From an uncultured Gammaproteobacteria bacterium (GTDB lineage Bacteria > Pseudomonadota > Gammaproteobacteria > DRLM01), in NCBI GenBank assembly GCA_963729605.1, contig CAVSNY010000007.1, forward strand, positions 352,001-416,000: a DNA stretch of 64,000 nt, read 5' to 3'. Position 1 is the first letter of the stretch; every line of letters starts with the position of its first letter. Position numbers and translations under genes: made by a program. Positions 1 to 64,000 of this stretch are shown here, piece by piece. The notes under the pieces were generated by a model. It was given only the letters and a program-made list of their open reading frames with translations. It searched no databases and was not told where the DNA came from.

Positions 1-1445
1 ATGAAATAACGCATGACCGACCATTGCACGACGGCGTGATTGCGTTCGCCGCCTTTGGCCGTGACCTTGAAACGCTGGCCGAAGGGCCGCAGCAGCCCCT
101 GGGCGATCGAGCCGAGGATGGTGAACAGCATGATCAGCCGGGTGACGTCGGTGATGGCGAGGGTGAAGGTCCGGTTCGAAACCCACAACGAGGCCATGAT
201 CATGGTGACGAAGGCCGGCGCGAAATAGTGGATCAGATCCCGCGCGTCGGCGGTGATGGCGTACACGCCGAAGTACAGATACAGCAGCGGCGCCACCAGG
301 GTGGCCAGCGTCCAGGGAAAGGTCACCATCCAGCTCATCGCCAGCCAGAGAAAACTTACGCGTTCGAGCAAGCTCAGGCCGGGCGACCACAACGGACAGT
401 TTTTCATCCGCAATATCTGCATGGTGCCGAGACACCAGCGCGAGCGTTGCGTCAGGTATTCCTTCAAACCTTCCGGCGCGAGGCCGATGCTCAAGGGTTC
501 GTTGAGATAACGGGTGATGTAGCCGCGCTGCATCAGCACGTAGCTGAGCAGCATGTCCTCGGTGACGCTGTCGGTGGGAAAGCCGCCGATCAAATCCAGA
601 TGGCTGCGCCGGGTTACGCTCGAGGTGCCGCAACAGAACGCGACGTCCCAGGCGTCGCGCGACGGCTGGACGATATCGAAGAAATAACGCTGTTCATCCA
701 CCCAGTGGCGCTGCGCGGCGAGATTGGACTGGATGGGGTCGGCGTTGAAGAAATGCTGGGGGGTCTGCACGATGCCGATGCGCGGATCGTCGAAAAAACC
801 GACGGTGCGCCACAGAAAATTGCGGCGCGGCACGAAGTCGGCGTCGAGGACCATGATCAGCTCGCCGCGGGTTTGCGCCGCGCTCACCGCCAGGCCGTGA
901 TTGAGATTGCCGGCCTTGGCGTGAAGATTGTCGGGCCGGGTGACGTAGCGCGCGCCCTTGGCGGCGCAGAAGTCGCGCAGCCAGGCGCGTTTGCCGTCGT
1001 CGAGCACCCACACCGCGTAGCGCGGATAGTCCATCGCCAGGGCGCCGACGATGGTGCGTTCGACCACGTCGAAACCTTCGTTATAAGTGGCGATGAACAC
1101 GTCGACGAAGGGCGGCTCGGCGCGGGCGCGCAGGCGCGTCTCGCGGCCGTCCGCCTCGGCCGAGCGCTGCACGATGCGCGACTGGATGAAAAAACCGATG
1201 ACCAAGCCCAGCAACGAGGCCGATTCCAGCAGATAAAAAGCCCATTGCCACAATACCTGCGCCGACAGGGCGAGGTCCGGCAGCGTCGCGAAGGTGCGCC
1301 AAAAGAGATAACGCAGGATCAGCAGCGCCGCACCGCCCAAGACCAGCAGGCGCGCCCAGTTGCGCTCGCGCGGCAGGAACGGCAGCCAGGCGAGCAGCAG
1401 GGCGGCCAGCAACAGGGAAGGCAGCAGATGGGCGTAGGCGTTCAC
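1..1445 (-). CDS. GT2 processive glucan synthase (BcsA/CrdS/BgsA-like), runs off left edge
   Basis: Absent from ORF track because there is no stop in the window. Manual translation from GTG at 1445 (overlaps upstream TGA) gives VDVFIATYNE, LDDG, HAKAGNLN, LDADF, QTPQHF, TED, QRSRW motifs. Confidence 0.85.
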   Translation of the reverse strand, partial: MNAYAHLLPSLLLAALLLAWLPFLPRERNWARLLVLGGAALLILRYLFWRTFATLPDLALSAQVLWQWAFYLLESASLLGLVIGFFIQSRIVQRSAEADGRETRLRARAEPPFVDVFIATYNEGFDVVERTIVGALAMDYPRYAVWVLDDGKRAWLRDFCAAKGARYVTRPDNLHAKAGNLNHGLAVSAAQTRGELIMVLDADFVPRRNFLWRTVGFFDDPRIGIVQTPQHFFNADPIQSNLAAQRHWVDEQRYFFDIVQPSRDAWDVAFCCGTSSVTRRSHLDLIGGFPTDSVTEDMLLSYVLMQRGYITRYLNEPLSIGLAPEGLKEYLTQRSRWCLGTMQILRMKNCPLWSPGLSLLERVSFLWLAMSWMVTFPWTLATLVAPLLYLYFGVYAITADARDLIHYFAPAFVTMIMASLWVSNRTFTLAITDVTRLIMLFTILGSIAQGLLRPFGQRFKVTAKGGERNHAVVQWSVMRYF

Positions 1446-2745
1446 GGCGAGGGGGCGGTGTCGGCGGGATCGTCCGATTTGTGGAAGCTGACCTTGGCGC
1501 GGCGTCCCACGTGATTGAAAATTTCCGATTCGTCGGCGAATCCGGCCTTATCCAAATTGACCACCACCAGGAATTCGCGGGGTTTGATCGGCGGCGCGGC
1601 CACCGCGAGCACGGAGTCGTCGAGCTTGGCCTCGTTGCCTTGCACGCGTTCGACGGTGCCGTGCAGGGATTTGGGCGAGGCGATCAGATCGACCACCGCG
1701 TCGTCGCCCACCGCGATATCGTCGAAGTGGCGTTCATCCAGGCTGACCATCAGGAACAGGCGCGAGGTATCGAGAATTTGCAGCAGCGGCGCGCCCGCCG
1801 TGACGTATTCGCCGTGGGTGGCCAACTGCAACCAGACTTGGCCGGCGGCGGGGGCGGCCAGTTCGGCCAAATTGAGCCGTTCCAGCCGCTGCTGTTCGAC
1901 GGCCGCCTGCGCTCGGTTTCTTGCAGACGGATCCGCGAGTCGCGCAACTCGCTGCGCAGCGCCTGGCCGCGCAGCAGGATTTCATCGCCGCGCTGCTGGG
2001 TGTAGGGCACGTTGTTGTAGCCGTCGCCGAAATAGATGCCTTGCGCGGCGCTGTGCTTCTCGACCTTGACCCGCTCCACCGCGCGCTCCGCTTCGCGGAG
2101 ATCCGCCAAGGCGACGATCTCCGCGCGTTGCGCCGCCTCCAGCGCGGCGAGGGTCGATAATTGTTTGCTGTATAGCGTTTGCTGCCGTTGCAAGGTCGCG
2201 GCCGCCTCCTCGGCGACGGCCCGCCGCGCGATCAGCCGCGCGTTGGCCTCCGCCAGCAGCGCGGTGTAACGTTCGCCGATCGCGTCGCGGTATTCGCCGG
2301 AGCTGGTTTTGAGGCGCTGCCCGATCCGCTGCAATTCGATGAGTTCCTGTTCGAGGGCGGCGATCTTCTCCAGCAAGGTCGCCTGCTGGGCGCGCAGCGC
2401 CGAGAGCTGGGCGTCGTCGACGCGGTGGTTGCCCAGGCGGACGAGGATTTCATTTTTCGCGACGCGCCGGCCGGCGTTGGCGGCGATGGACAACACGTCG
2501 CCTTCGATGGGCGCGCGCAGGGTGATGACATGGGCGTTGACGACGGCGTTGCTGCTGATGGGGAAGAGCATGTCCGGGATGAAGACCCAGCCCGCGATCA
2601 GGAGTATCAGCGAGCCGAGGGTGATGCGAATCAATCGCGCGCCGCCCCGCTTTTTTGGGGCGCCGGCCGGCGGCGTGTTGGACGGCATGTCCTCGTCGGC
2701 GGCCGTACCTAGGGGGAGCTCTTTAATATTTGATTTGCTCGCCAT
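1442..2745 (-). pseudogene. HlyD-family membrane fusion protein split by an apparent 1-bp frameshift near 1908
   Basis: ORF 1750..2745 has TM + LRAPIEG lipoyl half + coiled coil; ORF 1442..1870 has the second half (LAAPAAG...GEYVTAGAPL). Confidence 0.7.
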
Positions 2746-3004
2746 GAACGGGTACTCCAGTGAGTGATCAACCGGAAATCCGTTCCGGCATTTATTGTTC
2801 TATGCACCAGAATTTATATTGCTACCATTTTATCCAAGCAGGTTACAAGTGGGTAAATGCGCGGCGCACGGCGAGTCTGGCCGCCGCGCGGCCATCCCCG
2901 CCGAGCGCGCTCCCGCCCCCAACGGGTCCGATGCCGGTCATAAAGTTTTATTTGTCATTGGCTTGGTGTTATCCTCACGGCTGACCTAGCGAGATTTATT
3001 TGTC

Positions 3005-3826
3005 GTGGATATGCTGCTTTACCTCAAGGCCGCGCTGCTCGGCCTGCTGGAGGGGGCCACCGAGTTCCTGCCGGTTTCCAGCACCGGTCACCTCATCATC
3101 GCCGCCGACCTGTTGAATTTCACCGGCGAACGGGCCAAGACCTTCAACATCTTCATCCAGCTCGGCGCCATCCTCGCCATCGTCTGGCATTACCGCGCCA
3201 AGGTGCTGAGCGTCGCGCGCGGCGTGGGCCATGATCCGGCGGCGCGGCGTTTCGTCGCCAATCTCTTCATCGCCTTTCTGCCGGCGGCGGTGCTGGGGCT
3301 GTTGCTGCATTCGACCATCAAGGCCTATCTGTTCAATCCGGTGTCGGTGGCCGCGGCGTTGGTGCTCGGCGGTTTCGTCATTTTGTGGATCGAATCGCGC
3401 AACCGCGCGCCGCGCATCGAACATGTCGACGATATGCGCTGGCAAGACGCGCTTAAAGTAGGCGTGGCGCAGAGTTTCGCGCTGTTTCCCGGCGTGTCGC
3501 GCGCCGGTGCCACCATCATGGGCGGTTTGTTGAGCGGCCTGTCGCGGCAGGCGGCGACCGAATTTTCATTTTTTCTCGCCATCCCCACCATGTTCGCGGC
3601 GACGCTCTACGATCTCTACAAGAGCCGGGATTTGATCCATGGCGAAGAGGTGGGCTTGCTGCTGACCGGTCTGGTCTGCGCCTTCATCAGCGCGCTGGTG
3701 GTGGTGAAGGCATTTCTGGCCTTTATCGCCCGCCATGATTTTAAAATCTTCGCCTGGTACCGCATCGTCTTCGGCGGCATCGTCTTGGTCTTGGGGCTGA
3801 CCGGCGTGGTGCAATTCAACTCGTAA
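3005..3826 (+). CDS. uppP: undecaprenyl-diphosphatase
   Basis: EGATEFLPVSSTGH and PGVSRAG motifs. Confidence 0.95.
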   Translation: MDMLLYLKAALLGLLEGATEFLPVSSTGHLIIAADLLNFTGERAKTFNIFIQLGAILAIVWHYRAKVLSVARGVGHDPAARRFVANLFIAFLPAAVLGLLLHSTIKAYLFNPVSVAAALVLGGFVILWIESRNRAPRIEHVDDMRWQDALKVGVAQSFALFPGVSRAGATIMGGLLSGLSRQAATEFSFFLAIPTMFAATLYDLYKSRDLIHGEEVGLLLTGLVCAFISALVVVKAFLAFIARHDFKIFAWYRIVFGGIVLVLGLTGVVQFNS

Positions 3827-4074
3827 TGCCCCGCCCGTTGCCGTCGGCGCGGCAATGACCACCCTGTGCATGGCGCGGTATCTTCGGGTATCCGGCCAAG
3901 AATGGACTATCATGAAACGAGGGCGTTTGCCCTCGCGTGAAATCGTGAAGTGACGTTGTTCGCTGCGGGACGCCCCGCGCCTTTGCCGCGTTTTATTCCG
4001 CATCACCGGGCGCCGCCGAGTTCCCATCCCCCTGTAAATTTCTTGCAATGGCTTATGTCGACAGGAGAAATCCC

Positions 4075-4677
4075 ATGGCAAAAATTCTCGTTCTTTATTA
4101 CAGCATGTACGGCCACGTCGAAACCATGGCGAACGCGGTGGCCGACGGCGCGCGCGGCGTCGCCGGCACCGAGGTCACGATCAAGCGCGTGCCCGATCTG
4201 GTGCCGGAAGACGCGGCGCGCAAGGCCGGCGCGAAGCTGGATCAGGCCGCGCCCGTCGCCACGGTGGATGAGCTGGCGAATTACGACGCCATCCTCTTCG
4301 GTACGCCGACCCGCTTCGGCAATATGTGCGCGCAGATGCGTAATTTTCTCGACCAGACCGGCAAGTTGTGGCTGAACGGCGGCTTGATCGGCAAAGTGGG
4401 CAGCGTGTTCACCTCCACCGCGACTCAGCACGGCGGCCAGGAAACCACCATCACCTCGTTTCACACCACGCTGTTGCATCACGGCATGCTCATCGTCGGC
4501 GTGCCTTATTCCTGCCCGGAATTGATGAATATGGACGAGATCAGCGGCGGCACGCCCTACGGCGCCTCGACCCTGGCCGGCGGCGACGGCAGCCGCCGGC
4601 CGTCGGAGAATGAATTGAAGATCGCGCGTTTTCAGGGAGACCACGTCGCCAAGATCGCCAAGCGGCAGGCAATGTAG
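4075..4677 (+). CDS. wrbA: NAD(P)H:quinone oxidoreductase WrbA
   Basis: [27 protein letters not shown]; AGGAG RBS before ATG 4075. Confidence 0.95.
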
Positions 4678-4838
4678 AGGTGGATTGCGGCGTTCGCGAT
4701 GGGCGTCTCCCCTGACGAGCGGTGAAGTGCATTGATACGCGCATGTCCATCGCACGCCTTGTTTGCGGTTTTTCGCCAGTGCCGTGTTCAGCGGGTGCGG
4801 GTATTTCGCAGATGATTAAACGGCACGTCATCTCTCGC

Positions 4839-5573
4839 TCAGCCCGGCGCGCGCGTGCGCCCGCCCTTCGCCGGCGCGGCGTGGCCGCGCACCGGCAATA
4901 AATCGCTCAACTCCTTTTCCGTCAGGTTGCGCCAATGGCCGACCTTCAGCCCGCCGAGTTTGATGTGCATGATCCGCACCCGTTGCAGGCGCCGGACGTC
5001 ATAACCGAACACCTCGCACATGCGGCGGATTTGCCGGTTCAAACCCTGGGTGAGGATGATGCGAAAACTGAATTTGTCGATGCGGCTGACCTTGCAGGGT
5101 TTGGTGCGGGTGCCGAGGATGTCGACCCCGCCGGCCAGGCCGCCGAGCAGGGTGTCGGTCAGCGGTTTATCGACGGTGACCAGGTATTCCTTCTCGTGGT
5201 TGTGTTCGGAACGCAACACGCCGTTGACGATGTCGCCGTCGTTGGTCAACAGGATCAAGCCTTCGGATTCCTTGTCCAGCCGGCCGATGGGAAAGATCCG
5301 TTCGGGGTGATCAATGAAATCGATGATGTTGCCGGCGATATGCCGTTCGGTGGTGCAGGTGATGCCGACCGGTTTGTTGAGGCAGATGTACACGGGGCGT
5401 TTCTTGCGCGGGCCGATCACGCGCTTATCGACGCGCACCTCGTCGCCCTCGTTCACTTGGCTGCCGAGTTCGGCCCGCTGGCCGTTGAGGGTGACCCGTC
5501 CCTGGGTGATCCACTGATCCGCCTCGCGGCGGGAACACATCCCGGTTTCGCTGATGAATTTATTCAGTCTCAT
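4839..5573 (-). CDS. rluF: 23S rRNA pseudouridine synthase (RluF-like)
   Basis: S4 domain (CSRREAD), [18 protein letters not shown]. Confidence 0.8.
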
Positions 5574-5921
5574 GTTTGGATACGGCAAGGGCGGTGGGCC
5601 GGAGGGTTGCTGAGCCCTATCATAATCGCCCGCGCGAATTTGCGGGAGCGGAACCCGTGGCGCGATACCTCACGCGGCGGCTTGCCCGCGCCGGGGCCGG
5701 CATGGGTCGCGCGCCTGCTTCAACTCGCCGTCCCTTTGCGCGGAAGGCGTCGCCGTCGCGGGGATAAGGCCGCGCAGCGGACCAGGACCTTCTTCACCGC
5801 CCGGGGTGTGGCCGCGGTGGCGCGCCGCCTGGCCGTTCAGCAGGCCGCGCAAATAGACCCGCGCCGACGGCCAGTCGAAGGAGGAGGCGCGGAAGCGCGC
5901 ATGGCGACATGCCCGCCGCGT

Positions 5922-7190
5922 TTATTTCGTGACGTCGAAGTTCGTGTTCACCTTTTTCGCCACCGTTAGGTTTTTCAGCCGCACGTAATAGGGCAGGCCG
6001 TTTTTAAACGGCGGATAGTCTTCGCCGGCGATCAGCGGTTGCAGATAGCGGCGGCAGGCGGCGGTGATGTGGAAGCCGTCGCGGCTGATGAAGTTGCGCG
6101 GCATTTTCTTTTCGACGTTGGCGACCTTGGCCAGCGGCGCGACCCCGATGGTCCAGCGATAAGGCCGGTCGGATTCGCGGACGATGGTGGGCATCACCGC
6201 GTTATGGCCTTGCAGCGCCAGTTCCACCGCGGCCTTGCCCACCGCGTAGGCCTGTTCGACGTCGGTCCTGGACGCGAGGTGGCGGGCCGAGCGTTGCAGA
6301 TAGTCCGCCACCGCCCAGTGATATTTGTAACCCAGCCGGTCCTTGATCAACTGGGCGAGGCGCGGCGCCACCCCGCCCAACTGGGCGTGGCCGAAGGCGT
6401 CGCGCGCGCCGCTTTCGGAGAGGAAGGCGCCGTCCGGGGTCTTGATGCCCTCGGACACGGCGATGACGCAGTGGCCGTATTGTTGGACGGCCTTGCCGGC
6501 CCGCGCCAGAAAGGCCGCTTCGTCGAAGGCGATCTCGGGGAACAGGATGATGTGCGGCGCGTCGCCGGTTTCTTCGCAGGCCAGGCCCGTGGCGGCGGCG
6601 ATCCAGCCGGCATGGCGGCCCATCACCTCCAGTATGAAAATCTTGCTGGAGGTCTCGGCCATGGAGGCGACGTCGTAGGCGGCCTCGCGGATGGAGGTGG
6701 CGACGTATTTGGCCACCGAACCGAAGCCGGGACAGGTGTCGGTGAGGGGCAGGTCGTTGTCGATGGTCTTGGGGATGCCGATGCAGGTAATCGGGTAGCC
6801 CATTTTCGCGCCGAGCTGCGATATCTTGTGGGCGGTGTCTTGAGAGTCGTTGCCGCCGTTGTAAAAGAAATAGCCGATGTCGTGGGCGCGGAATACCTCG
6901 ATCAGCCGCTCATAGGCCGGCCGGCTCTCTTCCAGTCCTTTTAATTTATACCGCGCCGAGCCGAAGGCGCCGCCGGGGGTGTGGCGCAGGGCGCGGATGG
7001 CGGCGGCGGACTCCTTGCCGGTGTCGATCAGCTCTTCGCGCAGGGCGCCGAGGATGCCGTTGCGTCCCGCGTAGACTTTGCCGATGCGGTCGCGGTGGCG
7101 GCGGGCGGTCTCGATCAGGCCGCAGGCGGTGGCGTTGATCACCGCCGTCACGCCGCCGGATTGGGCATAAAAGGCATTCCGTTTCGCCAT
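5922..7190 (-). CDS. phosphofructokinase, probably PPi-dependent
   Basis: QSGG, GGNDS, PKTIDND, EVMGR motifs. Confidence 0.9.
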   Translation of the reverse strand: MAKRNAFYAQSGGVTAVINATACGLIETARRHRDRIGKVYAGRNGILGALREELIDTGKESAAAIRALRHTPGGAFGSARYKLKGLEESRPAYERLIEVFRAHDIGYFFYNGGNDSQDTAHKISQLGAKMGYPITCIGIPKTIDNDLPLTDTCPGFGSVAKYVATSIREAAYDVASMAETSSKIFILEVMGRHAGWIAAATGLACEETGDAPHIILFPEIAFDEAAFLARAGKAVQQYGHCVIAVSEGIKTPDGAFLSESGARDAFGHAQLGGVAPRLAQLIKDRLGYKYHWAVADYLQRSARHLASRTDVEQAYAVGKAAVELALQGHNAVMPTIVRESDRPYRWTIGVAPLAKVANVEKKMPRNFISRDGFHITAACRRYLQPLIAGEDYPPFKNGLPYYVRLKNLTVAKKVNTNFDVTK

Positions 7191-7427
7191 GGGTTCTCCT
7201 CGCGTGCGTGGCAGACCGGACGTGCAATACATCCGCGTCGATGAATTGATCTTACACGGTCCTCTTTCCGTTGACTCGGTCGCGTGACTCAGAGTAGGTT
7301 AAGCGGGCCACGGCCAGGAGGGGTCGCGGCACGGCGTCGTGGGCAGTGCCGCCGCAGAAAAAAAACCGATATCACGGCCTCAAAAGCCTAACCCACATCA
7401 TTCACCGCTTTGCGCGAGGACACCGCC

Positions 7428-8678
7428 ATGAGAATTGTTTTGTTGGGAGCGCCCGGTTCCGGAAAAGGTACCCAGGGCAAGTTGCTGTCGTCTAAACACC
7501 GTATCCCGCAAATATCGACGGGCGACCTGTTGCGGGCGGCGGTGTCCGCGGGCACGGCCCTGGGCCGGCAGGCCAAGGCGGCGATGGACGCGGGGCAACT
7601 GGTTTCCGACGAAATCGTCCTGGGCATCATCGGTGAACGCCTCGGCGAGCGCGACGCCGCCAAAGGCTTCATCCTCGACGGCTTCCCCCGCAACATCGCG
7701 CAAGCCGAGGCCCTGGACACGATGCTGATCGAGCGCGGCACGCCTTTGCAGGCGGCGGTGCTCATCAACGTGGAAGTCGAAGCGCTCATCGAACGGCTCA
7801 CCGGCCGGCGCACCTGCGAATCCTGCGGGCAGATGTACAACGTCTACACCTCGCCGCCCCGCCTCGACGACCGTTGCGACAAATGCGGCGGCGACCTCCG
7901 CCACCGCGCCGACGACAACGAAGAGACCATCAGCAACCGCCTGCGGGTCTACGACCAGCAGACCTCGCCGTTGATCGCCTACTACCGCGCGCAGGACAAG
8001 CTCAAGACGGTGAAGGGCGAGGGCGACATCGCCGAGATCTTCGCCGAGATCGAAAAATTGCTGCGCAAATTGCCGTCCGGGGCGCCGGCGGCGGTCCGCG
8101 CCGCCGACACGGCGTCGGCCGAGGAAAAACCGTCGATGGAAGATCTGCGCAAAAAGGTCATGGCCGCCGCGGCCAAGACCACCGCTAAGGAGCAATCGAC
8201 TGCGCCAAAACCGGCGCCGGTTAAAAAACCCGCCGCCCAGCCGGCCGCCGTGAAGGAAGAGGCCGAGCCGGCGGTGACCAAACCGGCGGTAACCAAAAAG
8301 CCCGCCGTGAAGAAGGCCGTGGTCAAAAAGGCCGCGGCCAAGAAGAAGTCCGTGGCCAAGAAGCCCGCAAGCAAGAAAAAGGCGGCGGTGAAGAAGGGCG
8401 GGACGAAGAAGGCCGTCATCAAGCGCAAGGCCGCGCCCAAAAAGGCCGCGGCGAAGAAGACGCCGGTGAAGAAGGCGGCGGTCAAAAAGAAACCCGCCGT
8501 GAAAAAGGCCGTAGGCAAGAAAAAAGCCACGGGCAAGAAAAAGGCGGCGGTGAAAAAGGCGCCGGCCAAGAAGGGCCCGCCTAAGAAGGCGCCGGCCAAG
8601 AAGAAGGTCGTGGCCAAAAAGGCGCCGGCCAAGAAAGGCGCGGCGAAAAAGGCCGCCGCCAAAAAGAAGCGCCGCTGA
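7428..8678 (+). CDS. adk: adenylate kinase (Zn-type LID) with a long Lys/Ala/Pro-rich C-terminal tail
   Basis: GAPGSGKGTQ, STGDLLR, LDGFPR, CESC/CDKC LID, RADD; then about 200 aa of extension, mostly KKAA/PAKK repeats. Confidence 0.9.
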   Translation: MRIVLLGAPGSGKGTQGKLLSSKHRIPQISTGDLLRAAVSAGTALGRQAKAAMDAGQLVSDEIVLGIIGERLGERDAAKGFILDGFPRNIAQAEALDTMLIERGTPLQAAVLINVEVEALIERLTGRRTCESCGQMYNVYTSPPRLDDRCDKCGGDLRHRADDNEETISNRLRVYDQQTSPLIAYYRAQDKLKTVKGEGDIAEIFAEIEKLLRKLPSGAPAAVRAADTASAEEKPSMEDLRKKVMAAAAKTTAKEQSTAPKPAPVKKPAAQPAAVKEEAEPAVTKPAVTKKPAVKKAVVKKAAAKKKSVAKKPASKKKAAVKKGGTKKAVIKRKAAPKKAAAKKTPVKKAAVKKKPAVKKAVGKKKATGKKKAAVKKAPAKKGPPKKAPAKKKVVAKKAPAKKGAAKKAAAKKKRR

Positions 8679-8740
8679 ACGCAGAGGCGTGAATTAATTC
8701 ACCGCCGACTCATTAACCATCCACATAGGCATGATCAAAG

Positions 8741-8768
8741 CGTCCCCTCTCCGTCGGGAGAGGGGACG
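8741..8768. repeat. CCCTCTCC-Nx-GGAGAGGG hairpin repeat
   Basis: CGTCCCCTCTCC-GTCG-GGAGAGGGGACG; related copies at 25980, 37879, 60496. Confidence 0.7.
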
Positions 8769-8886
8769 TCGATCCAATATAATGACCCCCAATCTCTCGC
8801 CGGCCGCGCCCTCGCCATGCGCCCCGCGAAGGGGAGCGGGGTGTGTAGTTTATCGCCGGGTTAATCGCCGCGGTCATAGGAGCTGA

Positions 8887-9909
<1,023 letters not shown>

Positions 9910-10144
9910 GCGCCTTTTTGTAAGCAGCCTTTCCACGGAGTGATGGGCGTCGCCTGGTGTCGCGCGGCGCGCATCCGTTCGTCGTCGGCCCCGTTCAACG
10001 GGCGCGCCGCCGCTGGCTTGGACAGGGTCGGCATGGTGGACAAATCAGGCAGGCGTGGACGGCGTCCAATCCGGGCGAAGGTCCACGTGCGCGCGGCGGC
10101 CGGCATCAATCACCGCGCGATCGAGGGTTAGAGGTGGTGTTGCC

Positions 10145-11389
10145 ATGAAGCGCGTATCGAAAAAAATTCTCCTCCCCGCGCTGTTTTTAGCGGTGGGCGG
10201 CGGCGGTGCGGCGCTGCTGGTCGCCACCAAGCCCAAGCCCCCGGCCCTTAAGGTCGAAGAGCAGGCCTGGGTGGTGGCGGTGCAGAAGGTTCAAAGGCAA
10301 GCGGTGGCGCCCTCACTGACGTTATTCGGACGGGTCGAGTCGCCCCGCGCCGCGCAACTGGTCGCGGCGATCGACGCCGATGTGCGGGCCGTGCCGGCCC
10401 GCGAGGGGCTGGCGGTCAAGGCCGGCCAGTTGCTGGTGCAGCTCGACGACCGCGAGGCGCGCTTGACCGTGGACCGGCGCGCCGCCGAGGCGCTGGATAT
10501 CGAGGCGCAAATCGCCGCCGAACGCCAGCAGCACGAAAGCGACGTGGCCGCGCTCGCCCACGAACAGGAGTTATTGCAGTTGGCGGAGCAGGCCTTGGCG
10601 CGCGCCAATCAAGTAAAGGCCAAGCAACTGATTTCCCAAGCGGCGGTGGACGAGGCGCGCCAAGCGGTGGCCCGGCAGAGCGTCAGCGCCGTGACCCGCC
10701 GGTTGGCGGTGGACAGCCACCCCGCCCGTCTCGCGCAACTGGAGGCGCGGCTCGCCAGGGCGCGGGCGGACCTCGCTTCGGCGCGCCTCGATCTGGAACA
10801 CACCCGCATCGTCGCACCCTTCGCCGGCCGGCTCGCCAAGGTGCAGGTGGCGCCGGGCGGCCGGGTCACGATGGGGACGGCGCTACTGGAAATCTACGAT
10901 ACCGCCGCCTTGGAGATCCGCGCCCAGATTCCCGCGCCGCAGGTGGCGGCGCTGCGGCGGATGTTGACCAAGAGCGGTCAAGTGCGCGGCAGCGCCGAGG
11001 TGGACGGCGAGGCCGTGGCGGTGACCCTCGACCGGCTCGCCGGCCAGGTCGACGCCGACAGCGGCGGGGTCGATGGCCTGTTTCATGTGACGCGCGGCGC
11101 CGCCGTGCTCGCCCTCGGCCGCTTCGTCGATCTGGTGATCGACCTGCCGCCGGCCGCCGACGTGGTGGTATTGCCCTACGCCAGTCTCTACGGTTTGAAC
11201 CGGCTCTATGTCATCCGCGACGGCCGCATGGCCGGCGTCGAGGTGGAGGTGGTGGGCGAGCGCCGCGCCGACGGCGGCCGCCAGGTGCTGGTGCGCAGCC
11301 CCGCCTTGCATGAGGGCGCCGAGGTCATCGTCACCCATCTCCCCAACGCCATCGAAGGCCTGCGGGTCAAGGCGGCCCAGGGCTCATGA
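10145..11389 (+). CDS. RND efflux periplasmic adaptor
   Basis: N-terminal TM, lipoyl halves (APFAG), coiled coil; ATGA overlap with the permease. Confidence 0.9.
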   Translation: MKRVSKKILLPALFLAVGGGGAALLVATKPKPPALKVEEQAWVVAVQKVQRQAVAPSLTLFGRVESPRAAQLVAAIDADVRAVPAREGLAVKAGQLLVQLDDREARLTVDRRAAEALDIEAQIAAERQQHESDVAALAHEQELLQLAEQALARANQVKAKQLISQAAVDEARQAVARQSVSAVTRRLAVDSHPARLAQLEARLARARADLASARLDLEHTRIVAPFAGRLAKVQVAPGGRVTMGTALLEIYDTAALEIRAQIPAPQVAALRRMLTKSGQVRGSAEVDGEAVAVTLDRLAGQVDADSGGVDGLFHVTRGAAVLALGRFVDLVIDLPPAADVVVLPYASLYGLNRLYVIRDGRMAGVEVEVVGERRADGGRQVLVRSPALHEGAEVIVTHLPNAIEGLRVKAAQGS

Positions 11390-14300
11390 ACGAGGTGCGC
11401 CCTCGTGGCTTGATCGGGCTGTTCACGCAACACCGGGTGGCGGCCAATCTGCTGATGATTTTGATGATCATGGCCGGCGTGTGGGGCTTGGCCAAACTCA
11501 ATACCCAATTCTTTCCCAGCTTCACCCTCGACGTCATCAGCGTGCGGGTCATCTGGAGCGGTGCCGCCGCGGAAGATGTCGAGACCGGCATCACCATTCC
11601 CATGGAACAGGCGCTGCGGACCCTCGACGATCTGCACGAGATGACCTCCACCTCCGCCGACGGGGTCGCCGCGATCACCCTGGAATTCAAGGAAGGCGCC
11701 GACATGGACCGCGCCTTGGAAAAGGTCAAGGAAGCGGTGGATGTGCTGCGCAATCTGCCGCAAGACGCCGAGACCCCCGAGATCAGCCGGATGGTGCATT
11801 ACGAACCGGTGGCGCGCCTGCTGGTCAGCGGCCCCGGCGACCCGGCGGAGTTGCGTCATCTGGTGCGCGGCTTCGAGTCGCAATTGCTCGGGCGCGGTAT
11901 CGCCAAGATCGACATCACCGGCCTGCCCAAGGAGGAGATCGCGATTGAGGTGCCGGCCGCGCGGCTGGCGGAGTTGGGTCTCACCCTCGACCAAGTGGCG
12001 GCGCGGGTGGCCGGGCGCAGCGTGGACCTGCCGGCCGGCACCATCGGGCGCGACGACGCGGCGCGCCAGTTGCGCAGCCTGGATCAGCGCCGCGACGAGC
12101 GGGGCTTCGCCCAGCTGCCTTTGGTGGCGGATAACCAGGGGCGCCTGCTCACCGTGGGCGACGTGGCGAATATCCAGCGCCGGCCGCAGGATGATCAAGT
12201 CAGCGTGTGGCATGCGGGCCGCCCGGCGGTGGAGATGCTGCTCTACCGCACCGAACACGGCGATTCGCTGAAGTCGGCCCGGATATTTGAGCGGTGGCTG
12301 GCCGACACCCGGCCCCGTTTGCCGCCGGGGGTGCAGCTGATTCCTTATGACCAGGCCTGGCAGCTCATCGACGAGCGCATCAGTTTATTGTTGACCAACG
12401 GTGGCGGCGGCCTGGTGCTGGTGACGATCATTTTGTTTTTATTCCTCAACGGCCGGGTGGCGTTTTGGGTGGCGGTCGGTATCCCGGTTTCTTTTTTGGC
12501 CACGCTGGCGGTGATGTACGTGGCGGGCGGCAGCATCAATATGATCAGCCTGTTCGCCCTGATCATGGCGCTGGGCATCATCGTCGACGACGCCATCGTG
12601 GTGGGCGAGGACGCCCTCACCCATCATCAGCGCGGCGAATCGGCGCTGGCCGCCGCCGAGGGCGGGGCGCGGCGGATGCTGATCCCGGTGCTGGCTTCGT
12701 CGCTCACCACGGTGGCGGCGTTTTTACCTTTGATGCTGGTCGGCGGGCCGATCGGCAAGATCATGTTCGCGATTCCTTTCGTGATCATTTGCGTCATCCT
12801 GGTTTCGCTGCTGGAAAGCTTTTTAGTGCTGCCGGCCCATTTGCGCGGCGCCTTGGAAAAACGGCATCGCGCATCCAGTCCCTTGCGGCAGCGTTTGGAT
12901 GAGGGATTCGCGCGCTTCCGCGAGCGGCGGTTCCGGCCCGCCGTTATTTGGGTATTGGAAAACCGCGCCGCGAGTTTGGCGGCGGTAATGGGTTTGATGA
13001 TCCTTTGCATCGGTTTACTGGCCGGCGGCCGGGTGGGGTTTCATTTCTTCCCGGCGCCGGAGGGGACGGTGATCAACGCCAACGTGGCCTTCGCCGCCGG
13101 CACGCCCAAGCAACAGGTGGAAGACTTTCTCGCGCATTTGGAGGCGAGTCTGGCGGAGACCGACCGCGCCCTGGGCGGCGGGCTGGTGCGACACCATGTA
13201 GTGTATCGCGGACTCAGCACGGCGGCGGGCGGCGGCGCGGCGCGCACTGGAGAACGGTTTGGTTTGATCATGGTGGAGCTGGTCTCGCCCGATCACCGCA
13301 CGGTGCGCAATAAAGAATTCAGCGCCGCCTGGCGGGCGCGAGTGCAGACGCCGGCGGGTCTGGAGAATTTCACCATCTCCGAACGCCAGTCCGGCCCGCC
13401 CGGCCGCGACGTTGATGTGCGGCTGACCGGCGACCAGGCCGCGCGGGTGAAGGCGGCGGCGGTGGAGTTGACGGAGGCGCTCAAGGGCATTCCCGGCGTG
13501 GGCGCGGTGGAAGACGATATGGCCTACGGTCAGGAACAATTGATTTATCGCCTCAATCCGCGCGGCCAGGCCTTGGGTTTGGATATCGAGGCGGTGGGCC
13601 GTCAGTTGCGCGCGGCCTTCGATGGCCGTCTGGTGCAAGTGTTTCAGGAAGGCGCCGACGAGGTCGAGGTGCGGGTGGTATTGCCCGACGCGGAACGCAA
13701 TCGGCTCGCCACCCTGAACAGCCTGACCCTGGTCCTGCCCAACGGCGGGCGGGTGCCGCTCAATTCGGTGGTGACCTTAAGCGCGCGGCAGGGCTTCGAG
13801 GCGCTGCGCCACGATCAGGGCAAGCTGGCGGCCCATGTCACCGCCGAGGTGGACACCACTCAGAACAGCAGCGACCGCATCCTGGCCTCGCTCGAAGACG
13901 AGGTGCTGCCGGGACTGCGCGCCAAATACGGAGTGGAGACTTCGTTTTCGGGGCGCGCCGCCGATCAGGCCGAGACCTTCGGTGATATGCGGCTGGGTCT
14001 GGTGTTCGGCCTCGGCCTGATCTATCTGATCCTGGCCTGGGTGTTCGCGTCTTATGGCTGGCCGCTGGTGGTGATGACCGCCATCCCCTTCGGCTTGATC
14101 GGCGCGCTGGTCGGGCACTGGTTGATGAATATCGACCTTACCCTGCTGTCGCTGTTCGGGCTGTTCGGCCTGTCGGGGATCGTGGTTAACGACTCGATCA
14201 TTCTGGTCACGTTCTACAAAGAACTGCGCGCGCAAGGCATGGCGGTGAAAGAGGCCATCATCGAGGCCGCTTGCCAGCGGCTGCGCGCGGTGTTGCTGAC

Positions 14301-14505
14301 CTCGCTTACCACCATCGGCGGCTTGGCGCCGCTGTTGTTCGAGACTTCGCTGCAAGCGCAGTTTTTGATTCCCATGGCCGCCACGATTTGCTTCGGCCTG
14401 ATGTTCTCAACGGTGCTGGTGCTGCTGGTGATTCCGGCGCTGCTGTCGCTGCACGAAGGGCTGGCGCTGCGATTGGGGCGGCGTAGCGCGCCGGCCGCCG
14501 TTTAG
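11386..14505 (+). CDS. RND efflux permease (AcrB/AcrD/AcrF family)
   Basis: 1039 aa; GIIVDDAIVV, GIVVNDSI, RLRAVLLTSLTT. Confidence 0.95.
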   Translation: MNEVRPRGLIGLFTQHRVAANLLMILMIMAGVWGLAKLNTQFFPSFTLDVISVRVIWSGAAAEDVETGITIPMEQALRTLDDLHEMTSTSADGVAAITLEFKEGADMDRALEKVKEAVDVLRNLPQDAETPEISRMVHYEPVARLLVSGPGDPAELRHLVRGFESQLLGRGIAKIDITGLPKEEIAIEVPAARLAELGLTLDQVAARVAGRSVDLPAGTIGRDDAARQLRSLDQRRDERGFAQLPLVADNQGRLLTVGDVANIQRRPQDDQVSVWHAGRPAVEMLLYRTEHGDSLKSARIFERWLADTRPRLPPGVQLIPYDQAWQLIDERISLLLTNGGGGLVLVTIILFLFLNGRVAFWVAVGIPVSFLATLAVMYVAGGSINMISLFALIMALGIIVDDAIVVGEDALTHHQRGESALAAAEGGARRMLIPVLASSLTTVAAFLPLMLVGGPIGKIMFAIPFVIICVILVSLLESFLVLPAHLRGALEKRHRASSPLRQRLDEGFARFRERRFRPAVIWVLENRAASLAAVMGLMILCIGLLAGGRVGFHFFPAPEGTVINANVAFAAGTPKQQVEDFLAHLEASLAETDRALGGGLVRHHVVYRGLSTAAGGGAARTGERFGLIMVELVSPDHRTVRNKEFSAAWRARVQTPAGLENFTISERQSGPPGRDVDVRLTGDQAARVKAAAVELTEALKGIPGVGAVEDDMAYGQEQLIYRLNPRGQALGLDIEAVGRQLRAAFDGRLVQVFQEGADEVEVRVVLPDAERNRLATLNSLTLVLPNGGRVPLNSVVTLSARQGFEALRHDQGKLAAHVTAEVDTTQNSSDRILASLEDEVLPGLRAKYGVETSFSGRAADQAETFGDMRLGLVFGLGLIYLILAWVFASYGWPLVVMTAIPFGLIGALVGHWLMNIDLTLLSLFGLFGLSGIVVNDSIILVTFYKELRAQGMAVKEAIIEAACQRLRAVLLTSLTTIGGLAPLLFETSLQAQFLIPMAATICFGLMFSTVLVLLVIPALLSLHEGLALRLGRRSAPAAV

Positions 14506-14524
14506 AGCCTATCTCAATAGGCTC

Positions 14525-15112
14525 TTAACCGCCGATACGGCCTTCGGCGCCGCTCATCAGGCGATGGATGTTGCCGCGGTGGCGCCACAGCAACAGCACA
14601 CTCATGGCGCCGGTCATGATCACTAGAAAATAGGCGCTGTGAATGTACCAGGCCACGAAGGGCGCCAGGCAGGCGGCGCTGACCGCGGCCAGCGAGGAGA
14701 TGCGCAGCACCTTGGCCACCAGCAGCCAGACGATCAGCACCGCCACCGCCACCGGCCAGGCCGCGCCCAATAACACGCCGAAGGCGGTGGCCACCCCCTT
14801 GCCGCCGTGAAAACCGAAATACAGAGGATAGAGATGGCCGAGGAAGGCGGCCATGCCCACCGCCGCCAGCACGTTGTCGTCCACTTGCAAGGCGCGGGCG
14901 GCGAGCACGGGGATGAGTCCTTTGGCCGCATCGCCAATCAAGACGACGGCCGCGACCTTTTTGCCGGCGATGCGCAGCACATTGGTGGCGCCGGGGTTGC
15001 GCGAGCCCTGGGTGCGGGGGTCGGGCAGGCCGAGTAATTTGCAGGTGATGATGGCGGTGGACAGCGAGCCCATTAAATAGGCGCCGAGGGTGAGCAGGAA
15101 GGCGGTGGTCAT
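14525..15112 (-). CDS. plsY: glycerol-3-phosphate acyltransferase
   Basis: GSRNPGATNVLR, GHLYP, GGKGVAT, HRGNI; divergent from folB. Confidence 0.95.
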   Translation of the reverse strand: MTTAFLLTLGAYLMGSLSTAIITCKLLGLPDPRTQGSRNPGATNVLRIAGKKVAAVVLIGDAAKGLIPVLAARALQVDDNVLAAVGMAAFLGHLYPLYFGFHGGKGVATAFGVLLGAAWPVAVAVLIVWLLVAKVLRISSLAAVSAACLAPFVAWYIHSAYFLVIMTGAMSVLLLWRHRGNIHRLMSGAEGRIGG

Positions 15113-15213
15113 GGTGGGAAATGTCGGACTCGTTGATGGAGGTAGCGGTGCGGCCGCGCTTTTATCGGCGCGCCAATCCAATTATAGTGAGGGTTTTCCA
15201 AACCCTTGCAGCG

Positions 15214-15570
15214 ATGGACATTATATATCTACACGATCTTAGGATCGACACCGTGATCGGCGTCTTCGATTGGGAGCGCCGGGTCAAGCAGACCGTGATC
15301 CTCGATCTGGACATGGGCGGCGATATCCGCCGCGCCGCCGCCTCCGACGATCTCGCCGACACCTTGAATTACAAGGCGGTCGCCAAGCGGGTGATCGATT
15401 TCGTCGAACACAGTGAATATCAGCTGGTGGAGACCCTCGCGGAGCGGGTCGCCGAATTGATTCTGAGCGAGTTCGGCGTGCTCTGGGTGCGGCTGCGGCT
15501 CAACAAGCAAGGCGCGGTGCGCGGCGCGCGCGACGTGGGCGTGGTGATCGAGCGCGGGGTGCGGCGCTGA
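15214..15570 (+). CDS. folB: dihydroneopterin aldolase
   Basis: IGVFDWER, LNY, LVETLAE. Confidence 0.95.
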   Translation: MDIIYLHDLRIDTVIGVFDWERRVKQTVILDLDMGGDIRRAAASDDLADTLNYKAVAKRVIDFVEHSEYQLVETLAERVAELILSEFGVLWVRLRLNKQGAVRGARDVGVVIERGVRR

Positions 15571-15571
15571 T

Positions 15572-16075
15572 ATGGCACGGGTTTATGTGAGTATCGGCAG
15601 CAATATCGATCGCGACCATTACATCCGCGCCGGGGTGGCGGCCTTGCGCGAGCACTATGGAATGGTGTTTTTGTCGCGGATCTACGAAAGCGAAGCGGTC
15701 GGTTTCACGGGCGATCCTTTTTACAATTTAGTGGCGGGCTTCGACACCGAACAGCCGGTGCGGGTGGTGGCGGCCTCGCTGCGCGACATCGAACGGCAAC
15801 ACGCCCGCGACCGCCGCGCGCCGCGCTTCAGTCCGCGCACCTTGGATATCGATTTGCTGCTCTACGACGACGCGGTGGTGAACGACGGCGCCCTGCAACT
15901 GCCGCGCGACGAGATCACCCGCTACGCCTTCGTGCTGGGACCGCTGGCGGAGATCGCCGGCGCCGAGCGTCATCCGCTGATCGGACGAAGTTACGCGGAA
16001 CTGTGGCGGGACTTCGCCGATAAAGAGGCGCAGCCGATGTGGCCGGTGGAGCTTGAGGCGATGTTGAAAAAATAA
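15572..16075 (+). CDS. folK: 2-amino-4-hydroxy-6-hydroxymethyldihydropteridine diphosphokinase
   Basis: SIGSNI, PRTLDIDLL, FVLGPLAEI. Confidence 0.95.
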   Translation: MARVYVSIGSNIDRDHYIRAGVAALREHYGMVFLSRIYESEAVGFTGDPFYNLVAGFDTEQPVRVVAASLRDIERQHARDRRAPRFSPRTLDIDLLLYDDAVVNDGALQLPRDEITRYAFVLGPLAEIAGAERHPLIGRSYAELWRDFADKEAQPMWPVELEAMLKK

Positions 16076-16151
16076 TTGGCCGCCAAGTTTTTTCTTCCAA
16101 GAATTTGTTGGCGTATTTGGCGGCTCACGTTCGTTCAATCAAAAACCGTGG

Positions 16152-16901
16152 CTAATTGCTCAGCGAACGTCCGCCGTCCACGGTCAACACTTGGCCGGTC
16201 ATGTACTCCGCCTCCGCGATGAGAAAGCGCACCGCGCCGGCGATGTCGCGCGGCTCGCCTTGCCGCTTGAGGGCGATGCGTTTGAGGATGTGTTCGCGGG
16301 TCGCCTCGCCGGCGTGTTCCGGCCAGAGGATGGCGCCGGGGGCCACCGCGTTGACCCGCACCGCGGGCGCCAGTTCGCGGGCCAGGCTTTTGGTGAGCAT
16401 CACCAGGCCGGCCTTGGCGATGCAATAGACCGGATAACCCTTGAGCGGCCGGTCGGCGTGGATGTCGGCGATGTTGACGATGCAGCCTTGCCGCGCCGCC
16501 AGCAAGGGCGCGGCGGCCTGCGATAAAAACAACGGCGCCTTGAGATTGGTGCCGAGCAAATCGTCCCACTGCCGTTCGTTGATGGCGCCCAGCGGAGTGG
16601 GATAAAAACTCGAGGCGTTGTTGATCAATACGTCGAGCCGGCCCCAGCGGGCGTGGCTTTGCCCGATCAATGCGGGCAAGGCGGCGGTGTCGAGGAGGTC
16701 GCCCGCGATGATCGCCGCGGAATCGGGCCGTTGCCGGAGCAGTTCATCGCGCAAGGCGGCGGCGTCCTCCGCCGAACTGCGGTAATGAATCATCACCCGC
16801 ATGCCGTGACCATGCAGGTGGCGGGCGATCACCGCGCCCACCCGCTGCGCGGCGCCGGTGATGAGCGCCACTTTGTCGGCGAGTGTATGATGCGTGTCCA
16901 T
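16152..16901 (-). CDS. pteridine reductase (SDR, FolM-like)
   Basis: TGAAQRVG, NNAS, YxxxK; folate gene context. Confidence 0.9.
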   Translation of the reverse strand: MDTHHTLADKVALITGAAQRVGAVIARHLHGHGMRVMIHYRSSAEDAAALRDELLRQRPDSAAIIAGDLLDTAALPALIGQSHARWGRLDVLINNASSFYPTPLGAINERQWDDLLGTNLKAPLFLSQAAAPLLAARQGCIVNIADIHADRPLKGYPVYCIAKAGLVMLTKSLARELAPAVRVNAVAPGAILWPEHAGEATREHILKRIALKRQGEPRDIAGAVRFLIAEAEYMTGQVLTVDGGRSLSN

Positions 16902-16962
16902 GGCGGCTCCCGGTGAGTGGCCGTTCACTGTAGCGCAAAGCCAAGCAAAACGAAATTCAGTC

Positions 16963-18153
16963 ATGAGCGAGCAATCGAATAAACCACCGCTGGACCTGCC
17001 GCCGCCCGGCGCGGAGGCCGAGGCCCATAGCGCGCGTTTGCGCGCACTCATCGTGGCGGAGATCGCCGCGGCGGGCGGCGCGATTTCCTTCGCGCGCTTC
17101 ATGGAGTTGGCCTTGTACGCGCCGGGCCTGGGGTATTACAGCGCCGGCGCGCAGAAGTTCGGCGCGGCGGGAGATTTCATCACCGCGCCCGAACTGTCGC
17201 CGTTGTTCGCCCGTTGCGTGGCGCGGCAGTGCGCGCAAGTGTTGCGCGGGCTGGGACAGGGCGATGTCTTGGAAGTGGGCGCGGGCTCCGGCGCGCTGGC
17301 CGCGGATATCTTGGCGGCCTTGGCGGAGCTGGACAGTCTGCCCGAACATTACTTCATACTCGAACTCAGCGCGGATTTGCGCGAGCGTCAGCAGCGCCTG
17401 CTGCGCGAGCGGGCGCCGCAGTGGTGGTCGCGGGTGGTGTGGCTGGAGCGTTTACCCGCCGCGCCGTTTCGCGGGGTGGTGCTCGCCAATGAATTGTTGG
17501 ATGCCCTGCCCGTACATCTATTCACCATTACCGAGGCGGGGCCGGAGGAGTTGTTGGTCGGCGAGACCGGCGGGACATTGCAATGGCGGACCGCGCCGCT
17601 GTCCGACCCGCGCTTGCGGGCGCGCATTGACGCGATACGACAGGAAGGTGAAGAGGGTTTGCCCGTGGGCTACACCTCCGAGATCAATCTCGCCGCCGAG
17701 GCCTGGCTGCGCAGCATGGCGGACGTGATGGAGATGGGCGCGATCTTGCTCATCGATTACGGCTTCCCGCGCCGCGAGTATTATCACCCGCAGCGCACGG
17801 GCGGGACGCTGATGTGTCACTACCGCCATCGCGCCCATGGCGATCCTCTGATCTTGCCGGGTTTGCAGGACATCACCGCCCACCTGGATTTCACCGCGCT
17901 GGCCGAGGCGGCGCTGGAGGTGGATTTGACGGTGGCGGGTTACACCACGCAAGGCGCGTTTTTATTGGCCACCGGCATCACCGAACAACTGGCCGCCGCC
18001 GAGGCGGAGGAACAGTTGCGGCGCGCGCAAGAAGTGAAGAAACTCACCCTGCCTCACGAAATGGGCGAATTGTTTAAAGTGATGGCGCTCACCCGCGGCA
18101 TTGATGAACCGCTGCTCGGTTTTGCGTGGCGGGATCTGCGGGAAAAATTATAA
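16963..18153 (+). CDS. SAM-dependent methyltransferase, MidA/NDUFAF7 family
   Basis: GYY, GDFITAPE, EVGAGSG, NELLDALP, DYG, QDITAHLDF. Confidence 0.9.
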   Translation: MSEQSNKPPLDLPPPGAEAEAHSARLRALIVAEIAAAGGAISFARFMELALYAPGLGYYSAGAQKFGAAGDFITAPELSPLFARCVARQCAQVLRGLGQGDVLEVGAGSGALAADILAALAELDSLPEHYFILELSADLRERQQRLLRERAPQWWSRVVWLERLPAAPFRGVVLANELLDALPVHLFTITEAGPEELLVGETGGTLQWRTAPLSDPRLRARIDAIRQEGEEGLPVGYTSEINLAAEAWLRSMADVMEMGAILLIDYGFPRREYYHPQRTGGTLMCHYRHRAHGDPLILPGLQDITAHLDFTALAEAALEVDLTVAGYTTQGAFLLATGITEQLAAAEAEEQLRRAQEVKKLTLPHEMGELFKVMALTRGIDEPLLGFAWRDLREKL

Positions 18154-18247
18154 AGGGAACAAGGAAGCGCCGAATAATTCCATCCTGGAATTCATTTCAA
18201 TGGCCAGCCGCCAGGCACCGCTGAATAAAGCAGAGGTGCCTAAACAC

Positions 18248-19453
18248 TCAGGCGGCGTTGCCGCGTATCTCCAGGGCGGGTTTCACTTCAAGGAATTTGA
18301 CGATGTCTTCGTGGCGGGCCATGGCGTCCTGGTAACCCAGCGCGATCAATTCGCGGCAATAATCCTGCTCGAATAAAAGATAACTCAGCAGATTGGAACC
18401 GTTGGCGCTGAGGGCGCCGATCCGTTCGAGCATGAAGCGGATGGTGCGCGGCAACCGTTTGGCGTGACGGGCCGCGATATTTTCCAGTTCCTCGCTGGGG
18501 GCGATCACGAAGGCGTCGATATGGCGCAAGGCCACCCCGCCCTCGGAACGTTCGCTGGGTGGAATCAGGCTGATGGTGCGATTGATCCGGCGCAGGCGTT
18601 CCAAATCCGCTTCCAGGGTGTCGAGAAATATGCTGCTCAACACGTGGCCGGCGATGCGCGCCACCGAAGGATATTCTTCGGTGTTGACCCGCTCCGCCGT
18701 TTCGTAGGGTTGATTGCGCGCGCCGACGATGAACAGGCGGTCGGCGCCCATGTGCAGCGAGGGGCTGATCGGAGCGATCTGGCGCATGGAGCCGTCACCG
18801 AAATATTCGCGATGAATCATGATGGCTTGAAAGACCAACGGAATGGCGGACGAGGCCATCAGGTGTTCGATGCCGATTTGCGCGGGACAACCGATGCGGC
18901 GGACGCGCCGCCACGGGGTGATGTCATGCCGGCCCTGATAGAACGTCACCGATTGCCCCGAGGTGTAGCCGGAGCAGGTGATGCCCAGTGCGTGCAAATG
19001 GCCCGCGTCCACCGCGTGCTGGATGTGTTTGAAGGCGAGCTTGGCGCTCAGCAGTTCGGACAAGGGGGTGCGGTCGAGCAGGGCGTGAGGATTGTGTTTG
19101 CCGAGGCCGCCGAACACCATCGCCGCCAGCCATTGCGCACTGGTGGCGAGCACGCCCAAGGCGTCGGTGCGGAAGACCTGATGCGCGCGAAAATTCTCCC
19201 ATACATTCACCAAACGATGGACGCCCAGGTGAAAGTCGGCGGCATGGATGGCGAGGGTGGCGCCGTTGATGGCGCCGGCCGAGGTGCCGCTGATCACCGG
19301 AAATGGATTGGAGACGCGGCGCGGCAATACAGTGGAGATGGCCTTGAGGACGCCGACTTGATAGGCGGCCCGTGCGCCGCCGCCCGCCAATAATAGACCG
19401 GTCTTGTTGGATGGCGCTGGATGTTGTGCCGGATTCGCCATGGCCGTGTTCAC
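18248..19453 (-). CDS. patatin-like phospholipase
   Basis: GGGARAAYQ, GTSAG, DGS. Confidence 0.9.
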   Translation of the reverse strand: MNTAMANPAQHPAPSNKTGLLLAGGGARAAYQVGVLKAISTVLPRRVSNPFPVISGTSAGAINGATLAIHAADFHLGVHRLVNVWENFRAHQVFRTDALGVLATSAQWLAAMVFGGLGKHNPHALLDRTPLSELLSAKLAFKHIQHAVDAGHLHALGITCSGYTSGQSVTFYQGRHDITPWRRVRRIGCPAQIGIEHLMASSAIPLVFQAIMIHREYFGDGSMRQIAPISPSLHMGADRLFIVGARNQPYETAERVNTEEYPSVARIAGHVLSSIFLDTLEADLERLRRINRTISLIPPSERSEGGVALRHIDAFVIAPSEELENIAARHAKRLPRTIRFMLERIGALSANGSNLLSYLLFEQDYCRELIALGYQDAMARHEDIVKFLEVKPALEIRGNAA

Positions 19454-19589
19454 TCTGTTGCCGTATGCAGGGGCCGAATCAACCGCCGCTTTTAATTATC
19501 ATGTCGGCACGCGGTGGAGTTTTATGACCCCGCGCCGGAGGATTCCGATAGTATGCACCGCATGGAGGAGCAGGGGATGTTTAAGGCGC

Positions 19590-19997
19590 TTATTTATTCC
19601 AGCACCGGCGTTGCGCGTCGGTGGTGACGACCGGGCCGTTGGCGGTGATGCTGAGCGCGCCGCAGGGATCGCCCGCCTGCGGACCGCCGGACTTCGGCGT
19701 GGCGGTGGCGGTGAAGGCGTTGGCGGCGGCGGCCGTAATGGCCAGGGTGTAATACCCTTCCGAGGAATCGCTGCCGCTCCAACCCAAGTTGCTCAGACTG
19801 TTGGTGTAGGAGGTGTTGTTGGCCCGCCATCTTTCCTGGAGGGTTTGAATTTGCAGCAGACTGGTCATGGCATCGGCGCGGCGGCTTTTCCTCATCGAGT
19901 CCTGATAGGCCGGGATGGCGATGGCGCCGAGGATGGCGATGATGGACACCACGATCATCAGCTCTATCAAGGTGAAACCGCGTGCCTTTTTACTCAT
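19590..19997 (-). CDS. pilE: type IV minor pilin PilE-like
   Basis: G|FTLIELMIV prepilin site, RRADA, C-terminal Cys pair ending CW. Confidence 0.8.
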   Translation of the reverse strand: MSKKARGFTLIELMIVVSIIAILGAIAIPAYQDSMRKSRRADAMTSLLQIQTLQERWRANNTSYTNSLSNLGWSGSDSSEGYYTLAITAAAANAFTATATPKSGGPQAGDPCGALSITANGPVVTTDAQRRCWNK

Positions 19998-20228
19998 GTT
20001 GGTCATGTGGGGCCTTGCCTGCCGATGGGGTGAAATACGTCCATTAAGCGACGCCGCCATGCCTGACGGGTCTGTCAAAACTATCGGCGGAGGGGCTGAT
20101 AGCTTTAACTTGAAACTGGCGACCACTTCACGGTTTTGACGGTTTTGTAAGATGAGACGCGCATAACGCTGCGTGATCGACGCTGGTTTGAGGCTGGCCG
20201 GCTCACGCTCTAGGCTGTGAGGTGTTTC

Positions 20229-20262
20229 AAAAACGCAAAGGCAGCCGAAGCCGCCTTTGCGT
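20229..20262 (-). terminator. intrinsic terminator after nrdJb
   Basis: ACGCAAAGGC...GCCTTTGCGT stem followed by a T run on the minus strand. Confidence 0.6.
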
Positions 20263-20292
20263 ATGGAGTTTTGAGGACACGCCGGATTCAGC

Positions 20293-20994
20293 TCAGCCGC
20301 ATTTGGAATCGCCGCAATTGAGACAGGTCAGGCAGCCGTCCATGATGATGGCGGCCTTGGTGTGGCATTTGCCGCACAATTGCGCGGCGTCGGGAAAACC
20401 GCTGTTATGGCTGGCACCCTCGGCATGGGCCTTGTCGTATTGGGCGCGTTTTTCCGCGATGAGTTTTTTCTGGTGTTCGTCGGGACCGTCGTTCTTGATC
20501 AGGCCGATCATGCGCAGGTGATTCTCGATGGCGTCGCCGATCTCCGCCACCAGCGACGGCATGTATTTGCCGCCTTTTTTGAAATAGCCGCCGCGCGGGT
20601 CGAACACCGCCTTGAGCTCTTCCACCAGGAAGGTGACGTCGCCGCCCTTGCGGAATACCGCCGAAATGATGCGGGTGAGCGCGACGATCCACTGGAAATG
20701 GTCCATGTTCTTCGAGTTGATGAAGATCTCGAAGGGGCGGCGCAGTTCGTGGGGCGTGCCGGCGTTGAGCACCACGTCGTTGATCGTGACGTAGAGGGCG
20801 TGTTCCGACAGCGGCGTCTTCACCTTGTAGGTGGAGCCGACCAGCATGTCGGGCCGCTCGATCTTCTCATGCATGTGAATGACGTTGGAATCATCCTCAT
20901 CGCGCGCCGTGTTTTGCACGGCGGCGGCCGGCGTGGTTTCGTCGGCCGAGACTACGCTGTATTTGACGATTTTTTTCTCGATCTTGATGCTCAT
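20293..20994 (-). CDS. nrdJb: class II RNR small part NrdJb (TSCPD + Zn ribbon)
   Basis: PFEIFINSK, C-terminal CGKC...CLTCLNCGDSKCG; directly downstream of nrdJa. Confidence 0.85.
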   Translation of the reverse strand: MSIKIEKKIVKYSVVSADETTPAAAVQNTARDEDDSNVIHMHEKIERPDMLVGSTYKVKTPLSEHALYVTINDVVLNAGTPHELRRPFEIFINSKNMDHFQWIVALTRIISAVFRKGGDVTFLVEELKAVFDPRGGYFKKGGKYMPSLVAEIGDAIENHLRMIGLIKNDGPDEHQKKLIAEKRAQYDKAHAEGASHNSGFPDAAQLCGKCHTKAAIIMDGCLTCLNCGDSKCG

Positions 20995-21078
20995 GTCGGG
21001 CTCCTTGCAGGGGCGTCCTGTCGGTCGGCGCTGCGCGCCGGGTCGGTGGGTGCGCTGCGCTCACCCACCCCGCAGTAG

Positions 21079-23232
21079 TTAAAATTTTCCGTAATACCCT
21101 TCCTTCAAGGCATCGTAGAGATTGGCGGCGCTGTGAATCTCGCCGTCGTATTCGATCTCCTGATTGCCCTTGGCCTCGATCACCGTGCCGTCCTCCAAGG
21201 TGAATTTATACGTGGTGTTGGCGAGATCGCTTTCCTTCACCAGCACGCCTTGGAAGGCCTCGGGGTTGAAGCGGAAGGTGGTGCAGCCTTTCAGGCCTTG
21301 TTCATAGGCGTACAGATAAATATTCTTGAATTTCTCGTACGGATAATCGGTGGGCACGTTGGCGGTTTTCGAGATGGAGGAGTCCACCCATTTTTGCGCC
21401 GCGGCCTGGATGTCCACATGTTCTTTCGGATTGATGTCCTCGGCGGTGATGAAGTAGTCGGGGAGCAGTTCTTCTTCTTTCTCCGAAAACGGCACGGCCT
21501 TGGGATTGATCAATTCCCGGTAGGCGAGCAGTTCGAAGGAGAACACGTCGATCTTCTCTTTGCTCTTTTTGCCTTCGCGGATCACGTTGCGGAAATAGTG
21601 ATGGGCGAAGCTGGGCTCGATGCCGTTGCTGGCGTTGTTGGCCAGCGACAGCGAAATAGTACCGGTGGGCGCGATGGAGGTGTGGTGGGTGAAGCGCGCG
21701 CCGACCTCGGCGAGTTTTTCCACCAGCTCCGGCGCGACGCCGGCCACCCGCTGCATATACCGGCTGTATTTGGCGTGCAGCACTTTGCCTTTGATGGCGT
21801 CGCCGACCTGCCAGCCGTCGCGCGCCATTTCGGGCCGCTTGCGCAGCAGCTCTTCGTTGACGATGAAGTCTTCGTCCATGATCGGCGCCGGGCCCTTTTC
21901 CTGGGCGAGCTGCAAGGCGGTTTGCCAGCCTTCCACCGCCATTTCGCGGGTGACCCGCTCGGTGAATTCCACCGACTCGGACGAGCCGTATTTCATGCGC
22001 AGCATGGTGAGGGTGGAGCCCAGGCCGAGGTAGCCCATGCCGTGCCGGCGCTTGCGCAGGATTTCCTGGCGCTGCCCCGCGAGGGGCAGGCCGTTGATCT
22101 CCACCACGTTGTCCAGCATGCGGGTGAAGATCGCCACCACCTTGCGGTATTCCTCCCAATCGAAACGGGCGCGCTCGGTGAAGGGGTCGCGCACGAAGGT
22201 GGTGAGGTTGACCGAACCCAGCAGGCATGAGCCGTAGGGCGGCAGCGGCTGTTCGCCGCAGGGATTGGTGGCGCGGATGTTTTCGCAGAACCAGTTGTTG
22301 TTCATCTCATTGACCTTGTCGATGAGGATGAAGCCCGGCTCGGCGAAATCGTAGGTGGAGGACATGATGACGTCCCACAGCCGTTTGGCGCGGATGGTCT
22401 TGTAGACCTTGCAGGCCACCAGTCCGGCGGCGTCGCTGATATAGCCCTCTTGGATCGGCCACTCGCGCCACACCACCTTGGCGGGATCGTCGAGGTCGAG
22501 GCGGTCCGCCTCCGCCTCTTTGCGGCTGATGGGGAAGGCCAGTTTCCAGTCGCCGTCCTGCTTCACCGCTTCCATGAAATCCTCGGTGATGAGCAGCGAG
22601 AGATTGAACTGGCGCAGCCGGCCGTTTTCCCGTTTGGCGCGGACGAAATCCGCCACGTCCGGATGGCCGACGTCGAAGGTGCCCATCTGCGCGCCGCGGC
22701 GGCCGCCGGCGCTGGAGACGGTGAAACACATCTTGTCGTAGATATCCATGAACGACAGCGGACCGGACGTGTAGGCGCCGGCGCCGGACACGTAGGCGCC
22801 CTTGGGGCGCAGGGTGGAAAATTCGTAGCCGATGCCGCAGCCGGCCTTGAGGGTGAGACCCGCCTCGTGGACCTTTTGCAGGATGTCGTCCATGGAGTCG
22901 CGGATCGCGCCGGAGACGGTGCAATTGATGGTCGAGGTGGCGGGCTTGTAGGCCAGCGCGCCGGCGTTGGAGGTGATGCGGCCGGCGGGGATGGCGCCAT
23001 GGCGCAAGGCCCACAGAAATTCGTCGTAATGCTGCTCGCGTTTTTCGGGCGTGGCCTCCACGTCCGACAAGGCGCGCGCGACCCGCTGATAAGTGTCGTC
23101 CATGGTGTGATCGACCACGGTACCGTCTTTGGCCTTCAGGCGGTATTTTTTGTCCCAGATGTCCTGGGAGGCGGGTTGATACGGGATGTCAGAAACGTTG
23201 ACCGAAACGGCTTTCAAATGCGCGGTCTTCAT
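21079..23232 (-). CDS. nrdJa: adenosylcobalamin-dependent ribonucleotide reductase
   Basis: TINC, ATNPCGEQ, SIAPTGTIS, GIEP, SISKTAN. Confidence 0.93.
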   Translation of the reverse strand: MKTAHLKAVSVNVSDIPYQPASQDIWDKKYRLKAKDGTVVDHTMDDTYQRVARALSDVEATPEKREQHYDEFLWALRHGAIPAGRITSNAGALAYKPATSTINCTVSGAIRDSMDDILQKVHEAGLTLKAGCGIGYEFSTLRPKGAYVSGAGAYTSGPLSFMDIYDKMCFTVSSAGGRRGAQMGTFDVGHPDVADFVRAKRENGRLRQFNLSLLITEDFMEAVKQDGDWKLAFPISRKEAEADRLDLDDPAKVVWREWPIQEGYISDAAGLVACKVYKTIRAKRLWDVIMSSTYDFAEPGFILIDKVNEMNNNWFCENIRATNPCGEQPLPPYGSCLLGSVNLTTFVRDPFTERARFDWEEYRKVVAIFTRMLDNVVEINGLPLAGQRQEILRKRRHGMGYLGLGSTLTMLRMKYGSSESVEFTERVTREMAVEGWQTALQLAQEKGPAPIMDEDFIVNEELLRKRPEMARDGWQVGDAIKGKVLHAKYSRYMQRVAGVAPELVEKLAEVGARFTHHTSIAPTGTISLSLANNASNGIEPSFAHHYFRNVIREGKKSKEKIDVFSFELLAYRELINPKAVPFSEKEEELLPDYFITAEDINPKEHVDIQAAAQKWVDSSISKTANVPTDYPYEKFKNIYLYAYEQGLKGCTTFRFNPEAFQGVLVKESDLANTTYKFTLEDGTVIEAKGNQEIEYDGEIHSAANLYDALKEGYYGKF

Positions 23233-23323
23233 AGGGTGCGTCCCCCTCCATAGCTACGAGCGTGATTGTCCTTCAAGGCCCACTAATTATAGGCTTTCCC
23301 CGAGTATCTGGGATCTGGACGAA

Positions 23324-23513
23324 ACACAAGATATGGGGGTGATGGCAAAGAGTAGGCTGAGTGGCGAAAGCTGTCAAATCATTTTAACGAAACGGCCATA
23401 ATATTTTTAAATATTAAAAAACAATATGTTGAGATTATCCTGGGCCGATGTGAATACGGACTGTTTCAATGGGCTTAAAGAATAAGCAAAATCGCGGCCA
23501 CAATATGTTGTGT
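23324..23513. promoter_or_regulatory. putative NrdR boxes
   Basis: CCACAATATGTTGTGT (23498), AAACAATATGTTGAGA (23419), ACACAAGATATGGGGG (23324) resemble acaCwAtATaTwGtgt, upstream of nrdJa. Confidence 0.6.
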
Positions 23514-23698
23514 CACCCCACCTAGGGTCAATCCGGCATGGAAGGGCAGCGCCGGCTCGCCGGAGGCCGTGATTGCGGCGGTGTCCCGGACATTGAACCA
23601 CTCGATTGGGGAAGGCCTCTAACAGCCCGTAAAAATAGGCATATAACGGCCGGTTATCCCCATCGACAATGAACATTTGGAAAAAGGACGCGCGTTTG

Positions 23699-25075
23699 AT
23701 GAGCATCAAATCTGGTTTGCGATTTGTCTTTGTGACCCTGCTTGGCTTGGCTCTGAGCCAGCCCTTGTCGGCCGCCCTGCCGGCCAGTGATAGCCAGGGC
23801 CAACCCCTGCCCAGTTTGGCGCCGATGTTGGACCAGGTGTTGCCCGCGGTGGTGAACATCTCCACCCGCGGCCGGGTCCGGGTCGCCGACAATCCGCTGC
23901 TGCAAGACCCGTTTTTCCGCCGTTTCTTCGGCGTGCCGGACCGGCCCCGCGAACGGCCCACCCAAAGCCTGGGCTCCGGGGTGATCGTGGATGCCAAAAA
24001 CGGGTATGTGCTGACCAATAATCACGTCATCGACAAGGCCGACGAGATCACCGTCATTTTGAAAGACGGCCGCAGCGTCACCGCCACCTTGGTGGGCAAA
24101 GACCCGGAGGCCGACGTCGCGGTGATACAAATCCCCGCGGAAAATCTGGTGGCGGTGACGCTGACCGATTCGGACCGGGTGCGGGTCGGGGATTTCGTGG
24201 TGGCGATCGGCAATCCCTTCGGCTTGGGGCAGACCGTCACCTCGGGCATCGTCAGCGCCAAGGGGCGCAGCGGCTTGCGCATCGAGGGATATGAAGACTT
24301 CATTCAAACCGACGCCTCGATCAATCCCGGCAATTCCGGCGGCGCGCTGGTCAATCTGCGCGGCGAACTGGTGGGCGTGAACACCGCCATCCTGGCGCCG
24401 GGCGGCGGCAACATCGGCATCGGTTTCGCCATCCCCGCCAACATGGCGCGCAAGATCATGGACCAGCTGGTCACCCACGGCGAGGTGCGGCGCGGCCGGG
24501 TCGGTCTCTCGGTGCAGGACCTGACCCCCGATCTCGCCAAGGCCTTCGGCATCAAGGAGACCCGCGGCGCGGTGATCGCCAAGACCTTCAAGGATTCCCC
24601 CGCTGAAAAGGCCGGTTTAAAGACCGGCGACGTGGTGATCTCCATCAACGGCAAGCCGGTGAGTTCTTCGGCGGAGCTGCGCAATGTCTTCGGTTTATTG
24701 CAGATAGGTGAGGTCGCGGTGGTGGACGTGATCCGTGACGGCCGGCCGCGCACCTTCCGGGTCACCATCGCCGAACCGGTGCGGGCGTCGCTGGAAGGCA
24801 GGCGGGTCAGCCCCGTTTTGCAAGGCGCGACCTTCAGCGCCATCGAGGAAGGCAGCCCCGCTTACGGCCGCATCGAGGGCGTGCTGGTAACGAAGATCGA
24901 ATCGGATTCGCCGGCGTGGCGGGCGGGCTTGCGCAGGGACGACGTGATCGTGTCCGTCAACCGTCAGCCGGTGCCGCATTTGGAGGCCTTGCAACAGGCC
25001 GTTAAAACCGCTCAGCGCGGCCTGTTGATCAACCTGCGCCGCGGTGACGAGGCCTTGTTTATTTTGATTCAGTGA
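23699..25075 (+). CDS. DegP/DegQ serine endoprotease
   Basis: Signal peptide, TNNHV, GNPFGL, INPGNSGG, two PDZ domains. Confidence 0.95.
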   Translation: MSIKSGLRFVFVTLLGLALSQPLSAALPASDSQGQPLPSLAPMLDQVLPAVVNISTRGRVRVADNPLLQDPFFRRFFGVPDRPRERPTQSLGSGVIVDAKNGYVLTNNHVIDKADEITVILKDGRSVTATLVGKDPEADVAVIQIPAENLVAVTLTDSDRVRVGDFVVAIGNPFGLGQTVTSGIVSAKGRSGLRIEGYEDFIQTDASINPGNSGGALVNLRGELVGVNTAILAPGGGNIGIGFAIPANMARKIMDQLVTHGEVRRGRVGLSVQDLTPDLAKAFGIKETRGAVIAKTFKDSPAEKAGLKTGDVVISINGKPVSSSAELRNVFGLLQIGEVAVVDVIRDGRPRTFRVTIAEPVRASLEGRRVSPVLQGATFSAIEEGSPAYGRIEGVLVTKIESDSPAWRAGLRRDDVIVSVNRQPVPHLEALQQAVKTAQRGLLINLRRGDEALFILIQ

Positions 25076-25120
25076 ACAGCGGCGCGGTGTCGGTTGCGCC
25101 GGGTATCCCGTCACGCGCAC

Positions 25121-25148
25121 AAGCGGGCCGCAACGCCCGCTTTTTTTT
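25121..25148 (+). terminator. intrinsic terminator
   Basis: GCGGGC-CGCAAC-GCCCGC followed by T8. Confidence 0.75.
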
Positions 25149-25241
25149 GCGTGTGGATAAGGGCGGTGTCATCGCCGACGGATTTGCCGCTACGCGACGG
25201 CGTGCCCTGCGCCAATGTGCGATGAATGCGAACACGCCGCT

Positions 25242-25907
25242 TCACGGCGTAACGGCTGCGTCGGCAGCCATGGTGATTCGCGTGTGGTCGGGCATCGTGG
25301 TTTGATGAACGCTCGGCAATGGTATGGATTTATTTGTCAGCTCGGCATCGACGGCTTCGTCCGATACGAAATCCGGCGCGGCTGAAGCGGTCGTCTCCGG
25401 CAAGGTGGTACGGGCCGCTTCCCAGGCCATGGTGGTGCTTGGGGTTTCATCCTCGGCACGCGCGCGTGAGCCCATCAGTTGCACCAATACCAAGGCCGCT
25501 TGCTCCGCCACCGCCGGTTCATAATCCGCGGTCATTGCTTCCAGGCGGGCGTTGAATCGATCCTGGCTGGAAAAAAACTCCGGTCGTTGCGCGATCCGAT
25601 CCAACGCGCCGCCGCGCTCTTGCGGATCGGCGCTGAACAGCGCGATATACACGGCGTCGGGATCGAAATCCACTTCCGCGGCCGGCGGTATCGACGGCGT
25701 CGCATCCGGTGCGGGCGTGATGGCCGGCGATGGACTTATGACAATCCGTGCGTCGCCATGCTCGTCCGGCGCTCGTTGCGCCGGGTGAAGTCCGCCGTCG
25801 AGGTCGCGCGCCGTGACGGCGGGGCCGGTGTGATTCCACGGCTGAATTATCGCGATGAGCAATAAAAATCCGGCGCCCGTTACCCAAGCCAGTGGTCGAT
25901 AGTTCAC
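25242..25907 (-). CDS. hypothetical membrane-anchored protein, possible HEAT-like repeat
   Basis: GGAG RBS, N-terminal TM, Pro-rich linker, helical repeat. Confidence 0.55.
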   Translation of the reverse strand: MNYRPLAWVTGAGFLLLIAIIQPWNHTGPAVTARDLDGGLHPAQRAPDEHGDARIVISPSPAITPAPDATPSIPPAAEVDFDPDAVYIALFSADPQERGGALDRIAQRPEFFSSQDRFNARLEAMTADYEPAVAEQAALVLVQLMGSRARAEDETPSTTMAWEAARTTLPETTASAAPDFVSDEAVDAELTNKSIPLPSVHQTTMPDHTRITMAADAAVTP

Positions 25908-26144
25908 ATCGGGACTCCTTTTAACTCAAGGCACGATGGCCCCGTTTCACGAAGTAACCCTCGGTCCGGTTGATCAATAGCCCTCTCCCGTCACGGGAGA
26001 GGGCGAATTACCCAAGTTTGTATCATGACCCTGTGTCTTGTGTTTCATCGGTGACATGAAAGCGCGTCCATCGTATCGAATCACCGATCTAAAAACCCAG
26101 CGGCACTCCTAATAGTGGCGCTGCGCGTCGCGAAACGCGGCTGG

Positions 26145-26591
26145 CTACTTACGGAAAAGCTCGGTGCGCATGTAGTCATAACGAGTGTCGCCCGCGGCGA
26201 ATTTGGTGCGGGTCTCCACCTCCAGAAAATTTCCTCCATCATATTCATAGGCGCGCTTCGCCGTCACCGCCATGGTCGAAAAACCAAAGTTATATTGTCC
26301 GCTAAGCCCGTAGGCAACTGAAGAAGACACCGCCTTGCTGAACGGTGACGCAACGACCGCGCCATGGTCGCAAGGCGTCGGGCTGCACGCGCCGTAGGTG
26401 TGAATCTTGAAACCGCTGGCGTCGTTGGTGATGGCGATCTTTACGATGCCGCCGGTGGTGGGATTGACGTTGGTCCAGGTCCCGGTCAGATTGGTGACGC
26501 CGGTGGGCGGCTGGGCCAATGACGGCTGTGCGGCCAACCCCAGCAAGCCAAGTCCGATGACGCCGAATATGCTGTACTTGATGCTCTTCAT
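26145..26591 (-). CDS. hypothetical secreted protein
   Basis: GAGGAG RBS, signal peptide, GTWTN, CSPTPC. Confidence 0.75.
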   Translation of the reverse strand: MKSIKYSIFGVIGLGLLGLAAQPSLAQPPTGVTNLTGTWTNVNPTTGGIVKIAITNDASGFKIHTYGACSPTPCDHGAVVASPFSKAVSSSVAYGLSGQYNFGFSTMAVTAKRAYEYDGGNFLEVETRTKFAAGDTRYDYMRTELFRK

Positions 26592-27424
26592 GACACTGTC
26601 TCCTCGTTTATGAAGGTGAATACCGGTTGCCGCGTCGCATGGCGGCCCGACAACGGCGCGGTGTGGACATAAACTAACGGTCGGTGAACGGGGAGACAGT
26701 GAAATTGGATGATGCGCGAATGTGAAATAATGCCGTGACAGCGGGCAGGCGAATATGGATCAACGAAGCTCGGCGGTTATTTTTCCTCGCGATCGATGCG
26801 GCTCATTGCATTTACCGCATCCCGCCGGGGCTTTATCCGCTGATTAACGCGTTTCCCTCTTCATGCGAACGCCTCCATTTTCAATTAGTGCGGCGATTCT
26901 GATGCCACGACCGAATGTATTTGTCTATCTCTTCGAGTGTTCGAGCGGCATTCGTTTTTTTTCAAACTTTCCACTGAACCATAGGAATTGCTATCGATGC
27001 CCGAAGAGCGGTGCCGATATGACATATGTCCAATGCTCGTTTTCATGTTTTTTTAGCCGCATTGTGATCCGATCTGTATCGGGTACCCTGGCCGGGATCG
27101 TTCTTTACCCGATGCGGCCTGTAAGCCAAAAGGTGCCGAGCTTGTGGTCTCTATGGATGGGATGGCGGATCGGGAGTAAATGCGCGGTGAATGGCTCGAC
27201 GAATACGGGTGGCTTTTCCGAAGGGAGACGTTTATTCTTCCCATGCCCGGGTCGAGGCCCGGGTTGTTCTATGCTCTCCCAGTGCGTCGCCAATAATTGA
27301 TGATTTAATCCCTGGTCAAAGAGCGGCGCTCGGTAGTGGTTTGATCGCGGCCGCCATTGCCGATGCCGCTGGCGGCCGTTTATAATCCCAGTCGCTTTAT
27401 TCACTCTGAAACAGAAGTTGAAAT

Positions 27425-27949
27425 ATGGAAAAGAAATATCAAAACAACACGGTCAAGCTATTGGCGAGTATCGTATTCGCCAGCCGCTGGCTGCAAGCCC
27501 CCCTCTATTTGGGCTTGATCATCGCGCAAGGGGTGTACGTCTACCTCTTCGTGAAAGAATTAATACACTTGGTGCAACACGCGCACACCTTCGGCGAAGT
27601 CGAGATTATGCTGGTGGTGCTGGGGCTGATCGACGTCGTCATGATCGCGAATCTGTTATTGATGGTGATCGTAGGCGGCTACGAAACCTTCGTGTCGCGT
27701 CTGTATCTGGAGAATCACGCCGATCAGCCCGAGTGGCTGGCGCATGTCAATGCCGGCACCATGAAGGTTAAACTCTCCATGGCCTTGATCGGTATTTCAT
27801 CCGTTCACCTTTTGAAAACTTTTATTGAAGCGCCGAACCTGACCCAGCAGACCATGATGTGGCAGGTGATCATTCATATGGCCTTCGTGCTGTCGGCGAT
27901 GGCGATGGCGTACACCAATCGCTTGATGGAACCCGCTAAGAGTCACTAA
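27425..27949 (+). CDS. TIGR00645/YqhA-family membrane protein
   Basis: SRWLQAPLYLGL, GGYETFVSRL, IGISSVHLL. Confidence 0.85.
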   Translation: MEKKYQNNTVKLLASIVFASRWLQAPLYLGLIIAQGVYVYLFVKELIHLVQHAHTFGEVEIMLVVLGLIDVVMIANLLLMVIVGGYETFVSRLYLENHADQPEWLAHVNAGTMKVKLSMALIGISSVHLLKTFIEAPNLTQQTMMWQVIIHMAFVLSAMAMAYTNRLMEPAKSH

Positions 27950-28001
27950 AACTTCGGCAGCCTGTCTAAACGGGGATAGCCGCGATCGGTATCCCCCGCT
28001 A

Positions 28002-28676
28002 TCAGGCTCGCGCCATCTCGCTGGCCGTTTCTCTCTCCAATAGCTTCACCTCGCCCCGTCCCTCCAGCCATTCCAGCAGTGGCCGCCACTGTTCCACGTC
28101 GTGCGCGGCCTGGCCGCCGGGCAATTCAAAAATTCCCAGGCCCTGTTGTACGGCGCGGATGTAGTTCTGGGTTTCACGGAAGGTGGCGACGAAGGGAATC
28201 TCGAGGCTTTTGAGAAAGCGTTCGAGGTCCTGGTAAATGAGATTTTGTTCGCGCACGCGGTTGGCCACCACGGCCAGTCGGCCTTCGTGACGCAAGGCGT
28301 GACAGGTGAGCAGCAGTTCGCGGATGAAGTGGGTGGCGGCGCGGATGTCGATGGGCGAGGGCAGCACCGGCACGACCACGGCCTCGGCGTGGCGCACCAG
28401 ATGACTCAGCTCGCGGCCCGCCACCCGCGCGGGGGCGTCGATGAGAAAATAGTCGGGGCGCTGGGTGGCGCGCACCGGTTCGCGCCAGGCCTTGACGCCT
28501 TCGATGGGTGGCCGGTCGGCGGGACGCGCCGCCAGCCAGTCGATGCTGCTGCCTTGCGGGTCGAAGTCGGCGATCAGCACCGACTTGCCCCGCGAGGCGT
28601 AATAACCCGCCAGATTGGTGGTGAGGGTGGTTTTGCCGCAGCCGCCTTTGGCGTTGAGCAGCACGATGGACCGCAT
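28002..28676 (-). CDS. ParA-family ATPase
   Basis: KGGCGKTT deviant Walker A, DPQGS. Confidence 0.85.
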   Translation of the reverse strand: MRSIVLLNAKGGCGKTTLTTNLAGYYASRGKSVLIADFDPQGSSIDWLAARPADRPPIEGVKAWREPVRATQRPDYFLIDAPARVAGRELSHLVRHAEAVVVPVLPSPIDIRAATHFIRELLLTCHALRHEGRLAVVANRVREQNLIYQDLERFLKSLEIPFVATFRETQNYIRAVQQGLGIFELPGGQAAHDVEQWRPLLEWLEGRGEVKLLERETASEMARA

Positions 28677-28800
28677 GGAAACTCCTTCAACGTATGGATG
28701 CGGGGATTATATTCTTCGGCCGGGAAATTATCCCCTTCCCGGTCGCGCCATCACGCGGAACGAGGGCGAGCGGGGGCGAATGCGCGCAACGGCTGGCCCC

Positions 28801-30267
28801 TCAATTCAGTCCCAACTCATCCCACATGGCATCGACGCGCCGTTTGACGTCGTCGCTCATCTGGATCGGCCGACCCCATTCGCGCGTGGTTTCGCCGGGC
28901 CATTTATTCGTAGCGTCGAAGCCAACCTTGCCGCCGAGGCCCGACACCGGCGAGGCGAAGTCGAGATAGTCGATGGGCGTGTTCTCCACGATCAGCGTGT
29001 CGCGCGCCGGGTCCATGCGGGTGGTCATGGCCCAGATCACATCCTTCCAGTCGCGCACGTTGACGTCGTCGTCGGTGACGATCACGAACTTGGTGTACAT
29101 GAACTGCCGCAAAAAACTCCACACGCCGAACATCACCCGCTTGGCGTGGCCGGGATATTGTTTCTTCATGCTCACGCAGGCCATGCGATACGAACAGCCC
29201 TCGGGCGGCAGATAGAAATCGGTGATCTCGGGAAACTGCTTTTGCAAAATCGGCACGAACACCTCGTTGAGCGCGACGCCGAGCACCGCCGGTTCGTCGG
29301 GCGGCCGGCCGGTGTAGGTGCTGTGATAGATGGGCTTGTCGCGATGGGTGATGCGCTCGACCGTGAACACCGGAAAGGTCTCGACCTCGTTGTAATAACC
29401 GGTGTGATCGCCGAACGGACCTTCCGGCGCGGTCTCGCCCGGATAAATGAAACCTTCGAGCACGATCTCGGCGCTGGCCGGCACTTGCAGGTCGTGGCTT
29501 TTACATTTGACCAATTCGGTTTTTGAGCCGCGCAACAAACCGGCGAAGGCATATTCCGACAAGGAATCCGGCACCGGCGTCACCGCCGCGAGGATGGTCG
29601 CGGGATCGGCGCCGAGCGCGACCGCCACCGGAAAGGGCTGCCCCGGATGCGCCGCGCACCAGTCGCGAAAATCCAGCGCGCCGCCGCGATGGGCCAGCCA
29701 GCGCATGATGAGTTTGTTGCGGCCGATCACCTGCTGGCGGTAGATGCCCATGTTCTGCCGGTCTTTGTGCGGCCCCTTGGTGACCACCAGCGCCCACGTG
29801 ATGAGCGGACCGGCGTCCTCGGGCCAGCAGGTTTGAATCGGAATTTTCGCGAGATCGACGTCGTCCTTCTCGATCACGTTCTCCTGACACGCCGCGCGGC
29901 CCACCACCTTGGGCGCCATATTGAGCACCTGCTTCAACACCGGCCACTTCTCGATGGCGTCGCGAAAACCCTTGGGCGGTTCCGGCTCCTTCAGATAGGC
30001 GAGCAGCTTGCCGACATCGCGCAAGGCCGACACCGAATCCTGTCCCATGCCCAGCGCCACGCGGCGCGGCGTGCCGAACAGATTGCCGAGCACCGGCATG
30101 CGGTGACCGGTGGCTTTTTCAAACAAAAGCGCCGGACCTTCGCGCCGCAAGGTGCGGTCGCAAATTTCCGTCATTTCCAGCGCGGGATTCACCTCGACGG
30201 AAACACGTTTGAGTTCGCCGAGGCGTTCGAGTTGTTGAATGAAGTCGCGGAGGTCGTGGTATTTCAT
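28801..30267 (-). CDS. ubiD: 4-hydroxy-3-polyprenylbenzoate decarboxylase
   Basis: MKYHDLRDF start, [19 protein letters not shown]. Confidence 0.95.
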
Positions 30268-30294
30268 GGCGGCAATGATAGCAGGGCGGCGGTT

Positions 30295-30396
30295 AGCAAG
30301 CGTAGTCCGAGTTGAGCGGGAGCGAACCCCGGGATTCGCGGCATCCTCACCCCAACCCCGTGTTTCGCAAACGGCGCTCAATCCAGGCTGCTTGCT
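30295..30396. repeat. REPIN-like inverted pair (GTAG type)
   Basis: AGCAAGCGTAGTCCGAGTTGAGCG ... CGCTCAATCCAGGCTGCTTGCT. Confidence 0.65.
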
Positions 30397-30462
30397 GTAA
30401 TGCTTGACCCGGATTTTCTCCCGCACCTGATCCAACAGCTTTGGCTTGACAGCGTTCTGCAT
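30394..30462 (-). pseudogene. intI: integron integrase 5' stub #1
   Basis: [23 protein letters not shown], matching the other two stubs and IntI N-termini. Confidence 0.8.
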
Positions 30463-30579
30463 GGAAGTGCACCCTCTTCAAAAAGAGTTGGGGCAATCCG
30501 CGCCCCGGCTCGTTTGACAGGTAATGACTTACAAAAAACGAAAGGATTAGACGCCAAATATGGCGCAATTTAAAGTACC

Positions 30580-30606
30580 AGATTGGGTGTCTACTTTGAG
30601 TTCGGC
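30580..30606 (+). other. attI-like site #1
   Basis: TGTCTAC-TTTGA-GTTCGGC, divergent from intI stub and immediately before a low-GC ORF. Confidence 0.7.
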
Positions 30607-30621
30607 CTTTAGGAGAAAACA

Positions 30622-31107
30622 ATGGATGAGCGTTGGATAACTTTACTTGAATACTGGCAAAATCATGAATTCGGCCATTCATTAACATTCCCTTTTATTA
30701 TAGGGGCGCTCCGACACCCAGTTGGTTCAAAGAACATTTCTGATATGTCGGCTCACGATGAGCTTAGAAAGCTAATTGACGCTATGAGATCTCATGTTGC
30801 TGATGGATATTACTACAACATTTATAGGTGTCCTGAACTTGGGCAGCTTGTTGTAAGAAAGGTCGTTAACTCAAGCCCGCCACATACTGCCATTGCCATA
30901 AAGCCAAAAGATTCTTCTGCAAATCCATCTCTCTTTGTATCTGATGGTTTGGAAAAAGGGTGCGCTTCTCCTTTTGATTCAATAGTAGAGCTTATTTGGA
31001 ATGAAGTAGGCTCTGCTATTGAAAATGGAAATTTTTCGTGTCACGGGAAAACATTCGGCGAGTTTAGCGAATATGACCTAAGGTTTATCAATAAGGGACT
31101 GGCCTAA
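30622..31107 (+). CDS. cassette hypothetical protein
   Basis: AGGAG RBS, low GC, stop codon lies in the attC R'' box. Confidence 0.75.
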   Translation: MDERWITLLEYWQNHEFGHSLTFPFIIGALRHPVGSKNISDMSAHDELRKLIDAMRSHVADGYYYNIYRCPELGQLVVRKVVNSSPPHTAIAIKPKDSSANPSLFVSDGLEKGCASPFDSIVELIWNEVGSAIENGNFSCHGKTFGEFSEYDLRFINKGLA

Positions 31108-31193
31108 AACGGCACTCGTTCGGACGCAAACTACGCTGCGCTGCGCTGCGCTGCGCTGCGCTTCGTTTGCGCCGCGCAGCTTGGTCTTTAGAG
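31102..31193 (+). other. degenerate attC site
   Basis: GCCTAAA-ACGGC-ACTCGTTC...GCGCAGC-TTGGTC-TTTAGAG with inner stem CGCAAAC/GTTTGCG. Confidence 0.7.
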
Positions 31194-31226
31194 CGTACGA
31201 GCCTCAATTGACAGGAGAGGAAACCG

Positions 31227-31871
31227 ATGGGTCTGTTTGGAAATATCACAAGTGCTTACAAGAAAAGCGAGGCGGCCGTTGTAGTTCAAAACCTTCTGGA
31301 ACATCAGGCACGCGTTGGTTTGCTCGATCTCGATCCAAAGGCTCTGGCTAATCGTCTAGTCAGCGTCCTCTGGGACCAGAAACCGGATCTCTTCGATGGA
31401 AAATTTGGGCAACGACCGCACAAGATCTCGGTAGCCGCCGCCGCACTTGCAGACGGAATTGGAAGGTTTGAGGCTCAAGACACCAATCGCGAAGCCCTGA
31501 TCCTCGCGCTGAGCAATGTGCTATCAGAAATCGAGACAAACGGGCGCCTTTATCCCTTTAACGGTATCGACGAAATATTGCTCGAGGCCGCTGGTGCAAT
31601 TTTTGTGGCAATGACGGAGGAACTCCGCGGACGATCTGGTAACACCACGCCGCCGTCGGCATACGCTACATTCGAAGATTGGTATGCCGAATTCAAGATT
31701 GGCGCTGGAAAAGCCAACCCTGCTCTGCGGGAAGCAGATGGTTCGAGCTTAATAGACTTCATGGATCACGAGCCGTTGCGGCGCGCATTTCGCGATCGCG
31801 TCGAACCGCGCTCCCTCGGCACGGAATTCGCGAAGTCTTTCGACATTCGCAAATTCGGCAAGCAAACGTAG
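31227..31871 (+). CDS. cassette hypothetical protein
   Basis: AGGAGAGG RBS after attC; TAG stop lies in a REP GTAG. Confidence 0.75.
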   Translation: MGLFGNITSAYKKSEAAVVVQNLLEHQARVGLLDLDPKALANRLVSVLWDQKPDLFDGKFGQRPHKISVAAAALADGIGRFEAQDTNREALILALSNVLSEIETNGRLYPFNGIDEILLEAAGAIFVAMTEELRGRSGNTTPPSAYATFEDWYAEFKIGAGKANPALREADGSSLIDFMDHEPLRRAFRDRVEPRSLGTEFAKSFDIRKFGKQT

Positions 31872-32088
31872 GGCGGAAGCCCAACGGGCGTTCCGCAGGA
31901 TGTTTGCCGCGGCTCAACACCCCCGCTCACCACCGATCATGTCCGCCGAAACATATCCGCCCCAATTAGCCGGATAAACGCCGCGTCTCACCCAGTAAGC
32001 GTAGGGCGCAATAGGCGGTAGCCGTATTGCGCCGAATGGTAGAAACATCCGGCGCAATGCCCTTCGGTTATTGCGCCCTACGCGGGCT
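31868..32088. repeat. GTAG REP (31868) and REPIN doublet (32001-32088)
   Basis: GTAGGGCGGAAGCCCAACGGGCGTTCCGC; GTAGGGCGCAATAG... ...TATTGCGCCCTACGCGGGCT. Confidence 0.85.
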
Positions 32089-32152
32089 TGGTTTCCCCAG
32101 CCGCTCAAAATACAATCCCCTATATATCAGGCGGCCGTGCTGACGCGGCTTA

Positions 32153-32211
32153 GTTCAACAGACATTTATACGCCATGCGCGGCACAGCGTATAAATGCTT
32201 AGACGTTAGCG
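32153..32211 (+). other. att-like recombination site (attI or atypical attC)
   Basis: GTTCAAC ... CATTTATACGC/GCGTATAAATG stem ... GTTAGCG. Confidence 0.55.
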
Positions 32212-32235
32212 GTCAACCAACAGCGAGGTAGATCT

Positions 32236-32628
32236 ATGAGCACCGTAACTGACTCTGATGTTTACAAGGCCGCCCTCGACCACTCGCGACAGTTGAGCGC
32301 TCTCCGTTTTGCGATCCTGACAGTCTTTATGACCGCAACCGGGGCATTATTCAACGCGTACTTCACTCCAACGGTGCATTACCCTCTTCGAGTCGTATCC
32401 TTTGCGGGCTTTTGGCTGGCCATCGTATTTCTCGTGTGTGAGATCGTTCTGTCATTTACCATGGCGAAGCAAAACAGCGTTGCGGAAGCGAAAGCAGGTG
32501 AAAAATACAAGGACGCGTTTCTTCACAGGCGTTGGCTCGCACTTTGGTCTATCCGGTTGGCTATCCCAAGCGTCTACGTGTTGAGTGGTGCGTATTGGTT
32601 TTATCTATTTTTTCTGTGGGTCGGTTAA
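32236..32628 (+). CDS. cassette small membrane protein (about 3 TM)
   Basis: GAGGT RBS; cassette start TTAGCGGTCAACC is complementary to its end GGTTAACCGCTAA. Confidence 0.75.
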   Translation: MSTVTDSDVYKAALDHSRQLSALRFAILTVFMTATGALFNAYFTPTVHYPLRVVSFAGFWLAIVFLVCEIVLSFTMAKQNSVAEAKAGEKYKDAFLHRRWLALWSIRLAIPSVYVLSGAYWFYLFFLWVG

Positions 32629-32668
32629 CCGCTAATTGAATAATAGCGCTAATGAATAATAGAATTGT

Positions 32669-32712
32669 AGCCCGCGTAGGGCGCAATAACCGAAGGGCAT
32701 TGCGCCGGATGT
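32669..32712 (+). repeat. GTAG REP
   Basis: AGCCCGCGTAGGGCGCAATAACCGAAGGGCATTGCGCCG, same as 58016. Confidence 0.85.
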
Positions 32713-32914
32713 TAAGGCGATGACGCATCGCCTGCGAGTGAGCCTGATGATCCGTCTATGGTTGGGTATTAACTCGCCGGATATCGGCGGCTGCGAGTGA
32801 ACAAGGCAGGCCGATGGAGTGGTGCGTAATCCGAATCCATTTTCCGGATTACGCTTCGCCGCGCGCAGGGCGTCACTTCGCCCTGCGCGCATCTTTCATG
32901 TCCGCGCGGAGCGC

Positions 32915-33571
32915 TTAGTAAGCTGCCTCCACCTCGGCCGCCACCAAGCCCACCAATTGCTCATAACCAAAACTCGGCAGGGGTTTGCCGTTGACGAAGA
33001 AGGTCGGCGTTTTATTCGCGCCCAGGTTCTGTCCGTCATTGATGTCTTGCTGGATGGCGTTGATCACGGTCTGGCTGTTCATGTCCTGCGCCATCTTTTG
33101 CATGTCGAGGCCGGTGGGTCTTTGATTGAGGAGATTCCAGAACGTCTCCGGCTGGGCGCGGTGATTGATCGTCCACTGCCGCTGGGTTTCGTACATCATC
33201 TCCAGCACCGGCCAGAATTTACCTTGTTGCTTGGCCGCTTCCAGTATCGCCACCATCTGGTCCGAGCCCGGGTGCAGCGGCGCGTAACGCAGCACCAGAT
33301 TCACTTTGCCGCCCTGCCGCTCGAGCAGCTCTTTGACCAAGGGGTGGAATTGGGCGCAGGTCTCGCAGGCCGGGTCTATGAATTCGACGATGGTGACCTT
33401 GGCTTGGGGGTTGCCTACGCGCACGGAATGGTCACGGATCAGCGTGTCGCTATGCCGCGCGACCTGCTGGCTCGCTTGTTCGCCTTGCTCGGCTTTGTAA
33501 AAAATCGCGGCCAGGATGAAGCCGCCGGCGATCAACACCAGGGCGATGAGGGTGAAGTGGCTTTGTTTCAT
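32915..33571 (-). CDS. DsbA/BdbD-family thiol-disulfide oxidoreductase
   Basis: CETC, TPTFFVNG, N-terminal anchor. Confidence 0.9.
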   Translation of the reverse strand: MKQSHFTLIALVLIAGGFILAAIFYKAEQGEQASQQVARHSDTLIRDHSVRVGNPQAKVTIVEFIDPACETCAQFHPLVKELLERQGGKVNLVLRYAPLHPGSDQMVAILEAAKQQGKFWPVLEMMYETQRQWTINHRAQPETFWNLLNQRPTGLDMQKMAQDMNSQTVINAIQQDINDGQNLGANKTPTFFVNGKPLPSFGYEQLVGLVAAEVEAAY

Positions 33572-33620
33572 TCTTGAATCCTATGCTTGATGTTTCATTG
33601 ACGGGTTCAACCGCCGGCGT

Positions 33621-34061
33621 TTATTTTGAAATCGAGCGGGCCTTCAACAGCAGCAGCGTAATAATTAAAAACGCGGCGAGTGAAAGCAGTGGGATCGGCA
33701 AAAAGCCGAACAGTTCCATGCCGGCGCCGGAGCAGGGCACGCCCTGACTGCAAGGCTGAAGATTTTCCGGGATGACGCCATAAAACAGCAGGCTGTGATA
33801 GAGCGTGAACAGCAACCCGAGGATGGCCAGCGGCAAGGCGTAGCGTATCACTTTGAGGTCCAACGGATGCAGCCCCAGCAGCAGAATCAGCGCCAGCGGG
33901 AACATGAAGACGCGCTGATACCAGCACAACACGCAGGGCACCAGCTCCATCACTTCGCTGAAAAACAGACTGCCGGCGCTGGCGGTCAATGCCGTCAGCC
34001 AGCTCGCGAAGATCATGCGCCAAGCGGTCACGGCCACGACTGATTGATGATTCATGCGCAC
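33621..34061 (-). CDS. DsbB/BdbC disulfide bond formation protein
   Basis: PCVLCWYQR, second Cys pair PCSQGVPC. Confidence 0.9.
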   Translation of the reverse strand: MRMNHQSVVAVTAWRMIFASWLTALTASAGSLFFSEVMELVPCVLCWYQRVFMFPLALILLLGLHPLDLKVIRYALPLAILGLLFTLYHSLLFYGVIPENLQPCSQGVPCSGAGMELFGFLPIPLLSLAAFLIITLLLLKARSISK

Positions 34062-34134
34062 CCGATTTCAAAAAAAAGCCCGGCGATTCTACCGGCTCGC
34101 AAGGGCTGAGGGCAATCGGCGTTCGCGCGGATCT

Positions 34135-34245
34135 CGCAGCGGATGCGTGCAGCGCGCCGCGTAATTGTGAATGCTGTAAGTCGTACACCGGCGCAGTTTG
34201 CCGCAAATCATGCGGCGGAAGACCTTTGGGGTTTCCGCTTCGCCG
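34135..34245 (+). repeat. degenerate copy of the 52264/54304 REPIN
   Basis: GCGGATGCGTGCAGC ... CATGCGGCGGAAGACCTTTGGGGTTTCCGC. Confidence 0.6.
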
Positions 34246-34261
34246 CGATATGACCGAGTAT

Positions 34262-34861
34262 TCAACTCGCGGACGCGCGCGTGGCGACGAGCGAGGGTCG
34301 ACCTTTAATCGCGTCCAGCCACGCGGCCTGACGCGGATGCGCGCCGCGCCAGTCGTGCGCGTAGCGCAGGTCGATGTATTCCAACGCGACGGCCCAGGCG
34401 AGGTCGGCGATGGTGAGACTCTGTCCCACTAAATGATCGCCGCCTTGATAATGCTGGTCGGCGAAGTTCAGCGCCGCCGCCACCTTGCTCTCTTGTTTGG
34501 CCATGGCGCCGGCATCTATTTTCTCCGGCGCGCGGCGGCTTTCCACCAAGCGCGTCACCACCGCGTCGTACACGCCTTGGCTCAAGGCGTGCCAGCGCTG
34601 CGCCTGCCAGCGCGCCTCGCCGGAGGGTGGAATCAAGCGCACCTTGCCCGCGCTGTCGAGATACTCGACGATCAGCGGCGAATCGAACAGCGGCTCGCCG
34701 TCGTCGCGCTCCAACACCGGAATCTTGCCCAGCGGATTCAAGCGCGTTACGTTGGCGTCACGCGCGGCTTCGACGATGAAGTCCAGATTAACACCTTGTT
34801 CCATGGCGCACACCCGCACTTTGCGGACATAGGGCGAGGTTTTGGATCCGTATAGTTTCAT
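34262..34861 (-). CDS. glutathione S-transferase
   Basis: TSPYVRKV, NPLGKIPVL, DSPLIVEYLD. Confidence 0.9.
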   Translation of the reverse strand: MKLYGSKTSPYVRKVRVCAMEQGVNLDFIVEAARDANVTRLNPLGKIPVLERDDGEPLFDSPLIVEYLDSAGKVRLIPPSGEARWQAQRWHALSQGVYDAVVTRLVESRRAPEKIDAGAMAKQESKVAAALNFADQHYQGGDHLVGQSLTIADLAWAVALEYIDLRYAHDWRGAHPRQAAWLDAIKGRPSLVATRASAS

Positions 34862-34896
34862 GGGCGCTCCCTCCAGAATGGTGACGATGATGCGGT

Positions 34897-35664
34897 TTAC
34901 AGATTGAATTCGGCGACCGCCGGGGCGTGATCCGACGGCCTTTCGTGTTTGCGAACCTCTTTGTCGATGTAGCTGGCCGTGCATTTCTCGCATAAAGCTT
35001 TGCTCGCCAACACGTGATCGATGCGCACGCCCAGGTTGCGGCGAAAGGCGTGCATGCGGTAGTCCCACCAGCTGAAGATTTTTTCTTCCTGTTCGAATAG
35101 ACGGAAGGTGTCGCACAAGCCGTTGGCCAGCAGTTTATTGAAGGCGGCGCGTTCGGGAAGACTGAACAAGACTTTGCCCTCCCATGCCGCCGGGTCGTGC
35201 ACGTCGCGCGGCTCGGGCGCGATATTGAAATCGCCGAGCACCACCAAGTTGGGATGGCGCGCCAGCTCGGCCTCGATGAAGTTGTTGAGCCTGCTCAGCC
35301 AATGGAGTTTGTATTGATATTTGTCCGACTCGACGCTCTCGCCGTTGGGCACGTACAAATTGAGCACCCGCACTTCGCCGTAGGTCGCGGCCAGCACGCG
35401 GCGCTGCTGGTCGTCGAGGTCGGGGATGTCTTTCACGACATCGCTTGCCGGTGTCTTGCTCAGGATCGCGACGCCGTTATAGGTCTTTTGCCCGGAAAAC
35501 ACCATGTGATAACCGGTCTCCGCGAGCGCCGCCAAAGGAAAATTCTCATCGATGCACTTGGTTTCCTGCAGACATAATAAGTCCGGCTGCCGTGTCGCCA
35601 GCCAGTCCATCACCTGCGGCAGGCGCACCTTCAGTGAATTGACGTTCCAGCTCGCGATTTTCAC
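34897..35664 (-). CDS. xth: exodeoxyribonuclease III
   Basis: SWNVNS, LQETK, GDFNIAP, WWDYR, SDHAP. Confidence 0.95.
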   Translation of the reverse strand: MKIASWNVNSLKVRLPQVMDWLATRQPDLLCLQETKCIDENFPLAALAETGYHMVFSGQKTYNGVAILSKTPASDVVKDIPDLDDQQRRVLAATYGEVRVLNLYVPNGESVESDKYQYKLHWLSRLNNFIEAELARHPNLVVLGDFNIAPEPRDVHDPAAWEGKVLFSLPERAAFNKLLANGLCDTFRLFEQEEKIFSWWDYRMHAFRRNLGVRIDHVLASKALCEKCTASYIDKEVRKHERPSDHAPAVAEFNL

Positions 35665-35755
35665 CGGCGCAGCTCAACGCGAAGACGCAAGAGTGCAAAA
35701 ACAAAAATTAAACTTGGCGGCATGTGGCGGCTTGCCGCCGCGGCGTTGAAGTATG

Positions 35756-37795
35756 TCATGCCGCGATTCCGCTATGCCGCAACAGCGCGTCGATGGTCGG
35801 TTCGCGGCCGCGGAATTCCACGAATAATTCCATGGGTTCGCGCGAGCCGCCTTGCTCGAGCACGGTGCTCAAAAAGCGCAGGCCGGTGGCGCGGTCGAAG
35901 ATGCCCGCTTCTTCGAAGGCGCCGAAGGCGTCGGAGGACAACACCTCGGCCCATTTGTAGCTGTAATAACCCGCCGCGTAGCCGCCGGCGAAGATGTGCG
36001 AGAAGCTGTGCGGGAAGCGGTTGAAGGAGGGCGGCTTCATCACAGCCACTTGTTGGCGTACTTCATCGAGTATTTCGTAGACCCGGGCGCCCTTGGCCGG
36101 ATCGTATTCGAGGTGCAGGCGGAAATCGAAGATCGAGAATTCCAATTGCCGCACCATCTGCATGCCGGATTGGAAATTCTTCGCCGCCAGCATTTTTTGA
36201 TACAACTCGTCGGGCAGCGGCGCGCCGGTTTGATAATGCGCGGCGATCAAATCCAGCGCCTCGCGGTGCCAGCACCAGTTCTCCATGAACTGGCTGGGCA
36301 GTTCCACCGCGTCCCACGGCACGCCGGCGATGCCCGCCACGCCGGGATAATCGACCTTGGTGAGCATGTGGTGCAGGCCGTGGCCGAATTCGTGGAACAG
36401 GGTCAGCACTTCATCGTGGGTGAACAGCGCCGGATCGGTGCCGACCGGCGGCGAGAAATTGCAGGTGAGATAGGCCACCGGGGTCTGCACGCCGGATTCG
36501 CCGCGCTTGCGCGTCATGCAGTCGTCCATCCACGCGCCGCCGCGTTTGTGCTGGCGGGCGTACAAGTCGAGATAAAACTGGCCGCGCAGTTCGCCCTGCG
36601 CGTCGTGGATTTCGTAAAAGCGCACGCTGGGGTGCCACACGTCCACGCCTTGCCGTTCGCGTATCTCCAAACCATATAAGCGCTGCACCACTTGAAACAT
36701 GCCGGTGACCGCGCGCGCTTCGGGAAAATAAGGCTTGAGGTCTTCCTTGGAAATCGCGTAGCGGTGAGTGCGGAGTTTTTCCGCGTAATAAGTGATGTCC
36801 CAGGCCTCGAGCTCGCCGGCGCCGTGTTGCTCGCGGGCGTAGGCGCGCACCTCGTCGAGTTCGCTGCGCGCCATGGCGAGGGAGCGGCCGGCGAGGTCGT
36901 TGAGAAAACCCAACACTTGGTCGGTGGAGCGCGCCATCTTGGGTTCGACGGAATATTCCGCGTAATTGTTGAAGCCCAATAGCTGCGCGACTTCGTGGCG
37001 CGCGGCGAGGATTTTTTCCATCACCGGCGTGTTGTCCCACTGGCCGGCGTGAGGACCGGCGTCGGAGGCGCGGGTGACATAGGCCTCGTAGACCTCGCGG
37101 CGCAGCGCGCGGTTGTCGGCGTAGGTGATCACCGGGATGTAAGCGGGAAATTCCAAGGTGATCACCCAGCCTTCGAGTTCGCGCTGCCGGGCCATCTGCG
37201 CCAGCAGGGCCAGCGCGCTGGGCGGCAGGCCGGCCAGTTCGTTCACGTCGCTGATCTGTTTGTGCCAGGCGTTGGTGGCGTCCAGCAGGTTTTCCTCGAA
37301 CTTGGCGTTGAGGTTGGACAACTCTTGCATCAGCTCTTTGAAACGGGCCTTTTTGTCCGCAGGCAGCGCCACGCCCGACAAGCGGAAATCGCGCAGCGCG
37401 TTGTCGATGATTTTTTTCTGCGCGGTGTCGAGCTTGGCGAACTCCGGGCCGTCGGCGATGGCTTGATAGGCCTGATACAGCCGCTCGTTCTGTCCCAACT
37501 CGGTGGCGTAGTCGCTGAGTTTGGGCAGGCAGGCGTTGTAGGCGGCGCGTAATTCCGGACTATTGACCACGGCGTTCATATGACCCACCGGCGACCAGGC
37601 GCGGCGCAGGCGGTCGCCCAGTTCTTCGAGCGGCGCGACGAGATTGGCCCAGGTGTAAGTCCGCTCGGCGTCCAAAAGGCGCGTGAGTTCGGCGCGGCCG
37701 TCCGCGAGGATTTGGTCGATGGCGGGTTCGACATGTTCGGGACGGATGGCGGAAAACGGCGGCAGGCCGTTCAGGGTCAGCAGGGGATTGGTCAT
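35756..37795 (-). CDS. prlC: oligopeptidase A (M3)
   Basis: MTNPLL, HEFGH, DAVELPSQ, GGYAAGYYSY. Confidence 0.95.
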   Translation of the reverse strand: MTNPLLTLNGLPPFSAIRPEHVEPAIDQILADGRAELTRLLDAERTYTWANLVAPLEELGDRLRRAWSPVGHMNAVVNSPELRAAYNACLPKLSDYATELGQNERLYQAYQAIADGPEFAKLDTAQKKIIDNALRDFRLSGVALPADKKARFKELMQELSNLNAKFEENLLDATNAWHKQISDVNELAGLPPSALALLAQMARQRELEGWVITLEFPAYIPVITYADNRALRREVYEAYVTRASDAGPHAGQWDNTPVMEKILAARHEVAQLLGFNNYAEYSVEPKMARSTDQVLGFLNDLAGRSLAMARSELDEVRAYAREQHGAGELEAWDITYYAEKLRTHRYAISKEDLKPYFPEARAVTGMFQVVQRLYGLEIRERQGVDVWHPSVRFYEIHDAQGELRGQFYLDLYARQHKRGGAWMDDCMTRKRGESGVQTPVAYLTCNFSPPVGTDPALFTHDEVLTLFHEFGHGLHHMLTKVDYPGVAGIAGVPWDAVELPSQFMENWCWHREALDLIAAHYQTGAPLPDELYQKMLAAKNFQSGMQMVRQLEFSIFDFRLHLEYDPAKGARVYEILDEVRQQVAVMKPPSFNRFPHSFSHIFAGGYAAGYYSYKWAEVLSSDAFGAFEEAGIFDRATGLRFLSTVLEQGGSREPMELFVEFRGREPTIDALLRHSGIAA

Positions 37796-37951
37796 GGCCT
37801 CAAACCTCACGATAGCAACGGCGGGGGAAACTCCGGAAGTAGTAATCCGGCATCAAAGACGATCTGGTCTGGGCTGTTCCTTCTCCCGGCGGGAGAGGGG
37901 CATGCTTTGATACCGAGATAATAGAATAACAAAAAGCGCGGCGGCTGCGGT

Positions 37952-38896
37952 TCATCCGCCGCGGGTGTTGATCAGCCACAGCGCCGCCGACCCGGCCAGC
38001 AGAAACAGGCTGAACAGTCCGGCGGCGTAGAGTTGATAGCGGCGGGTCAGCCGCGCCGGCGGTTCGCTGGACAGTAAAAAGGGCCGTCCGTCGGGCGGAC
38101 GGGACAACAGCAGCACGCCCGGCTCGCTGAGGCGGCGCCCCAGTTCGCTCGCCGCTTCCCGTTCCGCCGCGCCGCGCGCCTGTTCCCATTCGGCGGGGTC
38201 GATGGCGCCGTCGCCGTCGCGGTCGAAGCGGGCCAGCAGACGCGGCCGGTCGCGCTTCCACGTCGCCAGCAGGTCGCGCACCGTCTCCGCGCGGGTCGGC
38301 CCTTCCACGCCGCCGCCCGCGCTGCGCAGATCGCCGATGGCGTAGAGCGCGTCGCCCGGGTGGATGCGTTCTTCGCGGTAACGATAGGCGCCGGTGCCGA
38401 ACCAGCGCCGCTCGCGAGGGCCTGTCATGCCCGGCGGCGGGGTGGGCGTGTTGCCGTACCACACCTGCGTCACGCTCGAGGTCACTATCGCGCCGTCGGG
38501 ATCGACGACGCATTGGCCGGTGTCGTCGCGCAATAAAAACAGGCCGTCGCTGCGGCCGCGGGCGATGACGCGCCAGCGGCCGTTTTGATGGCGGCCGCCG
38601 TCGGACTCCCTTTCTTCCACGCGGAATTGAAACCAGGCGCAGGGGGTGTGGGTGAGCGGCGCGACGATGGGCGGACCGGCCAGCACCGCCGCCTCGCCCT
38701 CCAGCTCCACGTAACCTTGCGCGGCGGAGCGGAGTCTGGAAGTGGGGGTGTCTTCTATCAAGCGCGCGCGGCGCAGAAATAAAAAAGCGCCGGCGAAACT
38801 CGCGACGGCGCCGAGCAGCGCCGCGCCGCAGAAAAACCAGAAGACCGGGGGATCGAGCCGCTGCGGCCACGCCAGCCAATAGGCGAATCCCGACAT
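37952..38896 (-). CDS. GIDE-domain membrane protein with EF-hand-like loop
   Basis: IEDTPTS, GYVELEG, terminal TMs, DRDGDGAIDPAE. Confidence 0.7.
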   Translation of the reverse strand: MSGFAYWLAWPQRLDPPVFWFFCGAALLGAVASFAGAFLFLRRARLIEDTPTSRLRSAAQGYVELEGEAAVLAGPPIVAPLTHTPCAWFQFRVEERESDGGRHQNGRWRVIARGRSDGLFLLRDDTGQCVVDPDGAIVTSSVTQVWYGNTPTPPPGMTGPRERRWFGTGAYRYREERIHPGDALYAIGDLRSAGGGVEGPTRAETVRDLLATWKRDRPRLLARFDRDGDGAIDPAEWEQARGAAEREAASELGRRLSEPGVLLLSRPPDGRPFLLSSEPPARLTRRYQLYAAGLFSLFLLAGSAALWLINTRGG

Positions 38897-38909
38897 GGTC
38901 GCGGGTCGT

Positions 38910-39482
38910 TTAGTCGAACAGCTGCTTGAGCGAGACGTCGCGTTTTTCTTCTTCGCCGAATTCCAGCAAGGGATGGGGACCGAATTTGAACAGACGCGCC
39001 ACCACCATGTCGGGAAACTGTTCGATGCGCACGTTGTTGAGATTCACGCCTTCGTTGTACAACTCGCGGCGGTCGGCGATGGCGTTCTCCAAACCGGTGA
39101 TGCGGCCTTGCAGGTGTTGAAAACTCTCGTTGGCCTTCAGTTCGGGATAGGCCTCGGCCACCGCGAACAATTGGCCCAGCCCCAGCCGCAACTGGCCCTC
39201 GGCCTGGCCCAGTGCCGGCACATTGTGTTGTTCGCGGGCGGAGGCCACCGCGCCGCGGGCGCGCAGCACCTTCTCCAGCGTGTCCTGCTCGTAGACCATG
39301 TAACGCTTGCAGGTCTCCACCAGTTTGGGCAATTCATCGTGACGTTGTTTCAGCAGCACGTCGATGTTCGACCAGGCCTTCGCCACATTGTGTTTGAGGT
39401 TGACCAAGTTGTTGTAGATCATCACGCCGTAGACCAGCAGGGCGGCGATCAGGGCCAGGAAAATGAACGTGCTAATATCCAC
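38910..39482 (-). CDS. lemA: LemA-family protein
   Basis: [28 protein letters not shown]. Confidence 0.9.
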
Positions 39483-39565
39483 CGGGGTTCTCCGTTATGA
39501 ATCCGATTTCCACACGACTGCGGTCAATATACCCGTCCTATCGGCGGCGCGGGAGGTTTTCTGAT

Positions 39566-40909
39566 ATGAAGCACTTCAATCTCATCGCCATCGGCGGCGG
39601 CAGCGGCGGCCTCGCCGTGGCGCAGCGCGCGGCGGAATACGGCGCCCGCTGCATGATAGTGGAGCCCGCGCCGCTGGGCGGCACCTGCGTGAATACCGGC
39701 TGCGTGCCCAAGAAGGTGATGTGGAATGCCGCGCAGCTCGCGCGGACTCTGCGCGATGCGCGCGATTACGGGTTTGACGTGAGTAGCGCGGATCTCGATT
39801 GGCCCCGCTTGGTGGCCGCGCGCGATGCCTACGTCGCGCGGCTCAATACCTTTTACAGCACCCGGCTGGCCGACAGCGGGATAGCCTGGCAACAGGGGAC
39901 CGCCCGCTTCATCGATGCGCGCACCATTGCCGTCGGCGAAGAACGTTTCAGCGCCGACCACATCGTCATCGCCACCGGCGGCCGCCCGGTCATTCCCGCG
40001 GTGGAAGGCGCCGAACTGGGTATCAGCTCCGACGGTTTTTTCGCGCTACGCCGGCGGCCCCGGCGCGTGGCGATCATCGGCGGCGGTTATATCGCGGTGG
40101 AATTGGCGGGCATATTGCGGGCGCTGGACAGCGAGGTGACCCTGGTGTTGCGCGGCCGGCTGCTCGGCGCGTTCGACGTCATGCTGCGCGAGGTATTGAT
40201 GGAAGAGATGCTCGATCAAGGCATCAAGCTGCTGGCGGGATCCACGGTGGCGAGCTTGACGCGCGCGGCCGACGGCAGTCTCACGCTGATGGGTGCCGAT
40301 GGGGCCGACCTCGCCGGTTTCGACGCGGTGATCTGGGCGGTGGGCCGCCGGCCCAATATTGAAGGTTTGGATTTGGAGCAGGCCGGGATACGTTTGAATC
40401 CCCGCGGCGCGATCGAGACCGATGATTATCAAAATACCAATGTGGCGGGGATTTATGCGATAGGCGATGTCACCGGCCGTTCGCCGCTTACCCCGGTGGC
40501 CATCGCCGCCGGCCGCCATTTGGCGGACCGCCTGTTCGGCGGCAAGCCGGACAGCCGCTTAGATTACGAGGGGATACCCAGCGTGGTGTTTTCCCGGCCG
40601 CCCATCGGCAGCGTGGGGATGACCGAAGATCAGGCGCGGGCCGAACACGGCGCCGGCGTAAAAATTTATCAAACCCGCTTTACACCGCTCTATCACGCGC
40701 TTACTTCGCGCAAGCCGCGCACCGCGATGAAGTTGGTGACCGTGGGCGCGCACGAGAAGGTAGTGGGTTGTCATGTGATCGGACCGGGCGCCGACGAAAT
40801 GCTGCAAGGCTTCGCCGTCGCGATCAACATGGGGGCCACCAAGGCCGATTTCGACAAGACGGTGGCGATTCATCCCACCAGCGCGGAGGAATTGGTCACT
40901 CTACGCTAG
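39566..40909 (+). CDS. gor: glutathione-disulfide reductase
   Basis: [30 protein letters not shown]. Confidence 0.93.
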
Positions 40910-40919
40910 TCCCGCGGCT

Positions 40920-41054
40920 TTACGGTTCCATCGCCTCTTGCGAGGCCTTTTCCGCCGCCTTTTTGGGATTAGAGAGATGCAGCGTTACCACCACGCCAAG
41001 CACGCCACCCAACGCAAATGAAACCACCACAGCTTCCACCAAGAAACTAAACAT
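40920..41054 (-). CDS. 44-aa single-TM small protein
   Basis: GAGGAGGAGG RBS; MFSFLVEAVVVSFALGGVLGVVVTLHLSNPKKAAEKASQEAMEP. Confidence 0.65.
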   Translation of the reverse strand: MFSFLVEAVVVSFALGGVLGVVVTLHLSNPKKAAEKASQEAMEP

Positions 41055-41448
41055 GGCCAGTCCTCCTCCTCGTTTCCATTGACCGCTTTTCCGCCAACAG
41101 ACGCAAACGCCGCGCCTTACCGCGTATAACGACCGTTCAACGAGTTGACTTAAATGAGACCGGGTTCTCAGTTACGGGACCGGGATTTATGCTAGTCCGG
41201 GGACCGGGCCGAGTAACGCGGCATTACGGCGGCAAACTTGCCGCCCCCTCACCGACGCGTTACGTTAAGCGCTTTTTTTAGCCAACGTGCCCGGTGGTTT
41301 TACATGCATGACCTATGCAAGGCATGTTCCATTTTTTGGAGAGGGTCGTGTCGCGGCGACGCGCGTCGTTGGGAACGGCGCGTCGGCGATCAATGACGCG
41401 TGTCGGGCCTGATTTCTCCACGCGCTTGGTTTGTTTGAATAAGTTCGA

Positions 41449-41985
41449 TCACGTGGCTTCTTGGTCGGCGTCGTATTTGATGGCGGTGATCTCCAGTTCT
41501 TCTTCACCGTGAACCGTGCGCAGCGTGGCTTTATCGCCGACCCGCTTCCCCAGAATGACGCGCGCCATGGGCGCGGTGAAGGCAATCCGCCCTTCGGACG
41601 CCGCCGCCTCGTCCACGCCGACCAAGGTGTAACGGCGCTCTTCACCCGCATGATCTCCACTCAGGGCGCGGAGCGTCACCGTGGCGCCGAAGCGAATGCC
41701 TTGTTGCGGATCGGGATGAGACGCGACGACTTGCGCGCTGGCGATGCGGGTTTTGAGTTCGGCCAGCCGGGTGCCGAGCGCGGCCAGTTGCAGTTTGCGT
41801 TCCGCGTCGTCGTCGGTCTCCGCTTGCGCGCGCGTGCGCGCCTCTTCCAGTTCGGCGAGTTCGGATTTCAAAAGGGCGAGGCCGCGGGGCGTGACGTAGT
41901 TGGCCGTGCCCGGCGGCAATGGCGCGCGCGGTGGAACGAATAATTCCTCGTTCGACGCATCGTTCTTGACGAAGGCTCTGCTCAT
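41449..41985 (-). CDS. GreA/GreB-family protein
   Basis: MSRAFVK, YVTPRGL, FGATVT, VGVDEA. Confidence 0.85.
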   Translation of the reverse strand: MSRAFVKNDASNEELFVPPRAPLPPGTANYVTPRGLALLKSELAELEEARTRAQAETDDDAERKLQLAALGTRLAELKTRIASAQVVASHPDPQQGIRFGATVTLRALSGDHAGEERRYTLVGVDEAAASEGRIAFTAPMARVILGKRVGDKATLRTVHGEEELEITAIKYDADQEAT

Positions 41986-42629
41986 GGCCGGTCTCCTGTA
42001 ATGAGTAAGGACGCCCTGAATGATCCATCCTGGAATTCTCAGAGTGCGGAAAGTGAGAATAGCCTTTTTCGCCTTGCTTCACTTTCAATGGCGGTACATC
42101 CGTGCCGCCGTGGGAACCCCCGAATAAATCGGAGGTTCCACAAAAATAAAAAAATAAAAAGAGCGTTGGCCGCGCCCGTTGATCGCGTGATGCCGGTGAT
42201 ACGCGCGTAAGTAATTCAAGCCTCGCTGAGATGGAAGCCGGCGAAGGCTTGCACGCTCATGTCCATATCGGGCGGCGAATAAACGCCACGGCGCGCTCCA
42301 AATCCTCGACCGGACCATTGATCCACCCCATTTGGCCGCGCATTTTCCCCCGATGATGTTGATTAACTTAGACGCTTGTCGGAAATATTGAAAGGGGCGT
42401 ATCGCTCGGCTTTAAAAACGCGTTGCCGGTAAGCGAGGTTTACAACCTAATGTAAGAAGTACATCAAAATCCTCGCGGCGAAGCCAGGCTTTTTTTCGCG
42501 GCGATTAAAATATTTTGTTAAACCATGTGCTTTATGGATATCTAATGCGCGGCGAGCAGCGCTGGTGCGTGGCACAACAGTTGCTCCCCTGTTTCCCACA
42601 TTCATTAGATCACTGACAGGAGTCGGGAA

Positions 42630-43196
42630 ATGACACAGAAACAGCAAAATCGAGCCAAAACCAGTTCCGTCGATGCGATCGCCCTGCTGACCGAGGACCA
42701 TAAAAAGGTCCAGAAACTTTTCAAAGAATTTGAAAAGCGCTCGGATGAGGACGACGAGGAAGGTAAACAGGCGCTGGTGGAAATGATCTGCGCCGAATTG
42801 ACCATTCATGCCACCATCGAAGAGGAAATTTTCTATCCGGCGGCGCGGCGGGCCATCGAGGAAGAAGATTTGTTGGACGAGGCCGAGGTCGAACATGCGT
42901 CCGCCAAGGAGTTGATCGCGCAGTTGGAGGGCATGCAAGCCGGCGATGAATTGTATGACGCCAAGGTGACCGTGCTGGGCGAATACATCGATCATCACGT
43001 CAAGGAGGAACAAAATGAAATGTTCCCCAAAGTGAAAAAGGCCAAGCTCGACCTCCAGGCCTTGGGCGAACAAATGCTGGAACGCAAGCAAGAACTGCAA
43101 GAGGAAATGGGCCTGGTCGAGGAAGAGGACGAAGAAGATCAGGAGGAAGAAGTGACCACCCGGCGCAAAACCACCGCGCGCGCGGGCCATCGCTGA
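42630..43196 (+). CDS. hemerythrin-domain protein
   Basis: DH...HATIEEEIFYP...EH...HHVKEEQ. Confidence 0.85.
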   Translation: MTQKQQNRAKTSSVDAIALLTEDHKKVQKLFKEFEKRSDEDDEEGKQALVEMICAELTIHATIEEEIFYPAARRAIEEEDLLDEAEVEHASAKELIAQLEGMQAGDELYDAKVTVLGEYIDHHVKEEQNEMFPKVKKAKLDLQALGEQMLERKQELQEEMGLVEEEDEEDQEEEVTTRRKTTARAGHR

Positions 43197-43356
43197 CTCG
43201 GCGATTTTTTCATCGCGTGGGTGCACAGGGCGCGCATCCGGCGCGCCCTGTTTTATCGCTGTTGATCGGCGCGCTGGTTTCACCTGCGTCGGCGTCGCGG
43301 AGCGCGCGTCCGCCGTTCGGATAGCGCGAGCGTAGTGTCTCGCGAGGGATCGTATT

Positions 43357-44472
43357 TTAAGTTTTAAGCAACTCGAATGAACCCAGCGGGTGTGCCAGGC
43401 CGTTCAGCATGATCTCCACCCGGTGAGTGCCGGGATAGTGTTTTCGCGTGGTCATTTCCTTGAGTGAAACGCCTTTGCCCAGCCGCACGGTTTCCCGCGG
43501 GGCGAGTTCGACGGTTTTCAGTTTGAATACTTTCGGGCTGGTCTTACCGCTGGCCTTCACGAAGTGAATGCGGAAATCCACCAGCAGGGCTTGTCGCCGC
43601 GCGCCGGTGTTGGTGAGGTCGAAGGCGATGGTCAAGGTGTCGCCGCCGCGGGCGCGTTTGGGCGTGATCGCCACCTTTTGAATAGCCGCGCTGGCCGTGG
43701 CGCCGAAACCCAGCAGTTCCAGCGCGGCGGTTTCACCGCGTTTTAAGGCCGAACGCAGCCCATGCCGGATCAGCCATTGCCGTTCCTCGCCGGCGTTCTT
43801 CATCCAGCGCCGGGCCGTCGTCACCAGTAAATCCGGGTGATCCTTTCCAATGTCGTTGAGGTTGTTGGCGACCGAGCGGCGCACGTACAACTCGGGATCG
43901 TCCTTCAGCAATTCGAGCAGTTCAAGCACCGGCCGGGGATCTTTCTGAAAGGCGCGCAGACGCGGCGCCCACGGCAGGCGCGGGCGCGTCCCTTCGGAGA
44001 CCAGGCGGCGCACGTGCGGGTTGGCATCGCCGGCCCAGAGTTTGAGGCGAGCCAAGGTCGGCGCCGGGTGGTGCGCCAGAAACGGCCGGATGCTGAATTC
44101 GGCGGTGAAGCGCTGGGTCAGTTCGTATTGAGCGCGCATCGAAGGCTCAAAATGATCGAGCCCGTATTCGGCGACGAACAACACATGGGGCAGATACATA
44201 AACGGCGCCATTCCCAGGTTTTCGCTCCGCTCGAGTTTGGGGCCCAGCGAGGCGAGAAGGATGTCGATCGCCCGCGGATACTCGTCGGGCAGATGGCGGC
44301 GCAATACCTGGGCGAGGTGCCGGCCGCGCGGTAGCAGATCGAGCTCCGGGTACCCCTGCAATGCCTCTTTGAGAAAGGCCTTCGCCGCGAAGGGGGGATG
44401 GACCGCCGCGATCATCGCGGCGATGCGGCGCGGTATCGCCGGTCCGAAGTGATTTTTCAGCGGTTCAGCCAT
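43357..44472 (-). CDS. DNA alkylation repair protein (AlkC-like HEAT repeat)
   Basis: AEFSIRPF, HVRRLVSEGTRPRLPW, VANNLNDI, C-terminal Ig-like TTRKHYPG. Confidence 0.85.
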   Translation of the reverse strand: MAEPLKNHFGPAIPRRIAAMIAAVHPPFAAKAFLKEALQGYPELDLLPRGRHLAQVLRRHLPDEYPRAIDILLASLGPKLERSENLGMAPFMYLPHVLFVAEYGLDHFEPSMRAQYELTQRFTAEFSIRPFLAHHPAPTLARLKLWAGDANPHVRRLVSEGTRPRLPWAPRLRAFQKDPRPVLELLELLKDDPELYVRRSVANNLNDIGKDHPDLLVTTARRWMKNAGEERQWLIRHGLRSALKRGETAALELLGFGATASAAIQKVAITPKRARGGDTLTIAFDLTNTGARRQALLVDFRIHFVKASGKTSPKVFKLKTVELAPRETVRLGKGVSLKEMTTRKHYPGTHRVEIMLNGLAHPLGSFELLKT

Positions 44473-44766
44473 GGATTCCGGTCTTGCTGGGGCCTGTCAT
44501 GCGGCGGCGCTCCGCGGTGGTCCGTTTGGTGCCGCAATGATAGACGTCGGCGTGCCTACCGGACAGTGGCGTGCGAGAACGGCGCCCGATCCGCTCATCC
44601 GTCCTCACGATATTTCGTTTCCGATACTAAATATCGTGTCCACTCCCGTCCGGTTCCCATGAGTATTTTTGCCCATATCGATCTATCTCTTTGTATTTTC
44701 ATTAAATAGCCGATTGGCGCGCGGCTTGCGGTAGCGATGTCATGATCAACCAAGGGGGATTATGCC

Positions 44767-45813
44767 ATGACTCGTAAAATACACGCGGGCTTCGCCGCCG
44801 TCGTCTTGCTCGGATTCAGCGTACCGGGCTTCGCGGCCTTCGAACCTTTGCCGCTGGTGGCGCCGGCGCCACCCGACAATCCCACCACCGCCGCCAAGGT
44901 GGCCTTGGGCAAACAGCTGTTCTTCGACCCGCGTTTGTCCATCGACGGCACGGTGTCGTGCAACTCCTGCCACGATGTGAACGGCAACGGCACCGACAGC
45001 CGCGCGGTCTCGGTCGGTGTCAACGGCCAGGTCGGCGCGCGTTCGGCGCCCACGATTTGGAACGCCGCCTTCCTCAGCTCGCAATTTTGGGACGGCCGGG
45101 CGCCGACCCTCGAAGAGCAGGCCAAAGGCCCCATCCTGAATCCGATAGAAATGGGCATGCCGCACCAAGAGGCCACCGCGCAGCGCATACGGGAGATCCC
45201 CGGCTACCGTCGGCAATTCGCCGCGATCTTCGGCGGCAAGGACCCGGTCACCCTCGACAACATCGCCAAGGCCCTCGCCAGTTATGAGCGTACCCTGATC
45301 ACGCCCAACAGCCCCTTCGACCAATATCTGCGGGGCGATAAAACCGCCCTCTCCAGCGAGGCGGTGGAGGGCATGAAGGAGTTCGAGAACCTCGGTTGCG
45401 CGCGCTGCCATCGCGGTCCGGCCCTGGCGGGCCCGTCCAGCATGCCCACGGGTGAAGTGTTCTATCAATGGTTCCCGGCCTTTGCCAGCCGCTACGATCA
45501 GGAGTTCAATCTAAAAGAGGATTTAGGCTACAACGAAACCAAGACCCCCCGGCCGCACACCGGCAAATGGCGGGTGCCGACGCTGCGTAATATCGCCCTC
45601 ACCGCGCCCTATTTTCACAACGGTTCGGTGAAGACCTTGGAAAAGGCCGTGCAGGTGATGGCCAAGGCCCAGCTCAACCGCGAGATCAACGAACGGCAGA
45701 TCGCCGTGCTGGTGGCCTTTCTCAACAGCTTGACCGGCGAGTTCACGTTGCAAACCCCGCCCCAACTGCCGCCGGACGAAGACCAACCGGTGAATGTCAG
45801 TGTGAAAAAGTGA
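44767..45813 (+). CDS. di-haem cytochrome c peroxidase
   Basis: CNSCH, CARCH, QFWDGRA, VPTLRN, PYFHNG. Confidence 0.9.
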   Translation: MTRKIHAGFAAVVLLGFSVPGFAAFEPLPLVAPAPPDNPTTAAKVALGKQLFFDPRLSIDGTVSCNSCHDVNGNGTDSRAVSVGVNGQVGARSAPTIWNAAFLSSQFWDGRAPTLEEQAKGPILNPIEMGMPHQEATAQRIREIPGYRRQFAAIFGGKDPVTLDNIAKALASYERTLITPNSPFDQYLRGDKTALSSEAVEGMKEFENLGCARCHRGPALAGPSSMPTGEVFYQWFPAFASRYDQEFNLKEDLGYNETKTPRPHTGKWRVPTLRNIALTAPYFHNGSVKTLEKAVQVMAKAQLNREINERQIAVLVAFLNSLTGEFTLQTPPQLPPDEDQPVNVSVKK

Positions 45814-45829
45814 TTATCCGTCAGCAATA

Positions 45830-45865
45830 AATAAAAAGGCGCCGTCATCCGGCGCCTTTTTTATT
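45830..45865. terminator. bidirectional terminator
   Basis: AAAAAGGCGCCG-TCATC-CGGCGCCTTTTTT between convergent genes. Confidence 0.85.
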
Positions 45866-45889
45866 GAACGATAAAACGATAAGCGGATT

Positions 45890-46387
45890 TTATTCAGTCG
45901 ATCTGCGCGAATTCAGCCAGCGCTGTATGGCCTCGATTTCCGCCCGCACCAAGGCGCGCCCCTGGGCCATGACTTTCTGCTGATAAGAAGCGATTTCGAT
46001 ATGCAATTGGTCGGAGCCGGCGATTTCCGCGAGTTCTTCCGGCGTGGTTTCTCTCAATGCGGCGAGGGTGCGGTCCAGCAGTTTGGCGGGCTTCTCGATC
46101 ACCCGGTTGTACAGGGTGAGGGTGGTGAAGAAAAACGCGCCGATCAGATAGGGCGTATAAAGCGCTAAAATTGCCACCCAACTCGGGTCGGCCCCTTCGT
46201 CGCGCACCGCGGGAACGGCCACCAAGAACTGAAAACACAGGATGCACACGGCCATCACGAAGGCGACGCTCAAGAAACGTATCATTTTTGTTTTTATCGC
46301 GGCCCGCGCCTGGGCCGCTTGCTGGCGTTCGACCGTGATGTCGGCGAGGGCGGGCGGATCGCGGGTGATGTCGAACTGAAGGGCCAT
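45890..46387 (-). CDS. hypothetical 2-TM protein
   Basis: GGAG RBS, two hydrophobic segments. Confidence 0.65.
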   Translation of the reverse strand: MALQFDITRDPPALADITVERQQAAQARAAIKTKMIRFLSVAFVMAVCILCFQFLVAVPAVRDEGADPSWVAILALYTPYLIGAFFFTTLTLYNRVIEKPAKLLDRTLAALRETTPEELAEIAGSDQLHIEIASYQQKVMAQGRALVRAEIEAIQRWLNSRRSTE

Positions 46388-46753
46388 GTGGTTCTCCGGT
46401 TGAAATTCGTGTTGCACGAGCGGCGGCGTACCCCCGCGCGCGGCGCCGGACCGGCGACGGGATGTTCAGGCCACGCTCGATGAGAGGCTTTTTTAGCACA
46501 ATTCGGCCCTGCGTCATATCCGTTTTGAAGAAGGGTATGCGGCCCACCGCCGCGTGTGATGGGCCTGATTGGGCGGGGTATGGGGTGTCGGCGCGGCGGC
46601 CCTGTTTCCCTGGCTTTGCTGTGAGTTTTATCGGGGCGTGAGCGGACCGCCGCTGGGGCGTCGTCGTGGCACCGAACAGCGGATCTCCCGCTTATCGGTG
46701 AGGTGCGGGGTCCCTCGTTTCGTCTGGTTGGTTGCCGATCCGATTCATCGCGT

Positions 46754-48154
46754 TCATCTTGCCGTGGCGACCTTGATCTCGACCCGGTTGCCGCCGACGT
46801 GTTTAGCAAGATACATGGCCTTGTCAGCATGGTTGAACAGCTGTTTCTCATCGGTGCCATGTTCGGGATAGAACGCGACACCGATGCTAGGCAGAATGTA
46901 CAGGTTTTGCTGGTCCATATCGAAAGATCGGTTTAGAGCGACGCGGATTTTTTCCGCCATCATCAAGCTATTTTCCCGCGAGTGGATGCGTTCGAATAAA
47001 ATCACGAACTCATCGCCGCCGATGCGCGCCACCGTGTCCGATTTCCGCACGCATTCCTTTAAGCGTTGGGCGACCATCTGCAACAAGCGATCCCCCGCGG
47101 CATGGCCGAGGCTGTCATTCACTTGTTTGAATTTATCCATATCGAGATAAAGCAGGCACAACTCTTCATGTTCGCGCCGAGCCCTTGCCAGCGCGGTCCG
47201 CAGCCGGTCCTGTAGCAGCTCCCGGTTGGGCAGACCGGTAAGTTGATCGTATTGCGCGAGATGTTCCAGCCGGGCATACATCCGTTTGCGTTCGATGGCG
47301 GCGGCGATTTGAGTGGAAACGAATTGCAGCAGTTCTTTATCCGCGTCGGTATAACACGCGCCCTTGGTATAGCGCTGCATTACCAGCGCGCCGATGACGC
47401 CTTTGTGAGAACTGAGCGGCGCGCCAAGCCAGTACAGGGTATTTTTATTGACCGCCATTCTCGCGGGTTCGGGTAAAGTTGAAATCGTCTCCGGTGAGAG
47501 CAGCAGCATTTGTTCGCTGCGGATAACCTCGCCAATCAGCGTATCTGAATCGAGTGTGCGGGGCGCCGGCGGCTGGTGATCTCCGTCAGCCTGATAAGGA
47601 AAACTCAATTCACCGCTCTTTTCATCATAAAGCGCCACGAGAAAATCGTCGGCCGGCAGCAGCTCGCCGATGATTTGATGTACTTCCCGTAACAGGGCCA
47701 GTAAATCTTCAGTCGCGTGGGCGGCTTCCGAAATAGCGTAGAGTGCGGCCTGCATGGATTCGACATGTTTGCGTTCGGTAATGTCGCGCGCCACCGCGAT
47801 CCGCAATTGATCGGTCTCCGACCAGCGGGCCGACCACATGATGTGGACGATCCGCCCGTCTTTGCGTACGTAGCGATTCTCAAAATGAGTTACCGCTTGT
47901 CCGGCCATGATCTCGGCGGCGGCGATCTGGGTTCGCGCCCGATCGTCGGGGTGCACCATGTCTATCATCACCCTGCCGATCATCTCCTGCGGCGTATAAC
48001 CAAAAATACGCTCACAGGCGGCGCTGACGAAGACAAAACGACCCTGCGGGTCAACCGCGCAGACGGCATCGAGCAGGAGGTCCATGAAGTGGGAGGGGGG
48101 TGCATCGGTGTTTTTATTCATCTGAACAACATACTTCATTGTATTTGAGCGCAT
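46754..48154 (-). CDS. PAS-GAF-GGDEF diguanylate cyclase
   Basis: VHPDD...RKDG, DQLTGLPNR, RKSD I-site, GGDEF. Confidence 0.9.
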   Translation of the reverse strand: MRSNTMKYVVQMNKNTDAPPSHFMDLLLDAVCAVDPQGRFVFVSAACERIFGYTPQEMIGRVMIDMVHPDDRARTQIAAAEIMAGQAVTHFENRYVRKDGRIVHIMWSARWSETDQLRIAVARDITERKHVESMQAALYAISEAAHATEDLLALLREVHQIIGELLPADDFLVALYDEKSGELSFPYQADGDHQPPAPRTLDSDTLIGEVIRSEQMLLLSPETISTLPEPARMAVNKNTLYWLGAPLSSHKGVIGALVMQRYTKGACYTDADKELLQFVSTQIAAAIERKRMYARLEHLAQYDQLTGLPNRELLQDRLRTALARARREHEELCLLYLDMDKFKQVNDSLGHAAGDRLLQMVAQRLKECVRKSDTVARIGGDEFVILFERIHSRENSLMMAEKIRVALNRSFDMDQQNLYILPSIGVAFYPEHGTDEKQLFNHADKAMYLAKHVGGNRVEIKVATAR

Positions 48155-48307
48155 CAGAAAGCAGGCAAGGAGACAAGTTTATTGAATACTCAAAGCTTGA
48201 CCTGATGTTACCCTAAAAATTCCAATTACATTCCCATATTGAGGAAATTTCAGCAACCGATTTTCATATGCAATCCCATTGCCATCAAGGTTTGAGCGCG
48301 CAAACGA

Positions 48308-48682
48308 TCATGGCGTGTTTCCAACGTAAAGAATAACGGCCAAACAGGCGCCGAGTGTAGCCACGATAATGTTCACGCCGAATCCCCACTTGGCGCCGTA
48401 GCCCGATGGGTATTCCGCCGGAGCGAGGGTTTTCAAAACGATCAGATACTGCCGGGACGAGTAGGCGGCGGCAAACGCCCCCAAGGCTATGAATGCCAAC
48501 CCCAGCCAGAACGTAGCACCGGCCGTGTTGGCCGCCGCACTATTCGGGGCGAGGGCCTCGATCAATATGCCGGTACGCTCCATCACAAAGCCGAAGGCAA
48601 TCAGCGCGAGGCTAGTCCTATTCCAGGCTAATAGCGTTCTTTCAGCCGCGAAGAGAACTCTTGGGTCATTTAAATCCGACAC
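48308..48682 (-). CDS. YidH/DUF202 membrane protein
   Basis: DPRVLFAAERTLLAWNRT. Confidence 0.85.
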   Translation of the reverse strand: MSDLNDPRVLFAAERTLLAWNRTSLALIAFGFVMERTGILIEALAPNSAAANTAGATFWLGLAFIALGAFAAAYSSRQYLIVLKTLAPAEYPSGYGAKWGFGVNIIVATLGACLAVILYVGNTP

Positions 48683-48749
48683 GGTCGCTCCTGGTGCTTA
48701 ATGAAAATATCCGGCAGAGACCCCTGGAACACCTTGTTGGGCGGCATGA

Positions 48750-49226
48750 TCACCGCCGCTCCTCGACGAATGCCGCGAGCTTCTCCAGCGCCATCCTGGT
48801 GCCGAGCTCGTTGTCGGCGGGTGACACGCCTGAAGGTAATCCTTCGTAGGTCATCGTGACTTCGGTGCCGCCGTCTTTGTCGGCCAGCGCAGTCGTAATA
48901 GTCATTTGGCCCTGCATGGCCGGATCGTTCGTCTCGAACTCGTCTACTTCCACAACATACTCGTTTGGCACCAGCTTGGCGAAATGGCCGTGGTACGTGT
49001 CGATATTGTCGATGGACTTTCCGGGTTGCGATGTGTCTTGGTAGGTCAGCGAGATCCGAAACCTGCCCCCTTCGCGCGCGTCGAAAGAGTGAACGCGGCA
49101 TGACATCCCGGTCGGCACTCTCCAGGCTGCTATGGCGTCCGGATCGAGAAGTGCGCGATAAATCTTCGCACGGGGCGCACGTATGTGCTTACTAATGCGC
49201 ATTCGCGTCATTTCCATCCCATGCAA
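48750..49226 (-). CDS. SRPBCC/AHSA1-family protein
   Basis: APRAKIYRALLDP...W, DAREGG, GGTEVT. Confidence 0.8.
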   Translation of the reverse strand: MHGMEMTRMRISKHIRAPRAKIYRALLDPDAIAAWRVPTGMSCRVHSFDAREGGRFRISLTYQDTSQPGKSIDNIDTYHGHFAKLVPNEYVVEVDEFETNDPAMQGQMTITTALADKDGGTEVTMTYEGLPSGVSPADNELGTRMALEKLAAFVEERR

Positions 49227-49265
49227 GGTCTGAGTTGGGCGTATTCAATCTCATGACCGATTCAA

Positions 49266-49817
49266 TCAATCCGCCGCTTCGGGTGCGCGGAACGCCTTGC
49301 TGTAGTAGCCGGATTGGTCGAAACAACAAACCCGACTCTTTCCGGAAGCAAGCATGTCACAAGCATCGCTGATCCGTTTTGCGCGGGTCTTGGCTTGCTT
49401 GGCTGAAGCAATCCAGTGAATCCAATCCAATCGTGCAATGGTCGTCGTGTTGTTCCAAATCCTACGCGCTTCAGGTGCAGCCGCCAAAGCGTCTTGAAGA
49501 TCCGGTGGAATCTCAGGTTCGGGTTCTTGCTCCACAGGCATGATCTCCAACGTGACGATGTCGCCGACCTGCACGCCTGCGGCTTCGCGTAGCTGTCGGT
49601 TTACCAGGAGCCAATGGCTCAATCGGCCATCCGGCTCGAGTGTCGCCTGGAAAGGGTGGCCGTTGATGGTGCCGCTTACAGTCGTCCGTCCTCGTCGCGG
49701 CAAGCTTGCGCTTGCATCCTTCGGCAGCACAACGAATGCCCACGAAGCATCACCGCCGGGCTTTGCCGGACGGAGCAGTTTTGTTTTGAAACGGGCCTTT
49801 TTATCGGCTTGGGTCAT
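49266..49817 (-). CDS. YdeI/OmpD-associated (DUF1905) protein
   Basis: GTINGHPF, PPDLQDAL, WIASAKQAKTRAKRI. Confidence 0.8.
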   Translation of the reverse strand: MTQADKKARFKTKLLRPAKPGGDASWAFVVLPKDASASLPRRGRTTVSGTINGHPFQATLEPDGRLSHWLLVNRQLREAAGVQVGDIVTLEIMPVEQEPEPEIPPDLQDALAAAPEARRIWNNTTTIARLDWIHWIASAKQAKTRAKRISDACDMLASGKSRVCCFDQSGYYSKAFRAPEAAD

Positions 49818-49824
49818 CTTAGAT

Positions 49825-50379
49825 TCACACGACGCCTTCCGGCAGATACCGGAGGATGACACAGCCGTTCGAAGTTGAGCGCGCTTCTTGCAGCTGAAGC
49901 TGCTGTGTCACTCCGTCACTAAACAGTAGTCTGCCCTTACCGTAAATGACCGGGGCGATCCCAATGCGGTACTCATCAAAAAGTTTCTCGTCCATGAGGC
50001 TCTTCGAAAGCTTGGCGCTGCCGAAGACGAACATATTCCCGTTACCTTCTCGCTTCAGTCTGGCGATTTCCGCCGCCACGTTGTCCTTCACGAGTGTCGT
50101 ACGGTTCCAGGCAGGCGCTTGAAGCGTGCGGGAACAGACCACCTTCGGAAGACTGTTCATGTAATCGGCGATCGCCCCCTGGGCGGTCTGCCAATAGGCG
50201 GCCATGCCCTCGTAGGTCACACGACCGAACACAAGCATGTCGGCCGATTTGAGCAGCTCGAGTGAAAATTGCTCAAGCTCCTCGCCCCAAAGCCGTTCGT
50301 GCCAGGGCAGGTCCCAGTTCTTCACGCCCTCGAAGTAACCATCGAGCGTGATTAGATTCCACATGATGAGTTTGCGCAT
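49825..50379 (-). CDS. dihydrofolate reductase/RibD C-terminal family protein
   Basis: TLDGY, FGRVTY, GSAKL, DEYRI, GKGRLLF. Confidence 0.85.
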   Translation of the reverse strand: MRKLIMWNLITLDGYFEGVKNWDLPWHERLWGEELEQFSLELLKSADMLVFGRVTYEGMAAYWQTAQGAIADYMNSLPKVVCSRTLQAPAWNRTTLVKDNVAAEIARLKREGNGNMFVFGSAKLSKSLMDEKLFDEYRIGIAPVIYGKGRLLFSDGVTQQLQLQEARSTSNGCVILRYLPEGVV

Positions 50380-50401
50380 CGCCCGCTCTCCTTTTCCTTT
50401 C

Positions 50402-50459
50402 GTCTAACGCCCGATAACTCGCACCGCGAAGCGGCGTCGGATTGAGCGATTTGCTCAGA
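50402..50459 (-). other. attC site (degenerate R'')
   Basis: minus strand TCTGAGC-AAATC-GCTCAATC...GTTAGAC. Confidence 0.65.
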
Positions 50460-50510
50460 AATTTCCCTGCTCTACTGCGGATCACGACGACTCGCATCCG
50501 ACAGCCGGCA

Positions 50511-50996
50511 TCAACCGCGACGCGCCGCCTCAATGGTCGCGATGTCGATCTTTGACATCTCCATCATCGCATCAAACGCACGCTTGGCGGCAGCAGGATC
50601 GGGGTCCGAGATCGCTTGCAGGAGCGCGATCGGCGTGATTTGCCAAGACAGTCCCCATTTGTCCTTGCACCAACCGCACGCGCTTTCCTGACCCCCGTTA
50701 CCCACGATCGCATTCCAGTAACGATCCGTTTCGGCTTGGTCGGTAGTTGCAACCTGAAACGAGAACGCTTCGCTGTGCTTGAATGCGGGGCCGCCGTTGA
50801 TCCCTACGCAGTGAACTCCCAAGACGGTGAACGAGACGGTCAGCACGTTCCCCTGTTTGCCCGACGGAAAATCGCCTGGGGCGCGGTACACCTCGCCGAC
50901 GGCCGAATCCGGAAAAGTCTTGGCGTAAAAATGCGCCGCTTCCTCAGCGTCGCGGTCATACCAAAGGCAGATCGTGTTTTTTGCGGGGTTAATCAT
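50511..50996 (-). CDS. VOC/PhnB-like protein
   Basis: NGGPAF, EAFSF, CGWCKDKWGLSWQ. Confidence 0.9.
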   Translation of the reverse strand: MINPAKNTICLWYDRDAEEAAHFYAKTFPDSAVGEVYRAPGDFPSGKQGNVLTVSFTVLGVHCVGINGGPAFKHSEAFSFQVATTDQAETDRYWNAIVGNGGQESACGWCKDKWGLSWQITPIALLQAISDPDPAAAKRAFDAMMEMSKIDIATIEAARRG

Positions 50997-51040
50997 GGCT
51001 ATCCTCCATTGAGTAAATCACCGGATACCGAGCCTTCCAT

Positions 51041-51102
51041 GCTGAACGGTGGAAGTAACCGGTGCCGGAGCGCAGTTTGTCCGGTTGACTGGCTAGTCCG
51101 AC
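51041..51102 (-). other. attC site
   Basis: minus strand GTCGGAC-TAGCC-AGTCAACC...GGTTACT-TCCACC-GTTCAGC. Confidence 0.7.
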
Positions 51103-51106
51103 GATT

Positions 51107-51580
51107 TCACTTGATTTCAATTCCTGCCATCCGAGCAAAAGCAACAAAATCAAGTGCCGTGTTCTGATCGTGGACGATACGCCACTGGCCTTCTTGCAAC
51201 TGAAAAACGTATGTCAGCCACGTGACGATGGGCGTGTCTTCGAGCTTGGGGCGATATTGGTATTTAATAAGCGCCATTGCCACATCTTCTCCTACTACCT
51301 TGTGAACAACCGAACCTTCCCATATCCAATTTGGGTCTTTGAACCATTGCCTGTGAAGGTCGATTGTTTCGGCCGGGGTAGTGAAAGCGTGCCCATTCTG
51401 AACGATTGTATAAAGAGTGTCGCCTTTGGTGAGATGCGACTTAAACGCCTCTATATCTCTATTGGAAATGGCTGCGAAGTGTTTTTGTAGAGCCGTATCG
51501 AAATCTGGTTTCACGGGCGAGTCTCCGCTATAAGCAACGGGTGTAAAAATGCAAAGAGTGACTACGGCAAATGACAACAT
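51107..51580 (-). CDS. secreted NTF2/SnoaL-like cassette protein
   Basis: Signal peptide, WRIVHDQ C-terminal strand; bounded by att cores. Confidence 0.75.
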   Translation of the reverse strand: MLSFAVVTLCIFTPVAYSGDSPVKPDFDTALQKHFAAISNRDIEAFKSHLTKGDTLYTIVQNGHAFTTPAETIDLHRQWFKDPNWIWEGSVVHKVVGEDVAMALIKYQYRPKLEDTPIVTWLTYVFQLQEGQWRIVHDQNTALDFVAFARMAGIEIK

Positions 51581-51685
51581 ATGTCGCGACGCCTAACGTT
51601 GGCCGTTAGGCGTCGCATCCATCATGACGACATAAATAGTAGTTTCGAAAATGCCGATCGCTACCGAAACACTGCCGCTCTTACT

Positions 51686-52111
51686 CTACTTATCCATCAC
51701 GACGTTCCATGGTCCATCCGCTTGGATGAAGAACACCGCGTCCTCGTTGCCTTCCACCTTCGCCGCGTGCGGCGCCTTGTTTGTCAGGGCGAAATACGAC
51801 CCAGGGCCTAGTTTGTGATCCTTGCCCTTGGCGGTAAGCGTGATCGTGCCCGACACCACCGTAACGTAATGATCCGCGTCGTGATGATGCTTCGGCGTCA
51901 CCAATCCGACGGGATACTTAAGAAAAAAGCGGCTCGCGCCCTTCTCCATGTTGCCCGAAACGGGAGCGGCCGTTATGCCGTTTCCCATGTCCTTCCATTT
52001 GAGGTCGGCCTTCGCGACCACTACCGCCGAGTCGGCGCCGGCGGTCAGCATCGGCGTTCCCGCCATCAGCGCCGCTGAAATCGAAAGGATTAGTGCGTGT
52101 TTGAATTTCAT
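51686..52111 (-). CDS. secreted cupin-domain protein
   Basis: HHH...VVSG, LGPGSY, PH. Confidence 0.8.
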   Translation of the reverse strand: MKFKHALILSISAALMAGTPMLTAGADSAVVVAKADLKWKDMGNGITAAPVSGNMEKGASRFFLKYPVGLVTPKHHHDADHYVTVVSGTITLTAKGKDHKLGPGSYFALTNKAPHAAKVEGNEDAVFFIQADGPWNVVMDK

Positions 52112-52263
52112 TTGCTCTCTCCTTGTGTCAAGGTAAGAAACTACGTCGGGAAGCAGCGAGGACAGCGTTTAAGCCTCGGAGCAGTAATTATAGCGATCCG
52201 CGTGAAAGCCAGCCGTTTGGCGCCCATCGTGGACTTCACCGGCCCGCCAAAGGCGAGTTCGGC

Positions 52264-52388
52264 GCAGCTCGGTAGGACGAATGCGTGCAACGCGATCCGT
52301 CGAATGTGAGGGCCGCGTGGTTGCATTCCTAATCTATCCTGCCAAAGCCATGCGGCGGAACGCCCTTTGGGCTTCCGCCCTACGAGCT
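52264..52388 (+). repeat. REPIN copy A (about 125 bp)
   Basis: GCAGCTCGGTAG...TTCCGCCCTACGAGCT; direct repeat of 54304-54426. Confidence 0.9.
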
Positions 52389-52389
52389 C

Positions 52390-53301
52390 TTAGAACGGGA
52401 CGTCGGGTTCCGTTGAGTTCTCCAAGTCAACCAAGTAGATGATCTGAGACGCGCAGACTGCCAGAATGTACTCGGTGACTTCCAGGGTTGCCTTTCCGCC
52501 GCTTGCTCCGCCGTGCCCGACTCCGTCGCCACCACTGCGAAAAGCATAGACACCAGTGAGTGTTTGGCAGATTGCTTTTGGTACCGCAACCTCACTTGTC
52601 GAGCCCAGCCACCGCACAAGATCTCCTAGCGTCGAAGCCTTCGCCACAGGGAAAAGCAGTTTGCCTGCGGCTTCGACAGCGCACACTGCCTCTTTCACTG
52701 CGTTCTCATAGTCAGGGCTCGATGGGTGACGAAAGAACTGAAGAGCCTTGTCGAAGTGCTTTCGGGCGCTCAGCAATCGGGAGTCACCGAGAACTACTTG
52801 TGACCTGGCAACTAGTTCAACTGTGTGCCTCCGCCCGCGCCTTCGAACCACTCCATCTGTGAACTCGTATGCGAGGCCTTCTTCAAGGAACAGCCTCTGA
52901 AGTTCGGCCGCGATGTATGACTGCATGTCTCCACGAGCGACCTGGACGTTGTAGTTGCCGTATTGATCTTCGTGCCCAAGCTCCTTGGGCAGATGGGCGT
53001 ACAGACGCTCGCAGAAGTCATAGACCTTCGCCCAGTCGATGCTTTCGAGCGCAGCTTCGGCGTCAGCTCTGGCCTGCTTAAGACTCGACAGCGATGATGG
53101 GTCATAGGTAGTGAGTGGTAGCCGACCGATGCGATTCAGCTCCCGCGCGGCCACTGTCCAGTCGGGCAAGTATCGACGGTCAACGAGGTCAAACAGCAGA
53201 TGTAGCAGGCCACTCCTCGCCGAGCGAGGAAAGTCGGCATCAATCTGCCGGTACCGCCCCTTAGTTCGAGCCGAGAACGGAGGTTGTGGTGGTGAGGTCA
53301 T
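52390..53301 (-). CDS. cassette protein, AbiJ-NTD4-like N-terminus + HEPN/Abi-C-like C-terminus
   Basis: FSAR...QIDADFP; HFDKAL...DYENAVKEAVCAVE...TLGD...RSGGDGVGH (family recalled from motif pattern). Confidence 0.6.
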   Translation of the reverse strand: MTSPPQPPFSARTKGRYRQIDADFPRSARSGLLHLLFDLVDRRYLPDWTVAARELNRIGRLPLTTYDPSSLSSLKQARADAEAALESIDWAKVYDFCERLYAHLPKELGHEDQYGNYNVQVARGDMQSYIAAELQRLFLEEGLAYEFTDGVVRRRGRRHTVELVARSQVVLGDSRLLSARKHFDKALQFFRHPSSPDYENAVKEAVCAVEAAGKLLFPVAKASTLGDLVRWLGSTSEVAVPKAICQTLTGVYAFRSGGDGVGHGGASGGKATLEVTEYILAVCASQIIYLVDLENSTEPDVPF

Positions 53302-53311
53302 AGGTTCTGCG

Positions 53312-53344
53312 GCCTAACGTTTCGAGTGAATGCGATTGTTATGC
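53312..53344 (-). other. collapsed 33-bp attC
   Basis: GCATAAC-AATCGCATTCACTCGAAAC-GTTAGGC. Confidence 0.75.
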
Positions 53345-53345
53345 G

Positions 53346-54086
53346 TCATTTGCTCACCTGTCGAAGCTTTTCGGCCAATTTTCTGACCATTACCTCGATG
53401 CCTTCGCCGTTCGGCAAGTACTTCAAAATGCGGTGGTGCGCCATATCAAACGGAACATCATCGAGTGACTGGGAAATCGGAATCACATGTTTGCCGAGAG
53501 TGTGGGCGATGCCAGTCTCGTACATCACGTTGGGGTTCTTTCCTGTGAAGTCTACTACTACCACGTGAGTCCTGAAGATCAGGTTGAAGATATCTTGAAT
53601 AACCGTGCTCTCTTCCCATATGTCGTCGACCCGAAGACACCGATATCCAGCCGCGCTGCAAGCGCGGCGAATTCCTTCATGCACCGTATTGAATGCTGCA
53701 TTGAATGGCATCATGACTGCCACCAAGTCGGTTTCGATAGCTGTGTTCTCAGGAACCTGAAAAACGTTTGGAGCGAAGGTAATCTTGCGCTCTGATGGTT
53801 TGGCGGAGATGAACTGGCTTTCTTCCGGGTATTTCTCTGCCACGTGTTTCTCAAAGATCGCGAAAGCTTTCTCGTCTTGCTCGGCAATGCGCTTAATTAT
53901 CGTGAGTGCGTTCCCTGCGTAGTCCTCGTCGCCCCAAGAGAGACTCCGCAAAAGGCGGGGGTGCCTTGAAATTAGCTCGGAATATCCAGTAAGAAGACCA
54001 ACTTCTTCCCAGTCTCCGGCGTCAAAATCCGCGACCACACGTTCCCGTAATGCGAGGATTCTTTTCCCAAGATCGTAACCTACCAT
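53346..54086 (-). CDS. cassette protein, AbiJ-NTD-like N-terminus + nucleoside deoxyribosyltransferase/TIR-like domain
   Basis: HPRLLRSLSWGDEDY; VMMPF...RVDD...DFTGKNPNVMYETGIAH...PFD. Confidence 0.7.
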   Translation of the reverse strand: MVGYDLGKRILALRERVVADFDAGDWEEVGLLTGYSELISRHPRLLRSLSWGDEDYAGNALTIIKRIAEQDEKAFAIFEKHVAEKYPEESQFISAKPSERKITFAPNVFQVPENTAIETDLVAVMMPFNAAFNTVHEGIRRACSAAGYRCLRVDDIWEESTVIQDIFNLIFRTHVVVVDFTGKNPNVMYETGIAHTLGKHVIPISQSLDDVPFDMAHHRILKYLPNGEGIEVMVRKLAEKLRQVSK

Positions 54087-54104
54087 TGCGTTGACCTATT
54101 TAGC

Positions 54105-54135
54105 GCATAGCTTAAAGTAGACATCCTAATTGACG
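54105..54135 (-). other. attI-like site #2
   Basis: TGTCTAC-TTTAA-GCTATGC; about 190 bp near-identical to 60062-60253. Confidence 0.75.
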
Positions 54136-54233
54136 CCTTATAAAGCGTCATCACGTGTTCTAAATCTTTTCCCATGGTAAAAGTGTCCTGTACTATCAGC
54201 AAGAAAATAAAATTTAGGGTGTGCTAATTAGAA

Positions 54234-54308
54234 ATGGCTAATACGGCAGATCATCCACCCAAGCTGCTCGATCAGGTGCGGGCGAAGATTCGCCTTAAGC
54301 ATTGCAGC
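54234..54308 (+). pseudogene. intI: integron integrase 5' stub #2
   Basis: [23 protein letters not shown] then REPIN sequence. Confidence 0.85.
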
Positions 54309-54426
54309 TCGGTAGGGCGGATGCGTGCAGCACGATCCGCCGGATGTGAGCGCCGCGGCTGCATTCCTAACCTATCCTGCCAAAGCCATGCGGCGGAACG
54401 CCCTTTGGGCTTCCGCCCTACGATCT
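54304..54426 (+). repeat. REPIN copy B
   Basis: GCAGCTCGGTAGGGCGGATGCG...TTCCGCCCTACGATCT. Confidence 0.9.
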
Positions 54427-54429
54427 ACA

Positions 54430-54498
54430 GCCTCAAGCGCCGATGAGCTGTGCCGAAGCGCGCAGCGCGGAGGCGTCCGCTCTATTGGCTGGTTAAGC
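54430..54498 (-). other. attC site (degenerate R')
   Basis: minus strand GCTTAAC-CAGCC-AATAGAGC...GCTCATC...TTGAGGC; R'' contains the NYN stop. Confidence 0.7.
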
Positions 54499-55287
54499 AT
54501 CTGCTCGGGCCCGGACGTACAGTACCTTATGGTTGGATCCCGGTGCTGCGCGCTCTTCTGTGAGAAACAGATCTGGGCGCCCTTTCACTAGATCGGACAA
54601 TTTTTTATAGCCGTAAAGCCTTGAGTCGAAGTCTGGCTGAATCTTTTGCAGGTAGCTACCAAATGTTGCAAGGTGCGACCATCCGGTGTCGTCTACCGAT
54701 TTATCCAGGGCCTCCATTAGGAATTCTCGTGGGAATTCTGTCTGTACTTCCGGTGCTGGCTTCTGCGTTTCGACTCGCGCTTCTTCTTGCTTTTTGACCT
54801 TGCCGGAAGATTTCTTTACTTCGACTTTGGTTGTCGTTTGCAGCACTTCAGTGAATACGAACTTGTGGCACGCATTCCGAAATGCTTCCGGTGTCTTCCT
54901 TTCTCCGAATCCGTACACCAGAAGCCCTTCTTCGCGAAGCCTTACCGCGAGTCCTGTGAAATCACTGTCACTCGTTACAAGACAGAACCCGTCAAATCGC
55001 CGGGTGTATAAAAGGTCCATTGCGTCGATGATCATCGTACTATCGGTCGCGTTCTTGCCGGTTGTATATGCGAACTGCTGGACCGGCTTTATGGAATGCT
55101 TGTTTAGGCATTTCTTCCAAGACGCGCTGGTAGGCACGGTGAAGTCGCCGTAGATTCTTTTAACAGTGGCTTCGCCGAATCGAGCTACCTCCTCAAGGAG
55201 GGCTTCGATCACTGCCGCCTGTGCGTTGTCGGCATCGATTAACACAGCAAGGCGCTTCAGAGTCACGTCGGATTGCTGGTGTTCCAT
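54493..55287 (-). CDS. NYN-domain protein with OST-HTH/LOTUS C-terminus (cassette)
   Basis: LIDADN, KRIYGD, GKNATD, SDSDF, FDSRLYGYKKLSDL. Confidence 0.9.
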   Translation of the reverse strand: MEHQQSDVTLKRLAVLIDADNAQAAVIEALLEEVARFGEATVKRIYGDFTVPTSASWKKCLNKHSIKPVQQFAYTTGKNATDSTMIIDAMDLLYTRRFDGFCLVTSDSDFTGLAVRLREEGLLVYGFGERKTPEAFRNACHKFVFTEVLQTTTKVEVKKSSGKVKKQEEARVETQKPAPEVQTEFPREFLMEALDKSVDDTGWSHLATFGSYLQKIQPDFDSRLYGYKKLSDLVKGRPDLFLTEERAAPGSNHKVLYVRARADA

Positions 55288-55480
55288 ACGCGTTTTCCTC
55301 TAATTCAGATGCCTAACGTAAAGTTAAAAAGCGATAAATAAGGCTGCCCCCGTTTTGTGCCGAGTATTGAAACAAATCCCATCCGGCGCAATACGCACTA
55401 CGCACGCTGGCTAAGAGTTGCCTCATCCGTCGTCGCGGAAGGGGGGGCGGGCCTCTGCACCGTTTCCGTCAAACGCCATA

Positions 55481-56551
55481 TTACGGCGTCAGCGCGAGGA
55501 ACAAGAAGGCCGCGAAGATCACCAAATGAACGGCGCCCTGCATCATGTTGGTCCGGCCGGTGCCCAGCGCGATTGCGCCGACCACGAAGCTCAGCGTCAG
55601 CAGCACGATATCCTTCGGCTCGAGGCCGAGCAGCAGCGGCATATCGAACCACACGGAGACGGTCACCACCACCGGGATGGTGAGTCCGATGCTCGCCAGC
55701 GCGGAGCCCAGCGCGAGATTGAGGCTGGTCTGCAGGCGGTTGGCCAGCGCCGCCCGCACCGCGGCCCAGCTCTCGGGCATCAGGACGATCATGGCGATGA
55801 CGATGCCGATCACCGTCTGCGGCGCGCCAGCCGCCGACACCACCGCCTCGATGCTCGGCGACAGCGCCTTGGCAAGGCCCACCACGCTGACCAGCGATAC
55901 CACGAGCAGCGCGAAGCTCCCCCAGCTTTTCGCGAGCGAAGGCGGGGGCGCGTGCGCCTCCTCGTTCGAACGATCGGCCGCCGGCAGGAAGAAGTCGCGA
56001 TGCCGCACCGTCTGGAAGAAGATGAACACGCACCACAGCACCAGCGAAGAACAGGCCACGAACGCGAGCTGTGACGTCGAGTAGCTGCCGCCCGGTGTGC
56101 TGGTGGTGAACACCGGCATCACCAGCGACAGCGTGGCCAGTGCCACCAGGGCCGCGAACGCGGGCCCCGTGCCCTCGATGCGGAACGACTGCTGGTGATG
56201 ACGCAGCCCGCCGAGCAGCAGACAGATGCCGACCACGCCGTTGCAGATGATCATGATGGTCGCGAAGATGGTGTCGCGCGCGAGCGGTGCTTTCTCCGGC
56301 CCGCCGGCCAGCATGATCGACACGATGAGCGCGACCTCGATCACGGAGATGGCGAGGGCGAGCACCAGCGTGCCGAAAGGCTCGCCCACGCGATGGGCCA
56401 CGACCTCGGCGTGATGCACCGCGGCGATGACGGCGGCGACGAGCGCCGCGGCCGCGGCGGCGGTGAGGAGGGTGTCCATGGGCAGCCAGAGCGTCATCGC
56501 CAGCAGGGCCGCGGCGACAGGCGGAACGGCGTAGGGCCAGAATTTCATCAT
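55481..56551 (-). CDS. Ca2+/H+ antiporter (ChaA/CaCA family)
   Basis: HAEVVAHRVGEPFGTLVL, LMPE, NLALGS. Confidence 0.85.
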   Translation of the reverse strand: MMKFWPYAVPPVAAALLAMTLWLPMDTLLTAAAAAALVAAVIAAVHHAEVVAHRVGEPFGTLVLALAISVIEVALIVSIMLAGGPEKAPLARDTIFATIMIICNGVVGICLLLGGLRHHQQSFRIEGTGPAFAALVALATLSLVMPVFTTSTPGGSYSTSQLAFVACSSLVLWCVFIFFQTVRHRDFFLPAADRSNEEAHAPPPSLAKSWGSFALLVVSLVSVVGLAKALSPSIEAVVSAAGAPQTVIGIVIAMIVLMPESWAAVRAALANRLQTSLNLALGSALASIGLTIPVVVTVSVWFDMPLLLGLEPKDIVLLTLSFVVGAIALGTGRTNMMQGAVHLVIFAAFLFLALTP

Positions 56552-56764
56552 TGACCGGCTTTCGGTGCTAAAAGGCCAAGCCGGGCTCGCGGCCCGGCGG
56601 AGTTGATACGAGTACGGCGCAGAGACATGGTTGGTAACGTTATTGTTGGTGATGCCGGTAATAGTTGTATCACACTTGGCGGCGTCGATGCCGGGCAATG
56701 CGCAATGAGCGGCATCTTCCTCAGGCGGTCTTGCCGTGGCGAGCCTCGTTTGCCGCGGCCGGCG

Positions 56765-57241
56765 CTACGGTTTCGGTGTGTCGACGATGTCCACCACCAG
56801 CGCGCGCACCTTGGCCCCGCTGGTATTCTCCCACCAATGGGTGACGCCGGTCTTCTCGAATGCGACATCGCCGACTACGCGCGTGATCGGACTGGCAGCG
56901 TCGTTGCGGTGCTCGACGATCTCGCCCTCCAGGATATAGGCGGCGCCGGGTCGGGCGTCGTGCTGATGCACGGCGATGACGCCGCCCGGCAATATCGTGA
57001 TCTCCCGCACCCGCAGCTCTTTGCCCTCCATCCCGGCGAATTCGGATGCGAGCGCCACGCCGCCGAGGCGGACGACCGAGGCGATGCCGGTGTTCTGCGT
57101 GGGGCCTTGCGCCGCCTGCTCTTGCGCTATCGCCCTTTCCCCTGCGGGGACCACGCCTTTGTCCTCGTGGGCGTACGCCGTACCGCACGCCAAGCAGAGG
57201 CTCAGCGATAAGAGCATCCTGAAACCGTTATCGAACGCCAT
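56765..57241 (-). CDS. secreted cupin-domain protein
   Basis: PGG...HQH...YILEG, HWWEN. Confidence 0.8.
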   Translation of the reverse strand: MAFDNGFRMLLSLSLCLACGTAYAHEDKGVVPAGERAIAQEQAAQGPTQNTGIASVVRLGGVALASEFAGMEGKELRVREITILPGGVIAVHQHDARPGAAYILEGEIVEHRNDAASPITRVVGDVAFEKTGVTHWWENTSGAKVRALVVDIVDTPKP

Positions 57242-57355
57242 GAATATTTCCTTGCTTAAAGTCCATTATTGGCCGCGCATCACCGCCCCCCCGATCCACT
57301 TCACGCTGGGGGCGTCCTGCCCAGACCCGATGGTTCGCCTTCTGACACAAAAATT

Positions 57356-57514
57356 GGGACAGATTTATTTTATGCCCAGTCAATCACAAACTCTACGCAT
57401 TTGGCGCAGCTTTTCGCGGGCCTATCGGATCCGCGCTTTTCAATCCGCCTTCTACTATTTCCTCCACCTTGCCTACGAAAGATACTCTTCCAAAGAGACG
57501 AATAAATCTGTCCC
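57356..57514. mobile_element. MITE-like element copy 1
   Basis: 14-bp TIR GGGACAGATTTATT/AATAAATCTGTCCC. Confidence 0.7.
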
Positions 57515-57551
57515 CCATTTTGCTCTGGCCCACTGTCGCGATTTAATGCTG

Positions 57552-57785
57552 CTACTTCCGTGTTGGCATTGCCTCCTGGGCTCCCTGGTACCAAGTCCGC
57601 ACCAGAGCAAGAAGCGCCGAACCAGTAACCATGCCCAGGAAGTAGACGCCGAAGAGGAGTATAGAGAGGGGCAATGTTAGCGACGCGGTAGCGAAGTTTA
57701 CGGTAACGCTTTCGATGTTTTGAACCTTAAACATCGCGACCACCAGCGTAACCCCAAGAATTAACGCAAGATATAAGTAACGCAT
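57552..57785 (-). CDS. LapA/DUF1049-family small membrane protein
   Basis: AGGAG RBS; QN...V.V.F...LPL...G pattern, two TMs. Confidence 0.75.
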   Translation of the reverse strand: MRYLYLALILGVTLVVAMFKVQNIESVTVNFATASLTLPLSILLFGVYFLGMVTGSALLALVRTWYQGAQEAMPTRK

Positions 57786-57815
57786 TTCGAAGATCTCCTT
57801 CTCTATACAAAAATT

Positions 57816-57983
57816 GGGACACACAAAAATTAGGGGGGCCTCAGATTTATTTTATTCTATCGTCAATCACAAACTACTACGCATTTGGCGCAGCCTTTTG
57901 CGGCCTGCCGGGTGCGCGCTTCCTACTATCTTCCACCTTGCCCACGAAAGATGCTCCTTCAAAGAGATAAATAAATCTGTCCC
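57816..57983. mobile_element. MITE-like element copy 2
   Basis: Diverged direct repeat of 57356-57514; right TIR intact, left TIR rearranged. Confidence 0.65.
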
Positions 57984-58015
57984 GGGTTTTTTCGCGGCTG
58001 CATGGCGCGCGTCCG

Positions 58016-58189
58016 AGCCCGCGTAGGGCGCAATAACCGAAGGGCATTGCGCCGAATGTTAATCGTCTACACCATACTGCCCTCTTCACCGCCAGCTCAA
58101 TCGAGCGGATACACGCCTTATGGCATCAGTGTATCGTGACAATCGACATCCTGCGCAATGCCCTTCGGTTATTGCGCCCTACGCGGGCT
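58016..58189. repeat. REPIN doublet
   Basis: Inverted AGCCCGCGTAGGGCGCAATAACCGAAGGGCATTGCGC units. Confidence 0.9.
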
Positions 58190-58946
58190 ATCGCTCCTCA
58201 TTTATCGAATTTGATATGGAACTTAAACTGAGAGCATTGTTTTTGCGTTGAGCTACTGCGACAAGGAATAGGAAAGTCACTGCTACGCCCACAAGCGCTG
58301 CAGGAATACTTTTAGAGGCAGCGCTCATAGCCGATGCCGATGGGCCCGACATTATCAAGGCCGTGACGAAGGCGATTAACCATGCAAAAAGAAATCCCGC
58401 AAATTGTGCGCCCCGCGTGATATTGAATCGTTTCACGAAGAGCAAGGCAACCAAATAAAAAATTAGCGTGGCAGGAAGTAATTCGGCAGCCAGCATCACC
58501 GCGGCCATATAGTTAATCCGCGTGGCGGGTTGTGGATTAACATTGCTAGGCGGTTCTGGGGAGGTATTAACAAGTAACTTTGTTTCGGCGTCGAACGAAG
58601 CTCGCATGGCTTTTTGTTCGCCAAGAGGGACGCAGGGCGCAATGAAGTCTTCAAAGTACTTATTGCGGAGAATCTCCTTTTGTTCGGTGGACAATGCTTG
58701 CACGGTGGGCAATCTAACTACGCCTTCCCAGTTGTCGGGAAAGTCAGTTGCTGTTTTGGCTCGTAGTCCTTCTTTGCATTGCATATAGGCGGCGTGTGCT
58801 TCTAACGTTCTGAATTTGAATTGCTCGCCATATGCCATGTCCGGAGTCACGAAAGCAACTGTCCAAATAATGGCAACAGCAATCTTGACGACATCCACAG
58901 AAGATGAGTCGATCCATCGACGCCTTTGGTTGTATATCTGATTCAT
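58188..58946 (-). CDS. cassette hypothetical membrane protein
   Basis: GGAGG RBS just after attC; low GC; several TMs. Confidence 0.7.
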   Translation of the reverse strand: MNQIYNQRRRWIDSSSVDVVKIAVAIIWTVAFVTPDMAYGEQFKFRTLEAHAAYMQCKEGLRAKTATDFPDNWEGVVRLPTVQALSTEQKEILRNKYFEDFIAPCVPLGEQKAMRASFDAETKLLVNTSPEPPSNVNPQPATRINYMAAVMLAAELLPATLIFYLVALLFVKRFNITRGAQFAGFLFAWLIAFVTALIMSGPSASAMSAASKSIPAALVGVAVTFLFLVAVAQRKNNALSLSSISNSINEER

Positions 58947-58961
58947 GGTAGCCTCCAAAAC

Positions 58962-59033
58962 CCCTAATGACAAAGCTCACCTGCCGCGCAGGAGCGCAGC
59001 GACGGAGAGGTCAGGTGAAGTGCCGTATTAGGC
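58962..59033 (-). other. attC site with AAT/ATT cores
   Basis: minus strand GCCTAAT-ACGGC-ACTTCACC...GGTGAGC-TTTGTC-ATTAGGG. Confidence 0.8.
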
Positions 59034-59903
59034 TTAGAATTCAGCTTCTGACAACCCAAACGTTTGCATGTTGCCATTTTGCACCTTATATAAAGTCATC
59101 GTGATATTGCTGTATTGAACACCGTCGTGTGTCTGTATTTCTTCAAGAGCAAATGCTTCCGAGCGTGCGAGTCCACCATTGTTCAAATCTCGATAGCGAA
59201 TGTCATAGTTTCCCGCAGCAACCTTGTTCAAGGTAAAACTATCAAATGCAGGGATGTAAAATTGGCGGACTGGATAAGCCTCAGCACTGCCCAACGATAC
59301 TAGCTTCACAAATACGTCAGAATCATTACGGCTGTTATCTATCTTTACTGTCGAGAGACCATCCGCGTGAAGTTTTTTATAGCCTTTGATATAGCCAGCA
59401 GATGTAGGCCAAGGCTGCCCATTTGGCGCTGTATATGGCCTTACGTATTCTTGTCGAACTGGTGCTGGCTCTGCATTGTAAGGTTTTGGGCCGGGTGGTG
59501 GCAGACTTGGATTGTCGGTTGCCCAGACCCATAAAAAGAAAACAGCTATTCCATATAGAGCCCAGTATCTGAAAATGTGAGCAAGGATTCCCCCAGTATT
59601 TTTTGGAAGAGGTGGTTGAGTCGGCGTGGTCTGTGGCGCTGGGCCTGATTTTCTATTGGTGTTATCCGTTTGAGCTCCACCTAACTCTTGTTGCGCTATC
59701 CATTGATCATGCTCCTTGCGTTTACCTGGGTCTGACAGCGCCTCATATGAGGCATTTATTATTGCCATAATACGAGCTGCTTCTGCGTTGCCTTGGTTTT
59801 TATCAGGGTGATACTTCTGAGATAACGTTTTGTATGCGGCGCGAATGACCTCAATTGGGGCGTTACGCGCGACTTTAAGATTGTCATAATGTGTGCGAAT
59901 CAT
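59034..59903 (-). CDS. J-domain membrane protein (cassette)
   Basis: THYDNL...AY...YHPD...YEALSDP, one TM, beta-rich C-terminal domain. Confidence 0.85.
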   Translation of the reverse strand: MIRTHYDNLKVARNAPIEVIRAAYKTLSQKYHPDKNQGNAEAARIMAIINASYEALSDPGKRKEHDQWIAQQELGGAQTDNTNRKSGPAPQTTPTQPPLPKNTGGILAHIFRYWALYGIAVFFLWVWATDNPSLPPPGPKPYNAEPAPVRQEYVRPYTAPNGQPWPTSAGYIKGYKKLHADGLSTVKIDNSRNDSDVFVKLVSLGSAEAYPVRQFYIPAFDSFTLNKVAAGNYDIRYRDLNNGGLARSEAFALEEIQTHDGVQYSNITMTLYKVQNGNMQTFGLSEAEF

Positions 59904-60046
59904 TCGACTGCCAGTTGCGTGTTGATAGTGTGTTCGTGCCCGCTCTTTTTCTTTCTCACTTGATGCGCAAAAAAATAAATACCACAATCACATCTCATTG
60001 CTGACGGTGAATTTATCAAACCGCAATGTGGGCACACTATGCTCAT
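59900..60046 (-). CDS. 48-aa zinc-ribbon peptide or frameshifted N-terminus of the J protein
   Basis: MSIVCPHCG...CDCG; its TGA overlaps the ATG of the J-domain ORF. Confidence 0.5.
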   Translation of the reverse strand: MSIVCPHCGLINSPSAMRCDCGIYFFAHQVRKKKSGHEHTINTQLAVE

Positions 60047-60056
60047 TTCTTGTCAA

Positions 60057-60085
60057 GCCTAACTTAAAGTAGACATCCTAATTAA
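60057..60085 (-). other. attI-like site #3
   Basis: TGTCTAC-TTTAA-GTTAGGC; the first cassette ends with the complementary AAGCCTAA. Confidence 0.8.
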
Positions 60086-60185
60086 CGCCTTATAAGGCGT
60101 CATCACGTGTTCTGAATTTTTCCCCATGGTAAAAGTATCCTTTAGTCTCAGCAAGAGAATAAAATTTAGGGCGCCCTAATTAGAA

Positions 60186-60470
60186 ACGTCTAATACGGCA
60201 GATCATCCACCAAGCTGCTCGATCAGGTGCGGGCGAAGATTCGACTCAAGCACTACAGTATTCGCACGGAGCAGGCCTATGTGGATTAAATCAGGCGGTA
60301 CATTTTGTTTCACGGCAAGCGCCATCCTAATCTTATGGGTGGCGCCGAAGCGGTTGCCGGTGGTTTTGACGCGGGAGGAGGTGCACGCGGTGCTCTCGCG
60401 CCTCACCAGCGTTTACTGGTTGATGGGCAGCCTTCTGTCCGGAGCCGGACTGGGGTTGATGGAATACGTG
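60186..60470 (+). pseudogene. intI: integron integrase pseudogene (stub #3)
   Basis: [38 protein letters not shown]...PKRLPVVLTREEV...GAGLGLME. Confidence 0.9.
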
Positions 60471-60625
60471 TTCAAGCTATTTATCCCCTCAGCCCCCCCT
60501 CTCCCTGGGGGAGAGGGGTAAGCGATCGACGGGCGGCCCCGATCGGTAACTTCTACTTTCTCGGTGGCTGCTCCGAGGCTATCATTGCGGCCTTGGATTC
60601 CACTGTTAATCGAAGAGCAATTCCC

Positions 60626-61873
60626 ATGGACCATTTCAATTATCGTGACGGCCGGCTCTGCGCCGAAGACGTCCCCTTGACCGACATCGCCGCGCGTCAC
60701 GGCACGCCCTGTTATGTGTATTCACGCGCCACCATCGAGCGCCACTGGCGGGCCTTCGATGCGGCGCTGGCGGGGGTCGAGCATCTGGTGTGTTATGCGG
60801 TGAAGGCCAATTCCAATCTCGGCGTGTTGAATGTGCTGGCGCGGCTGGGCTCGGGTTTCGACATCGTCTCCGTCGGCGAATTGGAGCGGGTGCTGCGCGC
60901 GGGGGGCGATCCCGACAAGATCGTGTTTTCCGGCGTGGGTAAACGCGCCGATGAATTGCGCCGCGCGCTGGAGGTGGGCATTCACTGTTTTAACGTGGAG
61001 TCCGAGGCGGAGCTGGCGCGTTTGAATGACGTGGCCGGCGAAGTGGGGCGTCGCGCGCCGGTGTCGCTGCGGGTGAATCCCGACGTGGACGCCAAGACCC
61101 ATCCCTATATTTCCACCGGGCTCAAGGAAAACAAATTCGGCGTCGACATCGCGGCGGCCCCGGGCATTTACGCCCGCGCCGCGCGCATGCCGCATATCGA
61201 GATCGTCGGCGTGGATTGTCACATCGGTTCGCAGTTGACCGAGGTGACGCCGTTCGTCGCGGCCTTGGAGCGGGTGTTGAGTCTGGTGGACGCGCTGGCG
61301 GCGCAAGGGATTACGATCAAGCATCTCGACATCGGCGGCGGCTTGGGCATCACTTATCGCGACGAGGCGCCGCCCAGTCCGGAAACCTACGCGAGCGCCT
61401 TGTTGCAACGTCTGCGCGGGCGCGGATTGAAGGTGTTGATGGAGCCGGGCCGCGCCATCGTCGGCAACGCCGGCGTGCTGCTGACCAAGGTGGAATATCT
61501 CAAGCCGACCGCGCACAAGAATTTCGCCATCGTCGACGCGGCGATGAACGATTTGCTGCGTCCCGCTTTGTACGGCGCATGGCAGGACATCGTGCCGGTG
61601 GTGCCGCGCGCCGGCGAAGCCGTGCACTATGACGTGGTGGGCCCGGTGTGCGAGACCGGCGATTTTCTCGGCAAGGATCGCGCGCTGTGCATTGAGACTG
61701 GCGATCTATTGGCGATCCGGTCGGCCGGTGCTTACGGTTTCAGCATGAGTTCGCAATACAACTCGCGGCCGCGCGCCGCCGAGCTGATGGTGGACGGCGA
61801 CCGGGTCTCGGTGGTGCGGGCGCGCGAGACGCTCGATGAATTGATGGCGGGGGAGTGTGTGCTGCCTCCATGA
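60626..61873 (+). CDS. lysA: diaminopimelate decarboxylase
   Basis: YAVKAN, HIGSQ, EPGR, GPVCETGD, YNSRPR. Confidence 0.95.
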   Translation: MDHFNYRDGRLCAEDVPLTDIAARHGTPCYVYSRATIERHWRAFDAALAGVEHLVCYAVKANSNLGVLNVLARLGSGFDIVSVGELERVLRAGGDPDKIVFSGVGKRADELRRALEVGIHCFNVESEAELARLNDVAGEVGRRAPVSLRVNPDVDAKTHPYISTGLKENKFGVDIAAAPGIYARAARMPHIEIVGVDCHIGSQLTEVTPFVAALERVLSLVDALAAQGITIKHLDIGGGLGITYRDEAPPSPETYASALLQRLRGRGLKVLMEPGRAIVGNAGVLLTKVEYLKPTAHKNFAIVDAAMNDLLRPALYGAWQDIVPVVPRAGEAVHYDVVGPVCETGDFLGKDRALCIETGDLLAIRSAGAYGFSMSSQYNSRPRAAELMVDGDRVSVVRARETLDELMAGECVLPP

Positions 61874-62205
61874 GCTGACGCGCCTATCGAATGCGGCAGC
61901 GTCACCACCCCGCCCCTGCGGGGCACCCCTCCTCGAAGAGGAGGGGAGGGACGCATAGCGCTGCTGCCGCGATCTCTGCGAATACGTCGCCCGCCACCCG
62001 GCCCTCGAAGAGAAGGGGAGGGACGCATATCGCTGCTGCGGAGATGGAAGGAATTCATGTCGTGTTTTTGGAAAGGAGGGCATTTATCTCGCCGCAGAGG
62101 CAGGGAAGCATTTATTTTTCCTCTTTTTAAGGAGAGGCAGGGTAGCATCCATTCCCCTTCTTATTTAAGGCGATATTATACATTGCGTACCCAAAGAGGT
62201 AGGAT

Positions 62206-63006
62206 ATGAAGCCTACTAACCTTTGGAGCCTATGGGACATGCTTACCATTAAGGCGCATGAATTTATTGAGATTGGGAAAGAAATGCGTTCATTAGCATA
62301 TCTTCTCGGAATGATTTCCGAGGATATGCCTAGGACTGATGAGGAAAGTGATTTAATCAGAGACGGTTTAGAAAGGTTAAAGGGGCATTGTGGAATTCTA
62401 GAATTGAAGATTTCTGCCGAATTGCTCCAAAAAGCGATTCGGACTTTACCAGAGACGAAGAAGGAATTAGAAATTTATCTTGATGCGGTAAAGAGCGAAT
62501 TAAGGACGCAATTATTTTTCTTCGTGCCGTCACACAGGGCACGGTATTACGAGACAAACTTTGCAATGAGGGATGAGACGCTAAGGGCGTTCCCATTTGC
62601 ATCGAGCGAGACCGTGAGGGCTGCGACTTGCTATTCGCTTGGGGAGTATACGGCATGCGTGTTTCATTCGATGAGAGCGGCAGAATTGGGCCTGAAGGCG
62701 GTTGTCAGGGGATTGCCGAACTGGAGGAAAAAACTAAAAAAACATATAGATTTTGCTGAATGGAAAGGCTTGATTGACGCAATTGATAAGCATATTAAAG
62801 CCCTTGCTCAAAAGCCAAGGACCAAGAAACGGGAGACCGATCAACAATTCTATGGCGATGTTCACAGCCAATTCGTGAATTTTAAGGATGCCTTTAGAAA
62901 TCACATATCCCATTCCAGGGTAACTTATTCAGAGGAGCAGGCTATCAGCATATTTCATCGGTCACGCGAATTCTTGGATATCTTATCCACGCGAATTTCG
63001 GAATGA
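62206..63006 (+). CDS. hypothetical HEPN-like protein
   Basis: ACVFHSMRAAE and RNHISH (Rx4H); low GC. Confidence 0.65.
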   Translation: MKPTNLWSLWDMLTIKAHEFIEIGKEMRSLAYLLGMISEDMPRTDEESDLIRDGLERLKGHCGILELKISAELLQKAIRTLPETKKELEIYLDAVKSELRTQLFFFVPSHRARYYETNFAMRDETLRAFPFASSETVRAATCYSLGEYTACVFHSMRAAELGLKAVVRGLPNWRKKLKKHIDFAEWKGLIDAIDKHIKALAQKPRTKKRETDQQFYGDVHSQFVNFKDAFRNHISHSRVTYSEEQAISIFHRSREFLDILSTRISE

Positions 63007-63140
63007 CGTTTCACTGAAGCTTTTTTAAGAGCATCCTCAAATGGCTTATCGCTTTCATCCACGCCAAGACTTCGAGCAGTCTCAACGAACCGCTGAGACT
63101 GCTCTTTGTCGTCAGGTTTTGGCTTTGGCTTTTTTGGCAT
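62955..63140 (-). CDS. small hypothetical protein downstream of the transposase
   Basis: GGAGG RBS; MPKKPKPKPDDKEQSQRFVETARSLGVDE. Confidence 0.6.
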   Translation of the reverse strand: MPKKPKPKPDDKEQSQRFVETARSLGVDESDKPFEDALKKASVKRHSEIRVDKISKNSRDR

Positions 63141-63169
63141 GTTTCCTCCGTTTGCGCCAAGGCTCCTCG

Positions 63170-64000
63170 CTAACAAGCTGTTTGATATGTAAGCCGCTTG
63201 CCAGCCACGCCCTTGAGCAGGATTTCGGCGCGCTCACCATCCTCAATGCCCAGGGCCTTGCGGTTGCTGTAGCGGAAATCGAACTCCGCCATGTAGCGGT
63301 TCAGATGGTTGTGGCCGCAATGCTGATAGACGCCCTTCATGCCGCGCTTGAAGATCGAGAAGAACCCTTCGATGGTGTTGGTATGGAGGGTACGGTCAGC
63401 GGCGGAAACGTACTCGCCCTGCATGTGGCGCACTACGCGATGCTCGGCGAAGTCCTCGTTCAGCTTGCGGTATTGGCCGGCGTCATCGGTCACCAGACTG
63501 GCTTCCTTGGCAATGTTCTCTTGCAGGATAGGCAGCAAGGTCTTGGCTTGAAGATCGTCAACCACAAGGCTCTTGGCGCGGCCGGTGGTGCGATCCACCA
63601 GGGACAGAACCTTGTTCTTATGCTTGAAGCCACGGCCCTTCTTAATGCCCTTCGGCTTAATGGCCTTATCATGGCCGATGAAGGTCTCATCCACCTCCAC
63701 CACTCCGCCGCCCTGGCCGAACGGCGCGAACTCGCCCTCGCGCATGGCTTCGCGGATACGGTGGCCCATGAACCAAGCGGTCTTGAGGGTCACGCCAAGG
63801 GTGCGGTGAAGCTGATTGGCGCTGATGCCCTTCTTGCTGCAGGCGATAAGGAAGATAGCCTGAAGCCAGAGGCGCAGCGCAACGTGGCTGGCTTCGAAGA
63901 TGGTCCCAACCTTCACGGTGAAGGGCTTGCGGCAGTCGTAGCATTTGTAGGCGCCTATGCGGGTGGTTTTGCCGCCCATCTTGCCTATACGCTCCACGCC
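63170..64000 (-). CDS. IS1595-family transposase (5' end outside window)
   Basis: YKCYDC Zn finger, HTH, EVDETF, VTDD, HTNTIEGFFS, EFDFRY. Confidence 0.93.
   Translation of the reverse strand, partial: GVERIGKMGGKTTRIGAYKCYDCRKPFTVKVGTIFEASHVALRLWLQAIFLIACSKKGISANQLHRTLGVTLKTAWFMGHRIREAMREGEFAPFGQGGGVVEVDETFIGHDKAIKPKGIKKGRGFKHKNKVLSLVDRTTGRAKSLVVDDLQAKTLLPILQENIAKEASLVTDDAGQYRKLNEDFAEHRVVRHMQGEYVSAADRTLHTNTIEGFFSIFKRGMKGVYQHCGHNHLNRYMAEFDFRYSNRKALGIEDGERAEILLKGVAGKRLTYQTAC

What the first reader, a model, noticed from the sequence alone, without database searches (positions are those of the whole stretch)
30295..60518. REP-bracketed integron fragments: repeated [REPIN - intI stub - attI - cassettes - REP] modules
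Seen: three IntI 5' stubs (30462-, 54234+, 60186+), each divergent from the same TGTCTAC-N5-G(T/C)T core followed by low-GC cassettes. Stubs #1 and #2 both break at the same point (KHYS / KH-CS, at an AGC), each into a different GTAG-type REPIN. Stub #3 ends about 25 bp before a CCCTCTCCC hairpin. Each cassette run also ends in a REP (31868, 32669, 52388, 58189). Established: GTAG REPs/REPINs are processed as ssDNA hairpins by HUH-family RAYT (TnpA-REP) enzymes, and integron attC sites also recombine as ssDNA hairpins. Inference: REP/RAYT activity may cut, copy and re-seed integrase-less attI+promoter+cassette units around the chromosome, giving satellite landing pads usable by an integrase in trans. 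I know of no description of this as a system. No RAYT or intact intI is present in the window.
Basis: partly seen in the sequence, partly recalled or inferred. Interest (0 to 1): 0.85.

Follow-up and report, generated by a model that had tools for sequence, protein, structure and literature searches.

The report
Scattered integrase-less integron landing pads
This bacterium has lost its integron integrase yet keeps about twenty integron insertion sites around its chromosome, which related species fill with different gene cassettes, and small repeats left by hairpin-cutting transposases mark many of the breaks that made the extra copies.

Summary
The three intI stubs, attI cores, low-GC cassettes and REPINs are real. 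The genome (94% complete) has no intact intI but 20 attI-like sites of five types at 12 loci. In 6 of 6 clear comparisons with congeners, the same integrase-less site carries a different first cassette, and likeness stops at the G|TT crossover: the sites were reloaded in trans. GTAG REPs and a mini-element derived from a Y1 (TIRYT) transposase are strongly enriched in these arrays, follow the cassette strand, and REP flanks mostly end at C|T, the RAYT cut site. A RAYT remnant lies in the window; two intact-looking RAYT genes lie elsewhere. The tidy 'REP-bracketed module' does not hold in general: only 1 of 11 outer platforms has a GTAG REP at its border; 8 of 9 internal copies abut a repeat, six of them the TIRYT element; stub 3 is a decayed home integron; another family has stub copies without REPs. 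Best reading: IntI reloads the pads, HUH-derived repeats set the fusion points that create internal attI copies resembling published delta-attI cassettes. The scan noted similar arrangements before, here (rdgB) and in another genome. New variant; interest 0.6.

The parts
28801..30267 (-). ubiD, host gene at the left border of the first satellite
   Evidence: Pfam UbiD; orthologous site empty in G001, G004, G008
30296..30394 (.). REPIN of the 'R4' GTAG family at the break of stub 1
   Evidence: sequence; same element and break in G003; family also flanks an intact-looking RAYT on contig C3
30395..30462 (-). intI 5' stub 1 (type B platform)
   Evidence: translation and tblastn to intact IntI
30588..30602 (+). 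attI simple site, type B; crossover G|TT at 30600/30601
   Evidence: likeness to G003 ends exactly here and a different cassette follows
30622..31107 (+). cassette ORF, no family found
31102..31193 (+). attC site
   Evidence: two-arm profile with stem check, score 39 against control maximum 27; this site was one of the seeds
31227..31871 (+). cassette ORF whose stop codon lies in the REP
31868..31894 (+). R1 REP arm; 3' REP of a former RAYT locus (REPtron)
   Evidence: shared with G002 and G003, each with other DNA flush against it
31914..31994 (-). last 27 codons of a RAYT gene, cut off at the next REPIN
   Evidence: orthologous longer RAYT remnants in G002 and G003 hit RAYT at E 8e-43 and 5e-10; window piece E 0.002
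32001..32088 (.). R2 REPIN
32236..32628 (+). cassette ORF after an attC-like hairpin (about 32150-32215, read by eye)
32669..32713 (+). R2 REP arm, right end of the first satellite
48300..60075 (-). decaying home cassette array, interrupted by REPINs, TIRYT mini-elements and an internal attI
   Evidence: cassette-type ORFs (DUF202, AHSA1, DUF1905, RibD_C, SnoaL, cupins, AbiJ, NYN, DnaJ) and attC arms
52264..52388 (.). R1 REPIN, direct repeat of 54304-54426
   Evidence: families D2 and D9, 87-90% alike
52390..53301 (-). cassette ORF, AbiJ_NTD4; PADLOC PDC-S32 match
53346..54086 (-). cassette ORF, AbiJ_NTD5 with a TIR-like part
54109..54123 (-). internal attI, type A (core GCT in place of GTT)
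54174..54202 (-). possible Pc promoter (TTGCTG-17-TACCAT), read by eye
   Evidence: not called by the consensus scan; inference only
54234..54308 (+). intI 5' stub 2
54304..54426 (.). R1 REPIN joined to stub 2 at a C|T, next to a degenerate attC (54437-54498)
57350..57520 (-). TIRYT-derived mini-element (inverted ends GGGACAGATTTATTT, inner piece of a Y1 transposase 3' end)
57810..57992 (-). second TIRYT-derived mini-element
58016..58189 (.). R2 REPIN inside the home array
   Evidence: inverted repeat I1
58962..59033 (-). attC site
59034..59903 (-). first cassette of the home array, DnaJ-domain ORF
60061..60075 (-). home attI, type A
60186..60470 (+). decayed home intI: lost start codon, frameshift, internal stop, inner and 3' deletions
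   Evidence: TIGR02249 positions 1-45 and 94-135
60487..60521 (.). generic CCCTCTCCC hairpin
   Evidence: 71 such elements in the genome
60626..61873 (+). lysA, host gene beside the home integron
   Evidence: TIGR01048; G001 has an intact intI at the same place

Best explanation
A scattered, integrase-less integron system in two layers. Layer 1: short attI-plus-promoter platforms sit at fixed chromosomal addresses, mostly just behind the 3' end of a host gene, and persist for long times without a local intI; an integrase encoded elsewhere in the cell or arriving by gene transfer loads cassettes into them by ordinary attI x attC recombination. Layer 2: non-autonomous pieces of HUH (Y1) transposases, GTAG REPINs of RAYT and a mini-element of TIRYT, have colonised the arrays. 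Cutting and rejoining at their ends (C|T for REPINs), or recombination between their copies, fuses an array segment to the 5' end of an intI gene or to its promoter region. The product is an internal attI with promoter standing where an attC should be, like a delta-attI cassette, which IntI at the attI end and the repeat at the other end can move on. Shown: the sites, the crossover-exact cassette exchange, the enrichment, orientation and junction pattern. Inferred: in-trans catalysis, promoter activity, which enzyme made each junction, how outer platforms first arrived.
For: No TIGR02249 match over cut-off in G000; intact genes in G001 and G002. 20 attI-like sites at 12 loci. Same integrase-less platform, different first cassette, likeness ending at the crossover in 6 of 6 clear comparisons at 5 loci: ubiD (G003), C2 start (G003), addB-like (G001), atpC (G001, G003), rdgB (G002, about 83% identical DNA). 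8 of 11 outer platforms lie 68-562 bases behind a co-oriented host gene. 8 of 9 internal copies abut a REPIN (2) or the TIRYT element (6; one of them also cut by a REPIN) at scattered distances from attI. The same attI-stub-mini-element junction has different cassettes on both sides in two G000 copies and in L126; run X4 adds junctions at 54205 and 54271. Repeats follow the cassette strand on both replichores: 8 of 8 and 4 of 4 R1 arms. 34 of 57 REP flanks part from their nearest sister right after CT or one base later, background 24%; TnpA-REP cuts at C|T (PMC8266576, passages). Delta-attI cassettes with up to 238 bases of attI region are excised and inserted by IntI1 (PMC12901181, abstract, passages and most of the Discussion).
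Against: G000 has six assembly gaps, so an intact intI could be missing from the assembly. The upstream ORF does not travel with the internal attI in the three copies that share a junction, so a simple delta-attI cassette is not the whole story. No intact TIRYT was found in G000. The promoter was not called by the consensus scan. PMC12901181 reports that a cassette between two full attI1 sites is excised at once, which would make internal full attI copies unstable whenever IntI is present.
Confidence: 0.55

Rival explanations
1. RAYT cuts out and re-inserts whole REPIN-bracketed units (REPIN, intI stub, attI, cassettes, REP) as single-stranded DNA and so seeds new landing pads.
For: Module 2 lies between direct-repeat R1 REPINs. 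Stubs 1 and 2 break at the same C|T, one of 10 such sites in the first 155 bases. At ubiD, atpC, addB-like and C5 the variable segment ends 5-8 bases before a GTAG; at C5 G000 has 3.8 kb more than G003, ending at a REPIN end. Two satellites adjoin RAYT genes or remnants. Two RAYT genes pass the NCBIfam cut-off.
Against: 1 of 11 outer platforms has a GTAG REP at its border. Module 1 is bracketed by two different REP families. The copy at C7:328k carries the last codons of the addB-like gene and no REP. In one copy the REPIN cut into an older TIRYT end. G023 has four stub copies without these repeats. No REP-like hairpin in intI at the break. [quoted passage not shown]
Confidence: 0.2
2. Passive decay: several complete integrons each lost intI; repeats later landed in dispensable DNA; junctions and duplications come from RecA or microhomology recombination between repeats, with no role for HUH catalysis or for in-trans loading.
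For: Stub 3 is a decaying gene at a site where G001 has an intact integron. Most attC sites are degenerate. Junctions show 3-5 bases of microhomology. G085 and G023 show stubs without REPs. Integrase loss is common in Xanthomonas (10.1101/2025.06.18.660453, passages).
Against: The integrase-less state is shared across species at rdgB, atpC and the addB-like gene while first cassettes differ at G|TT. Generic repeats avoid the arrays (0 of 176) while HUH-derived ones pile up there. Strand bias and C|T ends.
Confidence: 0.22
3. The copies are assembly artefacts of a metagenome-assembled genome.
For: G000 is in 7 contigs and repeats end some relatives' contigs.
Against: Type A copies are 72-95% identical with different junctions; orthologous sites occur in G001, G002, G003; contigs of run X4 show the same kind of junctions.
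Confidence: 0.02

Closest known systems
CALIN / SALIN (Cury et al. 2016, PMC4889954, passages; Loot et al. preprint 10.1101/2022.09.11.507474, passages)
   Same: attC arrays without an integrase nearby, expected to be usable by an integrase in trans; conserved extra loci as in Xanthomonas (10.1101/2025.06.18.660453, passages).
   Different: CALINs are defined by attC only. Here each array keeps an attI and promoter region, many arrays hold several, and cassette exchange at the attI crossover is seen between species.
Delta-attI-type gene cassettes (PMC12901181, abstract, passages, Discussion part 1 of 2)
   Same: A piece of the attI region stands inside an array where an attC should be and can serve IntI.
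   Different: Described in class 1 and 2 mobile integrons, mostly 11 bases long, origin unknown. Here the pieces are 50-200 bases with promoter and sometimes intI stub, chromosomal, and joined through HUH-derived repeats.
REP/REPIN-RAYT (REPtron) systems (PMC8266576, PMC6006769, PMC3733652; passages)
   Same: GTAG-footed hairpins, REPINs, RAYT genes flanked by their REPs, C|T junctions.
   Different: Low copy numbers, piled up in integron arrays and bound to the cassette strand; in the passages read, integrons appear only as an analogy (PMC8266576) or not at all (0 occurrences in the other two).
TIRYT / TIRtron (Di Nocera et al. 2013, PMC3733652, passages)
   Same: Y1 transposase between terminal inverted repeats with GGGGWSAS; full-length relatives carry GGGGACAGATTTATTT ends.
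   Different: G000 holds only inner-deletion derivatives, all in cassette arrays, many joined to attI platforms.
MITE- or IMU-flanked class 1 integrons (review PMC3575428, passages)
   Same: Non-autonomous repeats bracket a defective integron and can move it when a transposase is given in trans.
   Different: Those are identical 288-439-base elements with target duplications, moved by a DDE-type transposase (recalled); here ends are mixed, no duplication was seen, and the elements are HUH-derived.

Membership tests
Complete integron | Intact intI beside attI | tested here: not met
   0 TIGR02249 matches over cut-off in G000
Complete integron | attI simple site with crossover at G|TT | tested here: met
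   6 of 6 clear cross-species comparisons break there
Complete integron | Active Pc promoter | tested here: inconclusive
   Seen by eye, not called by the scan; no RNA holder listed
CALIN | Two or more attC sites, no intI nearby | tested here: met
   Own profile scan, not IntegronFinder: two sites above the control maximum at C5, atpC, rdgB, C7:1032k, C7:1211k; fewer at other loci
Delta-attI-type cassette | attI-region piece replaces the attC behind an ORF | tested here: inconclusive
   Fits C7:327.4k, L126 and L072 (broken attC, repeat, attI); in window module 2 a degenerate attC is still there
Delta-attI-type cassette | Excised and inserted by IntI | not testable with these tools
   needs a recombination assay
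REPtron / RAYT | RAYT gene flanked by GTAG REPs | tested here: met
   C7:5-565 and C3:193.9k pass NF047646 (203 and 181 bits, cut-off 80) with REPs on both sides; remnant in the window
REPtron / RAYT | Junctions at C|T near the REP | tested here: met
   34 of 57 flanks, copies not independent
REP-bracketed composite element | Same-family repeats at both ends of each unit | tested here: not met
   True for module 2 only among the three window modules; 1 of 11 outer platforms has a GTAG REP border
TIRtron | Y1 transposase between GGGGWSAS inverted repeats | tested here: inconclusive
   Met for relatives (inverted pair around the gene in 7 of 12 loci); G000 has only deletion derivatives matching P0001 at 54-88%
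IMU / MITE-flanked integron | Identical MITEs at both ends and a target duplication | tested here: not met
   Mixed ends; no duplication seen by eye around 52264-54426

The most novel reading that the evidence does not exclude
HUH transposases (RAYT and TIRYT) and integron integrase form one working system: the HUH enzymes cut at array hairpins and at intI, building attI-plus-promoter units that IntI spreads, so that a lineage keeps a standing archipelago of expression-ready landing pads behind housekeeping genes and needs integrase only now and then, from another locus or another cell. This would also give an origin for delta-attI cassettes.
Probability: 0.3. Interest if true: 0.82.

Novelty: new variant of a known kind. 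Interest (0 to 1): 0.6.

Why it matters
Integron surveys find arrays by attC and cannot see unknown attI sites, so integrase-less arrays are usually read as relics. Here many keep their attI and show crossover-exact cassette exchange between species, which makes the long-standing guess that such arrays are used in trans directly testable, with named sites and a congener's intact integrase. The repeat-defined junctions offer a testable origin for internal attI copies, stated as unknown in PMC12901181, and a concrete job for REP- and TIR-associated transposases, whose role is open.

Tried and rejected
Cryptic REP inside intI at the shared break: the His-Tyr codons give GTAG on the cassette strand, but folding shows no stable hairpin (z 0.74, -1.32 and 0.20 for stubs 3, 2, 1); rejected. 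TIRYT tied to integrons everywhere: none of 12 full-length loci showed attC or intI within 1.5 kb in my scan; an earlier query found another TIRYT group with other ends; G258 was not scored in either. Orientation set by replication: arrays lie on both strands; rejected. First attC finder too strict; MAFFT alignment of attC unusable, so no covariance model was built; IntegronFinder was not available. Mini-element not found in plasmids or P0001 in viral contigs. No RNA holder listed. The C3 site differs from G003 also upstream of attI, and the C7:328k site ends G003's contig; both were left out of the 6 of 6 count. A profile hit at C7:300258 (18.9, control maximum 18.0) was not counted; the atpC seed scored only 18.1 and is counted because G001 and G003 confirm it. 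Paper searches with no hit. No supplements were read; they may bear on the TIRYT and delta-attI comparisons.
Full report
1. The observation. The window is G000:C7:352001-416000 of a 3.48-Mb genome in 7 contigs, 94% complete. The three stubs translate to IntI N-termini, each facing away from a TGTCTAC-N5-G(T/C)T core, with GC 0.46-0.54 behind it against 0.61 overall. Stubs 1 and 2 end at the same homologous base and run into REPINs of two families. Three details need correcting. The REPs at 52388 and 58189 interrupt one long array (about 48300-60061) and do not end it. The hairpin after stub 3 belongs to a generic family of 71 elements. And 31914-31994(-) is the tail of a RAYT gene: G002 and G003 keep longer pieces at the same place.

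2. The genome. TIGR02249 finds no intact intI in G000, only stub 3 and two other tyrosine recombinases; congeners G001 and G002 have intact genes. Stub 3 lies before lysA, where G001 has an intact integron, so it is a decayed home integron. Alignment, a profile scan with reversed and complemented controls, and comparison with relatives gave 20 attI-like sites of five types at 12 loci: A x8, B x1, C x7, D x3, E x1; the D sites came from earlier finding e1-6822094 and were checked. Eleven are outer platforms heading an array; 8 of these 11 lie 68-562 bases behind the 3' end of a co-oriented host gene such as atpC, rdgB, an addB-like gene, an ABC ATPase or a helicase. Nine are internal. Type A copies are 72-95% identical with different junctions. 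Two RAYT genes pass the NCBIfam cut-off and several remnants exist.

3. The pads were reloaded. Where a congener has the same integrase-less platform, its first cassette differs and likeness stops at or within three bases after G|TT: ubiD and the C2 site in G003, the addB-like site in G001, atpC in G001 and G003, rdgB in G002 (6 of 6). Two further shared sites were left out as unclear. At rdgB, atpC and the addB-like gene no intI remains in any of the compared genomes, so loss came before the exchange; an integrase acting in trans is the simplest reading (inference). The ubiD site is empty in G001, G004 and G008; the C7:1032k site is empty in G002. Contigs of four public runs read TGG where stub 3 has TAA, and run X4 has loose ends that read like the missing middle of IntI and other cassettes behind the home attI, so the type A integrase is less decayed in related populations.

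4. The repeats. Besides GTAG REPs there is a 60-170-base element with inverted ends GGGACAGATTTATTT. Its inside matches the C-terminus of a Y1 transposase (P0001, PF01797, 88% over 26 residues), and full-length relatives have these ends in 7 of 12 loci: a TIRYT derivative in the sense of PMC3733652 (passages). In zones fixed by attI position (3.6% of non-native DNA) lie 8 of 14 R1, 4 of 11 R2, 6 of 13 R4, 1 of 4 R5, 0 of 6 R6 and 7 of 9 mini-elements, but 0 of 176 generic repeats; 9 of 12 low-GC islands with attI hold such a repeat against 8 of 98 others. R1 arms follow the cassette strand (8 of 8 and 4 of 4) on both replichores. Variable segments often end 5-8 bases before a GTAG. Of 77 distinct REP flanks, 20 were dropped as too short or as duplicates; 34 of the other 57 part from their nearest sister right after CT (14) or one base later (20), background 24%; copies are related, so this is a pattern, not a probability. 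TnpA-REP cuts at C|T (PMC8266576, passages), and both stub breaks are at C|T on the cassette strand.

5. Against the bracket model. Only 1 of 11 outer platforms has a GTAG REP at its upstream border; 8 of 9 internal copies abut a repeat, six the TIRYT element and two a REPIN alone, at distances of about 30-200 bases from attI. The platform at C7:328k carries the last codons of the addB-like gene, so it was copied from C7:1213k without a REP. One attI-stub-mini-element junction recurs in two G000 copies and in L126 with different cassettes on both sides, and in one copy a REPIN has cut into the mini-element later. X4 adds junctions at 54205 and 54271. REPINs also truncate RAYT, another gene and attC sites. 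G023, of another family, has four stub copies without these repeats. A hidden REP in intI was not supported, and the shared break was not found in a narrow search of 401 genomes.

6. How it most likely works (0.55). Integrase-less attI-promoter platforms are long-lived landing pads loaded in trans. HUH-derived repeats colonise the arrays; cut-and-join at their ends or recombination between copies fuses array DNA to intI 5' ends or promoter regions, giving internal attI copies that IntI and the repeats can spread. Rivals: RAYT moves whole bracketed modules (0.2), passive decay with ordinary recombination (0.22), artefact (0.02). How outer platforms first arrived is open.

7. Known and new. CALINs and their possible use in trans are described (PMC4889954; 10.1101/2025.06.18.660453; 10.1101/2022.09.11.507474; passages). 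Internal attI pieces that IntI can move are described for mobile integrons, origin unknown (PMC12901181). MITE- and IMU-flanked integrons are described (PMC3575428, passages). I found no paper joining REP/RAYT or TIRYT to attI copies or describing many integrase-less attI per chromosome: searches gave none; one search gave two, one read in passages (analogy only) and one seen as a listing; the two TIRYT papers have no 'integron' in their main text. The library lacks most subscription papers. This scan noted similar arrangements in other genomes (e1-7662813, e1-3119182; unchecked). Verdict: a real feature and a new variant of known kinds; interest 0.6; boldest reading 0.3 likely, 0.82 if true.

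Noticed in passing
window 60186-60470 and L026 (G001:C50): G000 and G001 both have an integron just upstream of lysA, but the integrases are only about 55% identical over 51 residues and the attI types differ, while lysA is about 90% identical; G002, G004 and G008 have none there. Replacement or two arrivals at one address.
   Followed up: partly
L072 (G003:C68) and G000 C7:1-760, C2:1-560: In G003 an intact RAYT gene lies at the far end of the attI array whose orthologue starts contig C2; G000's RAYT starts contig C7, so C2 and C7 are probably joined through this array.
   Followed up: partly
L132:7800-16600 and L133:10850-11280 (G023): Four intI 5' stubs, three in tandem within one cassette array, in a complete genome of another family, without the repeats seen in G000.
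   Followed up: partly
L137:9750-9969 (G001:C108): A near-identical copy of the 5' part of G001's intact intI beside ligA, ending about 100 bases from a CCCTCTC hairpin.
   Followed up: no
L062:2341-4900 (G000 C7:1120-1123k): Broken RAYT gene, partly duplicated, with R2 REPs between Rhs-like C-terminal and immunity-like ORFs (family names recalled, not scanned).
   Followed up: no
window 52390-54086: The two cassettes of module 2 match AbiJ N-terminal domains and PADLOC models (PDC-S32; a TIR effector model), so possible anti-phage cargo.
   Followed up: partly
genome-wide, for example window 42010-42140: An abundant element of about 160 bases with inverted ends (40 elements by a strict motif, up to about 70 self-matches) avoids the arrays; not identified.
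   Followed up: no
L052 (G000 C5:230160-230175, 232655-232670) and L126:590-606: Twelve bases at the stub junction look like an inverted copy of the next intI bases and also like the end of the R1 REPIN.
   Followed up: no
G000 C7:612495-614366: A CRISPR-like repeat array seen in the self-comparison.
   Followed up: no
window 31133-31165: The loop of an attC holds a (GCTGC)n microsatellite expansion.
   Followed up: no
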